A stretch of DNA of 64,000 nucleotides from contig OZ024740.1 in NCBI GenBank assembly GCA_964016885.1, positions 327,174,001-327,238,000 on the forward strand, written 5' to 3'. Position numbers and translations under genes: made by a program. Source of the DNA: Eledone cirrhosa (taxonomy: Eukaryota). The notes under the pieces were generated by a model. That model was not told the origin of the DNA and did not search any database. It saw only the letters and a list, made by a program, of their open reading frames with translations. Of the stretch, positions 1 to 64,000 are shown one piece after another (positions within the stretch are counted from its first letter, which is position 1; every line of letters begins with the position of its first letter).

Positions 1-23
1 AGTCGATAACAGTAATAATTTCG

Positions 24-25
<2 letters not shown>

Positions 26-77
<52 letters not shown>

Positions 78-120
78 GAACGACAACAACAACATCAACA
101 ACGACAACAACAGCAACAAC
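26..120. repeat. (AAC)n microsatellite
   Basis: Direct reading of the tandem trinucleotide. Confidence 0.95.
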
Positions 121-366
121 GTTAATACTACCAATAACACAATGTATCCCAATAAAGACCAATCGATGGAAGTGTTATAAATGTAAACTAGTCGTACTCT
201 TTTATACAAGTGATTGAGTCAATGTCTTGTAGATATTTTCTTTGACTAAACTATTAATTAATTTCGATTAGTGAAATTTGGCTGAACTATAGATTTTCAA
301 TAATGCTGGTTGTTAGGTGTTGTACATCCCCGCATTCACAAATCACATCATCGTATCCCCATCACC

Positions 367-996
<630 letters not shown>

Positions 997-1121
997 GTAT
1001 GTATAGTATATTTGGCAATATACCGTATGTTTAATTGTTTAATTAAAAACATGTTGAAGACCATACGCTATCGGTTTTAAAGTAGTGACTAGTCACTTAC
1101 TTCTTTTCATCGAAGTATATA

Positions 1122-1193
<72 letters not shown>

Positions 1194-2162
1194 GATGTAA
1201 AATCCTGACCACGGCGTCTAGGGGTTTCGGCTTGTGTGTATCTTTCAAGGCAGAAGGTGGAAGGTGGAGATAGAAAATGAGCGCAGCAGTCGAGCAAAAT
1301 AGATGAAAACGTACATGACGCGAAGCTGTGGCGTATGAAAAAGCCAATTATTGAATTTGTCCTGTAAGTTGCTGTCGGGTGAGGGAAATAATTGCCTCGA
1401 GTGGAAAGTGCTGAAAATAGGGGGCACTCCAGTAGTAGTTTCCCGATCTACTGTGGTGGGTAACTTTAGTTGTTATATATATACTGCATGAAATTTTAAA
1501 CCTGTTTTTCATGTATTACTTTTTTTGCTCTGTCATCTTTTGATTTTTAAGTACTTCCCAGAATGTTTCATAACTTTCCTGTATGCCACATTTTTATACT
1601 GTATAGTAAACAGTTGTAGTCAATACTTAAATCATTAACATTATGATTAAAGCAGTCAACTCATATGTCCAACAAAACCAAATTGAAATAATATCGTGTC
1701 GACCGATCAGGTCAAACGATATAGAAAAGCAATCATTGACATCACTAGCCATCACATCCTCACCTCCAAAACACAGAACGGATTCAGACCTCTACACTCA
1801 ACCACCATACTGTTCCCAAACCTAACACTTAAAATATGATAGCGTATACAACAACAAAAAATGCCTCTACCACGTATCATTTTAACGATCATCTACATCA
1901 GCCAAATTTTAGGGTTACCTGTTATCCACACATTCTAGGACCTCTCAACATTTGCTTAAGAAACAACCCAAAACGCTAGGTAACAAACTATCAATCAGAC
2001 CACCAAGCCTATGTAGTGTACAAAAACAACACTTTCAGAGCTTGACATTTCACGAATCGTGTAAAACCCATCATCTCACCTATTCTTTGTAGTGATTCAG
2101 TGAAGAAACTTCTTCTCAAATCACACTCTACAGTCTTATAAAGGAAATGATACTGGTCAATA

Positions 2163-2517
2163 CAGGGTGGGCCAACATTCATGAATCACTTGATTATTTA
2201 TAGATCTATTAACACAAAATGTTATAAAACAAGGTAAGGAATATAATACCATATACAGGTGCCGGTAGCCCATAGGTTGCTTACATTACTCTGCAGACTT
2301 TAGTGATGTTGTCTGTTTTAGCAAATAATCTCACACATTGAACACGTTTTTCCAAGCTTAGCAAAGGATGCGCCATGGTTAATCAAATTTAGAAAAAAAA
2401 AAAACCTGTGAGGCATATTAAGAAATAAAATAATAAATTAAAGCAATACAATAACAATAAAATAAGCATGTTAAGAAATATAACTAACAAGCGAGTCATG
2501 AATTCTGGCCCATCCTG
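2163..2517. mobile_element. Tc1/mariner-type MITE
   Basis: TA|CAGGGTGGGCCAACATTCATGAATCACTTG ... CAAGCGAGTCATGAATTCTGGCCCATCCTG|TA gives ~30 bp imperfect TIRs with a TA target duplication. Confidence 0.75.
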
Positions 2518-4446
2518 TATAGTCGTGAATATAAAAATGACGGGTTATTCATGGCTGAAACGTTTCCAGCCGTAGGTCAACTCCACCAGAGAGCTGATCT
2601 AGGAACTAGACACTAATAACAATAATCACCGCACACTCGCATATTTTATTGTACAAATGGTCTGTAGGTGTGGTTTGTGTATAGTCGGAAATAATATCAT
2701 ATCCACTTTTTTAATTACTTAAGCAGGGATGACCACGCAGTTTATTATTGTAAAAACCAGTTCTAATACATAAAATACTGTTACAAACAAAGATACAAAT
2801 CTATGACATTCAAGTGCACTACAAGAATAAACTCCTTATAATCAGTCCAGTTAAACATTAAAAAACAGAAAAACAGACATACACAAAAATATCATCAATA
2901 TCAATAACTACCATTGGCCCCCTTTGAGCTGAGATGCCCAACACCACAAATAAGTAAAGAAGAGCAGCAGCTGTCCATATTCAGATCGAGTTCATCTTGT
3001 GATCAGCACCAAGATCTGCTGACTTACAGAAATAAACTTCACAGTAAAACGGATAAGATGTTACACCGACTTTAATACTACAATTAAGCACTGCCTTTCA
3101 AAAGGTTCAACTAGACGAAAATTTAGCGTATCCAGAATTTTGAATCTATGGATGACGTCATGTCGTTCGACCAACCACTTAGGGATGCACAACACCACTA
3201 CAACGAAGAACAACAAAAACGACTACTGTTTGGTCCATAGGGATTTCACCTATTTTTATAGAAATACGCTTACATCATTGAGTGTTCACTCATATGCATC
3301 GCTGTGCAATATATCTAACGCATTCAAAGTAGATTATCTAAAGCATCGATAATGCATTAGAAACAATAACAACTTTCCGGTATTAACAAAATCTGACATG
3401 TAACATAGTAAAATTAGCAAAATTGGGATAAGTCCATATATTATGGGAAAGCTTGAATGGTCAATGGTTCGTAGAGAGTTTATAAACTTAATGACATTTT
3501 TCTGAACAAAGCGCTTGTTCGAAACGTCATGATTTACGTCATCTCATGGCGTATGAACTTACCTAAATTTGCTAACTTTACTAAATGATTTTTACTGAGG
3601 CCAAAGTCTCTCACTTTCTGTGTACCTGGGTTTGTAGAAAGTGTCAAGAAAACGTTTAATAGCTATGATCTTGTAAAGATAAGTTCCTATCAAAAGCCTC
3701 AGCTATCTAGGTGCAAATCTGGGACATACGTACTCGGAAGATACATACATTAATTTTTGTTTATATAATAAGATTATATAGCACATGATTTGAATTCAGA
3801 ACATAAAGAGACGTAACTCTATGCTACGAAGCATGGTGTCCAAAGCTCTACCGATGCTGCTAATTCACCGTCCTTATATAGCATATAATAATGTGAAAAC
3901 TATGGCGATTGTGCGGAAAATCTTGAACTATAGAAAAACACAATTTTTTTAGCAGCATTCTTGCAATACTAAAACATAAAATATTCATTTTCCTTCAGTG
4001 GATATAGTATAAGTGCTTACTTTATATATTTCTCACAATACAAGGAAAGTTATTTTGGTAATATCTTATAAATATTCCTATATAAATATATTTTGATATA
4101 TATTAATAATTAAATATTTCCACCAGGAAATGTATACAAGATGTAGAATTTAGAAAATAGATTTTATATAATATTTAATCGTCTTTGTCGGATTAAATTG
4201 GTCATATATAATATACCGCCATACCGTAAATATTATAATGCAATTGAAGATATTCGTGTGGCACTTGTAACGAAAAATAGGCTTCATACTCCTTCATACT
4301 CCTTCACAACCACCACCACCACCACCAGCACCGCCACCACCAGCACCACCAACACCACCACCACCACCATCAGCACCGCCACAACCACCACCACCATCAG
4401 CACCGCCACCACCATCATCATCATTATCATCATCATCTTTATAATA

Positions 4447-4868
4447 ATTGTTTCTACTTTAGGCACAGCAGGTTGAAGAGGAGGGCAAAGTCGATTACAT
4501 CGACTCCAGTGCTTTATTATATCGGTCTCGTAGGGATGAAAAGTAAAGCTAACCGCGGCGGGATTTGAACTCAGAACGTAAAGGAATGTAACTCTATGCT
4601 ACGAAGGATGTTGTTCGACGCTGTACTGATACTGCCAATCCACTGCGTGATTTGAACTCAGAAGGCAATGAACCGGAACAAATACCGAGTCATTCCATCC
4701 GACGCATTAAGCACTATCTCAATTCTAGTTTTGACATAAGGTTAGAAATTTGAAGGGAGAAGGGAAATCAATAAAGTCGAACCTCAGTGAGTTACTGGTA
4801 CTATATTTTATCGACACCGTAAAGATAAAGGCAAAACCTCAGTAAGATTTTATTCAGAACGTAACGGG

Positions 4869-4870
<2 letters not shown>
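4447..4870 (-). mobile_element. Adjacent degenerate copies of the tRNA-derived SINE
   Basis: Matches the reverse complement of the SINE seen at 61410-61630 (TTGTTTCTACTTTAGGCACA..., GGGATTTGAACTCAGAACGTAAAGG). Confidence 0.8.
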
Positions 4871-4899
<29 letters not shown>

Positions 4900-4960
4900 A
4901 ATCTATTAATCTATCTATCTATCAATCTCTCTCTCTCTCTATCTCTCTCTCTCTCTCTCA

Positions 4961-4993
<33 letters not shown>

Positions 4994-5342
4994 TCTCTCT
5001 CTCTCGCTATATATATATATGCGGTACAGACAGGCAGAATTGGTGGCAGCTTTGATCTAACACGAAGTGTATGAATTCAAGATGCAGTGGAAAAATTCAT
5101 TTTGATATCATTTCTTTATATAACAATTACTTGCGGGACCCTCAATGTACTAGATCACCTTTCTAGAAATAACAGCCAAACCGTCCTTAACTCACACATT
5201 ACACTTAAAACATTAAAGAAGGAAGGGTGTATTAAATAATAGAGTCCTAGAGAGTAATCAGGTGGATCAATGTCGATTTGATGCTAAACAATATAAATAA
5301 TTAACTATACCGTAATTAAGATTATACTCTTTCTGGCTTTAT

Positions 5343-5467
5343 GTAGTGGTAGCAGTAGTGGTGGTGGTGGTAGTAACAGTAGTAGTAGTGGTAGTAGTAG
5401 TAGTTTGTTGTAGTAGTAGTAGTAGTAGTAGTAGTATTGGTGTTAGTAGTAGTAATAGTAGTAGTAT

Positions 5468-5518
<51 letters not shown>

Positions 5519-5632
5519 CGGTGGTGGAGGCGGTGGTAGTTGAAGGAGTGGTAGTAGTAGTAGTAGTAGTATTGGTGTTAGTAGTAGTAGTAGTAGTAGT
5601 ATTGGTGTTAGTAGTAGTAGTAGTAGTAGTAT

Positions 5633-5672
<40 letters not shown>

Positions 5673-5673
5673 T

Positions 5674-5706
<33 letters not shown>
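5343..5706. repeat. Degenerate (AGT)n/(GGT)n microsatellite
   Basis: Direct reading. The ORFs here are low-complexity artefacts. Confidence 0.95.
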
Positions 5707-6929
5707 ACCCCTGCCGCAAGTCATGCTGATGCAGCATACTCATGTTGTACATGATGCCTGATCAGGCCGGAGGCCAGTGTGAAAGTGATGGGAATAACTA
5801 TGTAACAACTTCAGTCATGATATTTACTTTCGTCTTCATATAGAAAACGATAAATTACGTCGGTAACATGCCTTCCTTTGTTTATTAGCTTTATTAGCGA
5901 TACTAGAAGAAGCATTACCCTGCGGACGGTTTTCCCCAGTTTATATAATACATCCACGTATCCATTCATTAACACATACATACATACATACATACATACA
6001 TACATACATACATACACACATTCATACATCCACACACATACATACATACATATATGGATGCATCCATTCATACGTCCATGCATCCATTCATAAACACGTC
6101 CATACATATACAGTAACACATCCATACTTAAATACATACATAACATATAAGTATATATATATATATATATCCACCCATTCATCTATACATACATAAATAC
6201 ATGGATACATACATGCACACATACATACGTACACATATACATACATACATTCATACATAAATGCATACATGATGATGATGATGGCTACAACACGATGCTG
6301 AGCGATGCCATTGCTAGATATTTAAGCATGGACGTGGATTGTTGTCCAGATAAGGATTTGTCTATGGCCAGCAATGCTATGCATTGCAAAAAATGTCACA
6401 TATCAAACGACGCCTGTGCTTGAAGCTTTTTTAAGTGAGGTAAGATTTTGCACGGGGCCACTCCAACTCCCAGAACATCAAATGCACTTACCCCATAAGT
6501 AGAACCGGTCTACATCATTGGATGCAAACGAAGTGGCAAGTTTTATATCAGCGTGAACTTACATGCATACATACTTGCATACATACATGAATACATTACA
6601 TGAACACATGCATACTTGCATACATTCATAACACATATACGCGTGCGCGTCCACACATACATATTTTTTTTCCATATAAATCCTTTCTTAATCTAAAATA
6701 GAAGGATGTGGTTGTAAACAAATTTGACTGCTATTGTCAGAAGGTCAAGTGTCTGCACAGAGACCCTCCCTTGTTTGTTCAAATTAAACTTGGTTGTTGT
6801 TGTTGTTTAGTTCTATATCAGCCCTGATGCGAAAGATCTAAGAAGAAAAAGGCGGTCTAAGAAAAAAGGAGGAGGAAGAGAAAGAGATAGACAGATAGAT
6901 AGATAGACAGATAGATAGAGATATATAGA

Positions 6930-7008
<79 letters not shown>

Positions 7009-7204
7009 TGAGACGGGGATATACAACAGAACGATAGCTCAAGAATTTAATATTTTCTCTGCAGAAGGTTTATTAATCAATGTGGACGTTTAAGGTGGTG
7101 GGTCTAATTGTAATGTGATTATTTACAGCATAACAATTGTTTAAGTTTATAACTGATTTCACTTATAAAATGAAAATAAAAGGTAGTATATTTAATAACA
7201 ATAG

Positions 7205-7349
<145 letters not shown>

Positions 7350-7863
7350 ACAATTAGTTAGCACCCCGAACGTTTAATTACGAATATACTCAGGTATTTC
7401 CTAATGTTTGTTGTGTGAGTTGGAATTTGGCCGGAGTATCGCTATTAGCTTTATCCGATTATGTATTTATATTTACTCTTGGAGCAACAGATATGAACTT
7501 TCCCGATGTAAGGTATGACTCTCTTTGTTTATTTTTTTTATATGAATATTGATTGTTTGTTCTTGTATCTCATTCTGTTATTTTGCCCGAGAAAATATCT
7601 GTGTGTCATCAAGCGATGCGCACATATGGTTATTTTTTCATATCCAATTGAGTTCTAGCACGTGGCTTGAATTCTTTTCAGAATTCATTGACCTGCGCAT
7701 GTATTGTTTTTTGGCGGCAATCTCCTTCCTCCTATTTTAGAGTCAGTGTGAGATTTTCTTTAGAACTGCTGGACTAACAACCTAGCAGCTCCCTCAAGCA
7801 CTGATGGTGATTATCGATAAATATTGATGTTGATTTGGTTATCAATATTAATATAATTGGGCA

Positions 7864-7971
7864 CCCACTGAAGAATTATAAGAGCCCACTTGAATAAGTA
7901 TCTGTTGATAATTTGATATAATTTCACCCAACTTGTAGAAATCTTATAGTGAAACGAGAGGTATGTCTGGG
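7864..7971 (+). ncRNA. Type-I hammerhead ribozyme with long stem II insert
   Basis: CCCA-CTGAAGA-ATTATAAGA(~58 nt)TCTTATAGT-GAAA-C(GAGAGGTAT)G-TC-TGGG. Stems I and II pair. Predicted GUC cleavage after 7967. Confidence 0.75.
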
Positions 7972-8161
7972 AAGAGATGTATTTGATATATCTCATATGA
8001 AATAATACAGCCAATTTTCCACACAATACAATTAGTTAGCACCCCGAACGTTTAATTAGGAATATACTCAGGTATTTCCTAATGTTTGTTGAGTGAGTTG
8101 GAATTTGGCCGGAGTATCGCTATTAGCTTTCTCCGATTATGTATTTATATATATATATATA

Positions 8162-8557
8162 TATTGTTATACTTTCGGAGGGTCATGTTGCCAATAAAAA
8201 CACATGCACCTGTTGGTTTGATAACCGGAAGTTTGTTTATATATTGTCTCTCCTTTGTTCTGTCCTACACCATCAAAACCAATATAATGTAGGACAGAAC
8301 AAAGGAGAGGCACACAATAAAAACCTAGTCACTGAGGAGTTCACAGAATGTGTGACGAAAGACCTTTGACAATATATAAACAACCTTCTGGTAATCGAGC
8401 CAACCAACCAACCAACCGGAAATTTATAATAAATTGACGTGAAAACCAACAGGTGCATCTGTTTTTATTGGCAACATGACCTTCCCAAAGTATAACAATA
8501 TCTGTTTCAACACACGTTTCAGATAAGAAATCTCACAAAACAAATTCAAAAACGAAT
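8162..8557 (+). mobile_element. Inverted-repeat element with asymmetric 3' tail (Penelope pLTR-like); same family as 62433-62850
   Basis: TATTGTTATACTTTCGGAGGGTCATGTTGCCAATAAAAACA at the left is inverted at ~8443-8500. A ~55 bp tail TCTGTTTCAACAC... is shared with the 62.8 kb copy. Flanked by (TA)n. Confidence 0.8.
8328..8370 (+). ncRNA. Minimal hammerhead-like motif
   Basis: GTCA-CTGAGGA-GTTCACA GAATG TGTGAC-GAAA-GACC-TT-TGAC. Core intact, 4-bp stem I, stem II hairpin, 1-bp stem III. Confidence 0.6.
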
Positions 8558-8576
8558 TATATATATATATCGGGCA

Positions 8577-8698
8577 TCCACTGATGATTTATAAGTGCCC
8601 ACCTACATATATTCCTATGGACTATGTGTAGGCTTTTACATAACATGGACATTATTTTCCCAATTTGTAGAAAACTTATAATGAAACGATCGTTTGGA
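8577..8698 (+). ncRNA. Type-I hammerhead ribozyme, paralog of 7864-7971
   Basis: TCCA-CTGATGA-TTTATAAG(...)CTTATAAT-GAAA-CGATCG-TT-TGGA. Palindromic stem III CGATCG. Stem I covaries with the paralog (TCCA/TGGA vs CCCA/TGGG). Confidence 0.75.
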
Positions 8699-9034
8699 AA
8701 GAGAGATGTATTTAATTATGTCTCATATAAAATAATACAACTGGCTATCCACAAAATACGTATAGTTAGCACCCAAACGTATAATTGGGATTATACTAAG
8801 GTATATCCTAATGTTTGTTGAGTGAGACGGAAGCCGGTCGGAGTATTGCTTAAAGCTTTCTCTGTTAATGTATTATATATATATATATATATATATACGT
8901 TCATGAATACATAAATACAAGTAAACATAAACACCTTTATATCTCTCTATATATAAGGATTTCTTTATTTCTTTATTTCTCTATTTCTCTATAATAACAA
9001 CTGCCATGAATTACATATGGAGATCTCCCCCCCC

Positions 9035-9167
<133 letters not shown>

Positions 9168-9762
9168 TATATATATATATATACATAAATATATATATAT
9201 GTATATATATATGCATATATATATATATATATATGTATGTGTATATTTCAAACGAATATGCTTAAAAATGGAAGCAGTTAAGAAAAGAACTAAAGTAACG
9301 AAAACAAAAACAACAACAAAAGGAAATAAGCCCCGAGGCTTATAAACTTACATCAATAACATATTTCTACAAGATATAGTGGAATTATCTAGGTGACTAG
9401 GTCGCAGAAGTGCCACAAAATGAATTAAGAACAATTGAAAATGGAATCTAGTAGCTTTGTTTCGGTGTTCTTACATAGATAAAATGATTCTTGCACGATG
9501 TAAATTGCTTTAGTTTTAAGGAAATCAAATCAACTGACAAACAAGTACATCCACACACGTGTACACACACACACATGCGCAGGTATATATATATATGGGG
9601 AGTGTCATATTTGTGTAATATTGCCAGAATTAATAACAGAACACACTAACTGTTTGGTTGGTATCGGTTAATTTAATTTATTCGGTCCTCAATGTTACCA
9701 TTGACTGACAAACGATCAAAAATACAGATACAATATAGACACAACCACATATATATATAGTC

Positions 9763-9806
9763 TATAAAAGTTCTTTCGTTGCACATCTGCAACATCGTCA
9801 GTGGTG
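9763..9806 (-). ncRNA. Degenerate minimal hammerhead motif (family shared with 63355-63389)
   Basis: Minus strand reads CACCA-CTGACGA-T-GTTGCA GATG TGCAAC-GAAA-GAAC-TT. Stem I is decayed. Confidence 0.5.
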
Positions 9807-9918
9807 CTATTATGTTTCCTCCCGTTGCATTGTATGCCTACGCCATCTTTATTTAGTCTGTTTATTTATTTATTTATTTGTTTATTTTTTTGTCTTCTCT
9901 GCGCATGCGTTTGCGTGT

Positions 9919-10229
9919 GTGTATAGTGTTTTGTTTGATGTGTGTTCTTGTTTGGGTGACTGTGTATTGGTTAATGTATTCTATCTTAGTTTACTAGTGT
10001 GTGTTTATATGTGTTTGTTGTAATTGTGCTTGTGTATGTATTTATTTATTTATTTATACTTCTAGTAGGTCAGTGTTGTTTGTTTGGGTGTTGTTATTCC
10101 ATTCGTTTTTTTCTGATTAGCCTTGGCCTTCTAAGTTCTATAATAGAACTTAGAAGGTCAAGGCTAAACAGAAAAAACGAATGGAATAACAACAACACCA
10201 AAACAAATAACACTGACCTAAGAGAAGTA

Positions 10230-10264
<35 letters not shown>

Positions 10265-10387
10265 ATACATACACAAGCACAATTACAACAAACACATATA
10301 AACACACACTAGTAAACTAAGATAGAATACATTAACCAATACACAGTCACCCAAACAAGAATACACATCAAACAAAACACTATACAC
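9919..10387. repeat. Long near-perfect palindrome, arms ~220-245 bp, centre at 10142
   Basis: ...CCTTCTAAGTTCTAT A ATAGAACTTAGAAGG..., with arms matching out to GTGTATAGTG / CACTATACAC. Confidence 0.95.
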
Positions 10388-10430
10388 GTGCGCGTGTTTT
10401 GTGTGTAGAGAGAGAGATAGGGAGCGAGGA

Positions 10431-10461
<31 letters not shown>

Positions 10462-10763
10462 TAGAGAGAAAGAGCATAAGACAGAAAGCGCGAAAGAGAT
10501 TTATGACACTAACTATGGCTCATTTAAATACACTAGTTTCGGTAACTGTCTCCTTCAGACTTTCACTGAGACAAACCCCAGATCCTCAACCTACATACCA
10601 TAATACATCCCACAGATTTAGTAGTCTACCAGCTTTGGATAATCTTTATAAAATTACACTACACTACACTCCACAAACACACACAGAGATATATGTGTGT
10701 ATATATATATATATGTGTGTGTGTGTGTCTGTGTGTATATGTGTGTGTATGTATGTGTATGTG

Positions 10764-10844
<81 letters not shown>

Positions 10845-10944
10845 GGTTTGTATGTTTCTACAATAAAGACACTAAAAATGCACTGAATCTTTGAATTAAA
10901 CAGTTACTATTAATAATAAATACTATATATAGACAGCAGTATGT

Positions 10945-11003
<59 letters not shown>

Positions 11004-11107
11004 AAGAAAGAGATGGAGGTGAGAGAGAGACTGAGACACAGACAGAGAAAAAGCGAGTGATTGAAACAGACAGAGACAGAGACAGAGATTGAGAGAGAGA
11101 GAGAAAA

Positions 11108-11292
<185 letters not shown>

Positions 11293-11448
11293 ATTCATCA
11301 AGTGTATTCGATGTGATACAGTGACTATAGCTTTATGTAATAGAGTGGGAAATGGCTAATTATACATCATGATGATAATTATGTTGTGTCTGTTTATCTT
11401 GTATGGATTCTATGGCTTTCACAGCGTGTCCTCACTTGTCACGGTCCT

Positions 11449-11691
<243 letters not shown>

Positions 11692-12109
11692 CATGTATTG
11701 TATATATATGTAAGTTTAGGAATAACCAAAGAGTGCTTAGAAATACATTGTTTTATAACGGCTCTGTAGTATACTAGTTATCCTACATTAAGCTAAAACC
11801 ACACTGTCATATCAAGGGCAATATATCTGCGTGTCTGTGCACATTAATATACTTGTCAACGAAACTATATATATGTATGCATATTTATATATATATATAT
11901 ACATGTATTTATGTATATATATATATATCTGTGTGTGTGTGTATGTGTGTGTGTGTGTGTGCTTCTATATATGTATATACATAAACATATAAATATATAA
12001 TGTGTGTATGGTTTGAATTGCTTTACTGTTATAAGCCTAAAAACCTAAGACTGCATAATGAAACACGTGAAGGGATGTAAACCGATACATTCCACCAGAA
12101 ACAAAGTTA

Positions 12110-13400
12110 TGTAATGAATAAAATGGAAAAACTTCTGAGTGTGTAGATGGAAAACTAGCATTATGGTAACGTGCCTATAAACCTTAATTTATTTTAATCG
12201 ATGGCACTAATTCTCTCTGAAGATTTAAAGGCTAAATATGATGGAAGTGTTCGTAAGGAAACAGTTGCTGCATGTTACGATTTGTTCTACAGATTTAAGG
12301 TTCGCTCAAAATGAGAAACGTGCCATTATTAACATGTTTGCGAAAGTGGAGTTTCCTTAGTTCATGTTGGAAATTATTAACGTAGGGGCGTTATCTGCCA
12401 GAGAATCTGTTTAATATTGACGTGGCATGGTTGTATTGGCTGAAAATTCATGACAAAACTTAGATTGATAAAGAAAACAAATATATGATTGGGTTTAATT
12501 TTCGAAGGATAGATTTACGCTCTTGGTGTGAATAATACTGATGACTACAAACACAAACCTTTGTTAATTTATCATTCAGACAGTCCCAGCGCTTTAAAGG
12601 CTGATGTCAAAGCATCACTTTCTGTTGTGTGGAAATCTAACCCTAAAGTATGAACTGGTTTTTAGAAAGTTTTGTACATGATTTAGGAATCTATTGCAGC
12701 AACAAAATCCTGCGCCCCGGTCCTGCTTGTTTTAGAGTATGTCCCAGAATATCCATCATTCTGGGACAATTACCGCAACAATAGATAATGTGGGGTACCT
12801 GCCTCCCAACATCATTGATATTTTTCAGCCTATAGATAAAATTTCTATAACTAGTTTCAAGGTCTTCTTCCTGCAGAGAACTTTCACACAGGCTGTGAAG
12901 AGAAGACAAGGGAAGAGTGACGTGACTTATAGCGGGTTCTTGAAGAACTATAACAACTACAAGGCCATTAAAAATACAGAGGCTTTCTGTCAGGTGGTAA
13001 AATCTGCCATGTATGGTGTTTGGAAGGAGCTCTGACTACTATTTATCAATGAGTTCAAGAGATCTTCGGAGAAAACGGTCAATAATTTAGTGAAACTGGT
13101 CAAGCAATTTCAATTGAAATCTGAAGAAGACGATATTCATAAAGTGTTAGAATTCCACACTAAGGGGCTCGGCAATGGGGATTTGATGACACTGGAGTCA
13201 CAAAAGGTCTAGGAGATATGTGAATTGAATGAACCACCGGGATTAGAAACTTTATATATTCATTTGAATGCAGATAGCTGAAGATTTCAGCAAGATCGAG
13301 AAGGTACTAGCTTCATTTGAGTCCCAAGAGACCAAACTCTGAAAGATTTAGAAAGGTATTAGCAGTGGTTCATGAAGCCATTGCCTGCCACAAGAAAAAA
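12110..13400 (+). pseudogene. Decayed Tigger/pogo-family DDE transposase
   Basis: Fragments MEKLLSV*MEN (CENP-B-type HTH), DYKHKPLLIYHSDSPSALK...VVWKSNPK and YLPPNIIDIFQPIDKISITSFKVFFLQRTF resemble Tigger1 motifs. Many stops and frameshifts. Boundaries approximate. Confidence 0.8.
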
Positions 13401-13694
13401 AAAACAAAGATTATTATGCAGACATCTCGTTGTAGATTTTTCAAGAAGTAAGACTAAGAACAACTGTCATCTGTATTTACAGGAGATTATAAAACCTTTA
13501 ATGTATAGACCCCGTTTCTCAGACTCAGATGACATTCCATCTCCACCATCATTTCTATCATTAATCTAACTCCAGCAAACAGAGGCACCAACAAACAACA
13601 GAGCTACTAGCAAGCAAGACAGTACCAGGAAAAAGGTAAGTGCAGTAACGCTATAAATACTTTCATCATTATCTATTATGCTTATTATTATTGG

Positions 13695-13895
13695 GTGGTG
13701 GCTTGGCAGAATCAATAGGATATCAAAGAAATTCATTTTCTAATTTGTTTCGGCTTTTAACATTCAAAGTTAAAAATCTCGCTGACGTCATCTCATCATA
13801 CTTCGGGGGTCGATAAAAAAGTACCAATTAACTATAAGGCCGATTTAATTGACTTTCTATTGTCCCTAATATTGCTGACCGAGTGCCCGAATTAT
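13695..13895 (+). mobile_element. Old degenerate SINE copy
   Basis: TGGCAGAATC head, CGGGGGTCGATAAAAAAGTACCA core, ATT tail. Confidence 0.65.
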
Positions 13896-14382
13896 TATTA
13901 TCATACTATTTATAACTTCTGTTTTTTTTCAGGGAGTTGAAACGAAGTGGAGACTGACTGTTTAGCTTGGAGTTTCTACTTCAGCTGTTAAATGGTACGG
14001 GTGAAAGCGGCTGGTGTGCCACTGGCTGGAAGAAAGATGTCCACGCTGAGTCTAAAGGTTCCCTCCGAGAAAAGGAGGTTTACGAAGCTTGGCTTGGAAA
14101 TAAGTTTTCTTTCTTGCACTCGAGGCACAAGTAGGCGACAAAAGCGTCTTGGGGAGTCTTTGAAATTACCAGAACAATTAAAGTACTCAAATATGTCAAG
14201 GCCTCTAGGGAGGATGGAATTCAGTCTGAGATGGTAAAGTTTTAAATAGAAAAGGTGATGACACGTGTGTGCCGGTGGCCTGGATCTCAGAAAAGTGATA
14301 GAAGCAATGGCAATCGGGTGTGATAAAGAAAAGTTTCGACAAAGAGAGTTGAGAGTGTGTGTGTGAGAGAGAGGGATATATA

Positions 14383-14704
14383 TACTATAAGAATAAAGGA
14401 ACAAAGATTCAGTGTTGCATCATAACATATTTAATAACATACTACTTATGTTTCACTATCGGAGACGAGGTCACATAGGAAACATATCTGATGATCTTTC
14501 GATTACAGAGTCAGGTTCGATCAATAATAGGTCGTTCTTCGAGCTGATCGATTGTGAAACATATGTAATATGTTATTAAATATGTTATGATGCTACACTG
14601 AATCCTTGTTCCTTTATTCTTATAGTATTATACACTGCTCTGTTCGAGCATCGAGTGCTCAACCGGCATTCCGCCTACGGACGCAATTTTTCTTGCAACC
14701 ATAC

Positions 14705-14706
<2 letters not shown>
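14383..14706 (+). mobile_element. Inverted-repeat element (arms 14383-14460 and ~14550-14627, plus tail) carrying a hammerhead
   Basis: TACTATAAGAATAAAGGAACAAAGATTCAGTGTTGCATCATAACATATTTAATAACATA is inverted at ~14569-14627. Bounded by microsatellites. Confidence 0.8.
14481..14574 (+). ncRNA. Type-I hammerhead ribozyme with extended stem II
   Basis: AACATAT-CTGATGA-(TCTT TCGATTACAG ... CTGATCGA TTGT)-GAAA-CATATG-TA-ATATGTT. 7-bp stem I, palindromic stem III, GUA site after 14567. The base of stem II is mismatched. Confidence 0.7.
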
Positions 14707-14788
<82 letters not shown>

Positions 14789-14939
14789 GGGGGGGGGAGA
14801 AATTGCTTTAATTATAGAGGAATCTTCTTAATAAGCATTTAATATGTCAAAATAGATGTGTATGCTTGTTTCATGGATCTCTAAAAGAGGCATACGATTG
14901 CGATCCACGGGACTTGTGGAAAGTTCTACACTAGAATTT

Positions 14940-15510
14940 ATATTTGGATAAATGGTGTTATTTTGAAACCATTTACTGTGGGTGTCGGATTTTGCCAAGG
15001 ATGCACATTTTCACCTATCCTGTTCATCATCTGTATGAATTAGAATGATATATGTACTCGGATTGGAAGTTGTATGAAAACTGATGTGTGATGGATCAGT
15101 CTTTGGAATTTTCAAACGACATGGTACTACTTAACTCGCTGGAAAGTGATATCCGACATGAATATGATAGGCTTGCTGCAGAGTGTTGCACAGCTGGAAT
15201 GAAAAGCGGTGCTGCGAAAGCTGAGACATTCGTCGTCACAAGACAGCCTGCGTAGTGCACAGAAGTGGGTGGAAAAGTTGAAGTATCCCGGGACAGCTTC
15301 AGTATTTGGTCATCATAAGAGCCAAACTCGAACCTTTACGTATGGCCATGAATTTTGGGTAACCACCAAAAGAATAGGATCGAGAATACAATACAAGCAG
15401 CCAAAATGGGGTTCATACGAGCGATTTTTGGAGTAACGTTACGCGGTGGGGTGCGTAGTTCGGTGATCCAGTTGTCACACAAGAAGAAGAAGAAGAAGAA
15501 GAAGAAGATA
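14940..15510 (+). mobile_element. Decayed RTE-clade (Rex3/Expander-like) LINE fragment
   Basis: GFCQGCTFSPILFII (RT motif) and TFTYGHEFWVTTKRIGSRIQ...AAKMGFIRAIFGVTLRGGVRSSVI, followed by (AAG)n. Confidence 0.75.
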
Positions 15511-15632
15511 CTCTTTAATACATTATTACGATGATTTAAGGTTGTAAAATCTACTGTCTAGTATTACTGTTGTATAGTTGGACTATAAATATCTTAAAAT
15601 ATGTTTACATACTGATAATAGAATTTTTGAAT

Positions 15633-15669
<37 letters not shown>

Positions 15670-15766
15670 AAGAAAGAGGGAGAAATAAAAGAAACCTAAT
15701 TAAAGTTCTTAAATCTAACATATATGACACTAGCTATTGTGTAATACAATACACAATTATATATAT

Positions 15767-16131
15767 ATTAGCAGATGTACCCGGCGTTGCTCGGGAAATG
15801 AATGACAGCCTGAATTGTTCAAGGTCGTTTATGGCTTAGCTAGCAATTTCTGAGTGCATGTCAGCTTATGTCAGCTAATTAGCTCGCCAATGAGAGGTCG
15901 CCTCAATAGCACGTGCCAAATCGGCCTAGTACTTCAAAAGTTAAAAGGAGCCTAGTATTTGTACAAAAAATCGATTTTTCGGCCCCAAAACCTGCTCTGG
16001 CATATAAGCAATACGTGTGCCAAATTTGGTTGAAATCGGCCTAGTACTTCAAAAGTTAAAAGGAGCCTAGTATTTGTACACAGACAGACAGACACACACA
16101 CACAGACCGACTTGCTTTTATATATAGAGAT
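15767..16131 (+). mobile_element. Non-autonomous Helitron/HINE (DINE-1-like) element
   Basis: 5' TTAGCAGATGTACCCGGCGTTGCTCGGG hairpin, internal ~50 bp direct repeat, 3' (ACAG)n...GCTTTTATATATAGAGAT. Confidence 0.7.
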
Positions 16132-16222
16132 GTATTATATATATATATACATAGACACACACATACATATACACACGTATATACATACATACGTATATAC
16201 ATACATACATACATATATACAT

Positions 16223-16680
16223 AAAAACTGCCACCAAATTAAAGCTCAACCGGCCTGATATTGTTGTTTGGGACCACACATCGAAAACGTGTTCTGTTGT
16301 GGAGATCAGCTTCCCACTTGAGGTAAACGTTGTCAGAAAAATACAGTAGAAGGAGGACATCTACGGACCATTGATGAGGAGTTTACAAATCTAGTATCCA
16401 AGATACACCTTTAGCTTCATACCCATCATTATTGGAGCTACGGGTTATATACCAACCCGCTTGGACCAAAGTATGACTGAACTTGGATTTGCGGACAAAG
16501 AGCGCAGCTCCCTAATTCATAGTCTACAAATGGCTGCGATAGCTGGCACCTTCAAAATTTACAAAACATTCTTGCGATTCAAGGGATGACAATTTCTTTT
16601 CTTTTACAACCTTGCCACCAGGAAGGTGGCCGGTCAAAAAAATATACTCGAAATTAAGAGAAAGAGATAACATACATACA
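16223..16680 (+). mobile_element. 5'-truncated R4/Dong-like element (restriction-like endonuclease C-terminus) in a (CATA)n tract
   Basis: Translates KLKLNRPDIVVWDHTSKTCSVVEISFP...K..IY...IPIIIGATG...KTFLRFKG* with two internal stops. ACAT repeats on both sides. Confidence 0.8.
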
Positions 16681-16714
<34 letters not shown>

Positions 16715-17270
16715 ACCAGAGGAGAAGGTGAGAGAGACCTAATTATAGTTATTTCTTAATTGTATTTTTCTATACATTCGTAACGAATCTATTCTCCACG
16801 GTGACGTCGCCAAGGCAACGTCTAAAACATCCTCAATGTTATAATTATGTGAGGTAAAAAAAAAAATCAATAAATAATTATCTGAAATACAGTATAGGTG
16901 TCATTAGCTGAGTAACTCTCAGTTTTCACAATCATTTATAAGTAGGAAGAAAACAGTAGCTTAACCATTCATTTAAAACGTCGCTTGAGGAAGGGTGCTG
17001 CTATGAACTCAAGTCATTTTTATGTTCACTTCTCAAACATTTCATTGAATTTCGTTAACTTTCGTATCGAATTCATGTAGATTATCTACGGCCTTCAATT
17101 TTCTCCCTCCCCTCCTCTCTCTTTATCTCTCTCTCTATCTCTCTATCTCTCGTTCTCTCTCCCTCTCTCTCTCTCTCTGCCTCTCGTTCTATCTCTGGCT
17201 CTGCCTCTCCTTTCTTAACTCATTGCTTGCCTGCCTAACAATCGATCAATCAATCAATCAATAGGTCTAC

Positions 17271-17359
<89 letters not shown>

Positions 17360-17473
17360 AATGTATGTATGTATAAAGGTACATACGTATATATGTCTGC
17401 CTGTATGTATGTACATCAAGCTAGACAAATAGATGTCTCTCTGGCCGCCTCTCTCTCTCCCATTTCTCTCTCT

Positions 17474-17583
<110 letters not shown>

Positions 17584-17669
17584 CAGAACAATATAGGAAG
17601 AAAAAACCCTTAATGTTTCGGACGTTATACATTACCTATCTACTTCTCTATTTATCTATCGATCAATCA

Positions 17670-17771
<102 letters not shown>

Positions 17772-19253
17772 CTTACTATCTAGCTATCCATCTATCTATG
17801 TATCCATTTATCTTCCAGCTTACATGTGATATTGACAAATTTGGCTAAGTTCTTATACCACGACTAGTCGAAAATTTTGATGTTTGCAGCAAACCCCTTC
17901 GTAGAAAATAAAACATTTTAAAAGTACTTTTGTTAGTAGCGAGCACATGGGCTTGTGCAGATATATATGAGTAAACTTACATTGCCATTACAACTATAAG
18001 TATTAAAAAATAATTATCAATGACAAAGAAAGAATCTTGCTCAAAGCAAACATTCTTGTTTCTAATCAAAATTTCTAAACTTTTATTAAATGGATATTGT
18101 TAATATATCATTCATGGTATCTCATTGTGGTATTGACAGTTACAGCGATTAGTCTATTAGACCGTGATTAGTCTATTAAAGTTTATATCACACTCGTGGA
18201 TATGCTGTCCTGTACAATAAAAAACACTATGAGAGACAATTCACAATTATATGAATTGGGAAAGACTTTCAAATTATGTCAGTTGAATTACATAAATTCA
18301 CGTTGGAAAATATTTTATATATATGTAGTTCACTTTCAAACGATGATTTTTACCATCTAAAATTTCTCAACATGAATTAAGGTTACTTGAAAATGATTAT
18401 ACACTGTAGCTTGAAAAATATGAAATATATATCGATGATATATATCGATGATATATATCATTGTATTGTATAACTATTTTTATTTTTATCATTCTGATGG
18501 TAAACAACTCTAATATATTTGCAATCGCCTATTTTTACATGTACAGACTAGCGAGGTTTCTGATGCATGGCCTTCAAACAATACATAACAAGATCCCATA
18601 AATCCAAACTTAGAAGACACGAATAGAGAGAATGATTCAGCTCTCAATATATTCCAAGGCCTTCGTATAAATATATAATTAACGTTTGGGAGACTGTTGT
18701 GTTGGTGGAAATTCACGGGATTTAATTAATTTTACAACTTTCATATTTCGATTGAAAACGGCATATTTATTGTGTTACATTATTGATATAGAAATCTTCA
18801 CGGAACAAATAGAACATAAATTACAATGCATTTTCCCGTAGGTTACCACATGCAACAAAGAGGTGTCGTAATGCATTTGCGTAATGCAACTTAAAGCTGT
18901 TCTCACAACGGAGGCTCTTGAAATATTTGCTGTCATTGTGTATATTATTGTGAAATACTATATATAAAATCTCATTGAACAAACACCAATTAGTGACAGA
19001 TTCAACAATAATATCCCCAAACAACCCAAACCTAAATACATAAAATCAATATATGGAGAATATATTAAACTTACTTTCTGTGACAATCGCTACAACCTTT
19101 ACACTGAATGGAAGGCATTTATAATTGAAATACAAAATATACTGCATCTGTTAGTCTATGATGGGCGTCTCGTAGACTTGGAACGTCGATACATACATAC
19201 TCAAGCATCTATATATGTATATATATATACATATATATATATATAAATATATG

Positions 19254-19358
<105 letters not shown>

Positions 19359-19477
19359 CGTATAAATATTTCGTATCTCCAAAGAAATACGGTTTTAGGA
19401 AGCCGTAGCTATGAAAACACCGGGGGGGGGGGGGGTCTGACGCCCTCTGGTGATGTCCAGCAGAAGCAAGGAGGACA

Positions 19478-19521
19478 ACCGTCTATGCATTTCAGGCTTA
19501 ACTGGCCTTCGTCAGGACGGT
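19478..19521 (-). ncRNA. Minimal type-I hammerhead ribozyme (minus-strand copy)
   Basis: Exact reverse complement of 19638-19681. Confidence 0.85.
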
Positions 19522-19637
19522 CCCTCCCACCGCTTGCGACTGCTGGACTAGAAGACAGGTGAGAATATATACTTTTCTCGTCTGTGTAAATGAGGTGATT
19601 AATCTCATTTGCATATGAAGTCGCAAGGGTGGGAGGG

Positions 19638-19681
19638 ACCGTCCTGACGAAGGCCAGTTAAGCCTGAAATGCATAGACGGT
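19638..19681 (+). ncRNA. Minimal type-I hammerhead ribozyme
   Basis: ACCGTC-CTGACGA-AGGC CAGTTAA GCCT-GAAA-TGCA-TA-GACGGT. Perfect 6-bp stem I, 4-bp stem II, palindromic TGCA loop III, predicted cleavage after 19675. Confidence 0.88.
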
Positions 19682-20048
19682 TGTCCTCCTTGCTTCTGCT
19701 GGACATCACCAGAGGGCGTCAGCCCCCCGGTGTTTTCATAGCTACGGCTTCCTAAAACCGTATTTCGTTGGAGATACGAAATATTTATACATATTGTATA
19801 TGCTTGAAGCGAAATCTTATTTCTTTTATATATATATATATATATACATATCGGAAGTTGTTTTTCGCTAATTCCAAAGCCGAAATACGATTCTCGTTAA
19901 TTTATATTTGTATATATACATATATGTATATACCTATATATGCGTGTGTCTGTATGCATCGAAGTTTTAAGGCTACGTATCGCTTATCATGTCTAAAACG
20001 TATCTAAAGCTGATATTGGAATATATATGTATAGATATGCGCGTGCGC

Positions 20049-20111
<63 letters not shown>

Positions 20112-21337
20112 TGAGGGAGAGAGAGGGTAGTGTGTGCGTGTTTGCGCGTATGTATATATATATATATAATGGAAAATTTGAACAGGAACAAAACAGAGAG
20201 GCAGTACAACGAATGTTTATTAATTTCACGCTCTGGAGAGTGGGTGGTGGTGGGGAACGACGTTTCGGGCATAAGCCCTTCCTTTTAGATATTAACTTGT
20301 CATAATATACCAAGTATTTTCAATAATGTATACATCTAAATTGTAAAGAATATGTTTAAAGATGTCTTTAGAAAATATTTTTAATATATTTGTTTAAGAT
20401 CACGGTCAACGAAGAAATAAACTGCTTGAAGAAGAAATATTTTTATAAAACAAAGAGAAAATTAGAACAGAGAACTCGCTTATTCAAAATTATTGAATGC
20501 TGTATAAAATAAATTGGAATTCCATACAAAGTAGGATAATTGGAGATTGCCTATTGATTCTTCGCTGAAAATTATGAAAGCTGTGTAATAGAGTAATGGA
20601 CCACTTGCAGCTTCTATACCTGTAGGACATTCTCTTCAGCCGTTTAAAACAATTTGTTTAATGCAATGGCAGATCTGATAAAGTTAAACATGGTAATTAT
20701 TATGAGCAAAATCAGTTGGCTTCTGGGGATTAATTATATTTGACAGTTGCACAGAGCCTCATTGTTGTTGTTGTTGTTGCTGTTGCTCTCGTCACCGCCA
20801 CCATTATTTTTCGCGTCACTGCCGCCGTCGTCGTCGTCGTCGTCAACGTCATCGTTGTTCCTGTCACGCCGTCGTCGATGTTGTTGTTTAACCCCATAAG
20901 AAATCTGAACGAGCAGATGCACGACCGAAGACGTTCCAGCCGTGACCAGCCTCGTGAATTGAAGGAAATTTATCTGCTGTCTCTAAAAATTTAAGCGACC
21001 ACGTTGAAGTTATTGTTTGTTTTGGCTGGTACTTACTGTAGTTCTATTAGACGGCATATCACACACATGATTACGCAGTCATGTATAATATACAACACCG
21101 AGAGATAAAGTTCGCTAATGTATTGGAATAATGAAAGAAATTCAATTTGTATCAGTTAAATTGCACAAATTGGAATGGTGTTCGTGAAATTTGATACATT
21201 TCACAGTCTTTCTTATTTTATGCCGATGGGTTATACTGTCTCTCTCTCGCACACACACACACACTCCCTCTCTCTCATTCACTCTCTATCTTTCTTTCTC
21301 TCTCTCTCTATATATATATATACAGTATATATATACA

Positions 21338-21414
<77 letters not shown>

Positions 21415-21515
21415 GTATGTATATATATATATGTATGTATATATATATGTATGTATATATACATGTATGTATATATATATGTATGTATATATATATGTAT
21501 GTATATATATATATG

Positions 21516-21580
<65 letters not shown>

Positions 21581-21688
21581 GTATGTATATATATATATAT
21601 ATGTATGTATATATATATATATTGAAACTTTAAGTTCTAATAATTTGTAATGTTGTCCCAACGCAAAATTCTGGACACAGATGAATAA

Positions 21689-21870
21689 TTGTTTCTACAT
21701 TTGGCACAAGGCCAGCAATTACCCAGTGTATTACTGGTACTTTATTTTATCGACCCCGTAAGGATGAAAGGCAAAGTTAACCCCGGCGGGATTTGAACTC
21801 AGAATGGCAAGGGCCGTAACTCTATGCGTCAAAACATGGCGTCCGACCCTCTACCGATACTGCCAATCCA
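21689..21870 (-). mobile_element. tRNA-derived SINE
   Basis: Near full-length reverse-complement copy including A box (TGGCAGTATCGG) and B box (GTTCAAATCC). Confidence 0.9.
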
Positions 21871-22438
21871 TAAATAATAAAGCAAGGAAACAATTTATAA
21901 CCACCCCAAGTAGAGCAGAAATTGGTGAAATTAAACACGAACTCAAGTTTAATACAGTTTGCAGTAAAAGTTTCATCTGAATCACAAACAAAACGTGAAA
22001 CTAAGGCGAAGAAAAAAAACACCGCTTCTTTTCTGGTAATAGTTTTTTATACAGGCATAAATGAAGTGATTGACAAGGAGAAGTTGCCAACACAGGTATA
22101 TGATATATGCAAAATCGACATCTGCAGGATTTGTATTCAGAACGTAAAGGGCCGAAACAAACACCACACGATATGTTTGCGACGCTCTGTAACAATTCTG
22201 TCAAACCACAAATAATAATAAAGTTACATAATAAATAAAGATAATGTTTAAAAATATGTTAATAATTTTAGAATATTGTGATGGTGATGATTATGATGTT
22301 GATGGTGATGATTATGATGTTGATGATGATAATGATGATGTTGGTGATGTTGAATATGATGATGATGATGATGATGATTATGATATCAATAATTAAGAAA
22401 AGAAATTAGAATAAAAATCTAAATAGTTTAGTACTCAC

Positions 22439-22498
22439 CGCACTGGTAAAAATACTAGCTTGGAATCTGATCTGCCGAACAGCGGCGAAAATACGCGC
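22439..22498 (-). CDS. Candidate 60-nt internal exon of an unidentified gene
   Basis: Minus-strand acceptor TTTTCTCTTACAG|G and donor GCG|GTGAGT. GC-rich relative to flanks and open in two frames (ARIFAAVRQIRFQASIFTSA or RVFSPLFGRSDSKLVFLPV). Confidence 0.4.
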
Positions 22499-22674
22499 CT
22501 GTAAGAGAAAATGACACTAAAAACTTGGGGACAGTGTATAAAATAGTACAGAGATATGACAGGATATAAAAGCTTAAATATTTTACATTTAAAGCAATTA
22601 TGATAAATACATTAAAATTCGCAAAAGCTGCACAGATTAATATTTTTAGAAATGAAAATAAACTTAAAATAATT

Positions 22675-22855
22675 TCTTCTTCTTCTTCTTCTTCTTCTTC
22701 TTCTTCTTCTTCTTCTTCTTCTTCTTCTTCTTCTTCTTCGCCCACTTATTACTGAGAGGGTCATGGGGGCAGAGTCCTCAAACACTCCTTCCAGCGCTTC
22801 CTGTCAGATACAACTGTCTCCAACTGATCCGGCTGATTTCCAAAACGAGACTAGC
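22675..22855 (-). mobile_element. RTE-like LINE 3' end with (GAA)n tail
   Basis: Minus strand ...GACAGGAAGCGCTGGAAGGAGTGTTTGAGGACTCTGCCCCCATGACCC...TAAGTGGGC(GAA)n. Confidence 0.55.
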
Positions 22856-22896
22856 CAAGCTCATTTTATATAAATAAATGCATTTGAAATGTATTT

Positions 22897-24073
22897 GTAA
22901 ATAAACTTGTAATACTCTTTAAGTAAACTTCTAATACCCTTTAAGTAAACCTGTAATACTCTTTAAGTAAACTTGTAATACCCTTTAAGTAAACTTGTAA
23001 TACTCTTTAAGTAAACTTGTAATACTCTTTAAGTAAACTTGTAATACCATTTAAGTGACCTTGTAATACCATTTAAGTAAACTTGTAATACTCTTTAAGT
23101 AAACTTGTAATACCATTTAAGTGACCTTGTAATACCATCTAAGTAAACTTGTAATACTCTTTAAGTAAACTTGTAATACTCTTTAAGTAAACTTGTAATA
23201 CTCTTTAAGTAAACTTGTAATACCCTTTAAGTAAACTTGTAATACTCTTTAAGTAAACTTGTAATACTCTTTAAGTAAACTTGTAATACCATTTAAGTGA
23301 CCTTGTAATACCATTTAAGTAAACTTGTAATACTCTTTAAGTAAACTTGTAATACTCTTTAAGTAAACTTGTAATACTCTTTAAGTAAACTTGTAATACC
23401 CTTTAAGTAAACTTGTAATACCATTTAAGTAAACTTGTAATACTCTTTAAGTAAACTTGTAATACTCTTTAAGTAAACTTGTAATACTCTTTAAGTAAAC
23501 TTGTAATACTCTTTAAGTAAACTTGTAATACCCTTTAAATAAGCTTGTAATACTCTTTAAGTAAACTTGTAATACCCTTTAAGTAAACTTGTAATACCAT
23601 TTAAGTAAACTTGTAATACTCTTTAAGTAAACTTGTAATACCCTTTAAATAAGCTTGTAATACTCTTTAAGTAAACCTGTAATACTCTTTAAGTAAACTT
23701 GTAATACCATTAAGTAAACTTGTAATACCATTTAAGTAAACTTGTAATACTCTTTAAGTAAACTTGTAATACTCTTTAAGTAAACTTGTAATACTCTTTA
23801 AGTAAACTTGTAATATTCTTTAAGTAAACTTGTAATACCCTTTAAATAAGCTTGTAATACTCTTTAAGTAAACCTGTAATACTCTTTAAGTAAACTTGTA
23901 ATACCATTAAGTAAACTTGTAATACTCTTTAAGTAAACTTGTAATACTCTTTAAGTAAACTTGTAATACTCTTTAAGTAAACTTGTAATACCCTTTAAGT
24001 AAACTTGTAATACTCTTTAAGTAAACTTGTAATACTCTTTAAGTAAACTTGTAATACCCTTTAAGTAAACTTC
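22897..24073. repeat. 22-bp minisatellite (TAATACTCTTTAAGTAAACTTG), roughly 53 copies
   Basis: Direct reading. Variants CTCT/CCCT/CCAT, GTGACC and AATAAGC. Confidence 0.97.
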
Positions 24074-24096
24074 ATAACCTTTAATCCTGAACATTA

Positions 24097-24190
24097 ATCC
24101 CGCCGAGGTTAACTTTGCCTTTCATCCTATCGATAGAATAAAGTACCAGTAATGCATTGCTGGCCTTGTGCCAAAAGTAGAAACAATTAA
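24097..24190 (+). mobile_element. 5'-truncated SINE
   Basis: AATCCCGCCGAGGTTAACTTTGCCTTTCATCC...GGCCTTGTGCCAAAAGTAGAAACAATT. Confidence 0.85.
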
Positions 24191-24427
24191 TTATAACTAA
24201 ACAAATTTGTAGTTTTGACGTCAGTGTGAAACATTCTTATTACCATAAGAAAGATAACGTATTATTTTAACAGTTCGTGAATTCTGAATTAACATTTATT
24301 TTAAACTGCAATTAGTTGCAGATAGCATGGTGATGATAAAATACCTGGAAATTTATTCTGTAACTTTATTTTTCAATTTTCAGGTAGAGTCATGCTTATC
24401 GGATACACAGACAGATCGTAATATAAT

Positions 24428-24532
24428 TGTTTCTACTTTTGGCACAAGGCCAGCAATTATCCAGTACATTACTGGTACTTTATTTTATCGACCCCGTAAG
24501 GATGAAAGGCAAAGTTAACCTCGGCGGGATTA
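24428..24532 (-). mobile_element. 5'-truncated SINE with 16-bp TSD
   Basis: CAGATCGTAATATAAT at 24412-24427 and 24535-24550 flanks the copy. Confidence 0.9.
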
Positions 24533-26140
24533 ACCAGATCGTAATATAATACGATCGAATTAGTAGGCATCAATAATTTTTATTACTGTGAATACCGATA
24601 AATAATGATTAATATAATTCCGGACGCAGGTATTTAGACGACGCGGTCAGGTGATAACCAAAGGAGATATATTATCAGCGTCCGAGCTGAAAAGTCCGAG
24701 CTTCACATGTTCTTCCAGCATCTTTAGTCAAAATGCTTGACCTCATATTGCTTTGGTCCGCATTACATATACTGAAACAGTCCCTCGGCCTGTCTGAGAA
24801 GTGAGTAGATCCGATTATGTACTGACTTCGTCTATGCCGAGCCATCTAACACTTGCTAAAGGGAATTCCGACGTTAAATCATGATGACAGTAGTATAAAT
24901 ACATATGTGATAGCATTTGTGTATTTTTCACGCAACATGCGTTTTTCATTCACATCACAAATTCTGTTATGTTTTCACACCCATCACCTGTCATTTACAC
25001 CAGTAAAGTTATAATTGTGAGAGCTTATTGTTATTCACAAACTAATGTTGGTTTTCTTTCATTTCAAGTCATCCTTTTATGTTGAAACGTTTTCTGCCAG
25101 ACAACATTGTAATTTAGCAGAGTTGACCGAAATAAGCACAATGTTACATTTATCAGTAATTTTTTTAAAAAGGATAATACGATAAACAACTTAACTGACC
25201 GCAATATCAATTCAAACTTACACGAAATATAATAAGTAGGTTATCTAAATTAAACAATAAGAGATTGAGTTGGAAAATATATAGCTTAGTGTGGAAGTTG
25301 TTAGAACGACTCACTTCTGTAAAGGGAAGAAACACAGAAACTGATGAATCATTTAATATCTTGTTGTATTGAGTTTATTTCAACCAATATATATGACAAG
25401 CTCATAGAAAGATCAAGAGCATTAAGATGACCTGATAACCCTTGCAACGCAATGCTGCAATATCCCTAAACGTTTCATTCACATCATTTCCCATTTAAAG
25501 AGGTTCAAGCATATGAGTTCCCGTTTAATGTTAGCCAAAATATCTGATGTTTTTTAACGTTATTCCGACGAAAGGAAAAGTGTTAAATTAATCTGACGAT
25601 TATTAGAAAGCCCAATCGAAATTAAAGAATTGTACATCCATAGGTCATACTTTTGTTTTGATCTATTGTTTCATAAGCTAGATATTAATAACTTGCGTAA
25701 AATTAGGCAACATGGCTCCAGTTTCCTGAACATCAAATTAGTTAACAAATGAGCTAAACAAACGAAACATTAATCAATACGTTATTAAATTTGACACGTG
25801 TAATGAAATAGAATTTGTGATGGGAGTGGGTTAGGGTTGAAGACATTAATTAAATATATTAAATAGACATGCGATTCTCTGCGGTAGACATGAACTTCTA
25901 CTCTGTAGATCACACATATCTGTTGCTATCTGCTGTTGAAAACAAAATTGGTTTGAATTGTTCAGAGGTTTACAAAAATAAAAAAAAAAGGATTTAAAAC
26001 GAGGCCATGAAAAGTTTATTTTAAAATAATGTTGTTATATTCTGAGGCATTGCTAATTTCTGAACAGCTACTCTCCTCATGTGTGTTGAATTTACCTACA
26101 AATGTTTAATAAATAGAATTGACGATAAATTATATTAAAC

Positions 26141-26731
26141 ACTAGCAGTGGTACCCTGCGTTGCACGGGATAAGGTATTGTGAAATATATAACCGCCTTA
26201 GCTAAGCTTAGTATTGCCACAACCACGGCTGGCAAAGAAGTAAGGGTTTGGTGGTACGTAAGTAAGCAACACTGTGGCTTAAAACGTGAAGAAGTTGTGT
26301 GCACTTACCAACTGTTTGGGGAATGAGTGTGAGATTTGTCTTGAGCAAGAGTGGCGGAATAACCGGAGGCAGCAGACAGCCAGACATACAGACAGATATT
26401 ATAAGGGCGCGTTCTGGACGCAGAGCAAATTGTAGGAAGTGACGTAATGCAGACAGCCAGACACACAGACAGATATTATAAGGGCGCGACGTTATATGTA
26501 TGTATCTATCTAAAAAGATAAAGACTAAGAATTATAGAGAGAGATCGCTAAATCACCTGATACGGTCCCTAGGGCATTGAAAATTTGAAATTTCTTTTGC
26601 TCAGAACACTCCCTGAAACATAAGTATTACATGTGTAAAGTTTGAAAACAGTCGGTTGGGTGCTTCTCTAGTTTTAGGGATTCAAACTTACACACACACA
26701 GACAGACATCCTCAGTTTTATATATATAGAT
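26141..26731 (+). mobile_element. Second Helitron/HINE-like element
   Basis: 5' ACTAGCAGTGGTACCCTGCGTTGCACGGG, internal ~40 bp direct repeat (26372/26449), 3' ACAGACAGACATCCTCAGTTTTATATATATAGAT. Confidence 0.7.
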
Positions 26732-27143
26732 AAGAAGAACCAATAAACTGTTAAGATTTTAATGTAATTGATATTAGATATCATAAGCCACAATTTGAGA
26801 CAAAAATGAGCAACAGGCCCATTGGCCAAGCTTATAACACGATTTAATCCCTTACCTATAATACTTAATGCTAGCACGATAACGTTTTTATGTTGCACAT
26901 AATTAGGATACCCTCTGCCAAACATTATAGAAAAGAGAAATACTTATATTGCTTAATTCGAGAAAAGTATAAAGTAGTCGGTGTGTAATTAAACCATAAA
27001 TTGAAGGTGATGTCTAGTTGTTTGATTCTCAACTATCATATCGTTCTAACGTTTATTTTATATTATTTTAACCCATTCTGTTGCTGCATCTGTTATTATG
27101 TTGCACCTTAAATGTGTGAGAGATATATCCGTGTTTTGTTCAG

Positions 27144-27330
27144 GTTACGAAATGCATGCCGATTACAGTAGCCAAAAAGACAGATAAGACAATTACAATT
27201 CCACTCACATACATTACACCCGAATCAATGCAAGTTGATTATATGTCTAAATATCTGAGATGTGATGTTGTTAAAGATATTACAATTTTTCATATTATTA
27301 ACTCTATCTCGAGAAAGGAATTAATTAAAG
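27144..27330 (+). CDS. Candidate coding exon (phase 0 to 1) of an unknown small protein
   Basis: GTTTTGTTCAG|G acceptor, AAG|GTAAGT donor, open frame throughout: VTKCMPITVAKK...NSISRKELIK. Confidence 0.5.
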
Positions 27331-27947
27331 GTAAGTACACGATGACTATGTTTTTGGCATGACTCCAGACGATCACTGTAATTACTTAGATTTGAATGTG
27401 TAAATAATACAACACCGGATTCGAACTCTTAACATTTATTTCTAAATAAAAGAAATTTTAGCGTAGATGTATGTAGATGAATATAGAGCACATGCAGAAG
27501 AATAGGTATAATTGATAAGTTCGACCCCAGTTTTCATCTCAACTCAGTTACTACCCCTCACACTCTCCAGAGCTTTCGGCTTTGGGGGCCAGATCTCCAA
27601 ATTTTTGTTAAGCATGGTATTATTCGATGTATAATAACTGGGGCATATATTATTCACCCTTATATTATAACATAGACCGATGCACGAAAGCGTTAGATTC
27701 AAATTATAAACTGTTTTAATATTTCTGAAATGATGTTTTATACATATATACATTGCATACGTACATACATACATACACATACATATACATATATATATTT
27801 ATATATATATATGTATGTGTGTGTGTGGGTGTGTGTGTGTGTCTGTATATACATATATATATATATATATACATATACATACACCACACACACATACACA
27901 CATACATATATATATATATACACATGCACACACACACACACACACAC

Positions 27948-28008
<61 letters not shown>

Positions 28009-28409
28009 TGTGTGTGTGTATGTGTGTGTGTGTATGTATATGTATATATCTATATCCATAGGTATATGTGTGTGGGTGTTTATTTTGTGTATGTGCGTGT
28101 GTTTATACACACCTATGTATGTTGCGTGGATGAATGGATGGATGGATAGACAAATGAATATATTCATTTATACAAATATATGCATTTAAACAAAATATAT
28201 AGGCAAAAGTAAGCATATGTTTGGCGCATGATGTTGCATATGTTCATGCTTAGAATCGCTGAGAAAAGTGATGAAGCTCTTATGTTTTAGGGATATATTT
28301 ATTAGATTTAAATTCATTTCTCTCTTATCCGCCATCTTTCTTTTCATTCTATCTGTTCTCTTGTCACAATATGTCGATCGTTTTTCCCTTTCTATTTGGT
28401 TGTTTGCAG

Positions 28410-28453
28410 AAGATCAATGTCCATCACTTTGCTGGCCGTATTTTCCTTGTTAA
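28410..28453 (+). CDS. Candidate terminal exon, phase-compatible with 27144-27330
   Basis: Long pyrimidine tract, TTTGCAG|AA, giving (E)DQCPSLCWPYFPC-stop. Confidence 0.4.
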
Positions 28454-28802
28454 TTATATGGTTCTTAGTGGAAATCCGACTATTAAAATATATATTTCTA
28501 CAAAGCGTCAGGAAACATGACCCCTTTTTTCTTCCATTACTATTATCATATTGAATCATTGCATCTTATTGCTGCTGCTGTAGTTGTTGTTGTATTCATC
28601 ATCATTCTTTTTACATTCTTTCTCACGCGCAGCGCAAAATTATATGCATTATGGGTAATAGCTATGTATTCACTGTGGATGGATTACCTGATTTATTTTT
28701 TGTTTTTCATCATAAAATATATCTGCGTGTATGTTTGTCTACACACGCACACACTGATATACACGCATATATACACGCACAAAAACACCCCCACACACAC
28801 AA

Positions 28803-29655
<853 letters not shown>

Positions 29656-30199
29656 AGGGGTTGGAACAACCAGAGAGGGAAATTCAGTAAAAGAGAGAAA
29701 GACGACGAAGATGAGGTAAAGGAGAAATAACAGTTCAATAAAGAAAAAAGTAGAATTTATCATTATTCCAAGTTATTCAGTCAATATTATCATCACTCTA
29801 TACACCCCTACTATAATCACCATATTCAGCATCATTGTTATCAGCACTTCAAACATAAACCTAATGGTAGTAATAATCATTGTCGCCTCTCTTCTCTTTA
29901 TAACTATATAAATATGTTGTTTTTTACTGGCCACAGGGGCGCATGTGATGGGAACCAAACAGAGAAAAAAGTGAGGTTTACATCAAATAAAGATAAGGCA
30001 AAATCAACAAAAAGATTATACCTAATAATAATAATAGTAATACTAATAACAATAATAATATTAATGATGGTGGTGGCGGTGATGATGATGATGATGATGA
30101 TTATGATGATGATGATGATGATGAATACAAATTAAAAATATAAAATTCTTATAAAAGGAATAAAAATCTGCCTAGGTAAGGCTAAAGAAAACCTCACAT

Positions 30200-31945
30200 A
30201 AAATCCTGTATTAATTTGTCACTTCAAACGAATTGAAAATACCTTTTCCCCGGTTTCTTTTCTCCTCTTTAGAAAATCATAACCAGTGACGCCTATATGA
30301 AATGCAATAAAAGGTAGCACCCCTCTGTCTCCAATTTTTGCTTCAAGTGGTACATGAAGACATTCATGAGAGCTTGGTTGGAGAGGCAGATCCCTGTACT
30401 TTAATTGTTTCGATGTATTCATCTTAGCCACTAGAAAGAACATTTACAGTTCTTCTCTGCAAAAGTAGTAGGTCACTCCTACATGCCGTAGCAGCTATTC
30501 AACATAAGCTCACAAGTCTGCAATACCCTGACACTAGGCCCGGTTACATTACTCTGCGCGCATCTCGGTAAGTTCCGGTTGCTAACACTTCTGTGGCTTT
30601 GGATCATGTAATGCTCATCCATAGCACTGTCGTAATAAAGTCTTTTCATAACTTTTCATAAACCCCGACCTAAATGTCCTCCTGAAATGTCTACTCCGAC
30701 TGTCCTCGTCTAGTGCTAGTGTCGTTACCTAGTTATTGTCACTCTGACCTTCCAATAATCCTCTATAGAATGCAAGCATATGTATTGCAGTCACCGATCA
30801 CATTGTCCACCTGATATAGTGCGTGTGAGTCTGCCAGCATTCTGGATACCAGACGTTTAATCTCTGTCTGCAGAGAACTGTGTCTGGCTCCCGGAAACTC
30901 AGTTGCAAACAACACCCAAACATCTTAACTGGACTCTGAGACTTGCGACGAAACATTCTGTTGGCTAATATGGACTTCCTCACCAAGAACTAAGTTGAAC
31001 GCCTACATATTTGTCCAGATTAATGCATGCTCCCGTAACCTGTTCGTATTTTTCCAGTATAGCGCCAACCACCTTTACACCCGAAGTGTCCAGCAAGCGA
31101 TGACGTCTTCTGTGTCCGCAAACATGACTCTCAGGTGAACCAGCGCGTGTAGAGTGCTTGTTAAAGTTTCCATAATATGCTGCAAAGTTTCCAATGCCGA
31201 CACATAAAGAAGAGAGGAAATGGGGTAGCGTCCCACTCACTGGATCACAGTGACTAGAAATGACACCTGCATCCAGACGGGCATGTAGAACTAGAGCTCG
31301 TTAAGCTGATCACCCAGTCCCGGTGATTTGTCTCCCAGACAGCGGCTCAGCATGTCAGCAACTTAGTCTACCGAGGTTAGTTTTTCGTAGCACTTTCCCA
31401 AGAGTCCTGAATAGCAGCGGGCTGCCGAAGTCGGTATCGATGTTCAACCTTTCCAGTGAGTGGCGCCCCACGAAAAACTTGGCAAAGTGCTACTGGCAAA
31501 GTGTACACATCTGTTTAAGGTCAGGTAATACGCACGCGCTGCAATGTGTTGGGAAGCGGATTATGACTGTGATGTTACGCTGCACCTCTGCGACACGAGC
31601 CCACTGAGCGGCTATTGCGGCTTCGTCTTTCAACGCAAGAACCGCGCACTCATCATGTTTCCCGTTCAAGAATTGTACGAAGACCATTCCTGTCGTTAGC
31701 GCATCATTTGCAATTCCTTTTCCTTTTCCATAATCCCTTTTAAACAACTAACTAGTGCTTTGCTTACTATAACGTTTTCTCTAGCTATTTCTTCACTAAG
31801 CGATTCGGCTCTAATTTTCCTCTTTAGCAAAATTCATCTGTTGTTAATTATAGCCCTCACCAATTCTTGTTTGACTAGTTCGCTAATCTTGTTCCTGAAA
31901 TCTTCTAATGTAGACTAACACTAATGAGCGAGATGCTCCCAGAAC
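30200..31945 (-). mobile_element. Highly decayed Tx1-clade ORF2 fragments
   Basis: EKYEQVTGACINLDKYVGVQLSSW and KHDECAV...AAQWARVAEVQRN match ORF2 of the intact copy at 42895-46314. Boundaries approximate. Confidence 0.75.
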
Positions 31946-32949
31946 TATGATAATAATAATAGTTTCTGATTTAACAACAATAATAATAATGATAACAATA
32001 ATAATATTATTTTATTTACCACAAGATGGGGAAACCAAATATAAAACCGGTGAGTGTTTATGCAGAATCGATTATGGAAAAGAAACTGTTATGTAAAACA
32101 GAAGTATACAATTGTAATGCAATAGAAAGAATTGTATTTTAATTTTACAGCAAAATACAAATGCTGAACTCAAAAACAAAGAAAGCAATATTTTAACGAC
32201 TACAACTGCTGGTTTAGATACAGCGAAAAACAATGTTATCACAGACAGACACATACACCAATATGCAAATCGAAAAAAATGTTGACATCTTCGAATGTAA
32301 ATGGCATCTTTGCTGGTGTAGTAAACGTCATAGAATATTTGAATATTTAACTTTCCTCGAAAAAGGATTCAACATGGAGGAGAGACGTTGCAAAGAGCAG
32401 TATTTCTCTGCTACATGACTACATACAGGAAAAAAACAAAGAAACAATATTCACATGTTTCCTAAAAATGGATCTAACTGATGAGATTAGACTAGAATGC
32501 GTGCTCTTCCACGTTTTGTATGGAGTGACAAGTCTCGTTGGTTACAAAATCTAGTTGCTATCACACCCACCTCATCGTGGCATCGCAAAGTAATTGCTAA
32601 TCGTGAGCAGATATATGCTACACCTAACGCACCTACGGAATTACCGCGAATACTGCGACGTTGATGACCACGAAAGTGAAGCACAACCAGTGTTGTGCCT
32701 TACAGTTTTGGGGTAAAGCGCAGACCAAGGTTGGGCATCAGACATCTAGAGTGCTACTAGGTATAATGACACTTTATCAGCTGAACAGCGATTGGGTGAC
32801 TAGAAAATAACACTTGCTTTCTATAGAGGTTTAGTGGAAGTTATGAGCGACGATAGCCTAGAATCAGCTCTGAGCGTTGACGAAGACAATCTTAACAGCC
32901 TCCTGGCATGGAAGTGTTATATATGATCCACACAAGCTCAAAATAAGCT

Positions 32950-33640
32950 CTACTGTAACGGAAGTGCCAACAGCTGAACAGTGTGACGAAACCGTCCCTT
33001 CGTTCGTGCTTTCCAGATTTTTAGGCGTCTGTCGAATAATTGCAATCCCATGTAGGATAGATCCGACAATCGCTCAGATCTATTCTCAAAATTGAGCCAT
33101 TACCATCCATTAGAAGGGACGCGGTGACAAAAGAAGCAGTACGGTGGACACGTCTAAAAAGGTTTTTGGGTAGGAACCTTCTTCTCTGATCAAGCCCTCA
33201 TCAACGCCTTCAAGTATCACTTGAAGAGAAATGTGAGGGTAAAGTGTATGTTTACCCTTGTTTTCTAGCGTGTTTTATGACTGATGGGTGGGACCGGTAA
33301 GATAGCAAGGCTGAATGTACCTATTCTGACTATGCGTTTTTAAGCAGAAGGAAAGAAACGGGGAGAGGGTGCTTTCAATGTCCATAGGGCGACAGTGTAA
33401 CCCGGGATTCTGTGTCGAGATATCCATGGAGTTACCCTTAAATGTGCTACTTCTCAATCGAAGAACTGTTCCTAGATAATATTTTATTTTGTGATGACTA
33501 TTTATTACAATTACTGTAATTGCTATACACACTGTTTTCTCTTCGTTGACGACATTTTCCTCCACTTGATGAGGACCCCACTCTGTGTTGGTTTTAGTAT
33601 TGTATTCTCCTCTATGACCAATAAAATATATTATTATTAT
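32950..33640 (+). mobile_element. Decayed Tx1 3' fragment
   Basis: EQCDETV and DQALINAFKYHLKRNVRV resemble the ORF2 C-terminus. Ends CCAATAAAATAT(ATT)n. Confidence 0.6.
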
Positions 33641-35224
33641 TATCATTATTTTAGTTATATTCGATGTATGAACGATATTTATGGTTTACTGAATGACAAT
33701 GTTTTTTTTTCCCTTTTAGAATATTTTGCTGACTGTGGACTTACTAACATCGGGACATCCATAAAAATAATGGGGATAAATGTAAAGTCTTTTTATTCGG
33801 ACATTAATTCTTGTTTACATAGAGTCTGAAAAGATGTTGAGGCGAGGTACAGCGAGAGGTATGAATAAAAGAGGAAGTAGCACAAAAGACTGAATCAAAA
33901 CAAACTACAGCTATATTCGCTAAAGATACGAGAACTAGTTTATAAAAAAGCAATCGATGTTTTGAGAAAGACAAACAAACAAAACTTATATCAAAACAAA
34001 CATTCGAAAACATAGATAATGATAACCACAGTCATATGTCCGAAAATGATAATAACAGCAATATTAACAACAACAATATACACACGTACACTCACACACT
34101 TTCACATTAACACACAGACACAAACGCGATTCACCAACGTAGCATCCAATATTAAATGTTTAGACTTGGTAAAAACAAATACCGAAACAGACCAGTGGTT
34201 ACACTGTATTCAAAATAATTGTATCTCCTTATCTAAAGAATATATTCAGAATCGGACAAAGAGGAAACTGAGTTGGGATTTTGTATGCTTCAAAAATGAA
34301 ATTAAAGAAGCGCTATCCGATGTCTACACTAACATTTAATCATAGAAAGCAGAGCTCAAGGGATCATCTTCTTAATTTTCGGGAATGGGGAGGAGGGAAA
34401 GCGACAAGCAGAAATAATACGCAAAAACTTCTACTCACATGTTTGTAACCAAGTACACTGGGACGTGCAATACAAAGGTAGCTCCCAGAGGCAAAGCAAA
34501 TGATAGGAAAAACTGGATCATAGCTGCCTTTATTAAACAATATAGGAATCTAATAAGTGCAAAAGTAATGAGAAATGTTATGTGATCGGAAGGGGTAAAA
34601 ATGGACTTACAATTACATATGTCTCTCCAGCACCACAAGGCCCGTTATAGGAGTAGAGTTTGTGCAGGAAAAAAGCACAGTTGTTACACTTGTAGCAGCA
34701 AAATCCACTTGAATGTCTTCTGCTATGAGGCACAGGAAATAAAACCAACTAATTAGCATGTTCCTGTAATACCATTAATTACACCTCCAATTCCGGGAAA
34801 TTGACTTCCTCCTCAATTCCTGAAGTGGATGGATGATGCTGAGGTGCCTCATAATCTTGAGGTAACCCCGAAACCTGAGTTAACTCCTAATCCTGAGGGG
34901 AAAGATACTGAACTTCCTTATCATAAGAGCACCAAAAATCCATTCATAATGACGATGATAAAAAATGCAGGTTGAAGAAGGCTGGCAGACTGTTGTAATA
35001 GGAGTCAAAGTTTAAAAAAAAAATAGACATCAAGCAGTTTAATTCCCTGAAATACACGCTTGTCAGCACTAACAATGTTGGGTTTCTTAACAAAATGTAC
35101 GAATTGGAGGAAGAAAATCCACGCAATATGTGGACGAACAAAAGATTGCTACTAAGAGCTTTCGAACGATAGATGTTTACTGTAACAACAAAAGAAATAT
35201 ATGAAGAAATTGCTCTCTAGATAC

Positions 35225-35600
35225 GTTATAGACCTTTTGTTCTTATTTTGTATGATAGTTTCTGATTGATTAGCCCTCTTCCTCCATCTTGTCTTGGCAA
35301 ATATAAATGATCAACATTTACCTTGGGGTGATACATTTTGTCGGCTGTTAGGAGTTTGCGAGTTTTGGAATCCATTCTTTGAAGATCAGATAATTTACAA
35401 TTGATATAATTGTATCTTTGGTACCTTTGGTACAACTAAAGTGTTTATAGCCTGAAAATGGTTTTTAGAATTTTATTCAGTTTTCAGGATCAGCCTGTTA
35501 TATTCTCCTTCAATTGATTATGTATAATTCGATCACCTTTGTTTATGCCACGATATTTATAGGTGCCTTCTGGGTCTAACTTCTGTATCTATATCGAGTT
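35225..35600 (-). mobile_element. Decayed R4/Dong-like fragment
   Basis: DLQRMDSKTRKLLTADKMYHPKVNVDHLYLPRQDGGRGLI matches the post-RT motif in the 49.7 and 51.7 kb elements. Confidence 0.8.
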
Positions 35601-35639
35601 TAACAGATGCTGTCGTTATTATAATTTTATTATTATTCA

Positions 35640-35850
35640 GTATCGGTAGAGCGTCTGGCACCATGCTTTGTAGCATTGAGTTATAGCCCTTTACGTTCTG
35701 AGTTCAATTCCCACCATGGTTAGCTTTGTCTTTTATCCTTACGGGGTCGATAAAATAAAGCACCAGTAATGCACTGAGGTCGATTTAGTCGACTTTCCCC
35801 TTCCCTTCAAATTGCTGGCCTTGTGCCAAATATAGAAACCATTATTATTA
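35640..35850 (+). mobile_element. SINE copy
   Basis: CAGTATCGGTAGAGCG...GTTCAATTCCC...GGGGTCGATAAAATAAAG...GGCCTTGTGCCAAATATAGAAACC(ATT)n. Confidence 0.9.
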
Positions 35851-35867
35851 TCATCAGTTATTTCTAC

Positions 35868-36090
35868 TTGTTTCTACTTTAGGCACAAGGCCACCAATTA
35901 CCCAGTGCATTACTGGTACTTTATTTTATCGACCCCGTAAGGGTGAAAGGCCAAGTCAACCTCGGCGGGATTTGATCTGAGTTCAAATCCCGCCGAGGTT
36001 GACTTTGCCTTTCATCCTTATGGGGTCGATAAAATAAAGTACCAGTAATGCACTGGGTAATTGCTGGCCTTGTGCCTAAAGTAGAAACAA
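35868..36090. mobile_element. Head-to-head pair of 5'-truncated SINEs forming a ~108-bp-arm palindrome
   Basis: ...CCTCGGCGGGATTTGA TCTGAGT TCAAATCCCGCCGAGG... Confidence 0.92.
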
Positions 36091-36110
36091 TTATTATTAT
36101 TATCAGTAGT

Positions 36111-36562
36111 TATTGGAGGAATATGAAAGGTTGACGGGAGCAAAATTTAATCCGGAAAAGTTGGTGAGCTTGCAACTCGGCACCTGGAGAGGCAAGTCCA
36201 TGCCGTCCAACAGCGTCGTTAGGCGCTGGACAGACGGACCGGTAAAGTTGCTCGGGGTTTGGTTCGGGCCAGACCTCCAGGTGGACAAGAATTGGGACGA
36301 GGTGACGGGCAGGGTAGCCAGTCTCACCCAGAAATGGGCTGGGATGAAGCTATCACTGAAAGGTCGGGCGGAGGTGGCGAACACGTACATCGCGTCCGTC
36401 ATCTACTACCGTCTGACCGTCGTCCCTTGCCCCCGTTCGCGCCTCGCCATCTTGGAGCGGCTCCTCTTCAAATTCTTGTGGAGGGGTCAGGTTCCGCTGG
36501 TGAGGCGGTCCATCTGCTCTCAGCACCCTCTACGTGGAGGGCTGGGCATGCCGTGGCTAATG

Positions 36563-36564
<2 letters not shown>
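36111..36564 (+). mobile_element. Left part of the outer, 5'-truncated Tx1 element
   Basis: Encodes LEEYERLTGAK...GGLGMPWLM, nearly identical to ORF2 at 42895-46314. Preceded by TSD ATTATCAGTAGT (36099-36110). Confidence 0.92.
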
Positions 36565-36602
<38 letters not shown>

Positions 36603-36862
36603 TTTCTTTATTAACCACAAGGGTTTACATAAAGTAGACATTAAGGACAGTGCAGGACAATGCAGGACGGTACAAATGGGCATTTCTGCGTGTAAAAAAA
36701 GAAAAACAGAGGATGTAACAAAAATAACAATGAAAATAACAATGAAAAATTCCCCAATAGGGGGGAGACTTCAGAGGGACATTTGTGGAGAAAGCCCAGT
36801 AAAAAGCCACAATGACCCTGCCCACCTAGGCAAGTGCCCTCTCCCAGTTTTCCACCTTTAGT

Positions 36863-39800
36863 TTACAGATATATGCTCAGAGTCGGCCCATTCACTCGGG
36901 CCATTCTTGCTTCTCTCACCCATCTTTCAACAAAATGCTGGGAAGAGAGCACTTCCTTCTCTACTCTGATTTTCCTTTTCAAATGAAATTTGAAAAAGTC
37001 AATCAGAGCATCACCGAAGAGGTAAGTGCTCGTCTTCAGCCCTTTCAAACGTGTCCACCATACTATCTCTTTCGCCATGGCCACCAGACAGATAAAAACT
37101 GCCTGCCCTTCCCGGCTAAAGGAGGAGGGCGGGGCAATCCTCACGATAGACTCAGATGATAGCTGGATCCGTCCTAAACGCGACAGCAGGTGTTCGACAT
37201 AAACCCACAAGTCAGCAATTTTCGGACACTGGACGAGTGCGTGCAGGACGGTTTCGTCGCCCTGCGCGCATCTCGGACATGCCCGGCTGACGGCACCTCC
37301 ATGCCTGTAGAGTTTATCCCGAACTGGCAAGGCTCCTCGGTAGCACTGCCAGGCCAGAGATTTCTGGAAGTTGTCCATAGGCCCTGGCCCGAAAGTTCTT
37401 CCGAAGAGATTGGCTAGTTGATTTTCGTCGACGCCTAGAGTTTCCCCAAGTACGTCGTCGCTCTTCCCCTCCACTAATCCTCTATAGAACGCCGAGGTGG
37501 AGTTTCCACCGATCACATTGCCCGATTGGTCGAGGGCTGTGAGCGCCTGAAGACATTCCAGTCTCCAGGCGCTCCCTCTCGGTCTTCGCTTGATCCAGGA
37601 CTGCAGCTCCGTCAAGGAAACGAGCTGGGGAAAAACGCGTCTAGCAAACGGCGACCACACCTGATCACCGTCGAGGAAGAGGTGGAGATGTCGTAGCCTG
37701 AGCGCGTGCCTGCGCATCATCAGCAACGGCATGCCCAGCCCTCCACGTAGCGGGTGTTGACAACAGATGGACCGCCTGACCATCGGAGCACGTCCCTTCC
37801 ACAAAAAGCGAAAGAGCAAACGCTCCAGCGCAGTCAGGCGAGGCTTAGGACAAGGTACGACGGTTAGGCGGTAGCAGATGACAGACGCGATGTACGCGTT
37901 AGCCACCTCCGCTCGACCTTTCAGTGATAGCTTCCTCTCCGCCCATTTCTGGGTGAGAGAAGCCACCCTGCTCGTCACCTCGTCCCAGTTTTTGTCCGTC
38001 TGGAGGTCCGGACCGAACCAGACCCCTAGCAATTTAACCGGTCCGTCCGTCCAGCGCCCGACGACGCTGTTGGACGGCATGGACCTGCCTCTCCAGGTGC
38101 CGAGCTGCAGGCCCACTGACTTTTCCTGGTTGATCATTGCTCCTGTCACCGCTTCGTATTCTCTTAGTGCCGATCGCCTCGATGTGTTTGGCGTTCGACA
38201 CCACTACGGTGACATCGTCCGCATATGCTGACACGGATCTTCCGCATCCTAGTTCGCGCGGGACTCCCCTCAACGTCTCCAGTTTGTGCAGTAATGGCTC
38301 GAGCGTCAATACGTACAAGAGGGACGAGAGGGGACATCCTTGGCGGACCGAGCGCATGATGTTGAACGGTTCCGACAGGTGACCGTTTACTCTCACCACA
38401 GAGCAGATGTCGCTGTGCATGGCAGCGATCCAGCCTCTGAAGACGGGCCCAAAGCCAGCCGCCCTCAGGACTGCCGCTAGGTAACGATGGTCGACCCTAT
38501 CGAAAGCTTTCGACTGATCTAAATTGATCAAGGACCCACCCGTGCCAGGTTCCCTAGCTACCCTCTCTACGATGTATCGCATGAGGTGGAGGTTGTCGTG
38601 GATGGATCTGTCGGGAATGGCGCATGTCTGCGCCTCTCCCACCAGACCACTAACGACAAGCGCCAACCTCTTTGCTAGCACCTTGGCCAAAATCTTAAAC
38701 TCTGTGTTTAGCAGAGTTATGGGCCGGAAATTGTCTATGTTATCCCCCTTGTTCGGATCCTTTCTCAGCAGTGCCACCGCTCCTCGGCTCACAGAACTGG
38801 GAATTCTCCCGTTCTGTTGCCAGTTGCAGTAGACGTCCGCCAAGAGGCCTCCGAACAAGTCTGGCATCTGTACGTAAAGTTCATAGGGCAGACCATCCAA
38901 ACCAGGCGATTTACCCCTTGTGCAGCCAGTCATTGCCTCCCGTACTTCAGCGGCTGTTATCGACTTTTCGCAACACTTCGCCTCAGTGGCCGAGAGCCGC
39001 GGCAGTCCGTCGAGGTAGACACTAAAGTCCATCCCTCTACCCGGCCCCCCGCTGCCCCCGAACAGCTGAGCGAAGTGTCGCTGGAAAGCTTCACACATTT
39101 GCCCGGGATCGAGTAGCATGCGCCCGTCGTGGTCCACCAAAGACCGGATCGTGGCTTTGTTGCCACGACGCGCCTCCGCCACTCGGGCCCATTGAACGGC
39201 TTTCGTCCCCTCGTGTCTGAGAGCACGCACCCTAGCTCTGACAACGCAGCCTTCGTGCTTTGCATTGAAGAATTGGTCAAGGGCCAATTTCGCCGCAAGC
39301 ACGTCGGTCGCAATGCCTTTGCTAAGCGCCTCGTCTAATTTTCTAACTAGTTCTCCCTCTGCTCTATTTTTCTCTATTGCTAAAGCCTTACTAAACCTAA
39401 TCGATTCTATTCTAATCGCTCTTTTCAGAGCAAACCACCACTTGTTGTTGACGATGGCCCCCGTCAACGCCCGCTTAACTAGTTCGCTAATCCGGTCTCT
39501 GTAGGCCTTGCGCGCTGGTAAGGACGCGTTTAGCTTCCAGTAGCCGGGTCCTCGTCTATGAAGCCTATCTAAGTCAAGCACACAGGTCACGAATTTGTGG
39601 TCCGTGTAGCTGACTATCTTGAATTGTGGACAGCCTATGCTAGACCTATCTATTTCCCTACAAAATACTCTATCTAGATATGATCTGGATGACCCTATGC
39701 GGTTTGTCCAAGTCCACATTGGCACATTCGGGAAATCCAATCGGTACCTGTCAGACAGTTCAAAACGCCTGAGCAGGTTGGTGAGGCTCTTGCACCCTCC

Positions 39801-40277
39801 ACCCCTATCCGCTAATCCCACACAGTCCCAGCGTGCATCTAAGATCCCGTTCCAGTCGCCCACTAACACTAAAGAGCGGGACGTTCCAAGAAAGGTCTCC
39901 AGACGCCGGAAGAAATCAGGCCGCCCTGCTCCTGTCGGGGCATAGACGGCCACTAGCCTGAAAGCTTGCCCGTCTCCGCTGGTCACGTCCAGCACCACCA
40001 GCTTACCCTCTGGGTCCAGGAAGATGGCCCGTATGGCGAGATCCAAACCTCTCCGAAAAAGCACAGCAACTCCTCCACCCGATCCAGGACGGCTGGGAGA
40101 TGCGTACACATCGTAGCCGCCGAAGATCGGTGCGAAGGCCCGTGCTTCGGAGATTCTGGTCTCGCTGATGGCCACTACATCTATGTTTAGTGACCTGAGG
40201 TCGTTGAGCAGGTGACCCTGCTTCCATGACGACCCCAAGCCACGCGCATTTATGCTGCCTATTCTGAGTGAGGTCAT
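36863..40277 (-). pseudogene. Tx1-A ORF2 (APE endonuclease + RT + C-terminal zinc motif) with one frameshift near 38160
   Basis: SINARGL, ISET, GDWN, SYLDR, TDH (APE); PGLDG, FRPITLLN, KAFDRV, QGCPLS, YADD (RT); CPRC...HALVQC. Split into 747-aa and 428-aa frames. Confidence 0.93.
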
Positions 40278-40312
40278 GTTTAAAATAGAGTGGAAAAGAT
40301 GGGAAAGACCAC

Positions 40313-42409
40313 TTACCGTACTTTTGGTAGAGGAGGGATGGTTTTTACATCCCTTTTCACTTGATCGTCTGGTGAAGGGACCGTTGAATCGTCCCTTCGG
40401 CTGGTCGCCGGCTCTTCTAAGAGAATGTCTGAATATACTCTTCGATTGATGGTTCCTCCTAGGTCCCTGAAATCACCAACTGCGTTGGGGAATTTCGTTT
40501 TAATGTTTGTGTATTGTTTCTGTGCTATTTTTAGCAGTCTTATGTTAGTTGGCGTTTTGATTGGTGCTGGTATTATGTAGTCCTGTTGTGAAATGTCTGT
40601 GTGTTCAATTATGTAAGTCATTAGTTTCTTGTTGTGTGTGTTTATTGCCGTGCATTTGTTTTTCTGGGGGTGGGGTGTGGTTCTGCTATTTTCTTGTCGT
40701 TGTTGCTGGGTGTGTGTGTTTTGTTGTTGTGTTTGCGATGTTGGTGCTTGTGGTGGTGGTGTTGAAGGTGTTGTTGGCGGTGGGGTTGTCGCCGGTGGTG
40801 ATGGTGGTGCTGGTGTGGGTGGTGATGGTGTTGGTGGTGTTGCTGCTGTGGGTCTCTTTGCAGTAGACTTTACCCTTTTCTCATTTCTTTCCTCCCTTTT
40901 CAAAGGCGACGATGCGCTGCTTCTGCGTTTGTGCCTTCTTGCGACCTTTTGCCATCCCTCTCCCACCTCACACTCCATGTCTGATTCTGTAAGGTCGGGG
41001 AGGGGTACCAGCTCCACTCTTTCACTTGTTGTTGTTGGTGATGTTTGCACTGGAGTCTCTGTTGCAGCTGCATTTGGTATTGCTGTTGTTGTTGTTAATA
41101 TTTCCACTGCTGCTGCTGTCTTTGATTTCCGTGGAGTGGGTATGGGTGCCACGGACCTATCGTTCCTGGTTGCCGCTTGTCCTGTTGCTGGTAGCCGTGG
41201 AGCCGGATTCGGAAGGAGGGGGGTTTTCTCCTTTCTCAGGGTCTTCTCGTTGCAGAAGGCCCTGAGGTGAGTCTTCGATCCACAGCGAAAGCATTTCGGG
41301 CGTTTGCCCTCAACACTTATGGGCAGTTGAGTGCCGTTATCGAAGTCTATCACATCCGGGATAGCTTCGATGCACTCCTGGTTGGTTTGGATTAGCATCT
41401 CAATGGAGGAGCCGACCCAATCTTCTCTTACTTTTTTCTGTACTTGCAGTACAGTTGTTTTGTCCTCGATTCCGACGAGGACAGACGCGGCCAGCCAAGA
41501 AGGGGTCATTCCGGGGGGGACGTGGGTCAGTTTGACCCTCACAATTTTTTGCCCGCAGTAGGAGGGCACCAACACCATTTCCTCGCTCCTTAGGGTCACT
41601 ACTGATTGGGCCTTTGCCTCCTGGGGTGTGGCAAAAAGTACGTCTACGGTGGCGTATTTTTTGCCTCGGGTGATGTGCGTTTTCCGCTGCCACACAGACC
41701 CCAAGGCTTTTTGTATTTGGGCCTCTGTGGCTCTTTCCACCCTACGGGATTTTGTACTTACTGTACGGTACGTGACCGTACAGTGCTCTTGGGTTTCGAA
41801 AAAATTTTTCGCTGCCTTGCAGATTGCTCGGTGTCCGTTCTTTGTCACCATCTTCTTCGCTTCCTCTAATTCCTCATTTGTTATGAGGATTGTTTCCAAG
41901 TTTTTCGCAATACCTGCAAATGAGATTGGTTTTTCTCTGCTGTTGTTGTTGTCGTCAGAGCTGCTGGTACTTTTGTTGTTGCTGCAGGTACTACGACTAC
42001 TGCCTCCGCCGCTGTTGCTGTGGTTGTTGTTGGTGTTGCTGCTGCTAATGCTGTTGTTGTTTATGCTGCTGGTGATGCTGTTGCGGCTGCTACTGTTGTT
42101 TTCATTGTCACTGTTGCTGTTGTTATTACGGCTGCTACTGCTATTATTCCTGACGTCAGACGAATGAACTGGGTTTTCGTATTTCCCGCACACCTGTTTC
42201 GTCGCTGTCGTCGTAGTCGTGGAGAAACCTTGCACGCTTTGCACGAGACTTTTCTTTTCTTTCGTCACTTGCGAAAGAGAAGGGAGGGAGAGAGACACAT
42301 TTAAAGAAGGGAGGGAGAGAGACAATCTTCTCTCTGCTGTAGTGATGATTGAGGAAGAAGAAGACGGAATGAGTGGGAGTGACGTATGAAATTTCTTTTT
42401 CGTAGCCAT
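40313..42409 (-). CDS. Tx1-A ORF1, gag-like nucleic-acid-binding protein, 698 aa
   Basis: Upstream of ORF2. CCHC knuckle CFRCGSKTHLRAFC, low-complexity S/N and P/T linkers. Confidence 0.88.
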   Translation of the reverse strand: MATKKKFHTSLPLIPSSSSSIITTAERRLSLSLPSLNVSLSLPSLSQVTKEKKSLVQSVQGFSTTTTTATKQVCGKYENPVHSSDVRNNSSSSRNNNSNSDNENNSSSRNSITSSINNNSISSSNTNNNHSNSGGGSSRSTCSNNKSTSSSDDNNNSREKPISFAGIAKNLETILITNEELEEAKKMVTKNGHRAICKAAKNFFETQEHCTVTYRTVSTKSRRVERATEAQIQKALGSVWQRKTHITRGKKYATVDVLFATPQEAKAQSVVTLRSEEMVLVPSYCGQKIVRVKLTHVPPGMTPSWLAASVLVGIEDKTTVLQVQKKVREDWVGSSIEMLIQTNQECIEAIPDVIDFDNGTQLPISVEGKRPKCFRCGSKTHLRAFCNEKTLRKEKTPLLPNPAPRLPATGQAATRNDRSVAPIPTPRKSKTAAAVEILTTTTAIPNAAATETPVQTSPTTTSERVELVPLPDLTESDMECEVGEGWQKVARRHKRRSSASSPLKREERNEKRVKSTAKRPTAATPPTPSPPTPAPPSPPATTPPPTTPSTPPPQAPTSQTQQQNTHTQQQRQENSRTTPHPQKNKCTAINTHNKKLMTYIIEHTDISQQDYIIPAPIKTPTNIRLLKIAQKQYTNIKTKFPNAVGDFRDLGGTINRRVYSDILLEEPATSRRDDSTVPSPDDQVKRDVKTIPPLPKVR

Positions 42410-42894
42410 GTTGTTTTTTGTTTAAAATGAAATTTTGGGTACAAAACCCCAATAACTGGTTATTTAACCCCGAAGGGCCAAATAACGGACATAAAGACCC
42501 CTCTCACGAGGAGGAGGGTGTCTTTATCAACAATTTGGTTCAAGTTTTAAACAATTTACAATTGTTTTAACGGTTAAAAATTACTATACCTTACAGAGCC
42601 GAGCCTCCGTCAACCATGGCATTCAATAATAATAATAATAATGATTTCATTTATTGGCCACAAGGGCCGACATATAGGGGACAACACAATAGACAGGGAC
42701 AGTGGGGGTTTACATAGAGATCGAGTAAGTATAAATAACAAAAAACAAAATAACAATAAAAATACAACAATGAAAGTTCCCCAATAAGAGGGATCACCAC
42801 CCAGGGTTGACTCAAGCACCCCACCAGTCCTGAGCCACCCGACGCTCCTAGGGCACCCGGGAAGGGCACCCCTCTCCTTCTCGAATTCACCAGC

Positions 42895-45800
42895 CTACAG
42901 GCGCATGATCAGAGTAGGCCCACTCACGCGGGCCATTCTCGCCACATTCACCCACCTTTCAGTAAATGTACTGGGGGGCAGCACTTCTCTCTCCACCCTC
43001 ACCTTCCTTTCCAAGTGAAACTTGAAGAAGTTGATGAGGGATTGGCCGAAGAGAAAAGTGTCTGTCTTCAGTCCTTTCAACCTGGTCCACCATGCAACCT
43101 CTTTCGCTACTGCCACCAGGCAGAGGAAAATTTCCTGCCCTTCCTGACCAAAAGAAGGCGGCGGGTCAATCTTCACTATGGACTCGGACGATAGCCGGAT
43201 CCGTTCTACACGCGACAATAGCTGTTCGACATAACCCCACAAGTCAGCAATGCACGGACACTGGACGAGTGAGTGCAGAACGGTTTCGTCGCTCTGCGCG
43301 CATCTCGGGCAGGTTCGTCTGACAGCACTTCCGTGCCTGTAGAGTTTATCCCGAACCGGCAGCGCCCCCCGGTAGCACTGCCAAGCGAGGGATTTCTGGA
43401 AGTTATCCATCGTCCCCGGCTCGAAAGTCCTCCGGAACATACTGGTCAGTTCTACTTCGTTGACGCCTAGAGCCTCTCCTAGTACGTCATCGTACTTGCC
43501 CTCCACTAATCCTCTATAGAAATCTTGAGTGGAAGTTCCACTGACCGCATTGCCCACCTTGCAGAGTGCAGTGAGCGCCTGGCAACATTCCAGATGCCAG
43601 TCGCCCAGTCTCAGTCTCTTCTTGACCCAGGACTGCAGCTCAGTCAAAGAGATGAGCTGCGGAAAGGCCCGTCTAACAAACGGCGACCACACCTGTTCAC
43701 CTTTTAGGCAAAATATCTGGAGATGTCGCAGCCTCAGCGCATGTCTGCGCATCATTAGCCACGGCATGCCCAGCCCTCCACGAAGAGGGTGCTGGCAGCA
43801 GATGGACCGCCTCACCAACGGGACCCGTCCCCTCCACAAAAATTTGAAAAGGAGCCGTTCCAAATTGGCGAGGCGTGGACGGGGGCAAGGCACGACGGTC
43901 AGGCGGTAGTAGATGACGGACGCGATGTACGCGTTCGCCACCTCCGCCCGCCCTTTCAGTGATAGCTTTCTCTCAGCCCATTTCTGGGTGAGGTTGGCTA
44001 TCCTGCTCGTCACCTCGTCCCAATTCTTATCCACCTGGAGGTCTGGTCCGAACCAAACCCCGAGCAACTTTACCGGTCCGTCTGTCCAGCGCCCAACGAC
44101 GCTGTTGGACGGCATGGACTTGCCTCTCCAGGTGCCGAGCTGCAAGCCCACCGACTTTTCCGGGTTAAGTTTTGCTCCCGTCAACCTTTCATATTCCTCC
44201 AAATGGGGGCGGATGACCTCGATTTCCGAGGTGTCCGACACCATCACGGTGATGTCGTCCGCATAAGCGGACGCAGCCTTTCTACGTCCCGGTTCGAGCG
44301 GGATGCCCTGCAACAACTCCAGCTTCCGCAGTAGAGGCTCAAGAGTCAATACGTACAGAAGTGAGGAGAGAGGGCACCCTTGACGGACCGATCGAGAGAT
44401 CTGAAACGGTTCCGAGAGGTGGCCATTAACTTTGACCACCGAGTAGATGCCGCTGTACATTGCAGCGATCCAGCTTCTGAAGACGGGGCCGAAGCCAGCC
44501 GCCTCGAGGACAGCCTCCAAGTACCGATGGTCGACCCTATCGAATGCTTTCGATTGATCTAAATTGATCAGAGCCCCACCGAAGCCAAGTTTGCACCCAA
44601 CCCTCTCTATGATGTATCGCATGAGGTGGAGGTTGTCGTGTATGGACCTGGTCGGGATTGCGCAAGTTTGCGCCTCCCCAACCAAATCTTTGACGACAAG
44701 CGCCAACCTTTTCGCTAACACCTTGGCCAAAATCTTAAACTCTGTGTTGAGCAGGGTTATGGGCCTGAAATTATCTAGTGTGTCCCTCTTGTTCTCGTCT
44801 TTCCTTATCAGCGTCACTACGCCACGGCTCACAGAACTGGGAATGCTCCCGTTCTGCTGCCAGTTGCAGTAGAGCGCTTCGAGGAGATTGGAAAACAAGT
44901 CTGGCATATTTACGTAAAGCTCGTAGGGCAGACCATCCAAACCGGGTGACTTGCGACTCGAGCAGCCGACAAGGGCGTCCTGAATTTCGACTGATGTTAT
45001 CGGCTCTTCGCAGCGCTCAGCGTCGGCCGTCGAGAGGCGTGGCAAGCCGTCGAGGTAGGGACTGAAGTCCGCCGCCGTCTCCGACTCACCCATCCTCCCG
45101 AACAATCGAGCAAAGTGCTGGCGAAAGGCCTCACACATCTGCTTGGAATCGCTCAGTTCGTGTCCATCTCGATCCGTCAAAGACCGAATTGTGGTTTTAT
45201 TTCCACGCTGCGTCTCTGCAAAGCGAGCCCATCGGGCAGCTTTGGTTCCCTCGTTCCTCAGAGCACGCGCCTTAGCTCTGACAATGCAACCTTCGTGTTT
45301 CGCATTGAAGAAATGGTCTAGTGCCATTCTCGCCGCTAGCACGTCTGTTGCAATGCCACTACAAATAGCCTCGTCTAACTTAGCTATCAGCCCCTCCTCC
45401 TTTCTATTTTTCTCTATTGCTACTTCTTTGCTAAATCCTATCGAGGTTGCTCTAATCTCTCTTTTGAGTGCCCCCCACCACCTGTTGTTGACAACCCCCC
45501 CTGTCAACTTTTGCTTAACTAAGTTGTTGACCCGGTCCCTGTAAGCTTTACGTGCCGGAAACGACATGTTTAGCTTCCAGTAGCTAGGTCCTAACCTACG
45601 TGTCTTATCTAGGTCGACCATACAGATCACAAGCTTGTGATCTGAATAGGCAACCGTTTTAAAATGTGGACATCCTACACTATTTCTATCTCTTTTCCTA
45701 ATGAAAATCCTATCTATGTACGATCTAGATGACCCTATGCGATTGGTCCAGGTCCATACTGGCGCATTAGGGAAATCTAGTCGGTACCTGTCAGACAGTT

Positions 45801-46314
45801 GAAACTGGCTGATCAGGTACTTGAGGCTTTTGCACCCCCCGCTCCTATCAGATATTCCCACACAATCCCAGCGTGCTTCTAAGATGCCATTCCAATCCCC
45901 TATTAACAGTAAAGGGCGAGACGTAAGCAGAAAGTTTTCCAGGCGCCTAAAGAAGTCCGGCCGACCGGCCCCAGTAGGGGCGTAGACGGCCACCAGTCTA
46001 AAGGCACCACCTTCGCTATTGCTCACGTCCAGGACCACCAACTTTCCGTCAGGATCCCGGAAGATTGACCTTACCTCGAGATCCAGACATTTCCTAAACA
46101 GCACAGCCACTCCACCTCCCATTCCCGGCCGACTAACAGATGCAAAGATCTGATAATCGTCGAAAATCGGCGCCAGTGCGCGTGTGTCGGAAATTCTGGT
46201 CTCGCTGTTGGCAATTACATCCATTCCTAGTGACCTGAGGTCGTTGAGCAAGTGACCTTGCTTCCAGGGCGACCCCAGGCCACGAACATTTAAACTTCCT
46301 ACTCTTATGGCCAT
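42895..46314 (-). CDS. Tx1-B ORF2, intact 1139 aa APE-RT protein
   Basis: All APE and RT motifs in one frame (NVRGL, GDWN, SDH, KAFDRV, QGCPLS, YADD) plus C-terminal CPRC...H...C. Confidence 0.96.
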   Translation of the reverse strand: MAIRVGSLNVRGLGSPWKQGHLLNDLRSLGMDVIANSETRISDTRALAPIFDDYQIFASVSRPGMGGGVAVLFRKCLDLEVRSIFRDPDGKLVVLDVSNSEGGAFRLVAVYAPTGAGRPDFFRRLENFLLTSRPLLLIGDWNGILEARWDCVGISDRSGGCKSLKYLISQFQLSDRYRLDFPNAPVWTWTNRIGSSRSYIDRIFIRKRDRNSVGCPHFKTVAYSDHKLVICMVDLDKTRRLGPSYWKLNMSFPARKAYRDRVNNLVKQKLTGGVVNNRWWGALKREIRATSIGFSKEVAIEKNRKEEGLIAKLDEAICSGIATDVLAARMALDHFFNAKHEGCIVRAKARALRNEGTKAARWARFAETQRGNKTTIRSLTDRDGHELSDSKQMCEAFRQHFARLFGRMGESETAADFSPYLDGLPRLSTADAERCEEPITSVEIQDALVGCSSRKSPGLDGLPYELYVNMPDLFSNLLEALYCNWQQNGSIPSSVSRGVVTLIRKDENKRDTLDNFRPITLLNTEFKILAKVLAKRLALVVKDLVGEAQTCAIPTRSIHDNLHLMRYIIERVGCKLGFGGALINLDQSKAFDRVDHRYLEAVLEAAGFGPVFRSWIAAMYSGIYSVVKVNGHLSEPFQISRSVRQGCPLSSLLYVLTLEPLLRKLELLQGIPLEPGRRKAASAYADDITVMVSDTSEIEVIRPHLEEYERLTGAKLNPEKSVGLQLGTWRGKSMPSNSVVGRWTDGPVKLLGVWFGPDLQVDKNWDEVTSRIANLTQKWAERKLSLKGRAEVANAYIASVIYYRLTVVPCPRPRLANLERLLFKFLWRGRVPLVRRSICCQHPLRGGLGMPWLMMRRHALRLRHLQIFCLKGEQVWSPFVRRAFPQLISLTELQSWVKKRLRLGDWHLECCQALTALCKVGNAVSGTSTQDFYRGLVEGKYDDVLGEALGVNEVELTSMFRRTFEPGTMDNFQKSLAWQCYRGALPVRDKLYRHGSAVRRTCPRCAQSDETVLHSLVQCPCIADLWGYVEQLLSRVERIRLSSESIVKIDPPPSFGQEGQEIFLCLVAVAKEVAWWTRLKGLKTDTFLFGQSLINFFKFHLERKVRVEREVLPPSTFTERWVNVARMARVSGPTLIMRL

Positions 46315-46343
46315 GCTGGCAGGATGAATGGGAGAGGAAAGGT

Positions 46344-48246
46344 TTACTTACCTTCCGGGGTCTTGTGAAGGTCGGGTGGTTCGACCTCCATGGTTTGTGG
46401 GGTTTCTTTTGGGAACCCCTTTAATAGTCTTGACGTGGGTTTTACGTTCGGGGTTCCCACATCCCGAGGAAAGCTCTTTCGAATTTCTTTGTATGAAGCG
46501 AGCGACATTCGCATCAGAAGCAAATTATCTGGTACGCGAAATGTGCTCGCTTCAAATGTTTCCCCCTCTTTTTCGATGTTTGTGCTTCGTGCTACATGGG
46601 CCATCAATTCCTTGTTGGCCCTTCTGGCAAGCACGAAGTTTTTAATGTTTTGTTGCTCGGGTTTTATTTGTTCGTGTGATTGTGGTGGTGATAGCTTTGT
46701 TTCTATTGTGTCTGCGTTTGTTGTGGGTGGGGTGTCTGTAGTTTCTGATGTTTGTGTGTCTATTTGTTCTTGTGTCTGTTTAGCTTGTTTGCGTTTGGGG
46801 GATTTTGGTGGTTGTGTTGGTGATGCTGTGGGGAAAATGTTTGTGTGGGTGGTGTGTGTATTTTTTTTTTGTGGGGGTGTTTGTGCTTTGTGGATTTCTT
46901 TTTTTTTTGTGTTTTGTTTTTTGTATTTTGGGGGACTTTGGTTTTCCCTCATCTTCACTGCTGGAGGATGAGGGGTCTGTGGCTGTGAGCGTGTTTGTGT
47001 CTGAGTGAGTGTTTATGTTCTTGTTCGTGTGTGTATTTTGGGGGGGAGGGGGAATGGGAGAGCTTTCCTCGTTTCCCCCCTGGGTGTGCAATTTTGGTGG
47101 TTCCATTGTTGACGGTGTTGCTGGTGGTCCTTGTCCCGGCGTCGCCAGCAGTGGAATCTTTCGACCCCTTGCGCTTTTCGGCAGTTGAGGGCAGAAGGCT
47201 CGCAAGTGTGTCGTTTTCCCACAAAGGAAACAATGCGGCCTTTTGCCCTCAGTCATTATATGCAACACCCTCCCGTTTTGGAGGCGGATGTGGTCCGGGA
47301 TTGCTTTTACGTTTTCGGGTCTGATTTGGAGCAGTATCTCCAGATCAACCCCGGACCAGTCGTCCCTGGCAGTTCTCGTTGCCTCTACCGGGACTGTATC
47401 CGTTCCTTCCACGATTACGCAACCCATGAGCCACCACATATCAAGTCCTGGTGGAATCCTGGGAATGCGCACACGTGCTATTCGTTTTCCCATGTGGGAG
47501 GGGTACATTATGACCTTGCTGGTTTTGCAAGGGGTCATTGAATGCTTCACAGCGAAGGCTTCAGACTTGAACAGCACCGAAACGGTGCCGTATTGCCTGC
47601 CCCTCTCTATGAAGTTTGTGTCCTCTCTGATGTATTTCAGTGCGGCTTTTATATCAGCTTGGGCGATTATCGCTGCCCTCTTTGTCTCTACTGAGATGCA
47701 TCTGAAATGCACCGTTCTTTTTTCCACTGCCTCAATGGCTTCTGCCGGGACAGTTAAGTTTGCCCAGGTCTGCTCTTGATTTATGATTTTCCAGGCCTGG
47801 GCCAACTTTTCCTCTCTGTTGGTTAAGTCGATGCTGTAGCATGGTCTCCTTTTAGCCGCTGCGACAGCAGCGAAGGTGTTCTTGTTGGTGTTGTTACTGT
47901 TGTTGTTCTTGTTGGTGTTGCTGCTGCTATTGCTGTTGTTGTTCTCCCCTGTGTCGTGGTTACCCTCTGTGCTGTTGGCCTTGTTGGTGCTGCTGCTGTC
48001 GCTACTATTACTCTCTGTGCTGTTCGTTTTGTTGGTGCTCTCGCTATTACCACCTTCTGCGCTGTTCGGCTTGTTGGTGTTGGTGTTGTCGCTGTTACCA
48101 CCTTCCGCGCCGCTCGGCCCGTTGGTGCTGGCACTGTCGCTGCTCACACTCGTGCTGGTGGCGCTCCTCGCCCCACCTCTCCTCTCAACGCTCAAGTCGC
48201 CGTTGCACGACAGCAGACCCGCCTCCAGGGGGCGTGGCTCCGCCAT
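46344..48246 (-). CDS. Tx1-B ORF1 with an apparent frameshift in the homopolymer-rich linker (~46780-46960)
   Basis: The 488-aa frame has CFLCGKTTHLRAFC. The 204-aa frame ends in a domain homologous to the C-terminus of Tx1-A ORF1. Confidence 0.8.
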
Positions 48247-48481
48247 GTTTTTTTGAGAAAAAAAATTATTATTTTTCCAAAATAAAGTTCAAATATTTGG
48301 GCCAAAAGGCCCAAATATTATGAGTTATTCCTTCACAGGATACAAATGAATGTCTTATAATGCTTCAGCGGTACAAAAAAATAAACAATTCTCCACAATT
48401 AATCCTCAAAAAATTGCTTACTCACGGAGCTTCAAAAAACGTACATCCACTTTCGTCAATAATAATAATAATAATAATAAT

Positions 48482-50924
48482 AGAGTGAAGATGAAAAAAC
48501 AAAGGAATTCCCACAAGAAATCTACTTGGCAAGAGAACATCAATCGCCAAATAAACCTTCTCCGATCTGACATAGAAATTTTAACAAACTATAAAGTAGG
48601 TGAACATGTTAAACAAACTAAACTTAGAAAATTGAAAAGAAAGTACAGTATAAAATCAACAAGTGACATAGACATGCTGATAGAAATAATCAAGCAAAAA
48701 GTGTCGGCCAAAGCTGCTCGTATAAGGCGCTTTGAAAAACGATCTAGATTCTATAAGGTTAATAATATGTTCAGAAACAACCAAAGAAACTTCTACAGAA
48801 AAATTGGTAAGTCAACAATAACTGCTAAATCAATACCACCCAAGGAGGAAGTGCAAGAATTCTGGGAAAAGATCTGGGCCGAAGAAAAAGTTCATAACAT
48901 ACATGCCCCATGGATAGACAGACAAATGAAAGATACAGCTCACCTTGAGGAACAAATATGGGAAAATATAACAGTTGAACAGTTGCACTTGGCTCTAAGA
49001 AAAACCAGCAAATGGAAATCCCCAGGAAAAGACAAAATACAAAATATTTGGATAAATGCCTTCACAGAGTCTCATGAGCTGTTAGCCCAGCTTTACAATG
49101 AAATAGTTAAGGAGCCAGAAAAGATACCATCATGGCTAGTTAACGGCATTACATTCCTGCTTCCGAAGAATGATGAGACAAACAATCCCAAAAATTACAG
49201 ACGGATAACTTGCTTGACCACAATGTATACAATTTTAACATCAGTCCTAACTGAATATACATATGACGACCTGATAACAAATGACCTATTTCCCATTGAG
49301 CAGAAAGGGTGTAAACGAGGCTCATATGGCTGTAGGGATCAGCTTTTGGTTAACAAAATGATACTGGAAGATTGTCATAATAGACACAAAAATCTATCAA
49401 TTGCTTGGATAGATTATAAAAAAGCATTCGATAGTTTGCCACACAGTTGGATTGAAAAATGTTTAGAGATTTTCAAAATATCCCCCGTTGTCAGGAGGTT
49501 TTTGTCATTCAGTATGAAGACATGGAAAACGACACTCCTTTTGAATAGTGAAACAAAATCACTGGAAGCTGGAGAAGTTAATATTAATTGTGGAATTTTT
49601 CAGGGTGACTCTTTTTCACCGCTTTTATTCTGCATCGCACTTATACCATTAAGTAAAATGCTCAATGAAAATTCTTAACCATGCACAGAATGCATCACCC
49701 TAAGGCAGATATAGATAGAATATATCTCCCTAGGAAAGAAGGAGGACGTGGGTTAATCCAGTTAGACATTGCTTTGAAAACTGCAACAATTGGATTATCT
49801 ACATATCTAAGGGCATCACATGATTGGATGATCAAACTCGTTTTGAAACACGAAAGCATCAAAAGATCATATTCCATTACAAAAGATGCACAAAGATACA
49901 GTAATGGACTACAAATTTCAGAAGTCCCATTTACTGCTGAAATGGAAAACACAGAAAAAGCAAAGCAGGTAAAAGTAACTGCAAAGAAAGAACTGCTACA
50001 GAAACTGGCTAAGAAATGGCAAGAAAAGCCTCTGTATGGAAAATACCCAGAACGAGCTAACAATCCTGATGTTGACAAAACTTTAACCCATCAGTGGTTG
50101 GCATCCTCTGGACTGAAATCGGAGACTGAAGGACTGATTATATCAGCACAAGATCAGTGTCTGCCAACAAAAAATTACCAAGCCAACATAATAAAAAATG
50201 GATGCAGCCCATTATGCCGTGTATGCAAAAAACAACCAGAGACCATTGACCATATAATTTCAATGTGCAGTCCTATAGCTCTAACCGAATACCTAAACAG
50301 GCATGACAGAGGTGCACAATATATACATTGGATAATGTGTAAGCATTTTGACCTGCCCCATCAAAAGAATTGGTGGGAGCATCAACCACCTCCCATACTT
50401 GAAAAAGATCACATCTCAATCTTGTGGAACTTTAGCATCCAAACAGACCGAAAAATAGATGCAAATAGACCTGATATAATATTGAAGGACTTTAAAAAGA
50501 GGGTATGCCTGCTAATTGATATGTCCGTTCCAATAGACAAGAATGTATCTATAAAAACATTTGAAAAATTGAGCAAGTATAAGGACCTGGAGATAGAATT
50601 TGGAAAAATGTGGAAATTGAGAACTAAAACAATACCAGTGGTTGTAGGCGCTCTGGGAATGATACCTAAGGGGTCTAATGATTACTTATCGCAAATCCCA
50701 GGAAACCCGCGTATAGGAGAAATACAAAAGATAGTACTAATGGGAACTGCCCATAGACTAAGGAAGATTCTGTCAATATAAGTACATCACAGGTCTAACC
50801 ACTAAAGATGCATGTGTGAGTATGTATGTTCTTCCTTGAACATGGCGGACCTTGTTGTCTCTTGAGGTCACTGGTTGTGACTTGGTGATAACTCGTATGA
50901 ACATAAAGCAAGATAAATGCAACT

Positions 50925-50926
<2 letters not shown>
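48482..50926 (+). mobile_element. R4/Dong-type RLE retrotransposon (family 1), 5'-truncated, with an internal RT deletion
   Basis: WKSPGKD, EQKGC, DYKKAFDS, GIFQGDSFSP, then a jump at ~49670 to HHPKADIDRIYL. CRVC...HIISMC and NRPDII...D...K..KY follow, then a (TAA)n tail. Confidence 0.92.
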
Positions 50927-50968
<42 letters not shown>

Positions 50969-50969
<1 letters not shown>

Positions 50970-52740
50970 GCCTGGAGATCTTCAGGGTGGCAGACAACAT
51001 CAGACAATTGCTGGGCAGGAGTATGGTGTCCTGGGAGACAGAGTTGACATCAACTGGAGTATCCTTGGAAAGCGTGAAGATCAAGAGAGGTATCTTCCAG
51101 GGAGATAGCCTGTCCCCTCTGTTGTTTGTCCTTGCCCTGATGCCCTTGACCATTATGCTGCGAAAAGTGAGAGCAGGATACAAGTTGGGAAGGGGAGAGC
51201 TTACCATCAATCACCTCCTCTTCATGGACGATCTTAAGCTCTTCGGGAAAAGTGAGACGGAGTTGGATGTGCTTGTTGACACTGTCCGTATTTTCAGCAA
51301 TGATATATGTATGCAGTTTGGTATTGGTAATTGTGGAGTCATTGTGATGAGGAGGGGTAGGTTGAGCAGAAGTAACGGGATCCAGATACCAACAGATGAA
51401 ATGATAAAGGAAATTGACTCTGAGGAAGGATACAAGTATTTGGGCGTTCTGGAGGCTGATGGCATAAAGAACAAAAAAATGAAGGAATTGTTAAGAACTG
51501 AATACATTCGGAGAGTAAGGAGCGTATTGAAGTCACATCTGAACAGCAGAAATGCCATAAGCGCAGTAAATTCCCGAGCTGTGTCTATTATTAGGTACAG
51601 TGCGGGAATTCTGAGATGGAATGTTGCTGAACGAAAAGAAATGGATAGGAAGACTAGGAAGCTATTGACTATCTACAACATGTTCCACAAGAGGACTGAT
51701 GTCGATAGACTCTACCTAAGGAGATCTGAGAGTGGAAGAGGTCTTATCAGCATAGAGGACTGTGTTCAGATGGAGAAAAACAACCTATACAAATACGTGA
51801 CCTATAGTAAGGAGCCAATGCTCAGAACTGTACTGAAGGAGGGGACAGTAGGCCAGGGGATGTCCAAGGAGGAAATAACATCAAGGAGGAAGAGCAGCCT
51901 TAAGGGAAAATCCCTTCTTAGTACCTTCTTTGAGAAAACTGAATTTAGAGATCCACAGACATGGAACTGGTTGAGAAGAGGAGACCTCAAAAAGGCTACA
52001 GAAGGAATGCTAATGGCTGCGCAGGAGCAGGCCCTCAAAACGAAGTGGTTCAAGCACCATATTTACAAGGAGGAGGCTAGCCCACTGTGAAGGATCTGTG
52101 GAGAGAGAGAGGAGACTGTGGCTCACATTGTGTCCGAGTGTAAACACCTAGCCCAGACCCACTATAAGGGCTGGAGACACGATGTGATGGGCAGGGTGAT
52201 CCACTGGCACCTGTGCAAAGTAAACAATTTTCCACATTCTGAGAAATGGTATGAGCATAGGCCAGAGGCGGTGATGGAGAACAATCAGGTGAAGGTGCTG
52301 TGGGATTTTAGGATACAGACGGACAAAAAACTGGAACACAATAGACCTGACCTGGTGGTTGTGGACAAGGAAAAAAGATCGTGTCTGATTGTGGATGTGG
52401 CCTGCCCGTTCGACACAAGAGTGCAAGAGAAGGAGAGGGAGAAAATTAACCGATACCAGGACCTAAAGTGGGAGGTGAAAAGGATTTGGAACTGCCATGA
52501 AGTCAAAGTGATCCCGATTGTCATAGGCGCACTGGGGACTATCTCCAAAAGTTTCCAGGGATGGTTAAAGAAAATCGGCCCCTTCACGCTTTTTGGAACG
52601 CTCCAAAAGGCATGCTTGCTTGGAACAGCAAGAACCCTCCGATACGTCCTGAATATCTGAGGCTGCAGGTAGTGGCTTGATATTCAATCCAACGGACTTT
52701 CCAGTTAACCAACATCAATGACTGAGATTCAAGGAATAAC
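50969..52740 (+). mobile_element. R4/Dong-type family 2, copy a (5'-truncated)
   Basis: GIFQGDSLSP, HLLFMDD, YKYLG, NRPDLVV RLE domain. Premature TGA at 52088. (TAA)n tail. Confidence 0.93.
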
Positions 52741-52743
52741 AAC

Positions 52744-52778
<35 letters not shown>

Positions 52779-52779
<1 letters not shown>

Positions 52780-52955
52780 TGTTTCTACTTTAGGCACAAG
52801 GCCAGCAATTACCCAGTGCATTACTGGTACTTTATTTTATCGACCCCGTAAGGATGAAAGGCAAAGTCAACCTCGGCGGGATTTGAACTCAGATCGTAAA
52901 GGGACGTAACTATGCTGGAAAGCATGGCGTCCGACCCTCTACCGATACTGCCAAT
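52779..52955 (-). mobile_element. SINE inserted in the (AAT)n spacer
   Basis: Near full-length reverse-complement copy between two Dong copies. Confidence 0.92.
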
Positions 52956-52956
52956 A

Positions 52957-55420
52957 TAATGTTCGACAACAACCAGAAGATGCTGTTTGGACAGCTTGAA
53001 GGGAAAGAAAGAGGCAACGACTTGATCCCTGAGGCGGAACAAACTAAAACATTCTGGAGAGGAATATGGGAGCAGGATGTTAAACATAATGACCAGGCAG
53101 TGTGGATTGAGACAGTACAGAAGGAGATTAGTGAACAGGCACACCAACAAACTGATTTGAGTATCACAGTTGAAACTCTTAAGGGGCAGGCCAAAAAACT
53201 AACCAACTGGAAATCACCAGGCCCAGATGGTGTGCAGGGGTATTGGATTAAAAATATAACATCCCTCCACCCGAAACTGACAACCATGTTCAATGACTGC
53301 TTGATGTCAGGTGAGGTACCAGAGTGGTTGACAAAGGGTACCACAGTTCTGATAATGAAAGACCGAATCAAGGGTAATGATGTTACCAACTATAGACCTA
53401 TCACATGTCTGTCCGTAATGTGGAAACTGTTGACAAGCATTATGTCTGAGGAAATCTACCATCACCTCCACACAAACAACTTGTTACCGGACGAACAGAA
53501 AGGATGCCGAAAAAAGTCACGTGGTACAAAGGACCAGTTACTCATTGATAAGATGGTAATGAGGAATTGCAAGAGGAGACACACTGGTCTTGCCATGGGA
53601 TGGATAGACTACAAAAAGGCATTTGACATGGTGCCTCATTCTTGGATCACCAAAAGCCTGGAGATCTTCAAGGTGGCAGATAACATCAGACAGTTGTTGG
53701 GCAAAAGTATGAAGTCCTGGGAAACAGAGTTAACATCAACTGGAGAATCCTTGGGAAGCGTGAAGATCAAGAGAGGTATCTTCCAGGGAGATAGTCTGTC
53801 CCCTCTGTTGTTTGTCCTTGCCCTGATGCCCCTGACCAGTGTACTGCGAAAAGTGAGAGCAGGATACAGGTTGGGAAAGGGAGGGCTTACCATCAATCAC
53901 CTCCTCTTCATGGACGATCTTAAGCTCTTCGGAAGAGTGAGAAGGAGTTGGATGTGCTTGTTGACACTGTCCGTATTTTCATCAATGATATGTGTATGCA
54001 ATTTGATATTAGTAATTGTGGAGTCATTGTGATGAGGAGGGGTAGGTTGAGCAGAAGTAACGGAATCCAGGTACCAACAGGTGAGATGGTAAAGGAAATT
54101 GACTCTGAAGAAGGATACAAGTATTTGGGCGTTCTGGAGGCTGATGAAATCAAGAACAAAAAAATGAAGGAATTGATAAGAACTGAATACATTCGGAGAG
54201 TAAGGAGCGTATTAAAGTCACATCTGAACAGTAGGAATGCCATAAGTGCAGTAAATTCCCGAGCTGTGTCTATTATTAGGTACAGTGCGGGAATTCTAAG
54301 ATGGAATGTTGCTGAACAAAAAGAAATGGATAGGAAGACTAGGAAGCTATTGACTATCTACAACATGTTCCACAAGAGGAGTGATGTCGATAGACTCTAC
54401 TTAAGGAGATCTGAAGGTGGAAGAGGTCTTATCAGCATAGAGGACTGTGTTCAGATGGAGAAAAACAACCTACACAAATACGTGACTGATAGTAAGGAGC
54501 CAATGCTCAGAACTGTACTGAAGGAGGGGACAATAGGCCAGGGGATGTCCAAGGAGGAAATAACATCAAGGAGAAAGAGCAGCCTTCAGGAAAAATCCCT
54601 TCATAGTACCTTCTTTGAGAACACTGAATTTAGAGATCCACAGACATGGAACTGGTTGAAAAGAGGAGACCTTAAAAAGGCTACAGAAAGAGTGTTAATG
54701 GCTGCGCAGGAGCAGGCCCTCAAAACGAAGTGGTTGAAACACCATATTTACAAGGAGGAGGCTAGCCCACTGTGAAGGATCTGTGGAGAGAGAGAGGAGA
54801 CTGTGGCTCACATTGTATCCGAGTGTAAGCACCTAGCCCAGACTCACTATAAGGGGTGGAGACATGATGTGATGGGCAGGGTGATCCACTGGCGCCTATG
54901 CAAAGTAAACAATTTACTTCTGAGAAGTGGTATGAGCATAAGCCAGAGGCGGTGATAGAAAACGATCAGGTGAAGGTGCTGTGGGATTTTAGGATACAGA
55001 CGGACAAGAAACTGGAACACAATAGACCTGACCTGGTGGTTGTGGACAATGAAAAAAGATCGTGCCTGATTGTGGATGTGGCCTGCCCATTCGACACGAG
55101 AGTGGAAGAGAAGGGGTGGGAGAAAATTAACCGATACCAGGACTTAAAGTGGGAGGTAAAAAGGATTTGGAACTGCCATGAAGTCAAAGTGATCCCGATT
55201 GTCATAGGCGCACTAGGGACTATCTCAAAAGGTTTCCGGGGATGGTTAAAGAAAATTGGCCCCTTCACGCTTTTTGGAACGCTTCAAAAGGCATGCTTGC
55301 TGGGAACAGCAAGAACCCTCCGATACGTCCTGTAAATATCTGAGGCTGCAGGTAGTGGCTTGATATTCATTTCAACAAACTTTCCAGTTAACTAACATCA
55401 ATGACTGAGACTCAAAGAGT
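52957..55420 (+). mobile_element. R4/Dong-type family 2, copy b
   Basis: Complete RT region with frameshifts near 53935 and 54915, TGA at 54773, RLE domain, (TAA)n tail. Confidence 0.93.
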
Positions 55421-55429
55421 AATAACAAC

Positions 55430-55459
<30 letters not shown>

Positions 55460-55460
<1 letters not shown>

Positions 55461-56297
55461 GCCTTCATGAAAAATCCCTTCATAGTACCTTCTTTGAGAA
55501 AACTGAATTCAGAGATCCACAGACATGGAACTGGTTGAAAAGAGGAGACCTTAAAAAGGCTACAGAAGGAATGCTAATGGCTGCGCAAGAGCAGGCCCCA
55601 AAACGAAGTGGTTGAAACACCATATTTACAAGGAGGAGGCTAGCCCACTGTGCAGGATCTGTGGAGAGAGAGAGGAGACTGTGGCTCACATTGTATCCGA
55701 GTGTAAGCACCTAGCCCAGACTCACTATAAGGGCTGGAGACATGATGTGATGGGCAGGGTGATCCACTGGCACCTATGCAAAGTAAACAATTTACCACAT
55801 TCTGAGAAGTGGTATGAGTATAAGCCAGAGTGGGTGATAGAAAACGATCAGGTGAAGGTGCTGTGGGATTTTAGGATACAGACGGACAAGAAACTGGAAC
55901 ACAATGAACCTGACCTGGTGGTTTTGGACAAGGAAAAAAGATCGTGCCTGATTGTGGATGTGGCCTGCCCATTCGACACGAGAGTGCAAGAAAAGGAAAG
56001 GGAGAAAATTAACCGATACCAGGACTTAAAGTGGGAGGTAAAAAGGATTTGGAACTGCCATGAAGTCAAAGTGGTCCCGATTGTCATAGGCGCACTGGGT
56101 ACTATCTCAAAAAGTGTCCAGGGATGGTTAAAGAAAATTGGCCCGCCACGCTTTTTGGAACGCTTCAAAAGGCATGCTTGCTGGGAACAGCAAGAACCCT
56201 CCGATACGTCCTGAATATCTGAGGCTGCAGGTAGTGGCTTGATATTCATTTCAACAAACTTTCCAGTTAACTAACATCAATGACTGAGACTCAAAGA
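55460..56297 (+). mobile_element. R4/Dong-type family 2, copy c (short 3' fragment)
   Basis: SPLCRICGEREETVAHIVSEC and the RLE domain, with frameshifts and a (TAA)n tail. Confidence 0.93.
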
Positions 56298-56319
56298 ACA
56301 ATAATAATAATAATAATAA

Positions 56320-56441
56320 TGAATTTATTGTGTAAAGTGCTCAGGTGCACTACAACTCGTCAAAGGCGTATGTATAGTACATAGAATAATACACAAATGT
56401 CAGGGAAGTGAATAGTGTATGAGTCATGGTATACATGTGTA
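56320..56441 (-). mobile_element. Short 3' tail of an unidentified retroposon with (ATT)n end
   Basis: Minus strand ...GTTGTAGTGCACCTGAGCACTTTACACAATAAATTC(ATT)n. Unrelated to flanking Tx1 or Dong sequence. Confidence 0.6.
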
Positions 56442-57365
56442 GATGCGCAGACACGCGCTGAGGCTGCGGCATCTCCAGATATTCTGCCTAAACGGTGAAC
56501 AGGTGTGATCGCCGTTTGTCAGACGGGCCTTTCCGCAGCTCGTTTCTTTGACTGAGCTGCAGTCCTGGGTGACTGGCATCTGGAATGTTGCCAGGCACTC
56601 ACTGCCCTCTACCAGGCGGGCAATGCGGTCAGTGGAACTTCCACTCTCGAGTTCTATAGAGGATTAGTGGTGGGAAAGTGCTGTCAGACGGACCTGCCTG
56701 AGATGCGCGCAGAGCGACGAAACCGTTCTGCACGCACTCGTCCAGTGTCCGTGCATTACTGACTTGTGGAGTTATGTTGAACAGCTGTTGTCGCGGGTAG
56801 AACAGATCCGGCTCTCGGCCGAGTCCATAGTGAAGATCGACCTGCCGCCTTCTTTTGGCCAGGAAGGGCAGGCAATTTTCCTCTGTCTGGTGGCAGTAGG
56901 GAAAGAGGTTGTATGGTGGACGAGGTTGAAAGGACTGAAGACAGACACTTTTCTCTTCGGCCAATCCCTCATCAACTTTTTCGAGTTTCACTTGGAAAGG
57001 AAGGTGAGGGTGGAGAGAGAAGTGCTGCCCCCCAGTACATTTGCTGAAAGGTGGGTGAATGTGGCGAGAATGGCCCGTGTGAGTGGGCCTACTCTGGTCA
57101 TGCGGCTGTAGGTAGGTAAATTTGAGGAGGAGAAGGGTTCCCTTCCAGGGTGTTCTCGAAGCGTCGGGTCGTTCAGGATTGGTGGGGTACCTGAGCGAAC
57201 CCTGGGTGGTCATCCCCCTATTGGGGAATTTTTTCTTGTTGTAATTTTATTGTTACTTTGTTATTGTTATTCATATTGTTTACTCGATTTTTCTGTAAAA
57301 CCCCACTGTCCCAGTCTTTTGTATTGTCCCCTATATGTCGGCCCTTGTGGCCAATAAATAAAATC
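56442..57365 (+). mobile_element. Right part of the outer Tx1 element
   Basis: Resumes GATGCGCAGACACGCGCTGAGG (MRRHALRLRHL) exactly where 36564 stopped. 3'UTR as in Tx1-B. Followed by TSD ATTATCAGTAGT (57366-57377). Confidence 0.93.
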
Positions 57366-59244
57366 ATTATCAGTAGTACCAGTAACAGCAGCAACAGTAG
57401 TAGTAGTAGTTTTTGTTGTTTTATTAGTAGTAGTCTTTTACACTGTACGGACATATTTTTAGAACGCTCCGAATGAACTGGAATTTTACCACATTAACTG
57501 AGTGAAAGTTTTCTATTTTCAGATTATTTTCAAACAGGAAAACGTACAAACTTTTGGACATTTTGCCCTAACGCTTGAAGTGAACAGAAAATCTGTGTTT
57601 AGACATATGTTAATTTATTTTTTGTTGTTTACATCACTTTTCAGTATGGCTTTGCGTGCTAGAGCATAAGGAAACGCCCCCAAGAAAACTAACATTACAT
57701 TTTACAAAACAGTTAATCATTCAATCAAGTTTCCGTAACTGATGAAACCAGTCATTAGGGTACCACTTAAGTGTGTACATCATGTCATTTTAGTGGACCT
57801 TAGAAATGCTTGCTGGTGCCCATCTCCTCTCCAAACACCCGGGTGACGATATAACGTGTATTTAGATATTGGGTAACCGTAGTTCGGTATTGTATTTAAG
57901 TTTCTTCAAATGACTTTGCTCTATTTCAATATGCACGTTAGATAATGCAATATCTGGTATTGAAATAACGTTTCTTTAAATTGATTTACTCTACTTTCAA
58001 ACAGACAGTGGATAATGGTACGTTCGGTTTTGAAATAATTATCTTTAAAATCCTGGATATCAGTACGTCCGGTACTGATATAATAGTTTATTTCCTGACA
58101 CAGCTAAAAACACATATTAGAAAGCGAATCCAATTAAATAGTTAGACAGATATTTTATCAAATAAAAGAATAACGCAATTTTAACAAATGAAAATATTAA
58201 TTTACACGACGAAAATACGTTAACAACAACACCAACAACATATCTTTCGTTGGTGCTAGAGAAACAAAAAAAAAAAAGAAGACGATAATTAAAAACGTGG
58301 TAGTGAATTGTTACAAAAGTAAGTATTACTTTGCCTGAGAGATCTATCTTAGAATGAGAAAGGGAGAGAGGTTTTTCACTTGACTTAAGAACTGCTGAAG
58401 AAACCTCACATCGATGCGTGGAGCGATGTGGTTTTCATCCATCCAGGCATGACATAACATACGTGCTAAATCCTCAAGACTGAGGTCGAGCGAGTTGGCG
58501 CGTCGAATTGGAGTGCCACACAACTTTTGTATAGATAGGCGATATATTATTATGTATTTCTTAATGTCTTCTTACTATTTTCACCCATTCACTTGGTGTG
58601 AATACCCTTCCGTTTCATTTTTGTTGTTTCGTTTATGTTGAACTGTCCTCAACATCTTGGGCTATTGTGGTTCCGAAATCCTCATCATCACCCTCATCAT
58701 CATATTTTACTTTTTGAAGTTCATATACACTACCGAAGCTATTTTTTGAATCTAAAGGGGAAATGAAATAGATTTGTAGTTATAGACTTTTGAGTTTTAT
58801 AAAAATCTTATTGATATTTTTCTTTGATTATAGTCACTTTCATGGATCGCAGTATTATGAACTTCACACAAGGAAGTTTTTTTTTCTGATTTTCCTATAA
58901 TTACAGAGACAGTTCTTCAGTCCATAATCCACAACCTCGATATTTTTATTACAAGGTTTCTGTAGCGTTAACAGAATTTATCTTTTTGGGTGGAGGGTTC
59001 TTTCTTTCAACTTTTTTCCCATGAAAAGTTATATATATATATTGGACAAGACACATTGCTTTATGTGTATAAAACTTGGATATGTCGTCTTTTATTGTGA
59101 TATTAGGAAGTGTCGGTGATATATTCTAATCCATTTCTATTTGCATACGTTGAGAAGGAATCACACATTCTCGACAACGTTTTCTTTTCTGGAGTAGGCT
59201 TGTATAATTTATTTTTATGCTGGAGGTCACCATCTATTATTACT

Positions 59245-59560
59245 GGATAAGCAGAGTCAGTAGAGTACTGAACAAATGTTTAGCAGCATTTAATCTGGCC
59301 TTTACATTTGAGTTCAAATCCCAAGGTTTGCTTTGTATTTCATCATTACAGCGTCGAAAAAATAAAACACAAGTAATCCACTGGATTTAATTGAATATCC
59401 CCTTCCCTTTGAATTGCTGTCCTTATGTCACAAATCTAAAAACACTTATTTTATTTTTGTAGTTGTTGTCGTTGTTGTACCAGTCACACACTGAGGTCGA
59501 TTTAATCGACTGTCCCCTCCCCCAAATTACTGGCCTTGTGCCTATATAAGGAACCATTAT
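59245..59560 (+). mobile_element. Degenerate SINE copies
   Basis: GAGTTCAAATCCC, GTCGAAAAAATAAA and GGCCTTGTGCCTATA...GAACCATTATT remnants. Confidence 0.7.
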
Positions 59561-60324
59561 TTATCTATGTACGTGCGTATGTTATGGTGTTAAATACATT
59601 GCTGGAGGAAGGAGGATGTGAACTAAGCAAAATGACGGACCAAAAAAGAGGAAAACGGAATGTTTACAAGAGGGGAGGGGTAGCAATAACCAGAGACAGA
59701 AGAAAGCGAAAGCTATGGACATTCAACCTCCCGCACACTGCGGTAGCTGTTAAGGTGGTGGAAGTTAATTTATGGGAGTGGCGGTTATGGTTATGGCTGT
59801 CGTAAAAAAGGAGGCCACAACAAAAAATGTAGTATTTGTTGAAAAATCAGCATTCATTTAAATCATGCGATTTAGTGCAGTTAATTGTCGTCGTCTAGGC
59901 ATAAACAAGCATTAATACCTGATGCACAGTTATTCATATTTATCTTGTATTTCACAAAGTATTCAGCTTCCTATTATATTAGCTTATTCAATTATTCATA
60001 TATCATAAATAATAAAGCACCTGCACAAACATTTAATATGATGCTGCATTCTCGGGAGCTAGGAAATTATTAGGGCATGAAACAATGGAAAAACTAGGTA
60101 AAGAAAAACTGTCATTAAAACATTGTGTAAGAAAGTATTAAATGACATAAATTTATAATAAAAATAAATGAATGATAAAAAATGAGATTGGAATATCAGG
60201 TGTTCTATTCTCATCTATCCACTTACATGTGATAAATTATCATTGTATAAATATGGCAAAGTAATATTTTCTTACTTGTTAACAACTATGGAACCTTCAA
60301 GGTTCAGCTAGTTATTATTATTAT

Positions 60325-60475
60325 TGGATTGGCAGTATCGATAGAGCATCGGATAACACGCTTCGGAGCATAGAGTAACGTCCCTTTACATTCTGAGTTC
60401 AAATCCCGTCGAGGTTAGGTTTGCTCATGATCCTTACTGGGTCAATAAAATAAAGTACGAGTTACGCGCTGGGGT
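60325..60475 (+). mobile_element. SINE copy, 3' part missing
   Basis: GGATTGGCAGTATCG...CTGAGTTCAAATCCCG. Confidence 0.8.
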
Positions 60476-60489
60476 CTTTTTCCTCCAGC

Positions 60490-60930
60490 ATTTTCCGAGT
60501 ATTTTGTGAAATGTCTGGTGGAAATTGTGAAAGAGGATGTGTGGTGGTCGAGATTAAAATGGCTGAAGGCAAATAATTTACTCTTCAGCCAAGACTTTGT
60601 AGACATTTCCAAGTTTCATTTGAAAAGGGAATTGTTGGAAAGGGAAGTGCTGCCTTTCAGTAAATTTATTGAAAAGTGGATGAGAATGGCAAACATGGTC
60701 TGAGTGATCGGGCCTACTCAGAGTATGCACCTGTAGATTGGAGGACAACTGGTAGATGACATTAGTTGTCAGGATGGACGAGGTTTTACTACGAGTATCC
60801 CTCGGATGTCTCCACCTATTAAGCAATTTCCATTGATTCATTTTATTGTTGACCATTTTGTCCCCCCCCCCCCGTTTTTCACATACATTTCATGTAGACA
60901 CACACTGTACACGTTGTTAATCTTTATAGA
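60490..60930 (+). mobile_element. Decayed Tx1 3' fragment
   Basis: CLVEIVKEDVWWSRLKWLK...KFHLKRE...EREVLP...EKW matches the ORF2 C-terminus. Confidence 0.8.
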
Positions 60931-60960
60931 AACCCTTGGAATCATTATTATCATCATTTG

Positions 60961-61630
60961 GTGGATTGACAGTATCGGTAGGGGGTCGGACGCATGCTTT
61001 GCCGCATAGAGTTAAGGCCCTTTACGGTCTGAGTTCAAATCCCGCCGAGGTTAATTTTGCCTTTAATCCTTCCGGGGTCGATAAAATAAAGTACCAGTCA
61101 CGCACTGTAGTCAATTTAATCGACTTTACCCTGTCCCAAATTGCAGGCCTTGCGCCTAAATCAGAAACCATTATTTAACTCGGTCGATTGGCAGTATCAG
61201 TACACCGTCGGACAACATGCTTTGCGGTATAGAGTTATGACCCTTTACGTTCTGAGTTCAAATTATGCCGAGTTTAGCTTTAACGTTTATCCTTACGGGG
61301 TCGATAAAATAAAGTATCAGTAATGTACTGGGGTCGATTTAATCGACTTTACCCTCCCCAGAAATTGCTGGCCTTGTGCCAAAAGTAGAAACAATTATTA
61401 ACTTGATTTAAGGCGGTGGATTGGCAGTATCGGTTGAGCGCCGGACAACATGCTTTGTCGCAGAGACTTATGACCCTTTACGTTCTGCGTTCAAATCCCA
61501 CCGAGATTAGCTTTGACTTTCATCCTTACGGGGTCGATAAAATAAAGTATCAGTAATGTACTAGGGTCGATTTAATAAACTTGTTCCTCCCCCAAAATTG
61601 CTGGCCTTGTGCCTAAAGTAGAGACAGCTA
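60961..61630 (+). mobile_element. Three tandem full-length tRNA-derived SINEs
   Basis: Units start near 60961, 61183 and 61410. Each has A box TGGCAGTATCGG, B box GTTCAAATCC, central CCTTTCATCCTTACGGGGTCGATAAAATAAAGTACCAG and a short ATT tail. Confidence 0.92.
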
Positions 61631-62432
61631 TTATTATCATTACCTTGATTTGATTACAGACTGAAGGCTGAATTAGTTCACTTATATTGTCTGTGAAAGA
61701 CATCAATGTTGAACAATCTCATGACGCCACTACAAACTACATTCACCAACCATGTCTCCACCTCAATTACCACCACCACCTCCACCACTATCACTGCTTC
61801 CACTACATTTGTAACTAATTAAGAAACCATTATTATGCGGTTTTTATTTACAAATGAAGACATATTTAAAAGATACTTGATAACGTCCGTATTACGAACA
61901 AACAAACAAAGAAATAAACAAGTAAATAAATAAACAAATAAAAGCAGTGTGATAAAATAAACATTTTCAAAATAACAAATATCTTGAATGAAGTAAATGA
62001 ACTTATAATAAATAAGGAAATAACATCCAAACACAACAACAAAAGAAAGTAATCAACGGAGACCAATTAAAATTATAATTTCATAAATCACTCACGAATT
62101 TGTCCAGGCTGGCTGATGGATTAGTGGACCCCTGAGATTACTACTTCCGGTTGCTCAGACGACTTTAACTCATAACCAGTCAATCGGTTATTAAAAGCAA
62201 TGATACACTAAATTGGAAAAGAAAACAGAAATAAAAAAAAATATAGAATGAGTTTATAAAAAAATTAAATGGTTACAATAAGAGAAAGATGGTAAATATA
62301 TATAGATAGATAGATAAAAAGCTAAATACAGACATGATTTAGCGATGTCTTGAAAACAACCTAGATAATTAAGCGCAATGGATCCTAGAAGCCAATAGCT
62401 AAGGATTATATGTATATATATATATATATATA

Positions 62433-62850
62433 TATTGTTATACTTTGGGGGGTCATCTGCCAATAAAAACACACGCACCAGTTGGTTTTCACTTCAATTT
62501 ATTATAAAATCTGGTTTGTTGGTTCAATAATCGGATGGTTGTTTATATATTGTTAAAGCTTTTTCGTCACGCATTCTGTGACCTCTTGGTTGAGTACAGA
62601 AGAAAGGAGAGACACAATATGAAATCAGTCACTGAGGTTACAGAATGTGTGACGAAAGAGCTTTAACAATATATAAATAACAATCTAGTTATTGAAACAA
62701 CCAACCGGAAATTTATAATAAATTGAAGTGAAAACAAACAGGTGTGTGTGTGTTTTTATTGGTAGCATGACACTCCCGAAGTATAACAATATCTGTTTCA
62801 ACACTCGCTATCTGATAAGAAACTTAGCAAAACACATTAAAAAAACGAAG
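62433..62850 (+). mobile_element. Second copy of the 8162-8557 inverted-repeat family, with decayed hammerhead motifs in both arms
   Basis: Same termini and tail. GTCACTGAGG..ACAGAATGTGTGACGAAAGAGCTT at 62628-62663, inverted remnant at ~62550-62590. In (TA)n. Confidence 0.82.
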
Positions 62851-62857
62851 TGTCTAT

Positions 62858-62954
<97 letters not shown>

Positions 62955-63311
62955 TGGATGAATACCTCAACAGGCACTATGTACTTGAAGAAATATGCAA
63001 GGTGTTTATAATATTTGTGGTTCAATGGTACTAATTCGATATATATATATATATATATATTTAAAAGAATAGAGGTGTAACACACAAGTTATGATATATT
63101 GGTAAACGGAAAAGAAAATGCTGACAAATTGTTCACAGTGAAAAATAGTTTAATTAGGAATAAGTGAGAATTAGTAATAGTATTGGTTAGTATTCAGTTT
63201 TGGTTTTAAGTTTTACCGGTTGCGCATTTCTAATGCTTTTCAAAAATAATTTTGAGATAGAGTGTCCGTGATGTTTGCTCTAATATAACGGCGATGAATT
63301 TGTTTTGCGAG

Positions 63312-63400
63312 AAAAATGGCGTAGACATACAATACAACAGGAGGAACATAATAGTACCACTGATGACGTGCAACGAAAGAACTTTGTTAGACTATATATA
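63312..63400 (+). mobile_element. Repeat homologous (inverted) to 9755-9850, with a decayed hammerhead core
   Basis: ATGGCGTAGACATACAATACAAC...CATAATAGTACCA-CTGATGA-CGTGCAAC-GAAA-GAAC-TT...AGACTATATATA. Confidence 0.65.
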
Positions 63401-64000
63401 GTGTTTATATCTATATTATATCTGTATTTTTTACCGTTGGTCAGTCAATGATAAACATTGAGGACAAAAGGAATTAACTGTGGAGATATAAAAGATACAG
63501 AAGCGAAAACCAACCAGCGATCTAAGATTCGTCACAGCTGTGTGTGAGTGTATCTTTGTATCACTTATGTGAGTGAGCGCGAAGGAACCAACCAACCAAT
63601 CAACAAACAATTATCTCTTTTTTTTTATATTATGTATTCATATTACAATTAACCATTATTTTTGACAGCACGAGGCCATCTAATTTAATTATATTCGTTT
63701 ATATATTTTTTTAAATTTTGTTTCGGAAAACAATACTTATTTATATTTTGTAGAATATATCGAATACTAATAAATTCAGATTGACTTATGAACAATATTT
63801 GAGATATTTAATTCGTTATAAATATATAATTTTGAATATTCGAGAATAATTTGTTTACAATTAAGGACTTCTATATTCATCAGATAGCGGTAAATATTAA
63901 ACGATATTAGATCGTGACTTTGATAAATGATTCAGTAGGTTAACCTAGATCGACCTAAAACGTTGGTCAATAAAATAATGACGTGAGAAACAATAGTAAA

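Follow-up and report, generated by a model that had tools for sequence, protein, structure and literature searches.

Long-insert hammerhead motifs in a family of non-coding, probably Penelope-like repeats

Layout of the locus

The window, by which we mean the whole 64,000-nucleotide stretch of DNA analysed here, is AT-rich and microsatellite-rich, contains several reverse-transcriptase frames of LINE type and most likely derives from an animal. Between positions 7342 and 8878 it carries two copies of a repeat with a hammerhead motif, u1 (copy 1) and u2 (copy 2), together with a partial copy, u0, and a nested element that belongs to another family:

7342..7475, + strand: u0, a 5'-truncated copy of the u1 3' end, forming a partial tandem that resembles a pseudo-LTR; follows a (CA)n tract
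7476..7858, + strand: u1 body, non-coding, upstream of the ribozyme and itself repeated
7859..7863, + strand: GGGCA, a 5' extension of stem I, complementary to GCCC at 7884-7887 and kept in copy 2
7864..7971, + strand: hammerhead motif of copy 1, type I, with stems I/II/III of 4/9/3 bp, GUC and a predicted cut after 7967
7884..7941, + strand: loop II insert of copy 1, 58 nt, apparently 19 nt short after 7909 relative to the family
7972..8153, + strand: 3' part of u1, opening with a short hairpin (7974-7994) and ending in a TA tract
8146..8164, no strand: (TA)n tract separating u1 from the nested element
8160..8501, + strand: nested element, a long foldback made of an inverted 5'-truncated arm and a direct arm
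8328..8370, + strand: minimal Penelope-type hammerhead of the nested element, with a stem I of 4 bp, a stem III of one pair and a predicted cut after 8366
8502..8557, + strand: tail of the nested element, one-sided, about 55 nt; the same tail follows 62792; loose contig ends at 8501 and 8519
8558..8570, no strand: (TA)n tract separating the nested element from u2
8572..8878, + strand: u2, a sister-subfamily copy that starts at the 5' edge of its ribozyme and ends in a TA tract
8577..8698, + strand: hammerhead motif of copy 2, type I, with a stem I of 4 bp, a stem III of 2 bp, GUU and a predicted cut after 8694
8597..8673, + strand: loop II insert of copy 2, 77 nt, with hairpin A (8602-8632) and stem B (8634-8640/8666-8672)

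The best reading of this arrangement is a pile-up of three separate insertions in a TA microsatellite; u1, the nested element and u2 all end in a TA tract. The initial annotation had described two diverged direct copies of about 300 bp as tandem repeat units. The copies are indeed direct and diverged, with 74% identity over 339 alignment columns (7851-8164 against 8563-8894), but they are not tandem units, since a different element and two TA tracts separate them, and copy 1 makes up only the 3' part of a longer non-coding unit, 678 bp in length and beginning near 7476. Its body (7476..7858) holds no stop-free frame longer than 64 aa.

The 1.5 kb was compared with contigs from four of 11 listed public sequencing runs (X1, X4, X5 and X6), X1 being possibly the window's own sample. 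That copy 1 lies within a 678-bp unit placed behind its own truncated end follows from the repeat between 7342-7475 and 8020-8153 (96-97% identity over 134 nt at a spacing of 678) and from contigs that bridge the 7475/7476 junction (X4 record 9 and X5 records 17 and 18, the latter two with 45 and 32 differences) and the interval 7727-7902 (X1 record 1). As direct repeats u0 and u1 differ at 3 of 118 positions, u0 and u2 at 22 of 116. Together, u0 and u1 (7342-8153) are 1.2 head-to-tail copies of a unit of about 680-700 bp. With about 20% substitutions against u1 in the 3' part, where the hairpin 7974-7994 has its counterpart, u2 is evidently a truncated copy of a sister subfamily. Its first position, 8572, coincides exactly with GGGCA, just 5' of stem I, and two contigs of run X6 also begin to match there; this start is either a chance truncation or a true element boundary.

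The sequences of both families are repeats, given that thousands of contigs fall on the 1.5 kb (13,863 in X1 and 13,889 in X5), most of them with less than 95% identity. In X4 the nested family runs on from 8570 into other sequence at four loose ends, and record 16 has a different continuation. Among the 15 joints and 32 pieces viewed (326 joints and 29,357 pieces lie beyond these), u1, the nested element and u2 are never linked, with the qualification that TA tracts break contigs and thereby limit links between the three parts. Summed depth differs by orders of magnitude between the parts, as in X5 with 7-122 over u2 against about 786,000 at the nested ribozyme, which is a hint only, because depth is no copy number and cannot rank the parts.

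The arms of the nested element (8161-8219/8443-8501) are 95% identical and the fold of its foldback reaches a z-score of -19.7. The hammerhead that it carries, a third one at the locus which had been overlooked before, has one extra base ahead of stem II and acquires the G10.1-C11.1 pair with the majority letter G at 8340. A second copy of this family stands alone at 62431-62850 between TA tracts; its left arm contains an inverted partial copy of the ribozyme, and the ribozyme core in its direct arm is damaged. At its centre (8245-8312) the nested element has a near-perfect 25-bp hairpin, which is absent from the 62-kb copy and whose arms look like the product of an inversion at insertion. We also considered the inverted arms as ends of a DNA transposon and rejected this, as an inverted ribozyme lies in the left arm of the 62-kb copy and a tail is present on one side only in both copies.

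Hammerhead motifs, their stems and the loop II insert

Both copies of the u repeat contain a real hammerhead motif of the long-stem-II kind, at the places where the initial annotation had put them. CTGA(A/T)GA begins at 7868 and 8581, the base of stem II reads TTATAAG/CTTATA(G/A), GAAAC begins at 7951 and 8683 and the GTH triplets end at 7967 and 8694, in full agreement with the conserved strings listed there. In copy 1 stem I (7864-7867/7968-7971) is followed by the core (7868-7874), stem II (7875-7883/7942-7950), GAAAC (7951-7955) and GUC (7965-7967); in copy 2 the order is the same, with stem I at 8577-8580/8695-8698, the core at 8581-8587, an 8-bp stem II (8589-8596/8674-8681) sitting above a U-U pair, GAAAC at 8683-8687, a stem III loop that consists of the palindrome GAUC, and GUU at 8692-8694. 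CUGANGA, GAAA and NUH thus occur in order in both, all 11 conserved positions are identical while N7 and H17 vary, and three stems surround the core with stem I open. A descriptor matches the window at these two sites and nowhere else, and has no match in 300 dinucleotide-shuffled windows, bearing in mind that it was written from the two motifs themselves and hence fitted after the fact.

The motif lacks the usual, though not obligatory, G10.1-C11.1 pair and has A-U in copy 1 and U-U in copy 2; U10.1-U11.1 is described as tolerated in hammerheads in the excerpted text of PMC3088659. Rfam hammerhead models gave no match at gathering score anywhere in the window, and no hammerhead was among the 30 matches obtained for 7300-8900 at E up to 10, all of them below threshold and most of them generic microRNA hairpins. 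The textbook minimal hammerheads at 19.5 kb likewise gave no Rfam match at gathering score. A motif of this kind is missed by Rfam, and similar families elsewhere may be overlooked. Pattern scans for the u family in metagenomes, prokaryote genomes and viral contigs returned no family members; a single viral pattern match was rejected and taken as chance, its downstream half being absent.

The stem I strands read CCCA/TGGG in copy 1 and TCCA/TGGA in copy 2, which amounts to the replacement of a C-G by a U-A pair. This compensatory change had been pointed out before and the swap itself is there, but it requires a structure-guided register, MAFFT setting that strand two columns apart, and taken alone (P ~0.06) it is weak evidence for selection. 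The register is supported by a related contig that combines the short loop III of copy 2 with the GUC and the stem I strand of copy 1. A second swap, missed so far, lies in stem II, where A7883-U7942 of copy 1 corresponds to U8596-A8674 of copy 2. Stem II also has one change from G-U to A-U and, equally unnoticed before, a broken pair at its base in copy 2 (U8588-U8682). Over the 13 pairs of stems I and II, counted on two full ribozyme sequences only, two changes are compensatory, one is one-sided, one pair is broken and nine are unchanged; there are six substitutions in 26 positions, about the background rate, and five of the six keep pairing (P ~0.005). For the 11 invariant core positions alone P is ~0.08 at 20% divergence. 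This joint value and the extra swaps in the insert described below support the proposal, already made in the initial annotation, that the RNA structure has been under selection.

In copy 2 the insert folds as hairpin A and stem B atop stem II (z -4.63, none of 200 shuffles being as stable), with pair probabilities of 0.96-1.0 for hairpin A. The two inserts had been taken to diverge. Their sequences do differ, as do their present lengths of 58 and 77 nt, but length and fold are apparently shared once a loss in copy 1 is allowed for. Eight contigs of run X1 diverge from the window sequence after 7909, and their shared consensus (agreement 0.91) returns to it 19 letters later, and record 25 of X6 crosses the same region of copy 1 with 19 gaps; on these grounds copy 1 appears to have lost 19 nt of its insert, and 58 and 19 nt add up to the 77 nt of copy 2. 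For the family version of the u1 insert, a 30-letter consensus of the eight contigs was set against the window's own 5' arm. Compared with copy 2, the first ten pairs of hairpin A then comprise four swaps, one one-sided change, one break and four unchanged pairs, and six of the seven pairs of stem B are kept (joint P 0.001-0.004 for pairs counted by eye in an ungapped register against copy 2, which is neither a fold nor an alignment). Both subfamilies thus appear to possess a 77-nt insert with the same two-hairpin fold. DNA template switching can repair hairpins without any selection on RNA, and tight hairpins such as those of the insert can be kept by repair at the DNA level.

A further helix, GGGC(A)/(U)GCCC, can form in both copies between the extension 5' of stem I and the start of loop II; it is invariant and so offers no covariation. 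In folding with nested pairs it has a probability of 0.49-0.95, with values of 0.49-0.86 for the helix of copy 1, and competes with stems I and II, stem I reaching 0.00-0.26. It may be a pseudoknot or an off-switch: alone, it would enclose and thereby block the core, while together with stems I and II it would make a pseudoknot analogous to the stem I/loop II pseudoknots that speed hammerhead cutting (PMC3088659, in part). In both copies and in every context tried, the minimum-energy structure is 6-12 kcal/mol more stable than the hammerhead fold. The u copies present here are decayed and may not cut. Copy 2 can form a self-complementary, palindromic dimer helix III of 10 bp with itself (-12.4 kcal/mol), the value for copy 1 with copy 2 being -5.4 kcal/mol.

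Forty of 312 variant rows were viewed, of which nine lie in ribozyme regions, seven of these being majority letters (at least 95% in X1). Among these seven listed majority letters, six replace a wobble or mismatch in the window copy by a Watson-Crick pair (7916, with a pairing partner chosen by the analyst, 7949, 7964, 7979, 8340 and 8636); the seventh, at 8645, has no partner in the predicted fold. As most of these letters restore pairs, the master copies were probably better folded than the copies in the window. One could go further and regard the u hammerhead as allosteric, the 77-nt domain and the GGGCA/UGCCC helix holding the core inactive in an animal retrozyme of about 700 nt until a partner, for example a Penelope-type protein, bound the two-hairpin domain and triggered cutting. 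A mobile element of high copy number would then possess a naturally allosteric hammerhead, but we consider this quite unlikely.

Origin and spread of the u family

We think that the u copies and the nested copies are probably non-coding, hammerhead-bearing, non-autonomous Penelope-like elements of retrozyme type. This reading draws on layout, repetition, motif, stem covariation and the lack of an ORF, all observed directly; transcription, cutting and an autonomous Penelope-like partner, the last inferred from the layout only, would have to be added. No Penelope-type ORF was recognised by eye among the 69 frames of the window. Animal retrozymes have been proposed to belong to the non-autonomous Penelope-like class, and the first description of the locus as retrozyme-like hit the right class of element, even if the RNA of about 730 nt including the nested element that it envisaged is not supported as a biological unit.

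Under the Penelope-like reading, a Penelope-type reverse transcriptase/GIY-YIG protein provided in trans would bind read-through RNA, nick AT-rich DNA and prime internally, 115-190 nt downstream of the ribozyme; the resulting copies would be 5'-truncated, partially tandem or inverted. Master copies would have kept the type I hammerhead, probably a weak or dimer cutter, to process read-through RNA, and in the u family its loop II would be the conserved 77-nt two-hairpin domain. In four elements the distance between predicted cut site and element end is 115-191 nt, which agrees with internal priming downstream of the ribozyme as observed in vitro for one Penelope-like element (PMC11167929, in part); for u1, the nested element and u2 the distance from the 3' end is 135-191 nt and the insertion sites are (TA)n. 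According to the same source, the ribozyme of that element did not cut unless protein was present, and insertion did not depend on this ribozyme. The layout reported for Penelope-like insertions includes partial tandems, an inverted 5'-truncated arm and a one-sided tail, together with a bias for (TA)n (10.1101/2021.04.23.441226, in excerpt). A partial tandem (pseudo-LTR) with a 5'-truncated upstream copy is present in u0/u1, with its junction bridged in other copies; the inverted arm and the one-sided tail are present in the nested element, and neither was observed here in the u family. The fold energetics, the missing G10.1-C11.1 pair and the lack of an Rfam match speak against the Penelope-like reading.

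The main rival is a classical tandem retrozyme, in which arrays of about 680-700 bp would give rise to a circular RNA of about 700 nt and the locus would be a fragment of 1.2 units. A head-to-tail junction exists here and in diverged contigs, one unit folded as a circle is modestly more stable than its shuffles (z -2.9, 40 shuffles), and a palindromic loop III suits dimer cleavage in tandem copies (PMC4209133, in part). However, two consecutive ribozyme-bearing units were not seen at the locus, where u2 is non-contiguous, the period of 678 bp compares with 150-450 bp in animal retrozymes (PMC7229834, in excerpt) and eight of nine dimer constructs remained uncut in one test on vertebrate sequences (10.64898/2026.07.22.740005, in part). 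We regard this alternative as unlikely, and the locus is not classed as a non-LTR retrozyme because neither two consecutive ribozyme units nor a monomer of 150-450 bp is found here.

The specific circle proposed at the outset, released as a 727-nt RNA (7968-8694) by cuts at 7967 and 8694 and including the nested element, has an even poorer standing. Both ribozymes have the same sense and lie 727 nt apart, a hybrid stem I, containing one G-U pair, could arise between the ends, and the stretch is very stable as a circle (z -17.4). Most likely, though, this stability stems from the nested foldback, which alone exceeds it (z -19.7). The nested family also exists independently at 62.4 kb and X4 has loose ends at 8570, the three parts are unlinked among the joints and pieces viewed, a third hammerhead would lie inside the RNA and the dimer helix between u1 and u2 is weak. 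It is not impossible that this one locus occasionally yields a circle, a chimera of three elements, but a circular retrozyme of this composition seems extremely improbable. Alternatively, the u copies may be a SINE-like repeat or truncated 3' ends of an autonomous element, with the motif as a relic and the hairpins kept by DNA repair. This would fit the low predicted occupancy of the hammerhead fold and the dispensability of ribozyme cutting for Penelope-like insertion in vitro (PMC11167929, in part), and the LINE-type ORFs of the window could supply the reverse transcriptase. On the other hand, stems I and II close over 60-100 nt, are no tight hairpins and yet show pair-keeping changes, and the ORF-less 678-bp period recurs across copies; we hold a relic to be very unlikely.

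Known hammerheads and neighbouring repeats

Hammerheads are a familiar feature of Penelope-like elements and animal retrozymes, and the class is not new. By analogy with these, the u ribozyme may work like that of animal retrozymes or Penelope pseudo-LTRs, as far as the excerpts of PMC7229834, 10.64898/2026.07.22.740005, PMC6765202 and PMC6155905 go. The non-LTR retrozymes described in parts of PMC7229834 and 10.64898/2026.07.22.740005 share with the u family a non-coding repeat of low GC content with a type I hammerhead, a short stem III with palindromic loop and a head-to-tail junction, and one axolotl family even has a U-U pair at the base of helix II as in copy 2. They differ in monomer length (150-450 bp against about 680-700 bp), whereas the u family is represented here by 1.2 units and has the 77-nt two-hairpin loop II. 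With the hammerheads of Penelope pseudo-LTRs (PMC4209133, in part), the u motif has in common a helix I of 4 bp, a helix II that is longer than usual and a weak or palindromic helix III, and with the layout of Penelope-like elements (10.1101/2021.04.23.441226, in excerpt) the locus shares the partial tandem, the inverted 5'-truncated arm, the one-sided tail and the TA-microsatellite sites. The nested element matches Penelope hammerheads closely in its short helix I, the extra base before helix II and G10.1-C11.1 (PMC4209133, in part); its tail of about 55 nt exceeds the 30-40 nt given for Penelope-like elements in the excerpted literature. Compared with the Penelope hammerheads in the same excerpts, the u motif comes without an ORF, has an AU-rich helix II that lacks G10.1-C11.1 and no extra base in front of it, and carries a large folded insert.

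Pseudoknot hammerheads (Perreault et al. 2011, PMC3088659, in part) resemble the u motif in a helix of 4-5 bp that can pair the strand preceding stem I with the beginning of loop II. In the u family, however, stem II is 4-5 bp longer than stem I and there is no linker, for which reason the GGGCA helix may compete with the active fold. The discontinuous Clec2 hammerhead of mammals (PMC6155905, in excerpt) is likewise genomic, with core halves split by a long insert. It is a type III hammerhead that has 150-1500 nt inserted in helix I and resides in a host 3' UTR, in contrast to the u hammerhead, which is of type I, has its insert in loop II and belongs to a high-copy mobile repeat. What may be new is a high-copy animal family with a conserved folded loop II domain. 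In the literature consulted we came across no animal element with a conserved two-hairpin loop II, although the supplements of PMC3088659 and PMC4209133 could contain such variants; the excerpts of PMC3185516 and PMC10085705 do not mention long inserts in loop II. For the question of what the ribozyme does in Penelope-like mobility, a family such as this, with many natural variants and a separable domain, would be a handy test case.

Further repeats in the window deserve mention. At 19360-19828 an inverted pair of identical minimal hammerheads (19515 on the minus and 19644 on the plus strand) forms a palindrome of about 430 bp between microsatellites, with a one-sided tail of 38 nt, and is a textbook Penelope-like remnant. 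Another repeat family, represented by 63312-63477 (+) and 9673-9850 (-) with 80% similarity, contains a decayed minimal hammerhead-like motif (CTGA..GA, a short stem II and GAAAGAACTTT). Other long palindromes, some of them adjoining microsatellites, lie at 456-789, 9919-10387, 14377-14632 and 35865-36093; a relaxed scan found no hammerhead in them. On the minus strand, 36863-48288 comprises tandem two-ORF elements of LINE type whose endonuclease and reverse-transcriptase frames reach 1150 aa and which, from their motifs, we take to be L1/Tx1-like. They are followed at 48350-56320 by a cluster of broken, partly duplicated (93-95%) reverse-transcriptase frames with a C-terminal restriction-like endonuclease motif, presumably R4/Dong-like. 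Finally, 22898-24084 is occupied by a satellite-like array whose periods are multiples of 22 bp.

Follow-up and report, generated by a model that had tools for sequence, protein, structure and literature searches.

Positions 19360 to 19827 of the window analyzed here, a 64,000-nt stretch of Eledone cirrhosa DNA, are in our judgment likely to be an insertion of a hammerhead retrozyme, both of whose inverted arms were made by a Penelope-type reverse transcriptase (RT) from both strands of the target. The element is best read as a family-level member of a new non-LTR retrozyme family, for which circle, cleavage and expression are predicted. The locus is probably an ordinary dead copy of a Penelope-type inverted insertion. 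Published work on Penelope elements already includes inverted copies, tails and hammerheads on opposite strands; what the case adds is a set of counts bearing on mechanism.

The locus and the 325-nt family

A sequence-only reading of this DNA had described inverted arms that each contain an intact hammerhead, and this was borne out. The arms, at 19360-19541 and 19619-19790, align over 172 columns, of which 171 pair; they also differ by a single 1-nt gap and by 9 nt in the length of a run of C, and both carry ACCGTC-CTGACGA-AGGC-(CAGTTAA)-GCCT-GAAA-TGCA-TA-GACGGT, a complete minimal type-I hammerhead. The hammerhead call at the locus was made by pattern match and folding: a generic type-I pattern run over the whole 64 kb matched only at 19638-19681 (+) and 19521-19478 (-), and an Rfam search of 17000-22000 gave no hammerheads among 30 matches at E<=1. 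The features of the locus are as follows, with unit positions counted from the ribozyme cut.

19200..19359, left flank: target microsatellite, (TA)n then (GT)10
19360..19620, minus strand, left arm: 5'-truncated copy of the 325-nt unit (about 184-325, then 1-117), ending at site A with no tail
19478..19521, minus strand: hammerhead identical to that on the plus strand, predicted cut between 19484 and 19483
19542..19618, minus strand: unpaired part of the left arm (the spacer of the sequence-only reading), two short hairpins of the unit
19619..19620: head-to-head junction, a 2-nt overlap common to both arms
19619..19827, plus strand, right arm: 5'-truncated like the left (about 268-325, then 1-161); it carries the tail and ends at site B
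19638..19681, plus strand: minimal type-I hammerhead with a 6-bp stem I, a 4-bp stem II and a 1-bp stem III with palindromic ATGCAT, predicted cut after 19675
19791..19827, plus strand: Penelope-type tail, between end sites A and B
19828..19850, right flank: target microsatellite, (TA)n

The predicted plus-strand cut agrees with the sequence-only reading. The spacer that had been treated as separate is left-arm element sequence, and the right arm runs through the tail to about 19827, the tail of this copy being without 6 nt that are present in other copies. Neither strand contains a whole unit or two ribozymes, and no ORF of at least 200 aa was found at the locus. Sequence reads over 18500-21000 (three runs, one sample) were deep on the element and stood at 2-8 on the unique flanks, figures that do not represent copy number; none of the reads in these three runs, their kind being unrecorded, spanned the junction at the locus. 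Elsewhere in the window we noted a 22-nt minisatellite (22766-23900) and a cluster of non-LTR retrotransposon frames of up to 1150 aa with RT-like motifs (36000-57300), the latter unrelated to the retrozyme.

The ribozyme 45-mer occurs in 246 exact copies in the 3.0-Gb genome and its reversed control in none, so the motif is not due to chance. A looser ribozyme pattern gave 470 matches and a 22-mer from the tail 1062. Given the median divergence of 3.3% in the family (143 arms), we estimate about 1,000 ribozyme copies in the genome. The description of the element as young holds in part: it suits the studied locus, where 1 of 103 non-ribozyme sites is different between the arms, and less so the family, with its median of 3.3%.

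The repeat unit has a period of 325 nt and is arranged head-to-tail. At related loci the tail runs on into the spacer in partial dimers arranged head-to-tail, two-motif tandems occur (for example at L003), and copies re-enter the same 325-nt unit on both sides with no ORF. Retrozymes are taken here to be repeats 150-450 bp long, arranged head-to-tail, with a type-I hammerhead in each of at least two consecutive units; such consecutive units are found in the family, not at the studied locus. A 325-nt unit with a type-I hammerhead and no coding capacity accords with a non-LTR retrozyme, and no ORF with RT and GIY-YIG domains was found at the locus or adjoining the unit in the loci read. Folded as a circle, the unit has a predicted energy of -105.5 kcal/mol, compared with -73.8+/-6.0 for 60 shuffles. 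The one long array found has 10 units (L284:3131-6433) and includes a 5-unit higher-order duplication, and all 10 of its units carry a private change in stem I that keeps the pairing as U-G. Since this variant is absent from 142 dispersed readings, the array was rejected as the source of the dispersed copies.

In the available text of Cervera and de la Pena 2020 (PMC7229834), metazoan non-LTR retrozymes likewise are non-coding tandem units with one type-I hammerhead each, present as dispersed monomers or dimers plus an array, with a structured predicted circle, and the axolotl HHR_Amex1 shares the 1-bp helix III with a palindromic tetraloop. Known descriptions, as far as the sources available to us go, are of tandems only, whereas most copies here are head-to-head pairs with a Penelope tail. 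The same paper reports retrozyme circles and names Penelope elements as candidate mobilizers, and the accessible part of Li, Clavereau and Pollet 2026 (bioRxiv 10.64898/2026.07.22.740005) treats retrozymes as non-autonomous Penelope derivatives and reports that 1 of 9 dimers was cleaved in vitro; PMC11722881 is cited among the background on known systems. In these accounts the link between retrozymes and Penelope elements consists of co-occurrence and pLTR homology, while here it consists of an insertion footprint and no homologous pLTR was found in 50 GIY-YIG loci.

Predicted behavior of the ribozyme

The sequence-only reading had taken the palindrome as a mini-element whose transcript could switch between dsRNA and self-cleavage; such a switch, with a regulatory role, we consider very improbable. 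Both motifs are intact at the locus, and a transcript reading through it would plausibly form long dsRNA, as a duplex of roughly 170 bp. In folding models, however, stems I and II, which pair with a probability of 0.91-1.00 without the other arm, fall to 0.00 in an RNA read through from either side or ending just past the motif; in the natural dimer the corresponding values are 0.28-0.72. Each strand carries one motif, and minimal hammerheads with a 1-bp helix III and palindromic loop are reported to need a second one (PMC4209133 and PMC7229834, available text). The junctions are also locus-specific. The sections of PMC4209133 available to us describe minimal hammerheads with the same core, 6-bp helix I, 4-bp helix II and palindromic helix III, as well as dual opposite-strand motifs 100-700 bp apart in Schistosoma.

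The hammerhead cores of the copies decay neutrally: in unselected copies (n = 52), 18 of 572 core positions were changed against 57 of 1768 other ribozyme positions, and the rest of the unit was changed at 4.2%. Counted by hand, the first 100 of the 470 matches included 20 with a core change and 3 more with a change at N7 only. Selection on the cores was not seen in the copies, where they changed at background rate, and the recurrent variants included no covariation in the ribozyme stems. No recurrent subfamily variant fell in the core, weak evidence that the source copies kept it. Nor was the suggested A-to-I signal seen, as copies had no A-to-G excess (153 A>G versus 210 T>C in element sense) and the one arm of the set with at least 4 A>G also had 6 T>C; no editing footprint was seen in the templates. 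With the ribozyme predicted to be buried in read-through RNA, neutral cores and no editing footprint, the switch fails in silico.

Inverted pairs, their ends and their template

Two sets of loci were examined for architecture. Set 1 was made up of the 85 loci that contain the first 100 ribozyme matches (of 246), chosen regardless of shape; 63 of these loci were head-to-head, 21 single-orientation and 1 complex, with 0 simple tail-to-tail. Set 2 was made up of the 84 loci that contain the first 100 tail matches of 1062 (66 new, 18 in set 1; in 2 loci the script picked another cluster), with 58 head-to-head, 24 single, 1 weak tail-to-tail and 1 complex. Several of the loci scored as single carry a very short inverted stub. 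In the head-to-head loci of set 1 the junctions were distinct in 61 of 63 (6-nt bins), with overlaps or gaps mostly of 0-4 nt. The palindrome is thus not the element, the unit being the 325-nt tandem monomer. A palindromic master was rejected on the same junctions. A MITE or fold-back element with fixed TIRs is opposed by these junctions, by the tail that sets the two ends apart and by the single-orientation loci (21/85). At one locus (L074:1110-2566) two identical inverted pairs adjoin, through local duplication or an assembly artefact.

Copies have their outer 3' ends at one of two fixed sites, A at about 117 nt and B at about 158 nt after the cut (40 nt from each other), and one A end is paired with one B end in 69 of 72 callable pairs (42/44 in set 1 and 27/28 in new loci), a count that omits the 33 of 105 head-to-head loci with an uncallable end (19/63 + 14/42). 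With the first end-caller the figure was 43 of 47 (p=1.4e-9). TA tracts flank both sides in 65 of 105 pairs, and 4 more have clear target duplications of 9-14 nt; a further insertion (L018) lies in the end of another element with a duplication of about 12 nt. The one-arm tail, head-to-head inversion, TA targets and 9-14-nt duplications uphold the view that the element is non-autonomous and Penelope-related. At A ends of the first set a (CA)n tract stood between the site and the TA target in 12 of 64 cases, against 1 of 62 B ends, an excess not repeated in new loci (2/36 A versus 2/54 B); such a tract is also present at 19340-19359 of the window, and telomerase-like stutter of the RT is a possible origin.

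Our family shares with EN+ Penelope-like insertions (PMC8557442, Fig. 2 legend; PMC3846280), whose tail measures 30-40 bp, the head-to-head inversion, a tail at a single end, target duplications (9-14 nt here), microsatellite targets and a hammerhead about 120-160 nt upstream of the ends. In what we have of it, PMC8557442 reports the inverted 5'-truncated copy, the tail often at one end and a microsatellite bias, the mechanism being given as undefined; PMC3846280, likewise consulted in part, reports 8-10-bp duplications and a prevalence of head-to-head copies, with a model of antisense self-priming. The present elements differ from these in that there is no ORF, the whole element being a circularly permuted 325-nt unit, and in that the size of the family allows the pairing of ends, the independence of the arms and the sharing of a template to be counted.

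The two arms of a pair share subfamily variants (42/43, 44/46 and 26/29 concordant at three sites, more weakly so at four others), while at the CpG site 105 they were not concordant (p=0.34). Arms within a locus differ by 5.3% versus 6.6% between loci, which argues against wholesale later conversion. Across 168 loci, minor variants were shared between arms at 0.0112 per site for the same round and 0.0092 for the other round, between rounds of one arm at 0.0102, and between loci at 0.0024, so that two rounds of one arm have variants in common about as often as two arms (p=0.36), and four times as often as separate loci. Of 114 clean arms, 41 were longer than a single unit, and 3 of 99 passages ended at the cut, with 3.3 expected. 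These long arms and the lack of a pile-up at the cut led us to reject as template the linear monomer left by cleavage. The best fit is a circle; a tandem transcript in linear form, if homogeneous, would lead to the same sharing of variants. A cluster of summed arm lengths at 500-610 nt (15/33, p=0.0002, in a window picked after looking) was dropped, as it did not recur in independent loci (9/26, p=0.24).

The extents of the two arms are uncorrelated (rho -0.03, n=59), and the tail-less A arm reaches further 5' in 37 of 59 pairs. These data bear on a different origin for the inverted arm, in which the family and mobilizer are the same and the second arm arises by antisense self-priming (fold-back) and the tail by endonuclease trimming (PMC3846280, PMC8557442). 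That origin would explain the head-to-head polarity, the shared variants and the short junction overlaps, and a few junctions, overlapping by 11-26 nt, are indeed within hairpins of the unit, but we consider it unlikely. The arm-length data weigh against it, pairs symmetric to within 30 nt numbering 4 of 59 versus 7.4 by permutation, and one mixed pair (L071, below) is not a fold-back. Fold-back of target-primed cDNA, for which the tail-less arm must be nested in the tailed one, is excluded by the uncorrelated arms and the longer A arm.

Less probable again, and quite doubtful in our view, is that the unit is the pLTR of an unsampled autonomous Penelope element, or that a linear uncleaved tandem is copied, with no circle and the ribozyme a passenger. 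It accords with the available text of PMC11167929, where hammerhead mutants do not impair insertion in vitro, and with the lack of selection on cores in the copies; only 50 of many GIY-YIG loci, moreover, were read. Against it, copies that extend past the tail or upstream of the ribozyme re-enter the 325-nt unit and not an ORF, variant sharing is as frequent between rounds of an arm as between two arms, and the 10-unit array is shown by its variant (10/10 versus 0/142 dispersed) not to be the source.

A candidate mobilizer and Penelope insertion

Returning to the insertion by priming on both target strands, we propose the following course. A tandem transcript of the unit, which is head-to-tail and has no long ORF, would self-cleave as a double hammerhead and be ligated to a circle, by analogy with published retrozymes. 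Insertion is at TA tracts or with 9-14-nt duplications, and copies end at two sites separated by 40 nt, inverted pairs having one end at each. A TA target nicked on both strands would provide the primers, with synthesis from one strand beginning at site A, and from the other at site B, on the same RNA, probably a circle. The two cDNAs would then be extended separately, running beyond the cut and in many cases for more than a full turn, stop at unrelated points and have their far ends joined through overlaps of 0-4 nt. The enzyme would most likely be supplied by a Neptune-type family, NepB. The studied copy, in which neither strand has two ribozymes or a whole unit, is on that account predicted to be a dead end, its ribozyme buried in a long duplex; the locus is probably a dead by-product, with mirror halves likely made anew at each insertion.

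In the available text of PMC11167929 (Frangieh et al. 2024), a Penelope-type protein extends both target strands in vitro, two internal start sites delimit the tail, and a protein-assisted hammerhead is not needed for insertion. The PAc Poseidon system of that paper thus shares with our family the two start sites, the AT-rich target and the both-strand extension. There the strands are alike in start-site use and, in that text, inverted pairs are not addressed; here each arm has one site of its own. More tentatively, and with somewhat less than an even chance of being right, we suggest that the inverted repeats and the tails of Penelope elements arise together in a single reaction, in which an RT dimer starts from both target strands on one RNA circle; each subunit would have to use a different start site, and the dimer could even take up two different RNAs, as in the mixed pair of NepB and the unit. 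On this view the circle of an animal retrozyme is copied by a Neptune-type enzyme with which it has no detectable shared sequence. The A+B pairing could also come from asymmetric trimming. A full-text search, with subscription papers and supplements mostly outside it, found no proposal of two-strand priming for Penelope inversions.

Long frames with RT and GIY-YIG domains (Penelope ORFs) are present in the genome. We scored 150 of 10,596 candidates in a GIY-YIG survey, for which the family labels NepA-NepF were coined, and the autonomous families with a cysteine linker read as Neptune-type by the description in PMC8557442. Among inverted pairs of autonomous Penelope elements, A+B ends were seen in 8 of the 10 pairs shown, 2 being uninformative, and in NepB all 9 of 9 head-to-head partners, among 30 NepB loci, were A+B. 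The linkage of the element to RT/GIY-YIG ORFs expected earlier was not found: by blastn, 50 GIY-YIG loci had no match to the unit beyond matches in the C run, none of the 30 NepB loci holds the 325-nt unit, and alignments of the ends with 10 other 3' ends were not significant (tail versus NepB, p about 0.1). In three of 151 sampled loci, nevertheless, the unit is joined directly to a 3' piece of NepB, without an intervening TA tract. In two of these (L052, L107) the NepB piece lies in the same orientation at the A site of the unit, and the third (L071) is a mixed head-to-head pair with a NepB arm at its A site and a unit arm at B. At some six further loci TA tracts lie between the unit and Penelope ends, and one (L045) has a direct one-sided junction of the unit with NepF; because of these, nested insertion is a real alternative, and one-sided junctions can arise otherwise. 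Together the sequences suggest, at a little over even probability, that NepB is the supplier of the enzyme.

Several observations concern the Penelope families themselves. On the minus strand of the window, 20169-20300 is the 3' end of another very high-copy Penelope-type family, 350 nt from the element; it has a degenerate minimal hammerhead (stem II GGGC/GCCC, GAAACGTC), ends in a TA tract and resembles the NepC tail at its end. By eye, six autonomous Neptune-type loci (L146, L151, L152, L158, L164, L165) have U3-A8-like core variants with a CCGG loop III, and another (L149) has a C3-G8 core with a GTAC loop. The core of the 325-nt unit is the canonical C3-G8, whereas most autonomous families read in this genome are, by eye, U3-A8-like. 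In NepB loci (L254-L283) the 5' boundaries pile up at query positions 294 and 307, perhaps as an effect of how the query aligns.

The family is of interest because the origin of tandem and inverted structures and of the tail is called undefined in PMC8557442, and because retrozyme papers propose, without demonstrating it, mobilization by Penelope enzymes. The counts obtained here (the A+B rule, independent arms, shared template and copying past the cut and around the unit) favor priming of both strands on a circle over fold-back. The family offers a small substrate, together with a candidate enzyme, by which Penelope insertion could be tested directly and, if the proposed course is true, the 325-nt family would be a natural minimal substrate of a Neptune-type Penelope enzyme.

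Follow-up and report, generated by a model that had tools for sequence, protein, structure and literature searches.

A nest of eight inserted copies, joined mostly by (AAT)n tracts, within one split LINE of Eledone cirrhosa

Described microsatellite-targeted elements and the locus compared

Dong, of the R4/Dong clade of LINEs, targets (TAA)n in insects, molluscs, and cnidarians (PMC7998251, PMC3812793). Microsatellite targets of Tx1 elements include (TC)n for Kibi, (TTC)n for Koshi, and (TTCC)n/(TTTC)n in crocodilians, and the measure of target preference used for Tx1 is >20% of genomic flanks (PMC4494074). SINEU, which is moved by Tx1-Mar, forms with it a SINE-LINE pair with shared 3' ends (PMC4494074, PMC3747384). 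The SaTar arrays of guayule and rice, for which a mechanism based on recombination has been proposed, are made of TIR-bearing MULE DNA transposons and lie for the most part in (TA)n (PMC5907723).

The locus described here is a retrotransposon nest at positions 36099..57377 of the window (the whole stretch of 64,000 nucleotides that was analyzed), in which eight inserted copies lie end to end within one split older LINE. It contains two unrelated LINE classes, one SINE, and one 121-bp retroposon tail. On the minus strand, the 19.9-kb insert contains two full-length Tx1-like LINEs, the SINE, and the 121-bp tail; its plus-strand members are four R4/Dong-like RLE LINEs, all of them truncated. Six of the inserts encode RT, and the other two are the SINE and the tail. 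The original prediction of at least seven later insertions agrees with this count of eight. We refer to the outer LINE as A and to the inserts, from left to right, as B to I.

As in the SaTar arrays, elements of mixed families follow one another end to end in the nest, none of them interrupted, with a microsatellite between them (eight inserts and seven tracts); the units of the nest, however, are not MULEs with TIRs but retrotransposons, and the repeat is probably the tail that they themselves produce (PMC5907723). As in the R4/Dong clade, the four plus-strand LINEs D, E, G, and H end in (AAT)n, and D, E, and H have it at the 5' end as well. They differ in that all four are 5'-truncated, so that the N-terminal Myb/SANT region is missing, and in that the target is shared with an unrelated APE-type family; their placement in the clade is provisional (PMC7998251, PMC3812793). 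A, B, and C resemble the microsatellite Tx1 families in having two ORFs, APE and RT, an ORF1 CCHC knuckle, and insertion into a simple repeat with a TSD, whereas the (ATT)n of the nest elements is not among the targets described in the available text on those families (PMC4494074), and their membership of the Tx1 clade is putative. The nest SINE resembles LINE 3' ends, as in the SINEU/Tx1-Mar pair (PMC4494074, PMC3747384); the similarity is short, and mobilization in trans is presumed. Microsatellite targeting of the kind proposed for the nest is largely known already, the plant SaTar MULE arrays are a precedent, and as a single locus the nest is a tidy case of known targeting and no new system. 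A search of the published literature, with Repbase outside its scope, returned nothing on an ATT-targeting Tx1-like family, on its likely SINE partner, or on mixed retrotransposon arrays of this kind.

The split outer LINE

The outer element A is a 5'-truncated L1/Tx1-like LINE on the plus strand that spans 36111-57365 with the insert and measures 1,375 bp without it. Its left part (36111..36564) corresponds approximately to codons 716 to 866 of ORF2 of C, and its right part (56442..57365), the remainder of the element, contains one stop and has lost 22 and 167 bp in two deletions. The left half ends, as originally predicted, at 36564 with ...CCGTGGCTAATGAT, and the right half begins at 56442 with GATGCGCAG. 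C, an intact sister copy, reads GGCTAATGATGCGCAG across the split point, so the two outer halves continue each other in register apart from a duplicated GAT; a 3-bp GAT TSD by itself is weak evidence. The left half differs from C in 33 of 452 columns (7.3%) and the right half in 43 of 670 (6.4%), which is not a significant difference (Fisher p=0.63), and both halves are far from B and equally close to C. As far as can be tested, then, there is no sign that the two halves come from different subfamilies.

To the left of A lies a 5'-truncated SINE (35976..36110, plus strand); the outer LINE inserted into its ATT tail, which also contains the left TSD copy. The predicted 12-bp TSD is present: the window has exactly two copies of ATTATCAGTAGT, at 36099-36110 and, on the plus strand, at 57366-57377, and each of them abuts an outer end of A. 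Matches to ATTATCAGTAGT with ≤1 mismatch are not rare in themselves (15 of 100 shuffles reach 2), and it is the exact position that constitutes the evidence.

These boundaries bear on the idea that the array is an assembly artefact stitched together via (AAT)n tracts, which we consider highly improbable. The junctions are all of low complexity and the parts all of high copy number, and the read-contig matches listed (contigs from 4 of 24 listed sequencing runs, compared with 42300-59200 only, with output swamped by repeats) include neither a locus-specific contig across a junction nor an allele in an empty or intermediate state. However, a mis-join would not regain the exact base of a split element 19.9 kb farther on, with a 3-bp duplication and a 12-bp TSD, and the sister copies are 3.6 to 5.7% apart and are therefore not collapsed duplicates. 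A mis-join limited to the array interior is harder to exclude than an outer one. One contig from run X15 matches 57382-59200 with 1 difference, ends at the repeat edge, and is uninformative on the fill. The summed depth of X15 is ~1e4-5e5 over the LINEs versus ~58 in the unique flank, which we read as "high copy" only; the unique flank at 57.4-59.2 kb is covered by run X1 too, at the depth of a single copy.

Inserted copies, tracts, and strand

B (36601..42624) and C (42643..48457) are full-length L1/Tx1-like LINEs on the minus strand, ~77% identical over ORF2; C is of the same family as A. ORF1 of B is open (702 codons, stop to stop), and its ORF2 (APE, RT, zf-RVT) has one frameshift near 38170. 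C has one frameshift in ORF1, near a poly-T run at ~46860, and its ORF2 is open for 1150 codons (42895-46347), so that its endonuclease could be assayed for ATT specificity. The anatomy of the L1 group and Tx1, in which ORF2 carries an N-terminal APE and an RT and ORF1 is separate, was found with Pfam PF03372, PF00078, and PF13966. The best solved-structure match is human L1 ORF2p (E 1e-55), and ORF1 resembles CCHC/RNA-binding clusters, which is a lead only. In an RT tree of 28 rows, none of them a named Tx1 reference, B, C, and P0001 form a clade that is sister to a group containing L076. An ATT run follows 6 of the 7 Tx1-type 3' ends examined in the window; the seventh is too decayed to tell, and the end at 32006 was counted as Tx1-type by its 3' motif alone. 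ATT targeting by this family was assessed within the window only; for the closest relative among those retrieved (41% amino-acid identity), 45 loci, all in one assembly, include 0 with tracts of (ATT)4 or longer. L114, a more distant relative, sits between two U1 snRNA matches.

The four plus-strand inserts, to which the original prediction gave no class, are 5'-truncated R4/Dong-like RLE LINEs with four different 5' ends. D (48482..50926) belongs to family 1 and has an internal deletion of ~160 codons at 49670. E (50969..52734), G (52959..55420), and H (55460..56296) belong to family 2, with E in a different subfamily than G and H. An RT followed by a CCHC finger and a PD..D..K nuclease motif, the domain order of R4/Dong, is aligned in D, E, and H, and G matches E there; among solved structures, the profile matches R2-type chains only. 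As expected for insertion into (TAA)n, (AAT)n is present at 4 of 4 3' ends and 3 of 4 5' ends, and G has no full tract at its 5' end, which reads only ATAAT. The "Dong" label is provisional and follows anatomy and target; the homologues compared included no named Dong/R4 reference, and a search of genome contigs found no Dong-like loci. The AAT run at 48458 was considered as coding sequence and ruled out: it separates the 5' end of C from D, whose similarity to P0095 begins five codons later.

The two remaining inserts are on the minus strand. F (52780..52955) is a nearly full-length SINE whose last 30 nt resemble the 3' ends of A, B, and C (shuffle p ~0.003-0.004, for a short similarity scored with our own parameters after it had been noticed). 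Both the SINE and the Tx1-like LINEs have ATT tails, and judging from these ends a Tx1-like LINE is the likely partner that would mobilize the SINE in trans. Read-contig loose ends occur at 52955, at the edge of F, and at 52959, at the edge of G. I (56321..56441) is the 121-bp 3' tail of a high-copy retroposon, ending in AATAAATTC plus ATT repeats, and its end has marginal similarity to Tx1-like ends (p 0.01-0.11). There is no second copy of I within the window, and a search with an 18-base motif of I did not find its family (0 matches in viral contigs and 1 Streptomyces match taken as chance). A 3' stem-loop in I or in the LINE/SINE tails is no better than in shuffles (z -1.5 to +0.2), and Rfam gave 8 weak matches, 0 of them at gathering score.

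The original prediction that (AAT)n is the sole spacer holds for 7 of the 9 junctions, which carry (AAT)6-15. On the plus strand, these are (AAT)12 between A-left and B (36565..36600), (AAT)6 between B and C (42625..42642), (AAT)8 between C and D (48458..48481), (AAT)14 between D and E (50927..50968), AATAACAAC(AAT)12 where the tails of E and the SINE lie back to back (52735..52779), AATAACAAC(AAT)10 between G and H (55421..55459), and AAC(AAT)7 between H and I (56297..56320). In contrast, the SINE/G junction (52953-52961) has only AATATAATG, and between I and the outer right half there is nothing but the GAT duplication. AAT is read on one and the same strand in each of the 7 tracts, and tracts of at least 3 units make up 0.33% of the window outside the nest. 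Element class fixes strand: the ATT-tailed inserts are minus in 4 of 4 cases and the RLE inserts plus in 4 of 4, which has a probability of ~1/128 under random strands.

At any single copy, an AAT tract fits either an RNA-templated tail or a pre-existing target. The former would suffice under a passive pile-up with no real targeting, in which ATT/AAT-tailed elements amassed in a gene-poor, low-recombination region and the tracts are mere tails. The window around the nest is indeed full of decayed LINE relics and SINEs, and passive accumulation has been invoked for Drosophila Waldo elements (PMC3812793). However, this explanation predicts inserts within the 19.9 kb of earlier elements, and 0 of the 8 inserts are interrupted by another. 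Tails alone also do not explain the tracts that flank the 5' ends of B, C, D, E, and H, and orientation is fixed by class, all of which makes a passive pile-up very hard to credit.

Order of insertion and origin of the array

Our preferred reading, which we hold at a probability of roughly 0.78, is that the split L1/Tx1-like LINE with its eight copies was built by repeated strand-specific target-primed insertion into self-renewing (AAT)n/(ATT)n. The outer LINE would have entered the SINE ATT tail, where the 12-bp TSD is observed, and the 121-bp tail would have inserted on the opposite strand at a near-cognate TAATGAT in the outer LINE, where the 3-bp duplication is observed, leaving an (AAT)n tail. 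Two kinds of element would then have targeted this tract: APE-type Tx1-like LINEs, together with their likely SINE partner, would recognize ATT on their own strand, hence their minus orientation, and RLE-type R4/Dong-like LINEs would recognize TAA on theirs, hence their plus orientation. Every insertion would add a tail and duplicate part of the tract, so that targets multiply and the array grows without inserts interrupting one another. The anatomy is consistent with the original proposal that each insertion renewed the target.

The original prediction of a readable insertion history goes too far: SINE before outer copy before 121-bp tail can be inferred from structure, but structure does not fix the order of the other seven, and the decay estimates overlap completely. 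Dating took in A, C, E, G, and H and left out B, D, F, and I; for E, G, and H it covered 575 sites, estimated from 251 codons. Private non-synonymous changes per site are 2.5% (1.5-3.8) in A, 2.1% (1.1-3.6) in H, 1.7% (0.8-3.2) in G, 1.6% (0.7-3.0) in E, and 1.3% (0.6-2.3) in C, and all of these intervals overlap. There is a weak gradient of decay, H ≥ G ≥ E ≥ C, leftwards from the seed.

Seeding by the ~120-bp tail is the most parsimonious part of this order, and I is likely the first insert. Among the insert ends, only the 5' end of I meets the outer copy with no tract in between, and the site where I inserted is unique, as neither strand of the 1,375-bp outer copy has another of the RATRAT type (a pattern chosen after seeing the site). 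The landing pad itself began earlier, however, since the outer copy already lay in the SINE ATT tail. It is unlikely that the outer LINE was first split by a Dong-like copy from which the tract started, with I arriving later at the tract edge. TAAT is present in the insertion site, and within error the decay of H and G (2.1% and 1.7%) matches that of the outer copy (2.5%), but such an order requires that I inserted without duplication exactly between the tail and GATGCG. In addition, runs X1 and X2 show a peak of depth over I but almost nothing of the E/G/H family, which indicates that the family of I is older or more widely shared.

Part of the array (H from G, and possibly E) could stem from tandem duplication, or from unequal exchange between tracts, rather than from new insertions, a possibility that we take seriously but doubt. 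G and H are only 3.6% apart and their private changes are near-neutral (synonymous/non-synonymous 3/10 in G and 5/12 in H), and a TGA at the first zinc-finger cysteine common to E and G hints at exchange. Against this, H has neither that TGA nor the indels of G; E differs from G and H mostly by synonymous changes (19 versus 9 non-synonymous), the mark of a separate source lineage; and the nest contains no duplicate of B, C, D, F, or I. H may have inserted separately or may have arisen from the 3' part of G by tandem duplication.

Loci that act as transposon traps or piRNA sources typically contain mixed families in both orientations, and the nest does likewise. No observation made here, however, points to the safe harbour or piRNA source suggested in the original prediction. 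That the host keeps the array as a trap or piRNA source is very unlikely, as its anatomy is fully explained by selfish targeting, and the array is most likely a neutral by-product of that targeting without host function. If the process is general, a simple positive feedback in which the tail makes the target, common to several clades, explains TE hotspots; (ATT)n joins the known Tx1-type targets, and a very abundant SINE gains a likely LINE partner. We suggest only tentatively, and at well under even odds, that two unrelated endonuclease classes, APE Tx1-like LINEs with their partner SINE and RLE Dong-like LINEs, arrived convergently at the two strands of a single trinucleotide repeat, each class supplying the other with targets across the genome. 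If so, one would expect heavy-tailed modular retrotransposon arrays growing from one end; they would record family activity as dated tapes and be a major source of TE hotspots in the lineage. Smaller arrays lie near the nest, which suggests that the process is routine.

The interrupted outer LINE

The outer element (A), an L1/Tx1-like LINE, is split into a left part that ends in ...GGCTAATGAT at position 36564 and a right part that begins with GATGCGCAG at position 56442. ATTATCAGTAGT directly precedes the start of A at 36111, and the 3' end of A, AATAAAATC at 57365, is followed by the same 12-mer. On inspection of the sequence, the coordinates given in the original prediction are right, and the 12-bp target site duplication that it proposed is also borne out, in that both copies abut the ends of A and the 12-mer occurs nowhere else in the window. 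Since 15 of 100 shuffles reach two matches at ≤1 mismatch, it is the position of the 12-mer that counts.

The full-length internal copy C has GGCTAATGATGCGCAG over the site homologous to the break, so that the two halves of A fit together in register once a duplication of GAT is allowed for. Differences from C number 33 in 452 sites for A-left and 43 in 670 for the coding part of A-right (Fisher p = 0.63), compared with a divergence of about 17 to 21% between the A halves and internal copy B. Because the halves are equally near C and far from B, we conclude that they do not appear to come from different subfamilies, a possibility that the original prediction had raised against itself. On sequence grounds, the return to the exact base of the split argues against a mis-join. 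A comparison of region 42300 to 59200 with read contigs from 4 of 24 listed runs was swamped by repeats, and neither a locus-specific junction nor an empty or intermediate site appeared in its output. A contig from one run of another organism, derived from another copy of the family, has a joint exactly at the homologue of the A break (position 43753 in C); this is a single row and may be chance.

Composition of the insert and similar arrays in the window

The insert between the halves is 19,877 bp and contains eight elements (B to I), none of which breaks another. B (36601 to 42624) and C (42643 to 48457), both on the minus strand, are full-length LINEs that carry both ORF1 and an APE-RT-zf-RVT ORF2; the ORF2 of C, an open frame of 1150 codons, has human L1 ORF2p as its top solved-structure match. 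Elements D, E, G, and H, on the plus strand, are 5'-truncated LINEs of a different, R4/Dong-like (RLE) class, in which a CCHC finger and then a PD..D..K nuclease motif come after the RT; a profile built from these four and six homologues matches only R2-type proteins among solved structures. D belongs to one family and has about 160 codons deleted, and E, G, and H belong to a second family (E versus G, 5.7%; G versus H, 3.6%). F, a SINE, and I, a 121-bp tail, are on the minus strand, so that all four ATT-tailed units are minus and all four RLE units are plus. The internal elements had been described as separated only by (AAT)n, which is correct for seven junctions out of nine, each an (AAT)6-15 tract and each on the same strand, but not for F/G, which has AATATAATG only, or for I/A-right, which has the GAT duplication only.

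The AAT/ATT array pattern repeats in the window at a smaller scale. A smaller, older array on the plus strand (60312 to 61640) consists of an ATT run, then a SINE and a Tx1-like relic, and finally three SINEs arranged head to tail, the last four units each being ATT-tailed. Decayed Tx1-like relics at 29905 to 33650 comprise one on the minus strand, one on the plus strand with an ATT tail, and a minus-strand 3' end at 32006 adjoining an AAT-rich tract; ATT tails are borne by the relics near 32006 and 33630. A decayed Dong-like relic at 35223 to 35609 stops shortly before an ATT run (35616 to 35637) that is followed by a SINE, and another lies at 16221 to 16574. Read-contig depth indicates that the nest families are high-copy, and feedback by itself would then be expected to yield a few long arrays. 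The window also contains a fold-back at 35856 to 36097 (two 5'-truncated SINEs head to head, with arms of about 110 bp and a center near 35975) and a minisatellite at 22898 to 24072 (22-bp unit, 53.5 copies, 92% matches).

Order of insertion

I is most likely the first insert in A, because its 5' end alone abuts A directly and because it hit the sole RATRAT-type hexamer found on either strand of A's 1,375 bp (a pattern picked post hoc). The depth of the bin containing I is 92,854 and 7,069 in two sequencing runs of other organisms, versus 53 to 720 and 19 to 253, respectively, for bins with E, G, or H sequence only, and the family of I is therefore older or more widely shared than that of E, G, and H. 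The proposal that this tail of ~120 bp seeded the pad is likely right for the first insertion into A but not for the pad's origin, which predates I: A itself sits in the ATT tail of a SINE, adjoined by an additional SINE, an ATT run, and the nearer Dong-like relic.

The order that can be inferred from structure is limited to the SINE, then A, then I, then the other seven inserts, any of which could have entered any tract. Private nonsynonymous changes per site (A, 2.5%; H, 2.1%; G, 1.7%; E, 1.6%; C, 1.3%) agree with A being the oldest and hint that the array grew leftwards from I, but their intervals overlap fully. The "readable insertion history" was thus overclaimed. H may be a duplicate of the 3' part of G. 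E (52088 to 52090) and G (near 54773) have in common a TGA at the first zinc-finger cysteine, where H, which is nearer G overall, has TGC; the common TGA may reflect conversion or coincidence.

Probable microsatellite targeting and relatives elsewhere

The nest is real and well formed, and it is best explained by known microsatellite targeting together with target renewal by the inserted tails. Inserts would arrive in the microsatellite by target-primed reverse transcription, with each class reading its own strand of the repeat and every insertion adding a tail and duplicating the target. The safe-harbor or piRNA-source role raised in the original prediction is speculative. Microsatellite targeting as such is already known. 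In the accessible parts of the papers cited here, (TAA)n is the Dong target in insects, molluscs, and cnidarians (PMC7998251; PMC3812793), with Dong classed as APE-type in PMC3812793 but not in PMC7998251; Tx1 families target (TC)n, (TTC)n, (TTCC)n, and (TTTC)n, and SINEU is likely mobilized by a Tx1 group (PMC4494074); repeat targeting as a low-harm strategy is the standard view (PMC4640811); and mixed, modular, non-nested arrays with microsatellite joints are on record for plant MULEs (PMC5907723). The window resembles an octopod genome. In Octopus vulgaris, Dong-R4 and L1-Tx1 families are reported to have been active recently, and TE hotspots are also described (PMC13282606; PMC9115989); the word "nested" is absent from the accessible text of PMC13282606.

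Judged from sequence, the aspects that appear to be new are a Tx1-like family that would target ATT, the SINE that is its likely partner, and the use of opposite strands of one repeat by two clades. No ATT-targeting Tx1 family or mixed APE/RLE retrotransposon array was found in the literature searched, the scope of which excluded Repbase and most subscription journals, so an ATT target may already be on record. Over its last 30 nt, the SINE is similar to the LINEs A, B, and C at their 3' ends (shuffle p of about 0.003 to 0.004, scored post hoc), which suggests, as a lead, that the LINE family of A, B, and C mobilizes the SINE.

The closest relatives of the C ORF2 that were fetched (45 loci in one assembly, at about 41% amino acid identity) form pure head-to-tail self-arrays. 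No (ATT)4 tract is present at any of these 45 loci, so the ATT target looks lineage-specific, with support from this window alone. These Tx1-like relatives (L072 to L113 and L116 to L118) have an array period of about 6.4 to 6.8 kb on CAXXMW01 contigs of up to 94 kb, which are filed under a bacterial MAG and are probably misbinned host DNA. In most of the 45, a shared AATAAA(A)ATCA motif that resembles the 3' ends in the window lies about 500 bp past ORF2. A more distant relative (L114, 29% identity) has U1 snRNA matches on both sides (2095 to 2258 and 9020 to 9196) and is a possible U1-targeting element.
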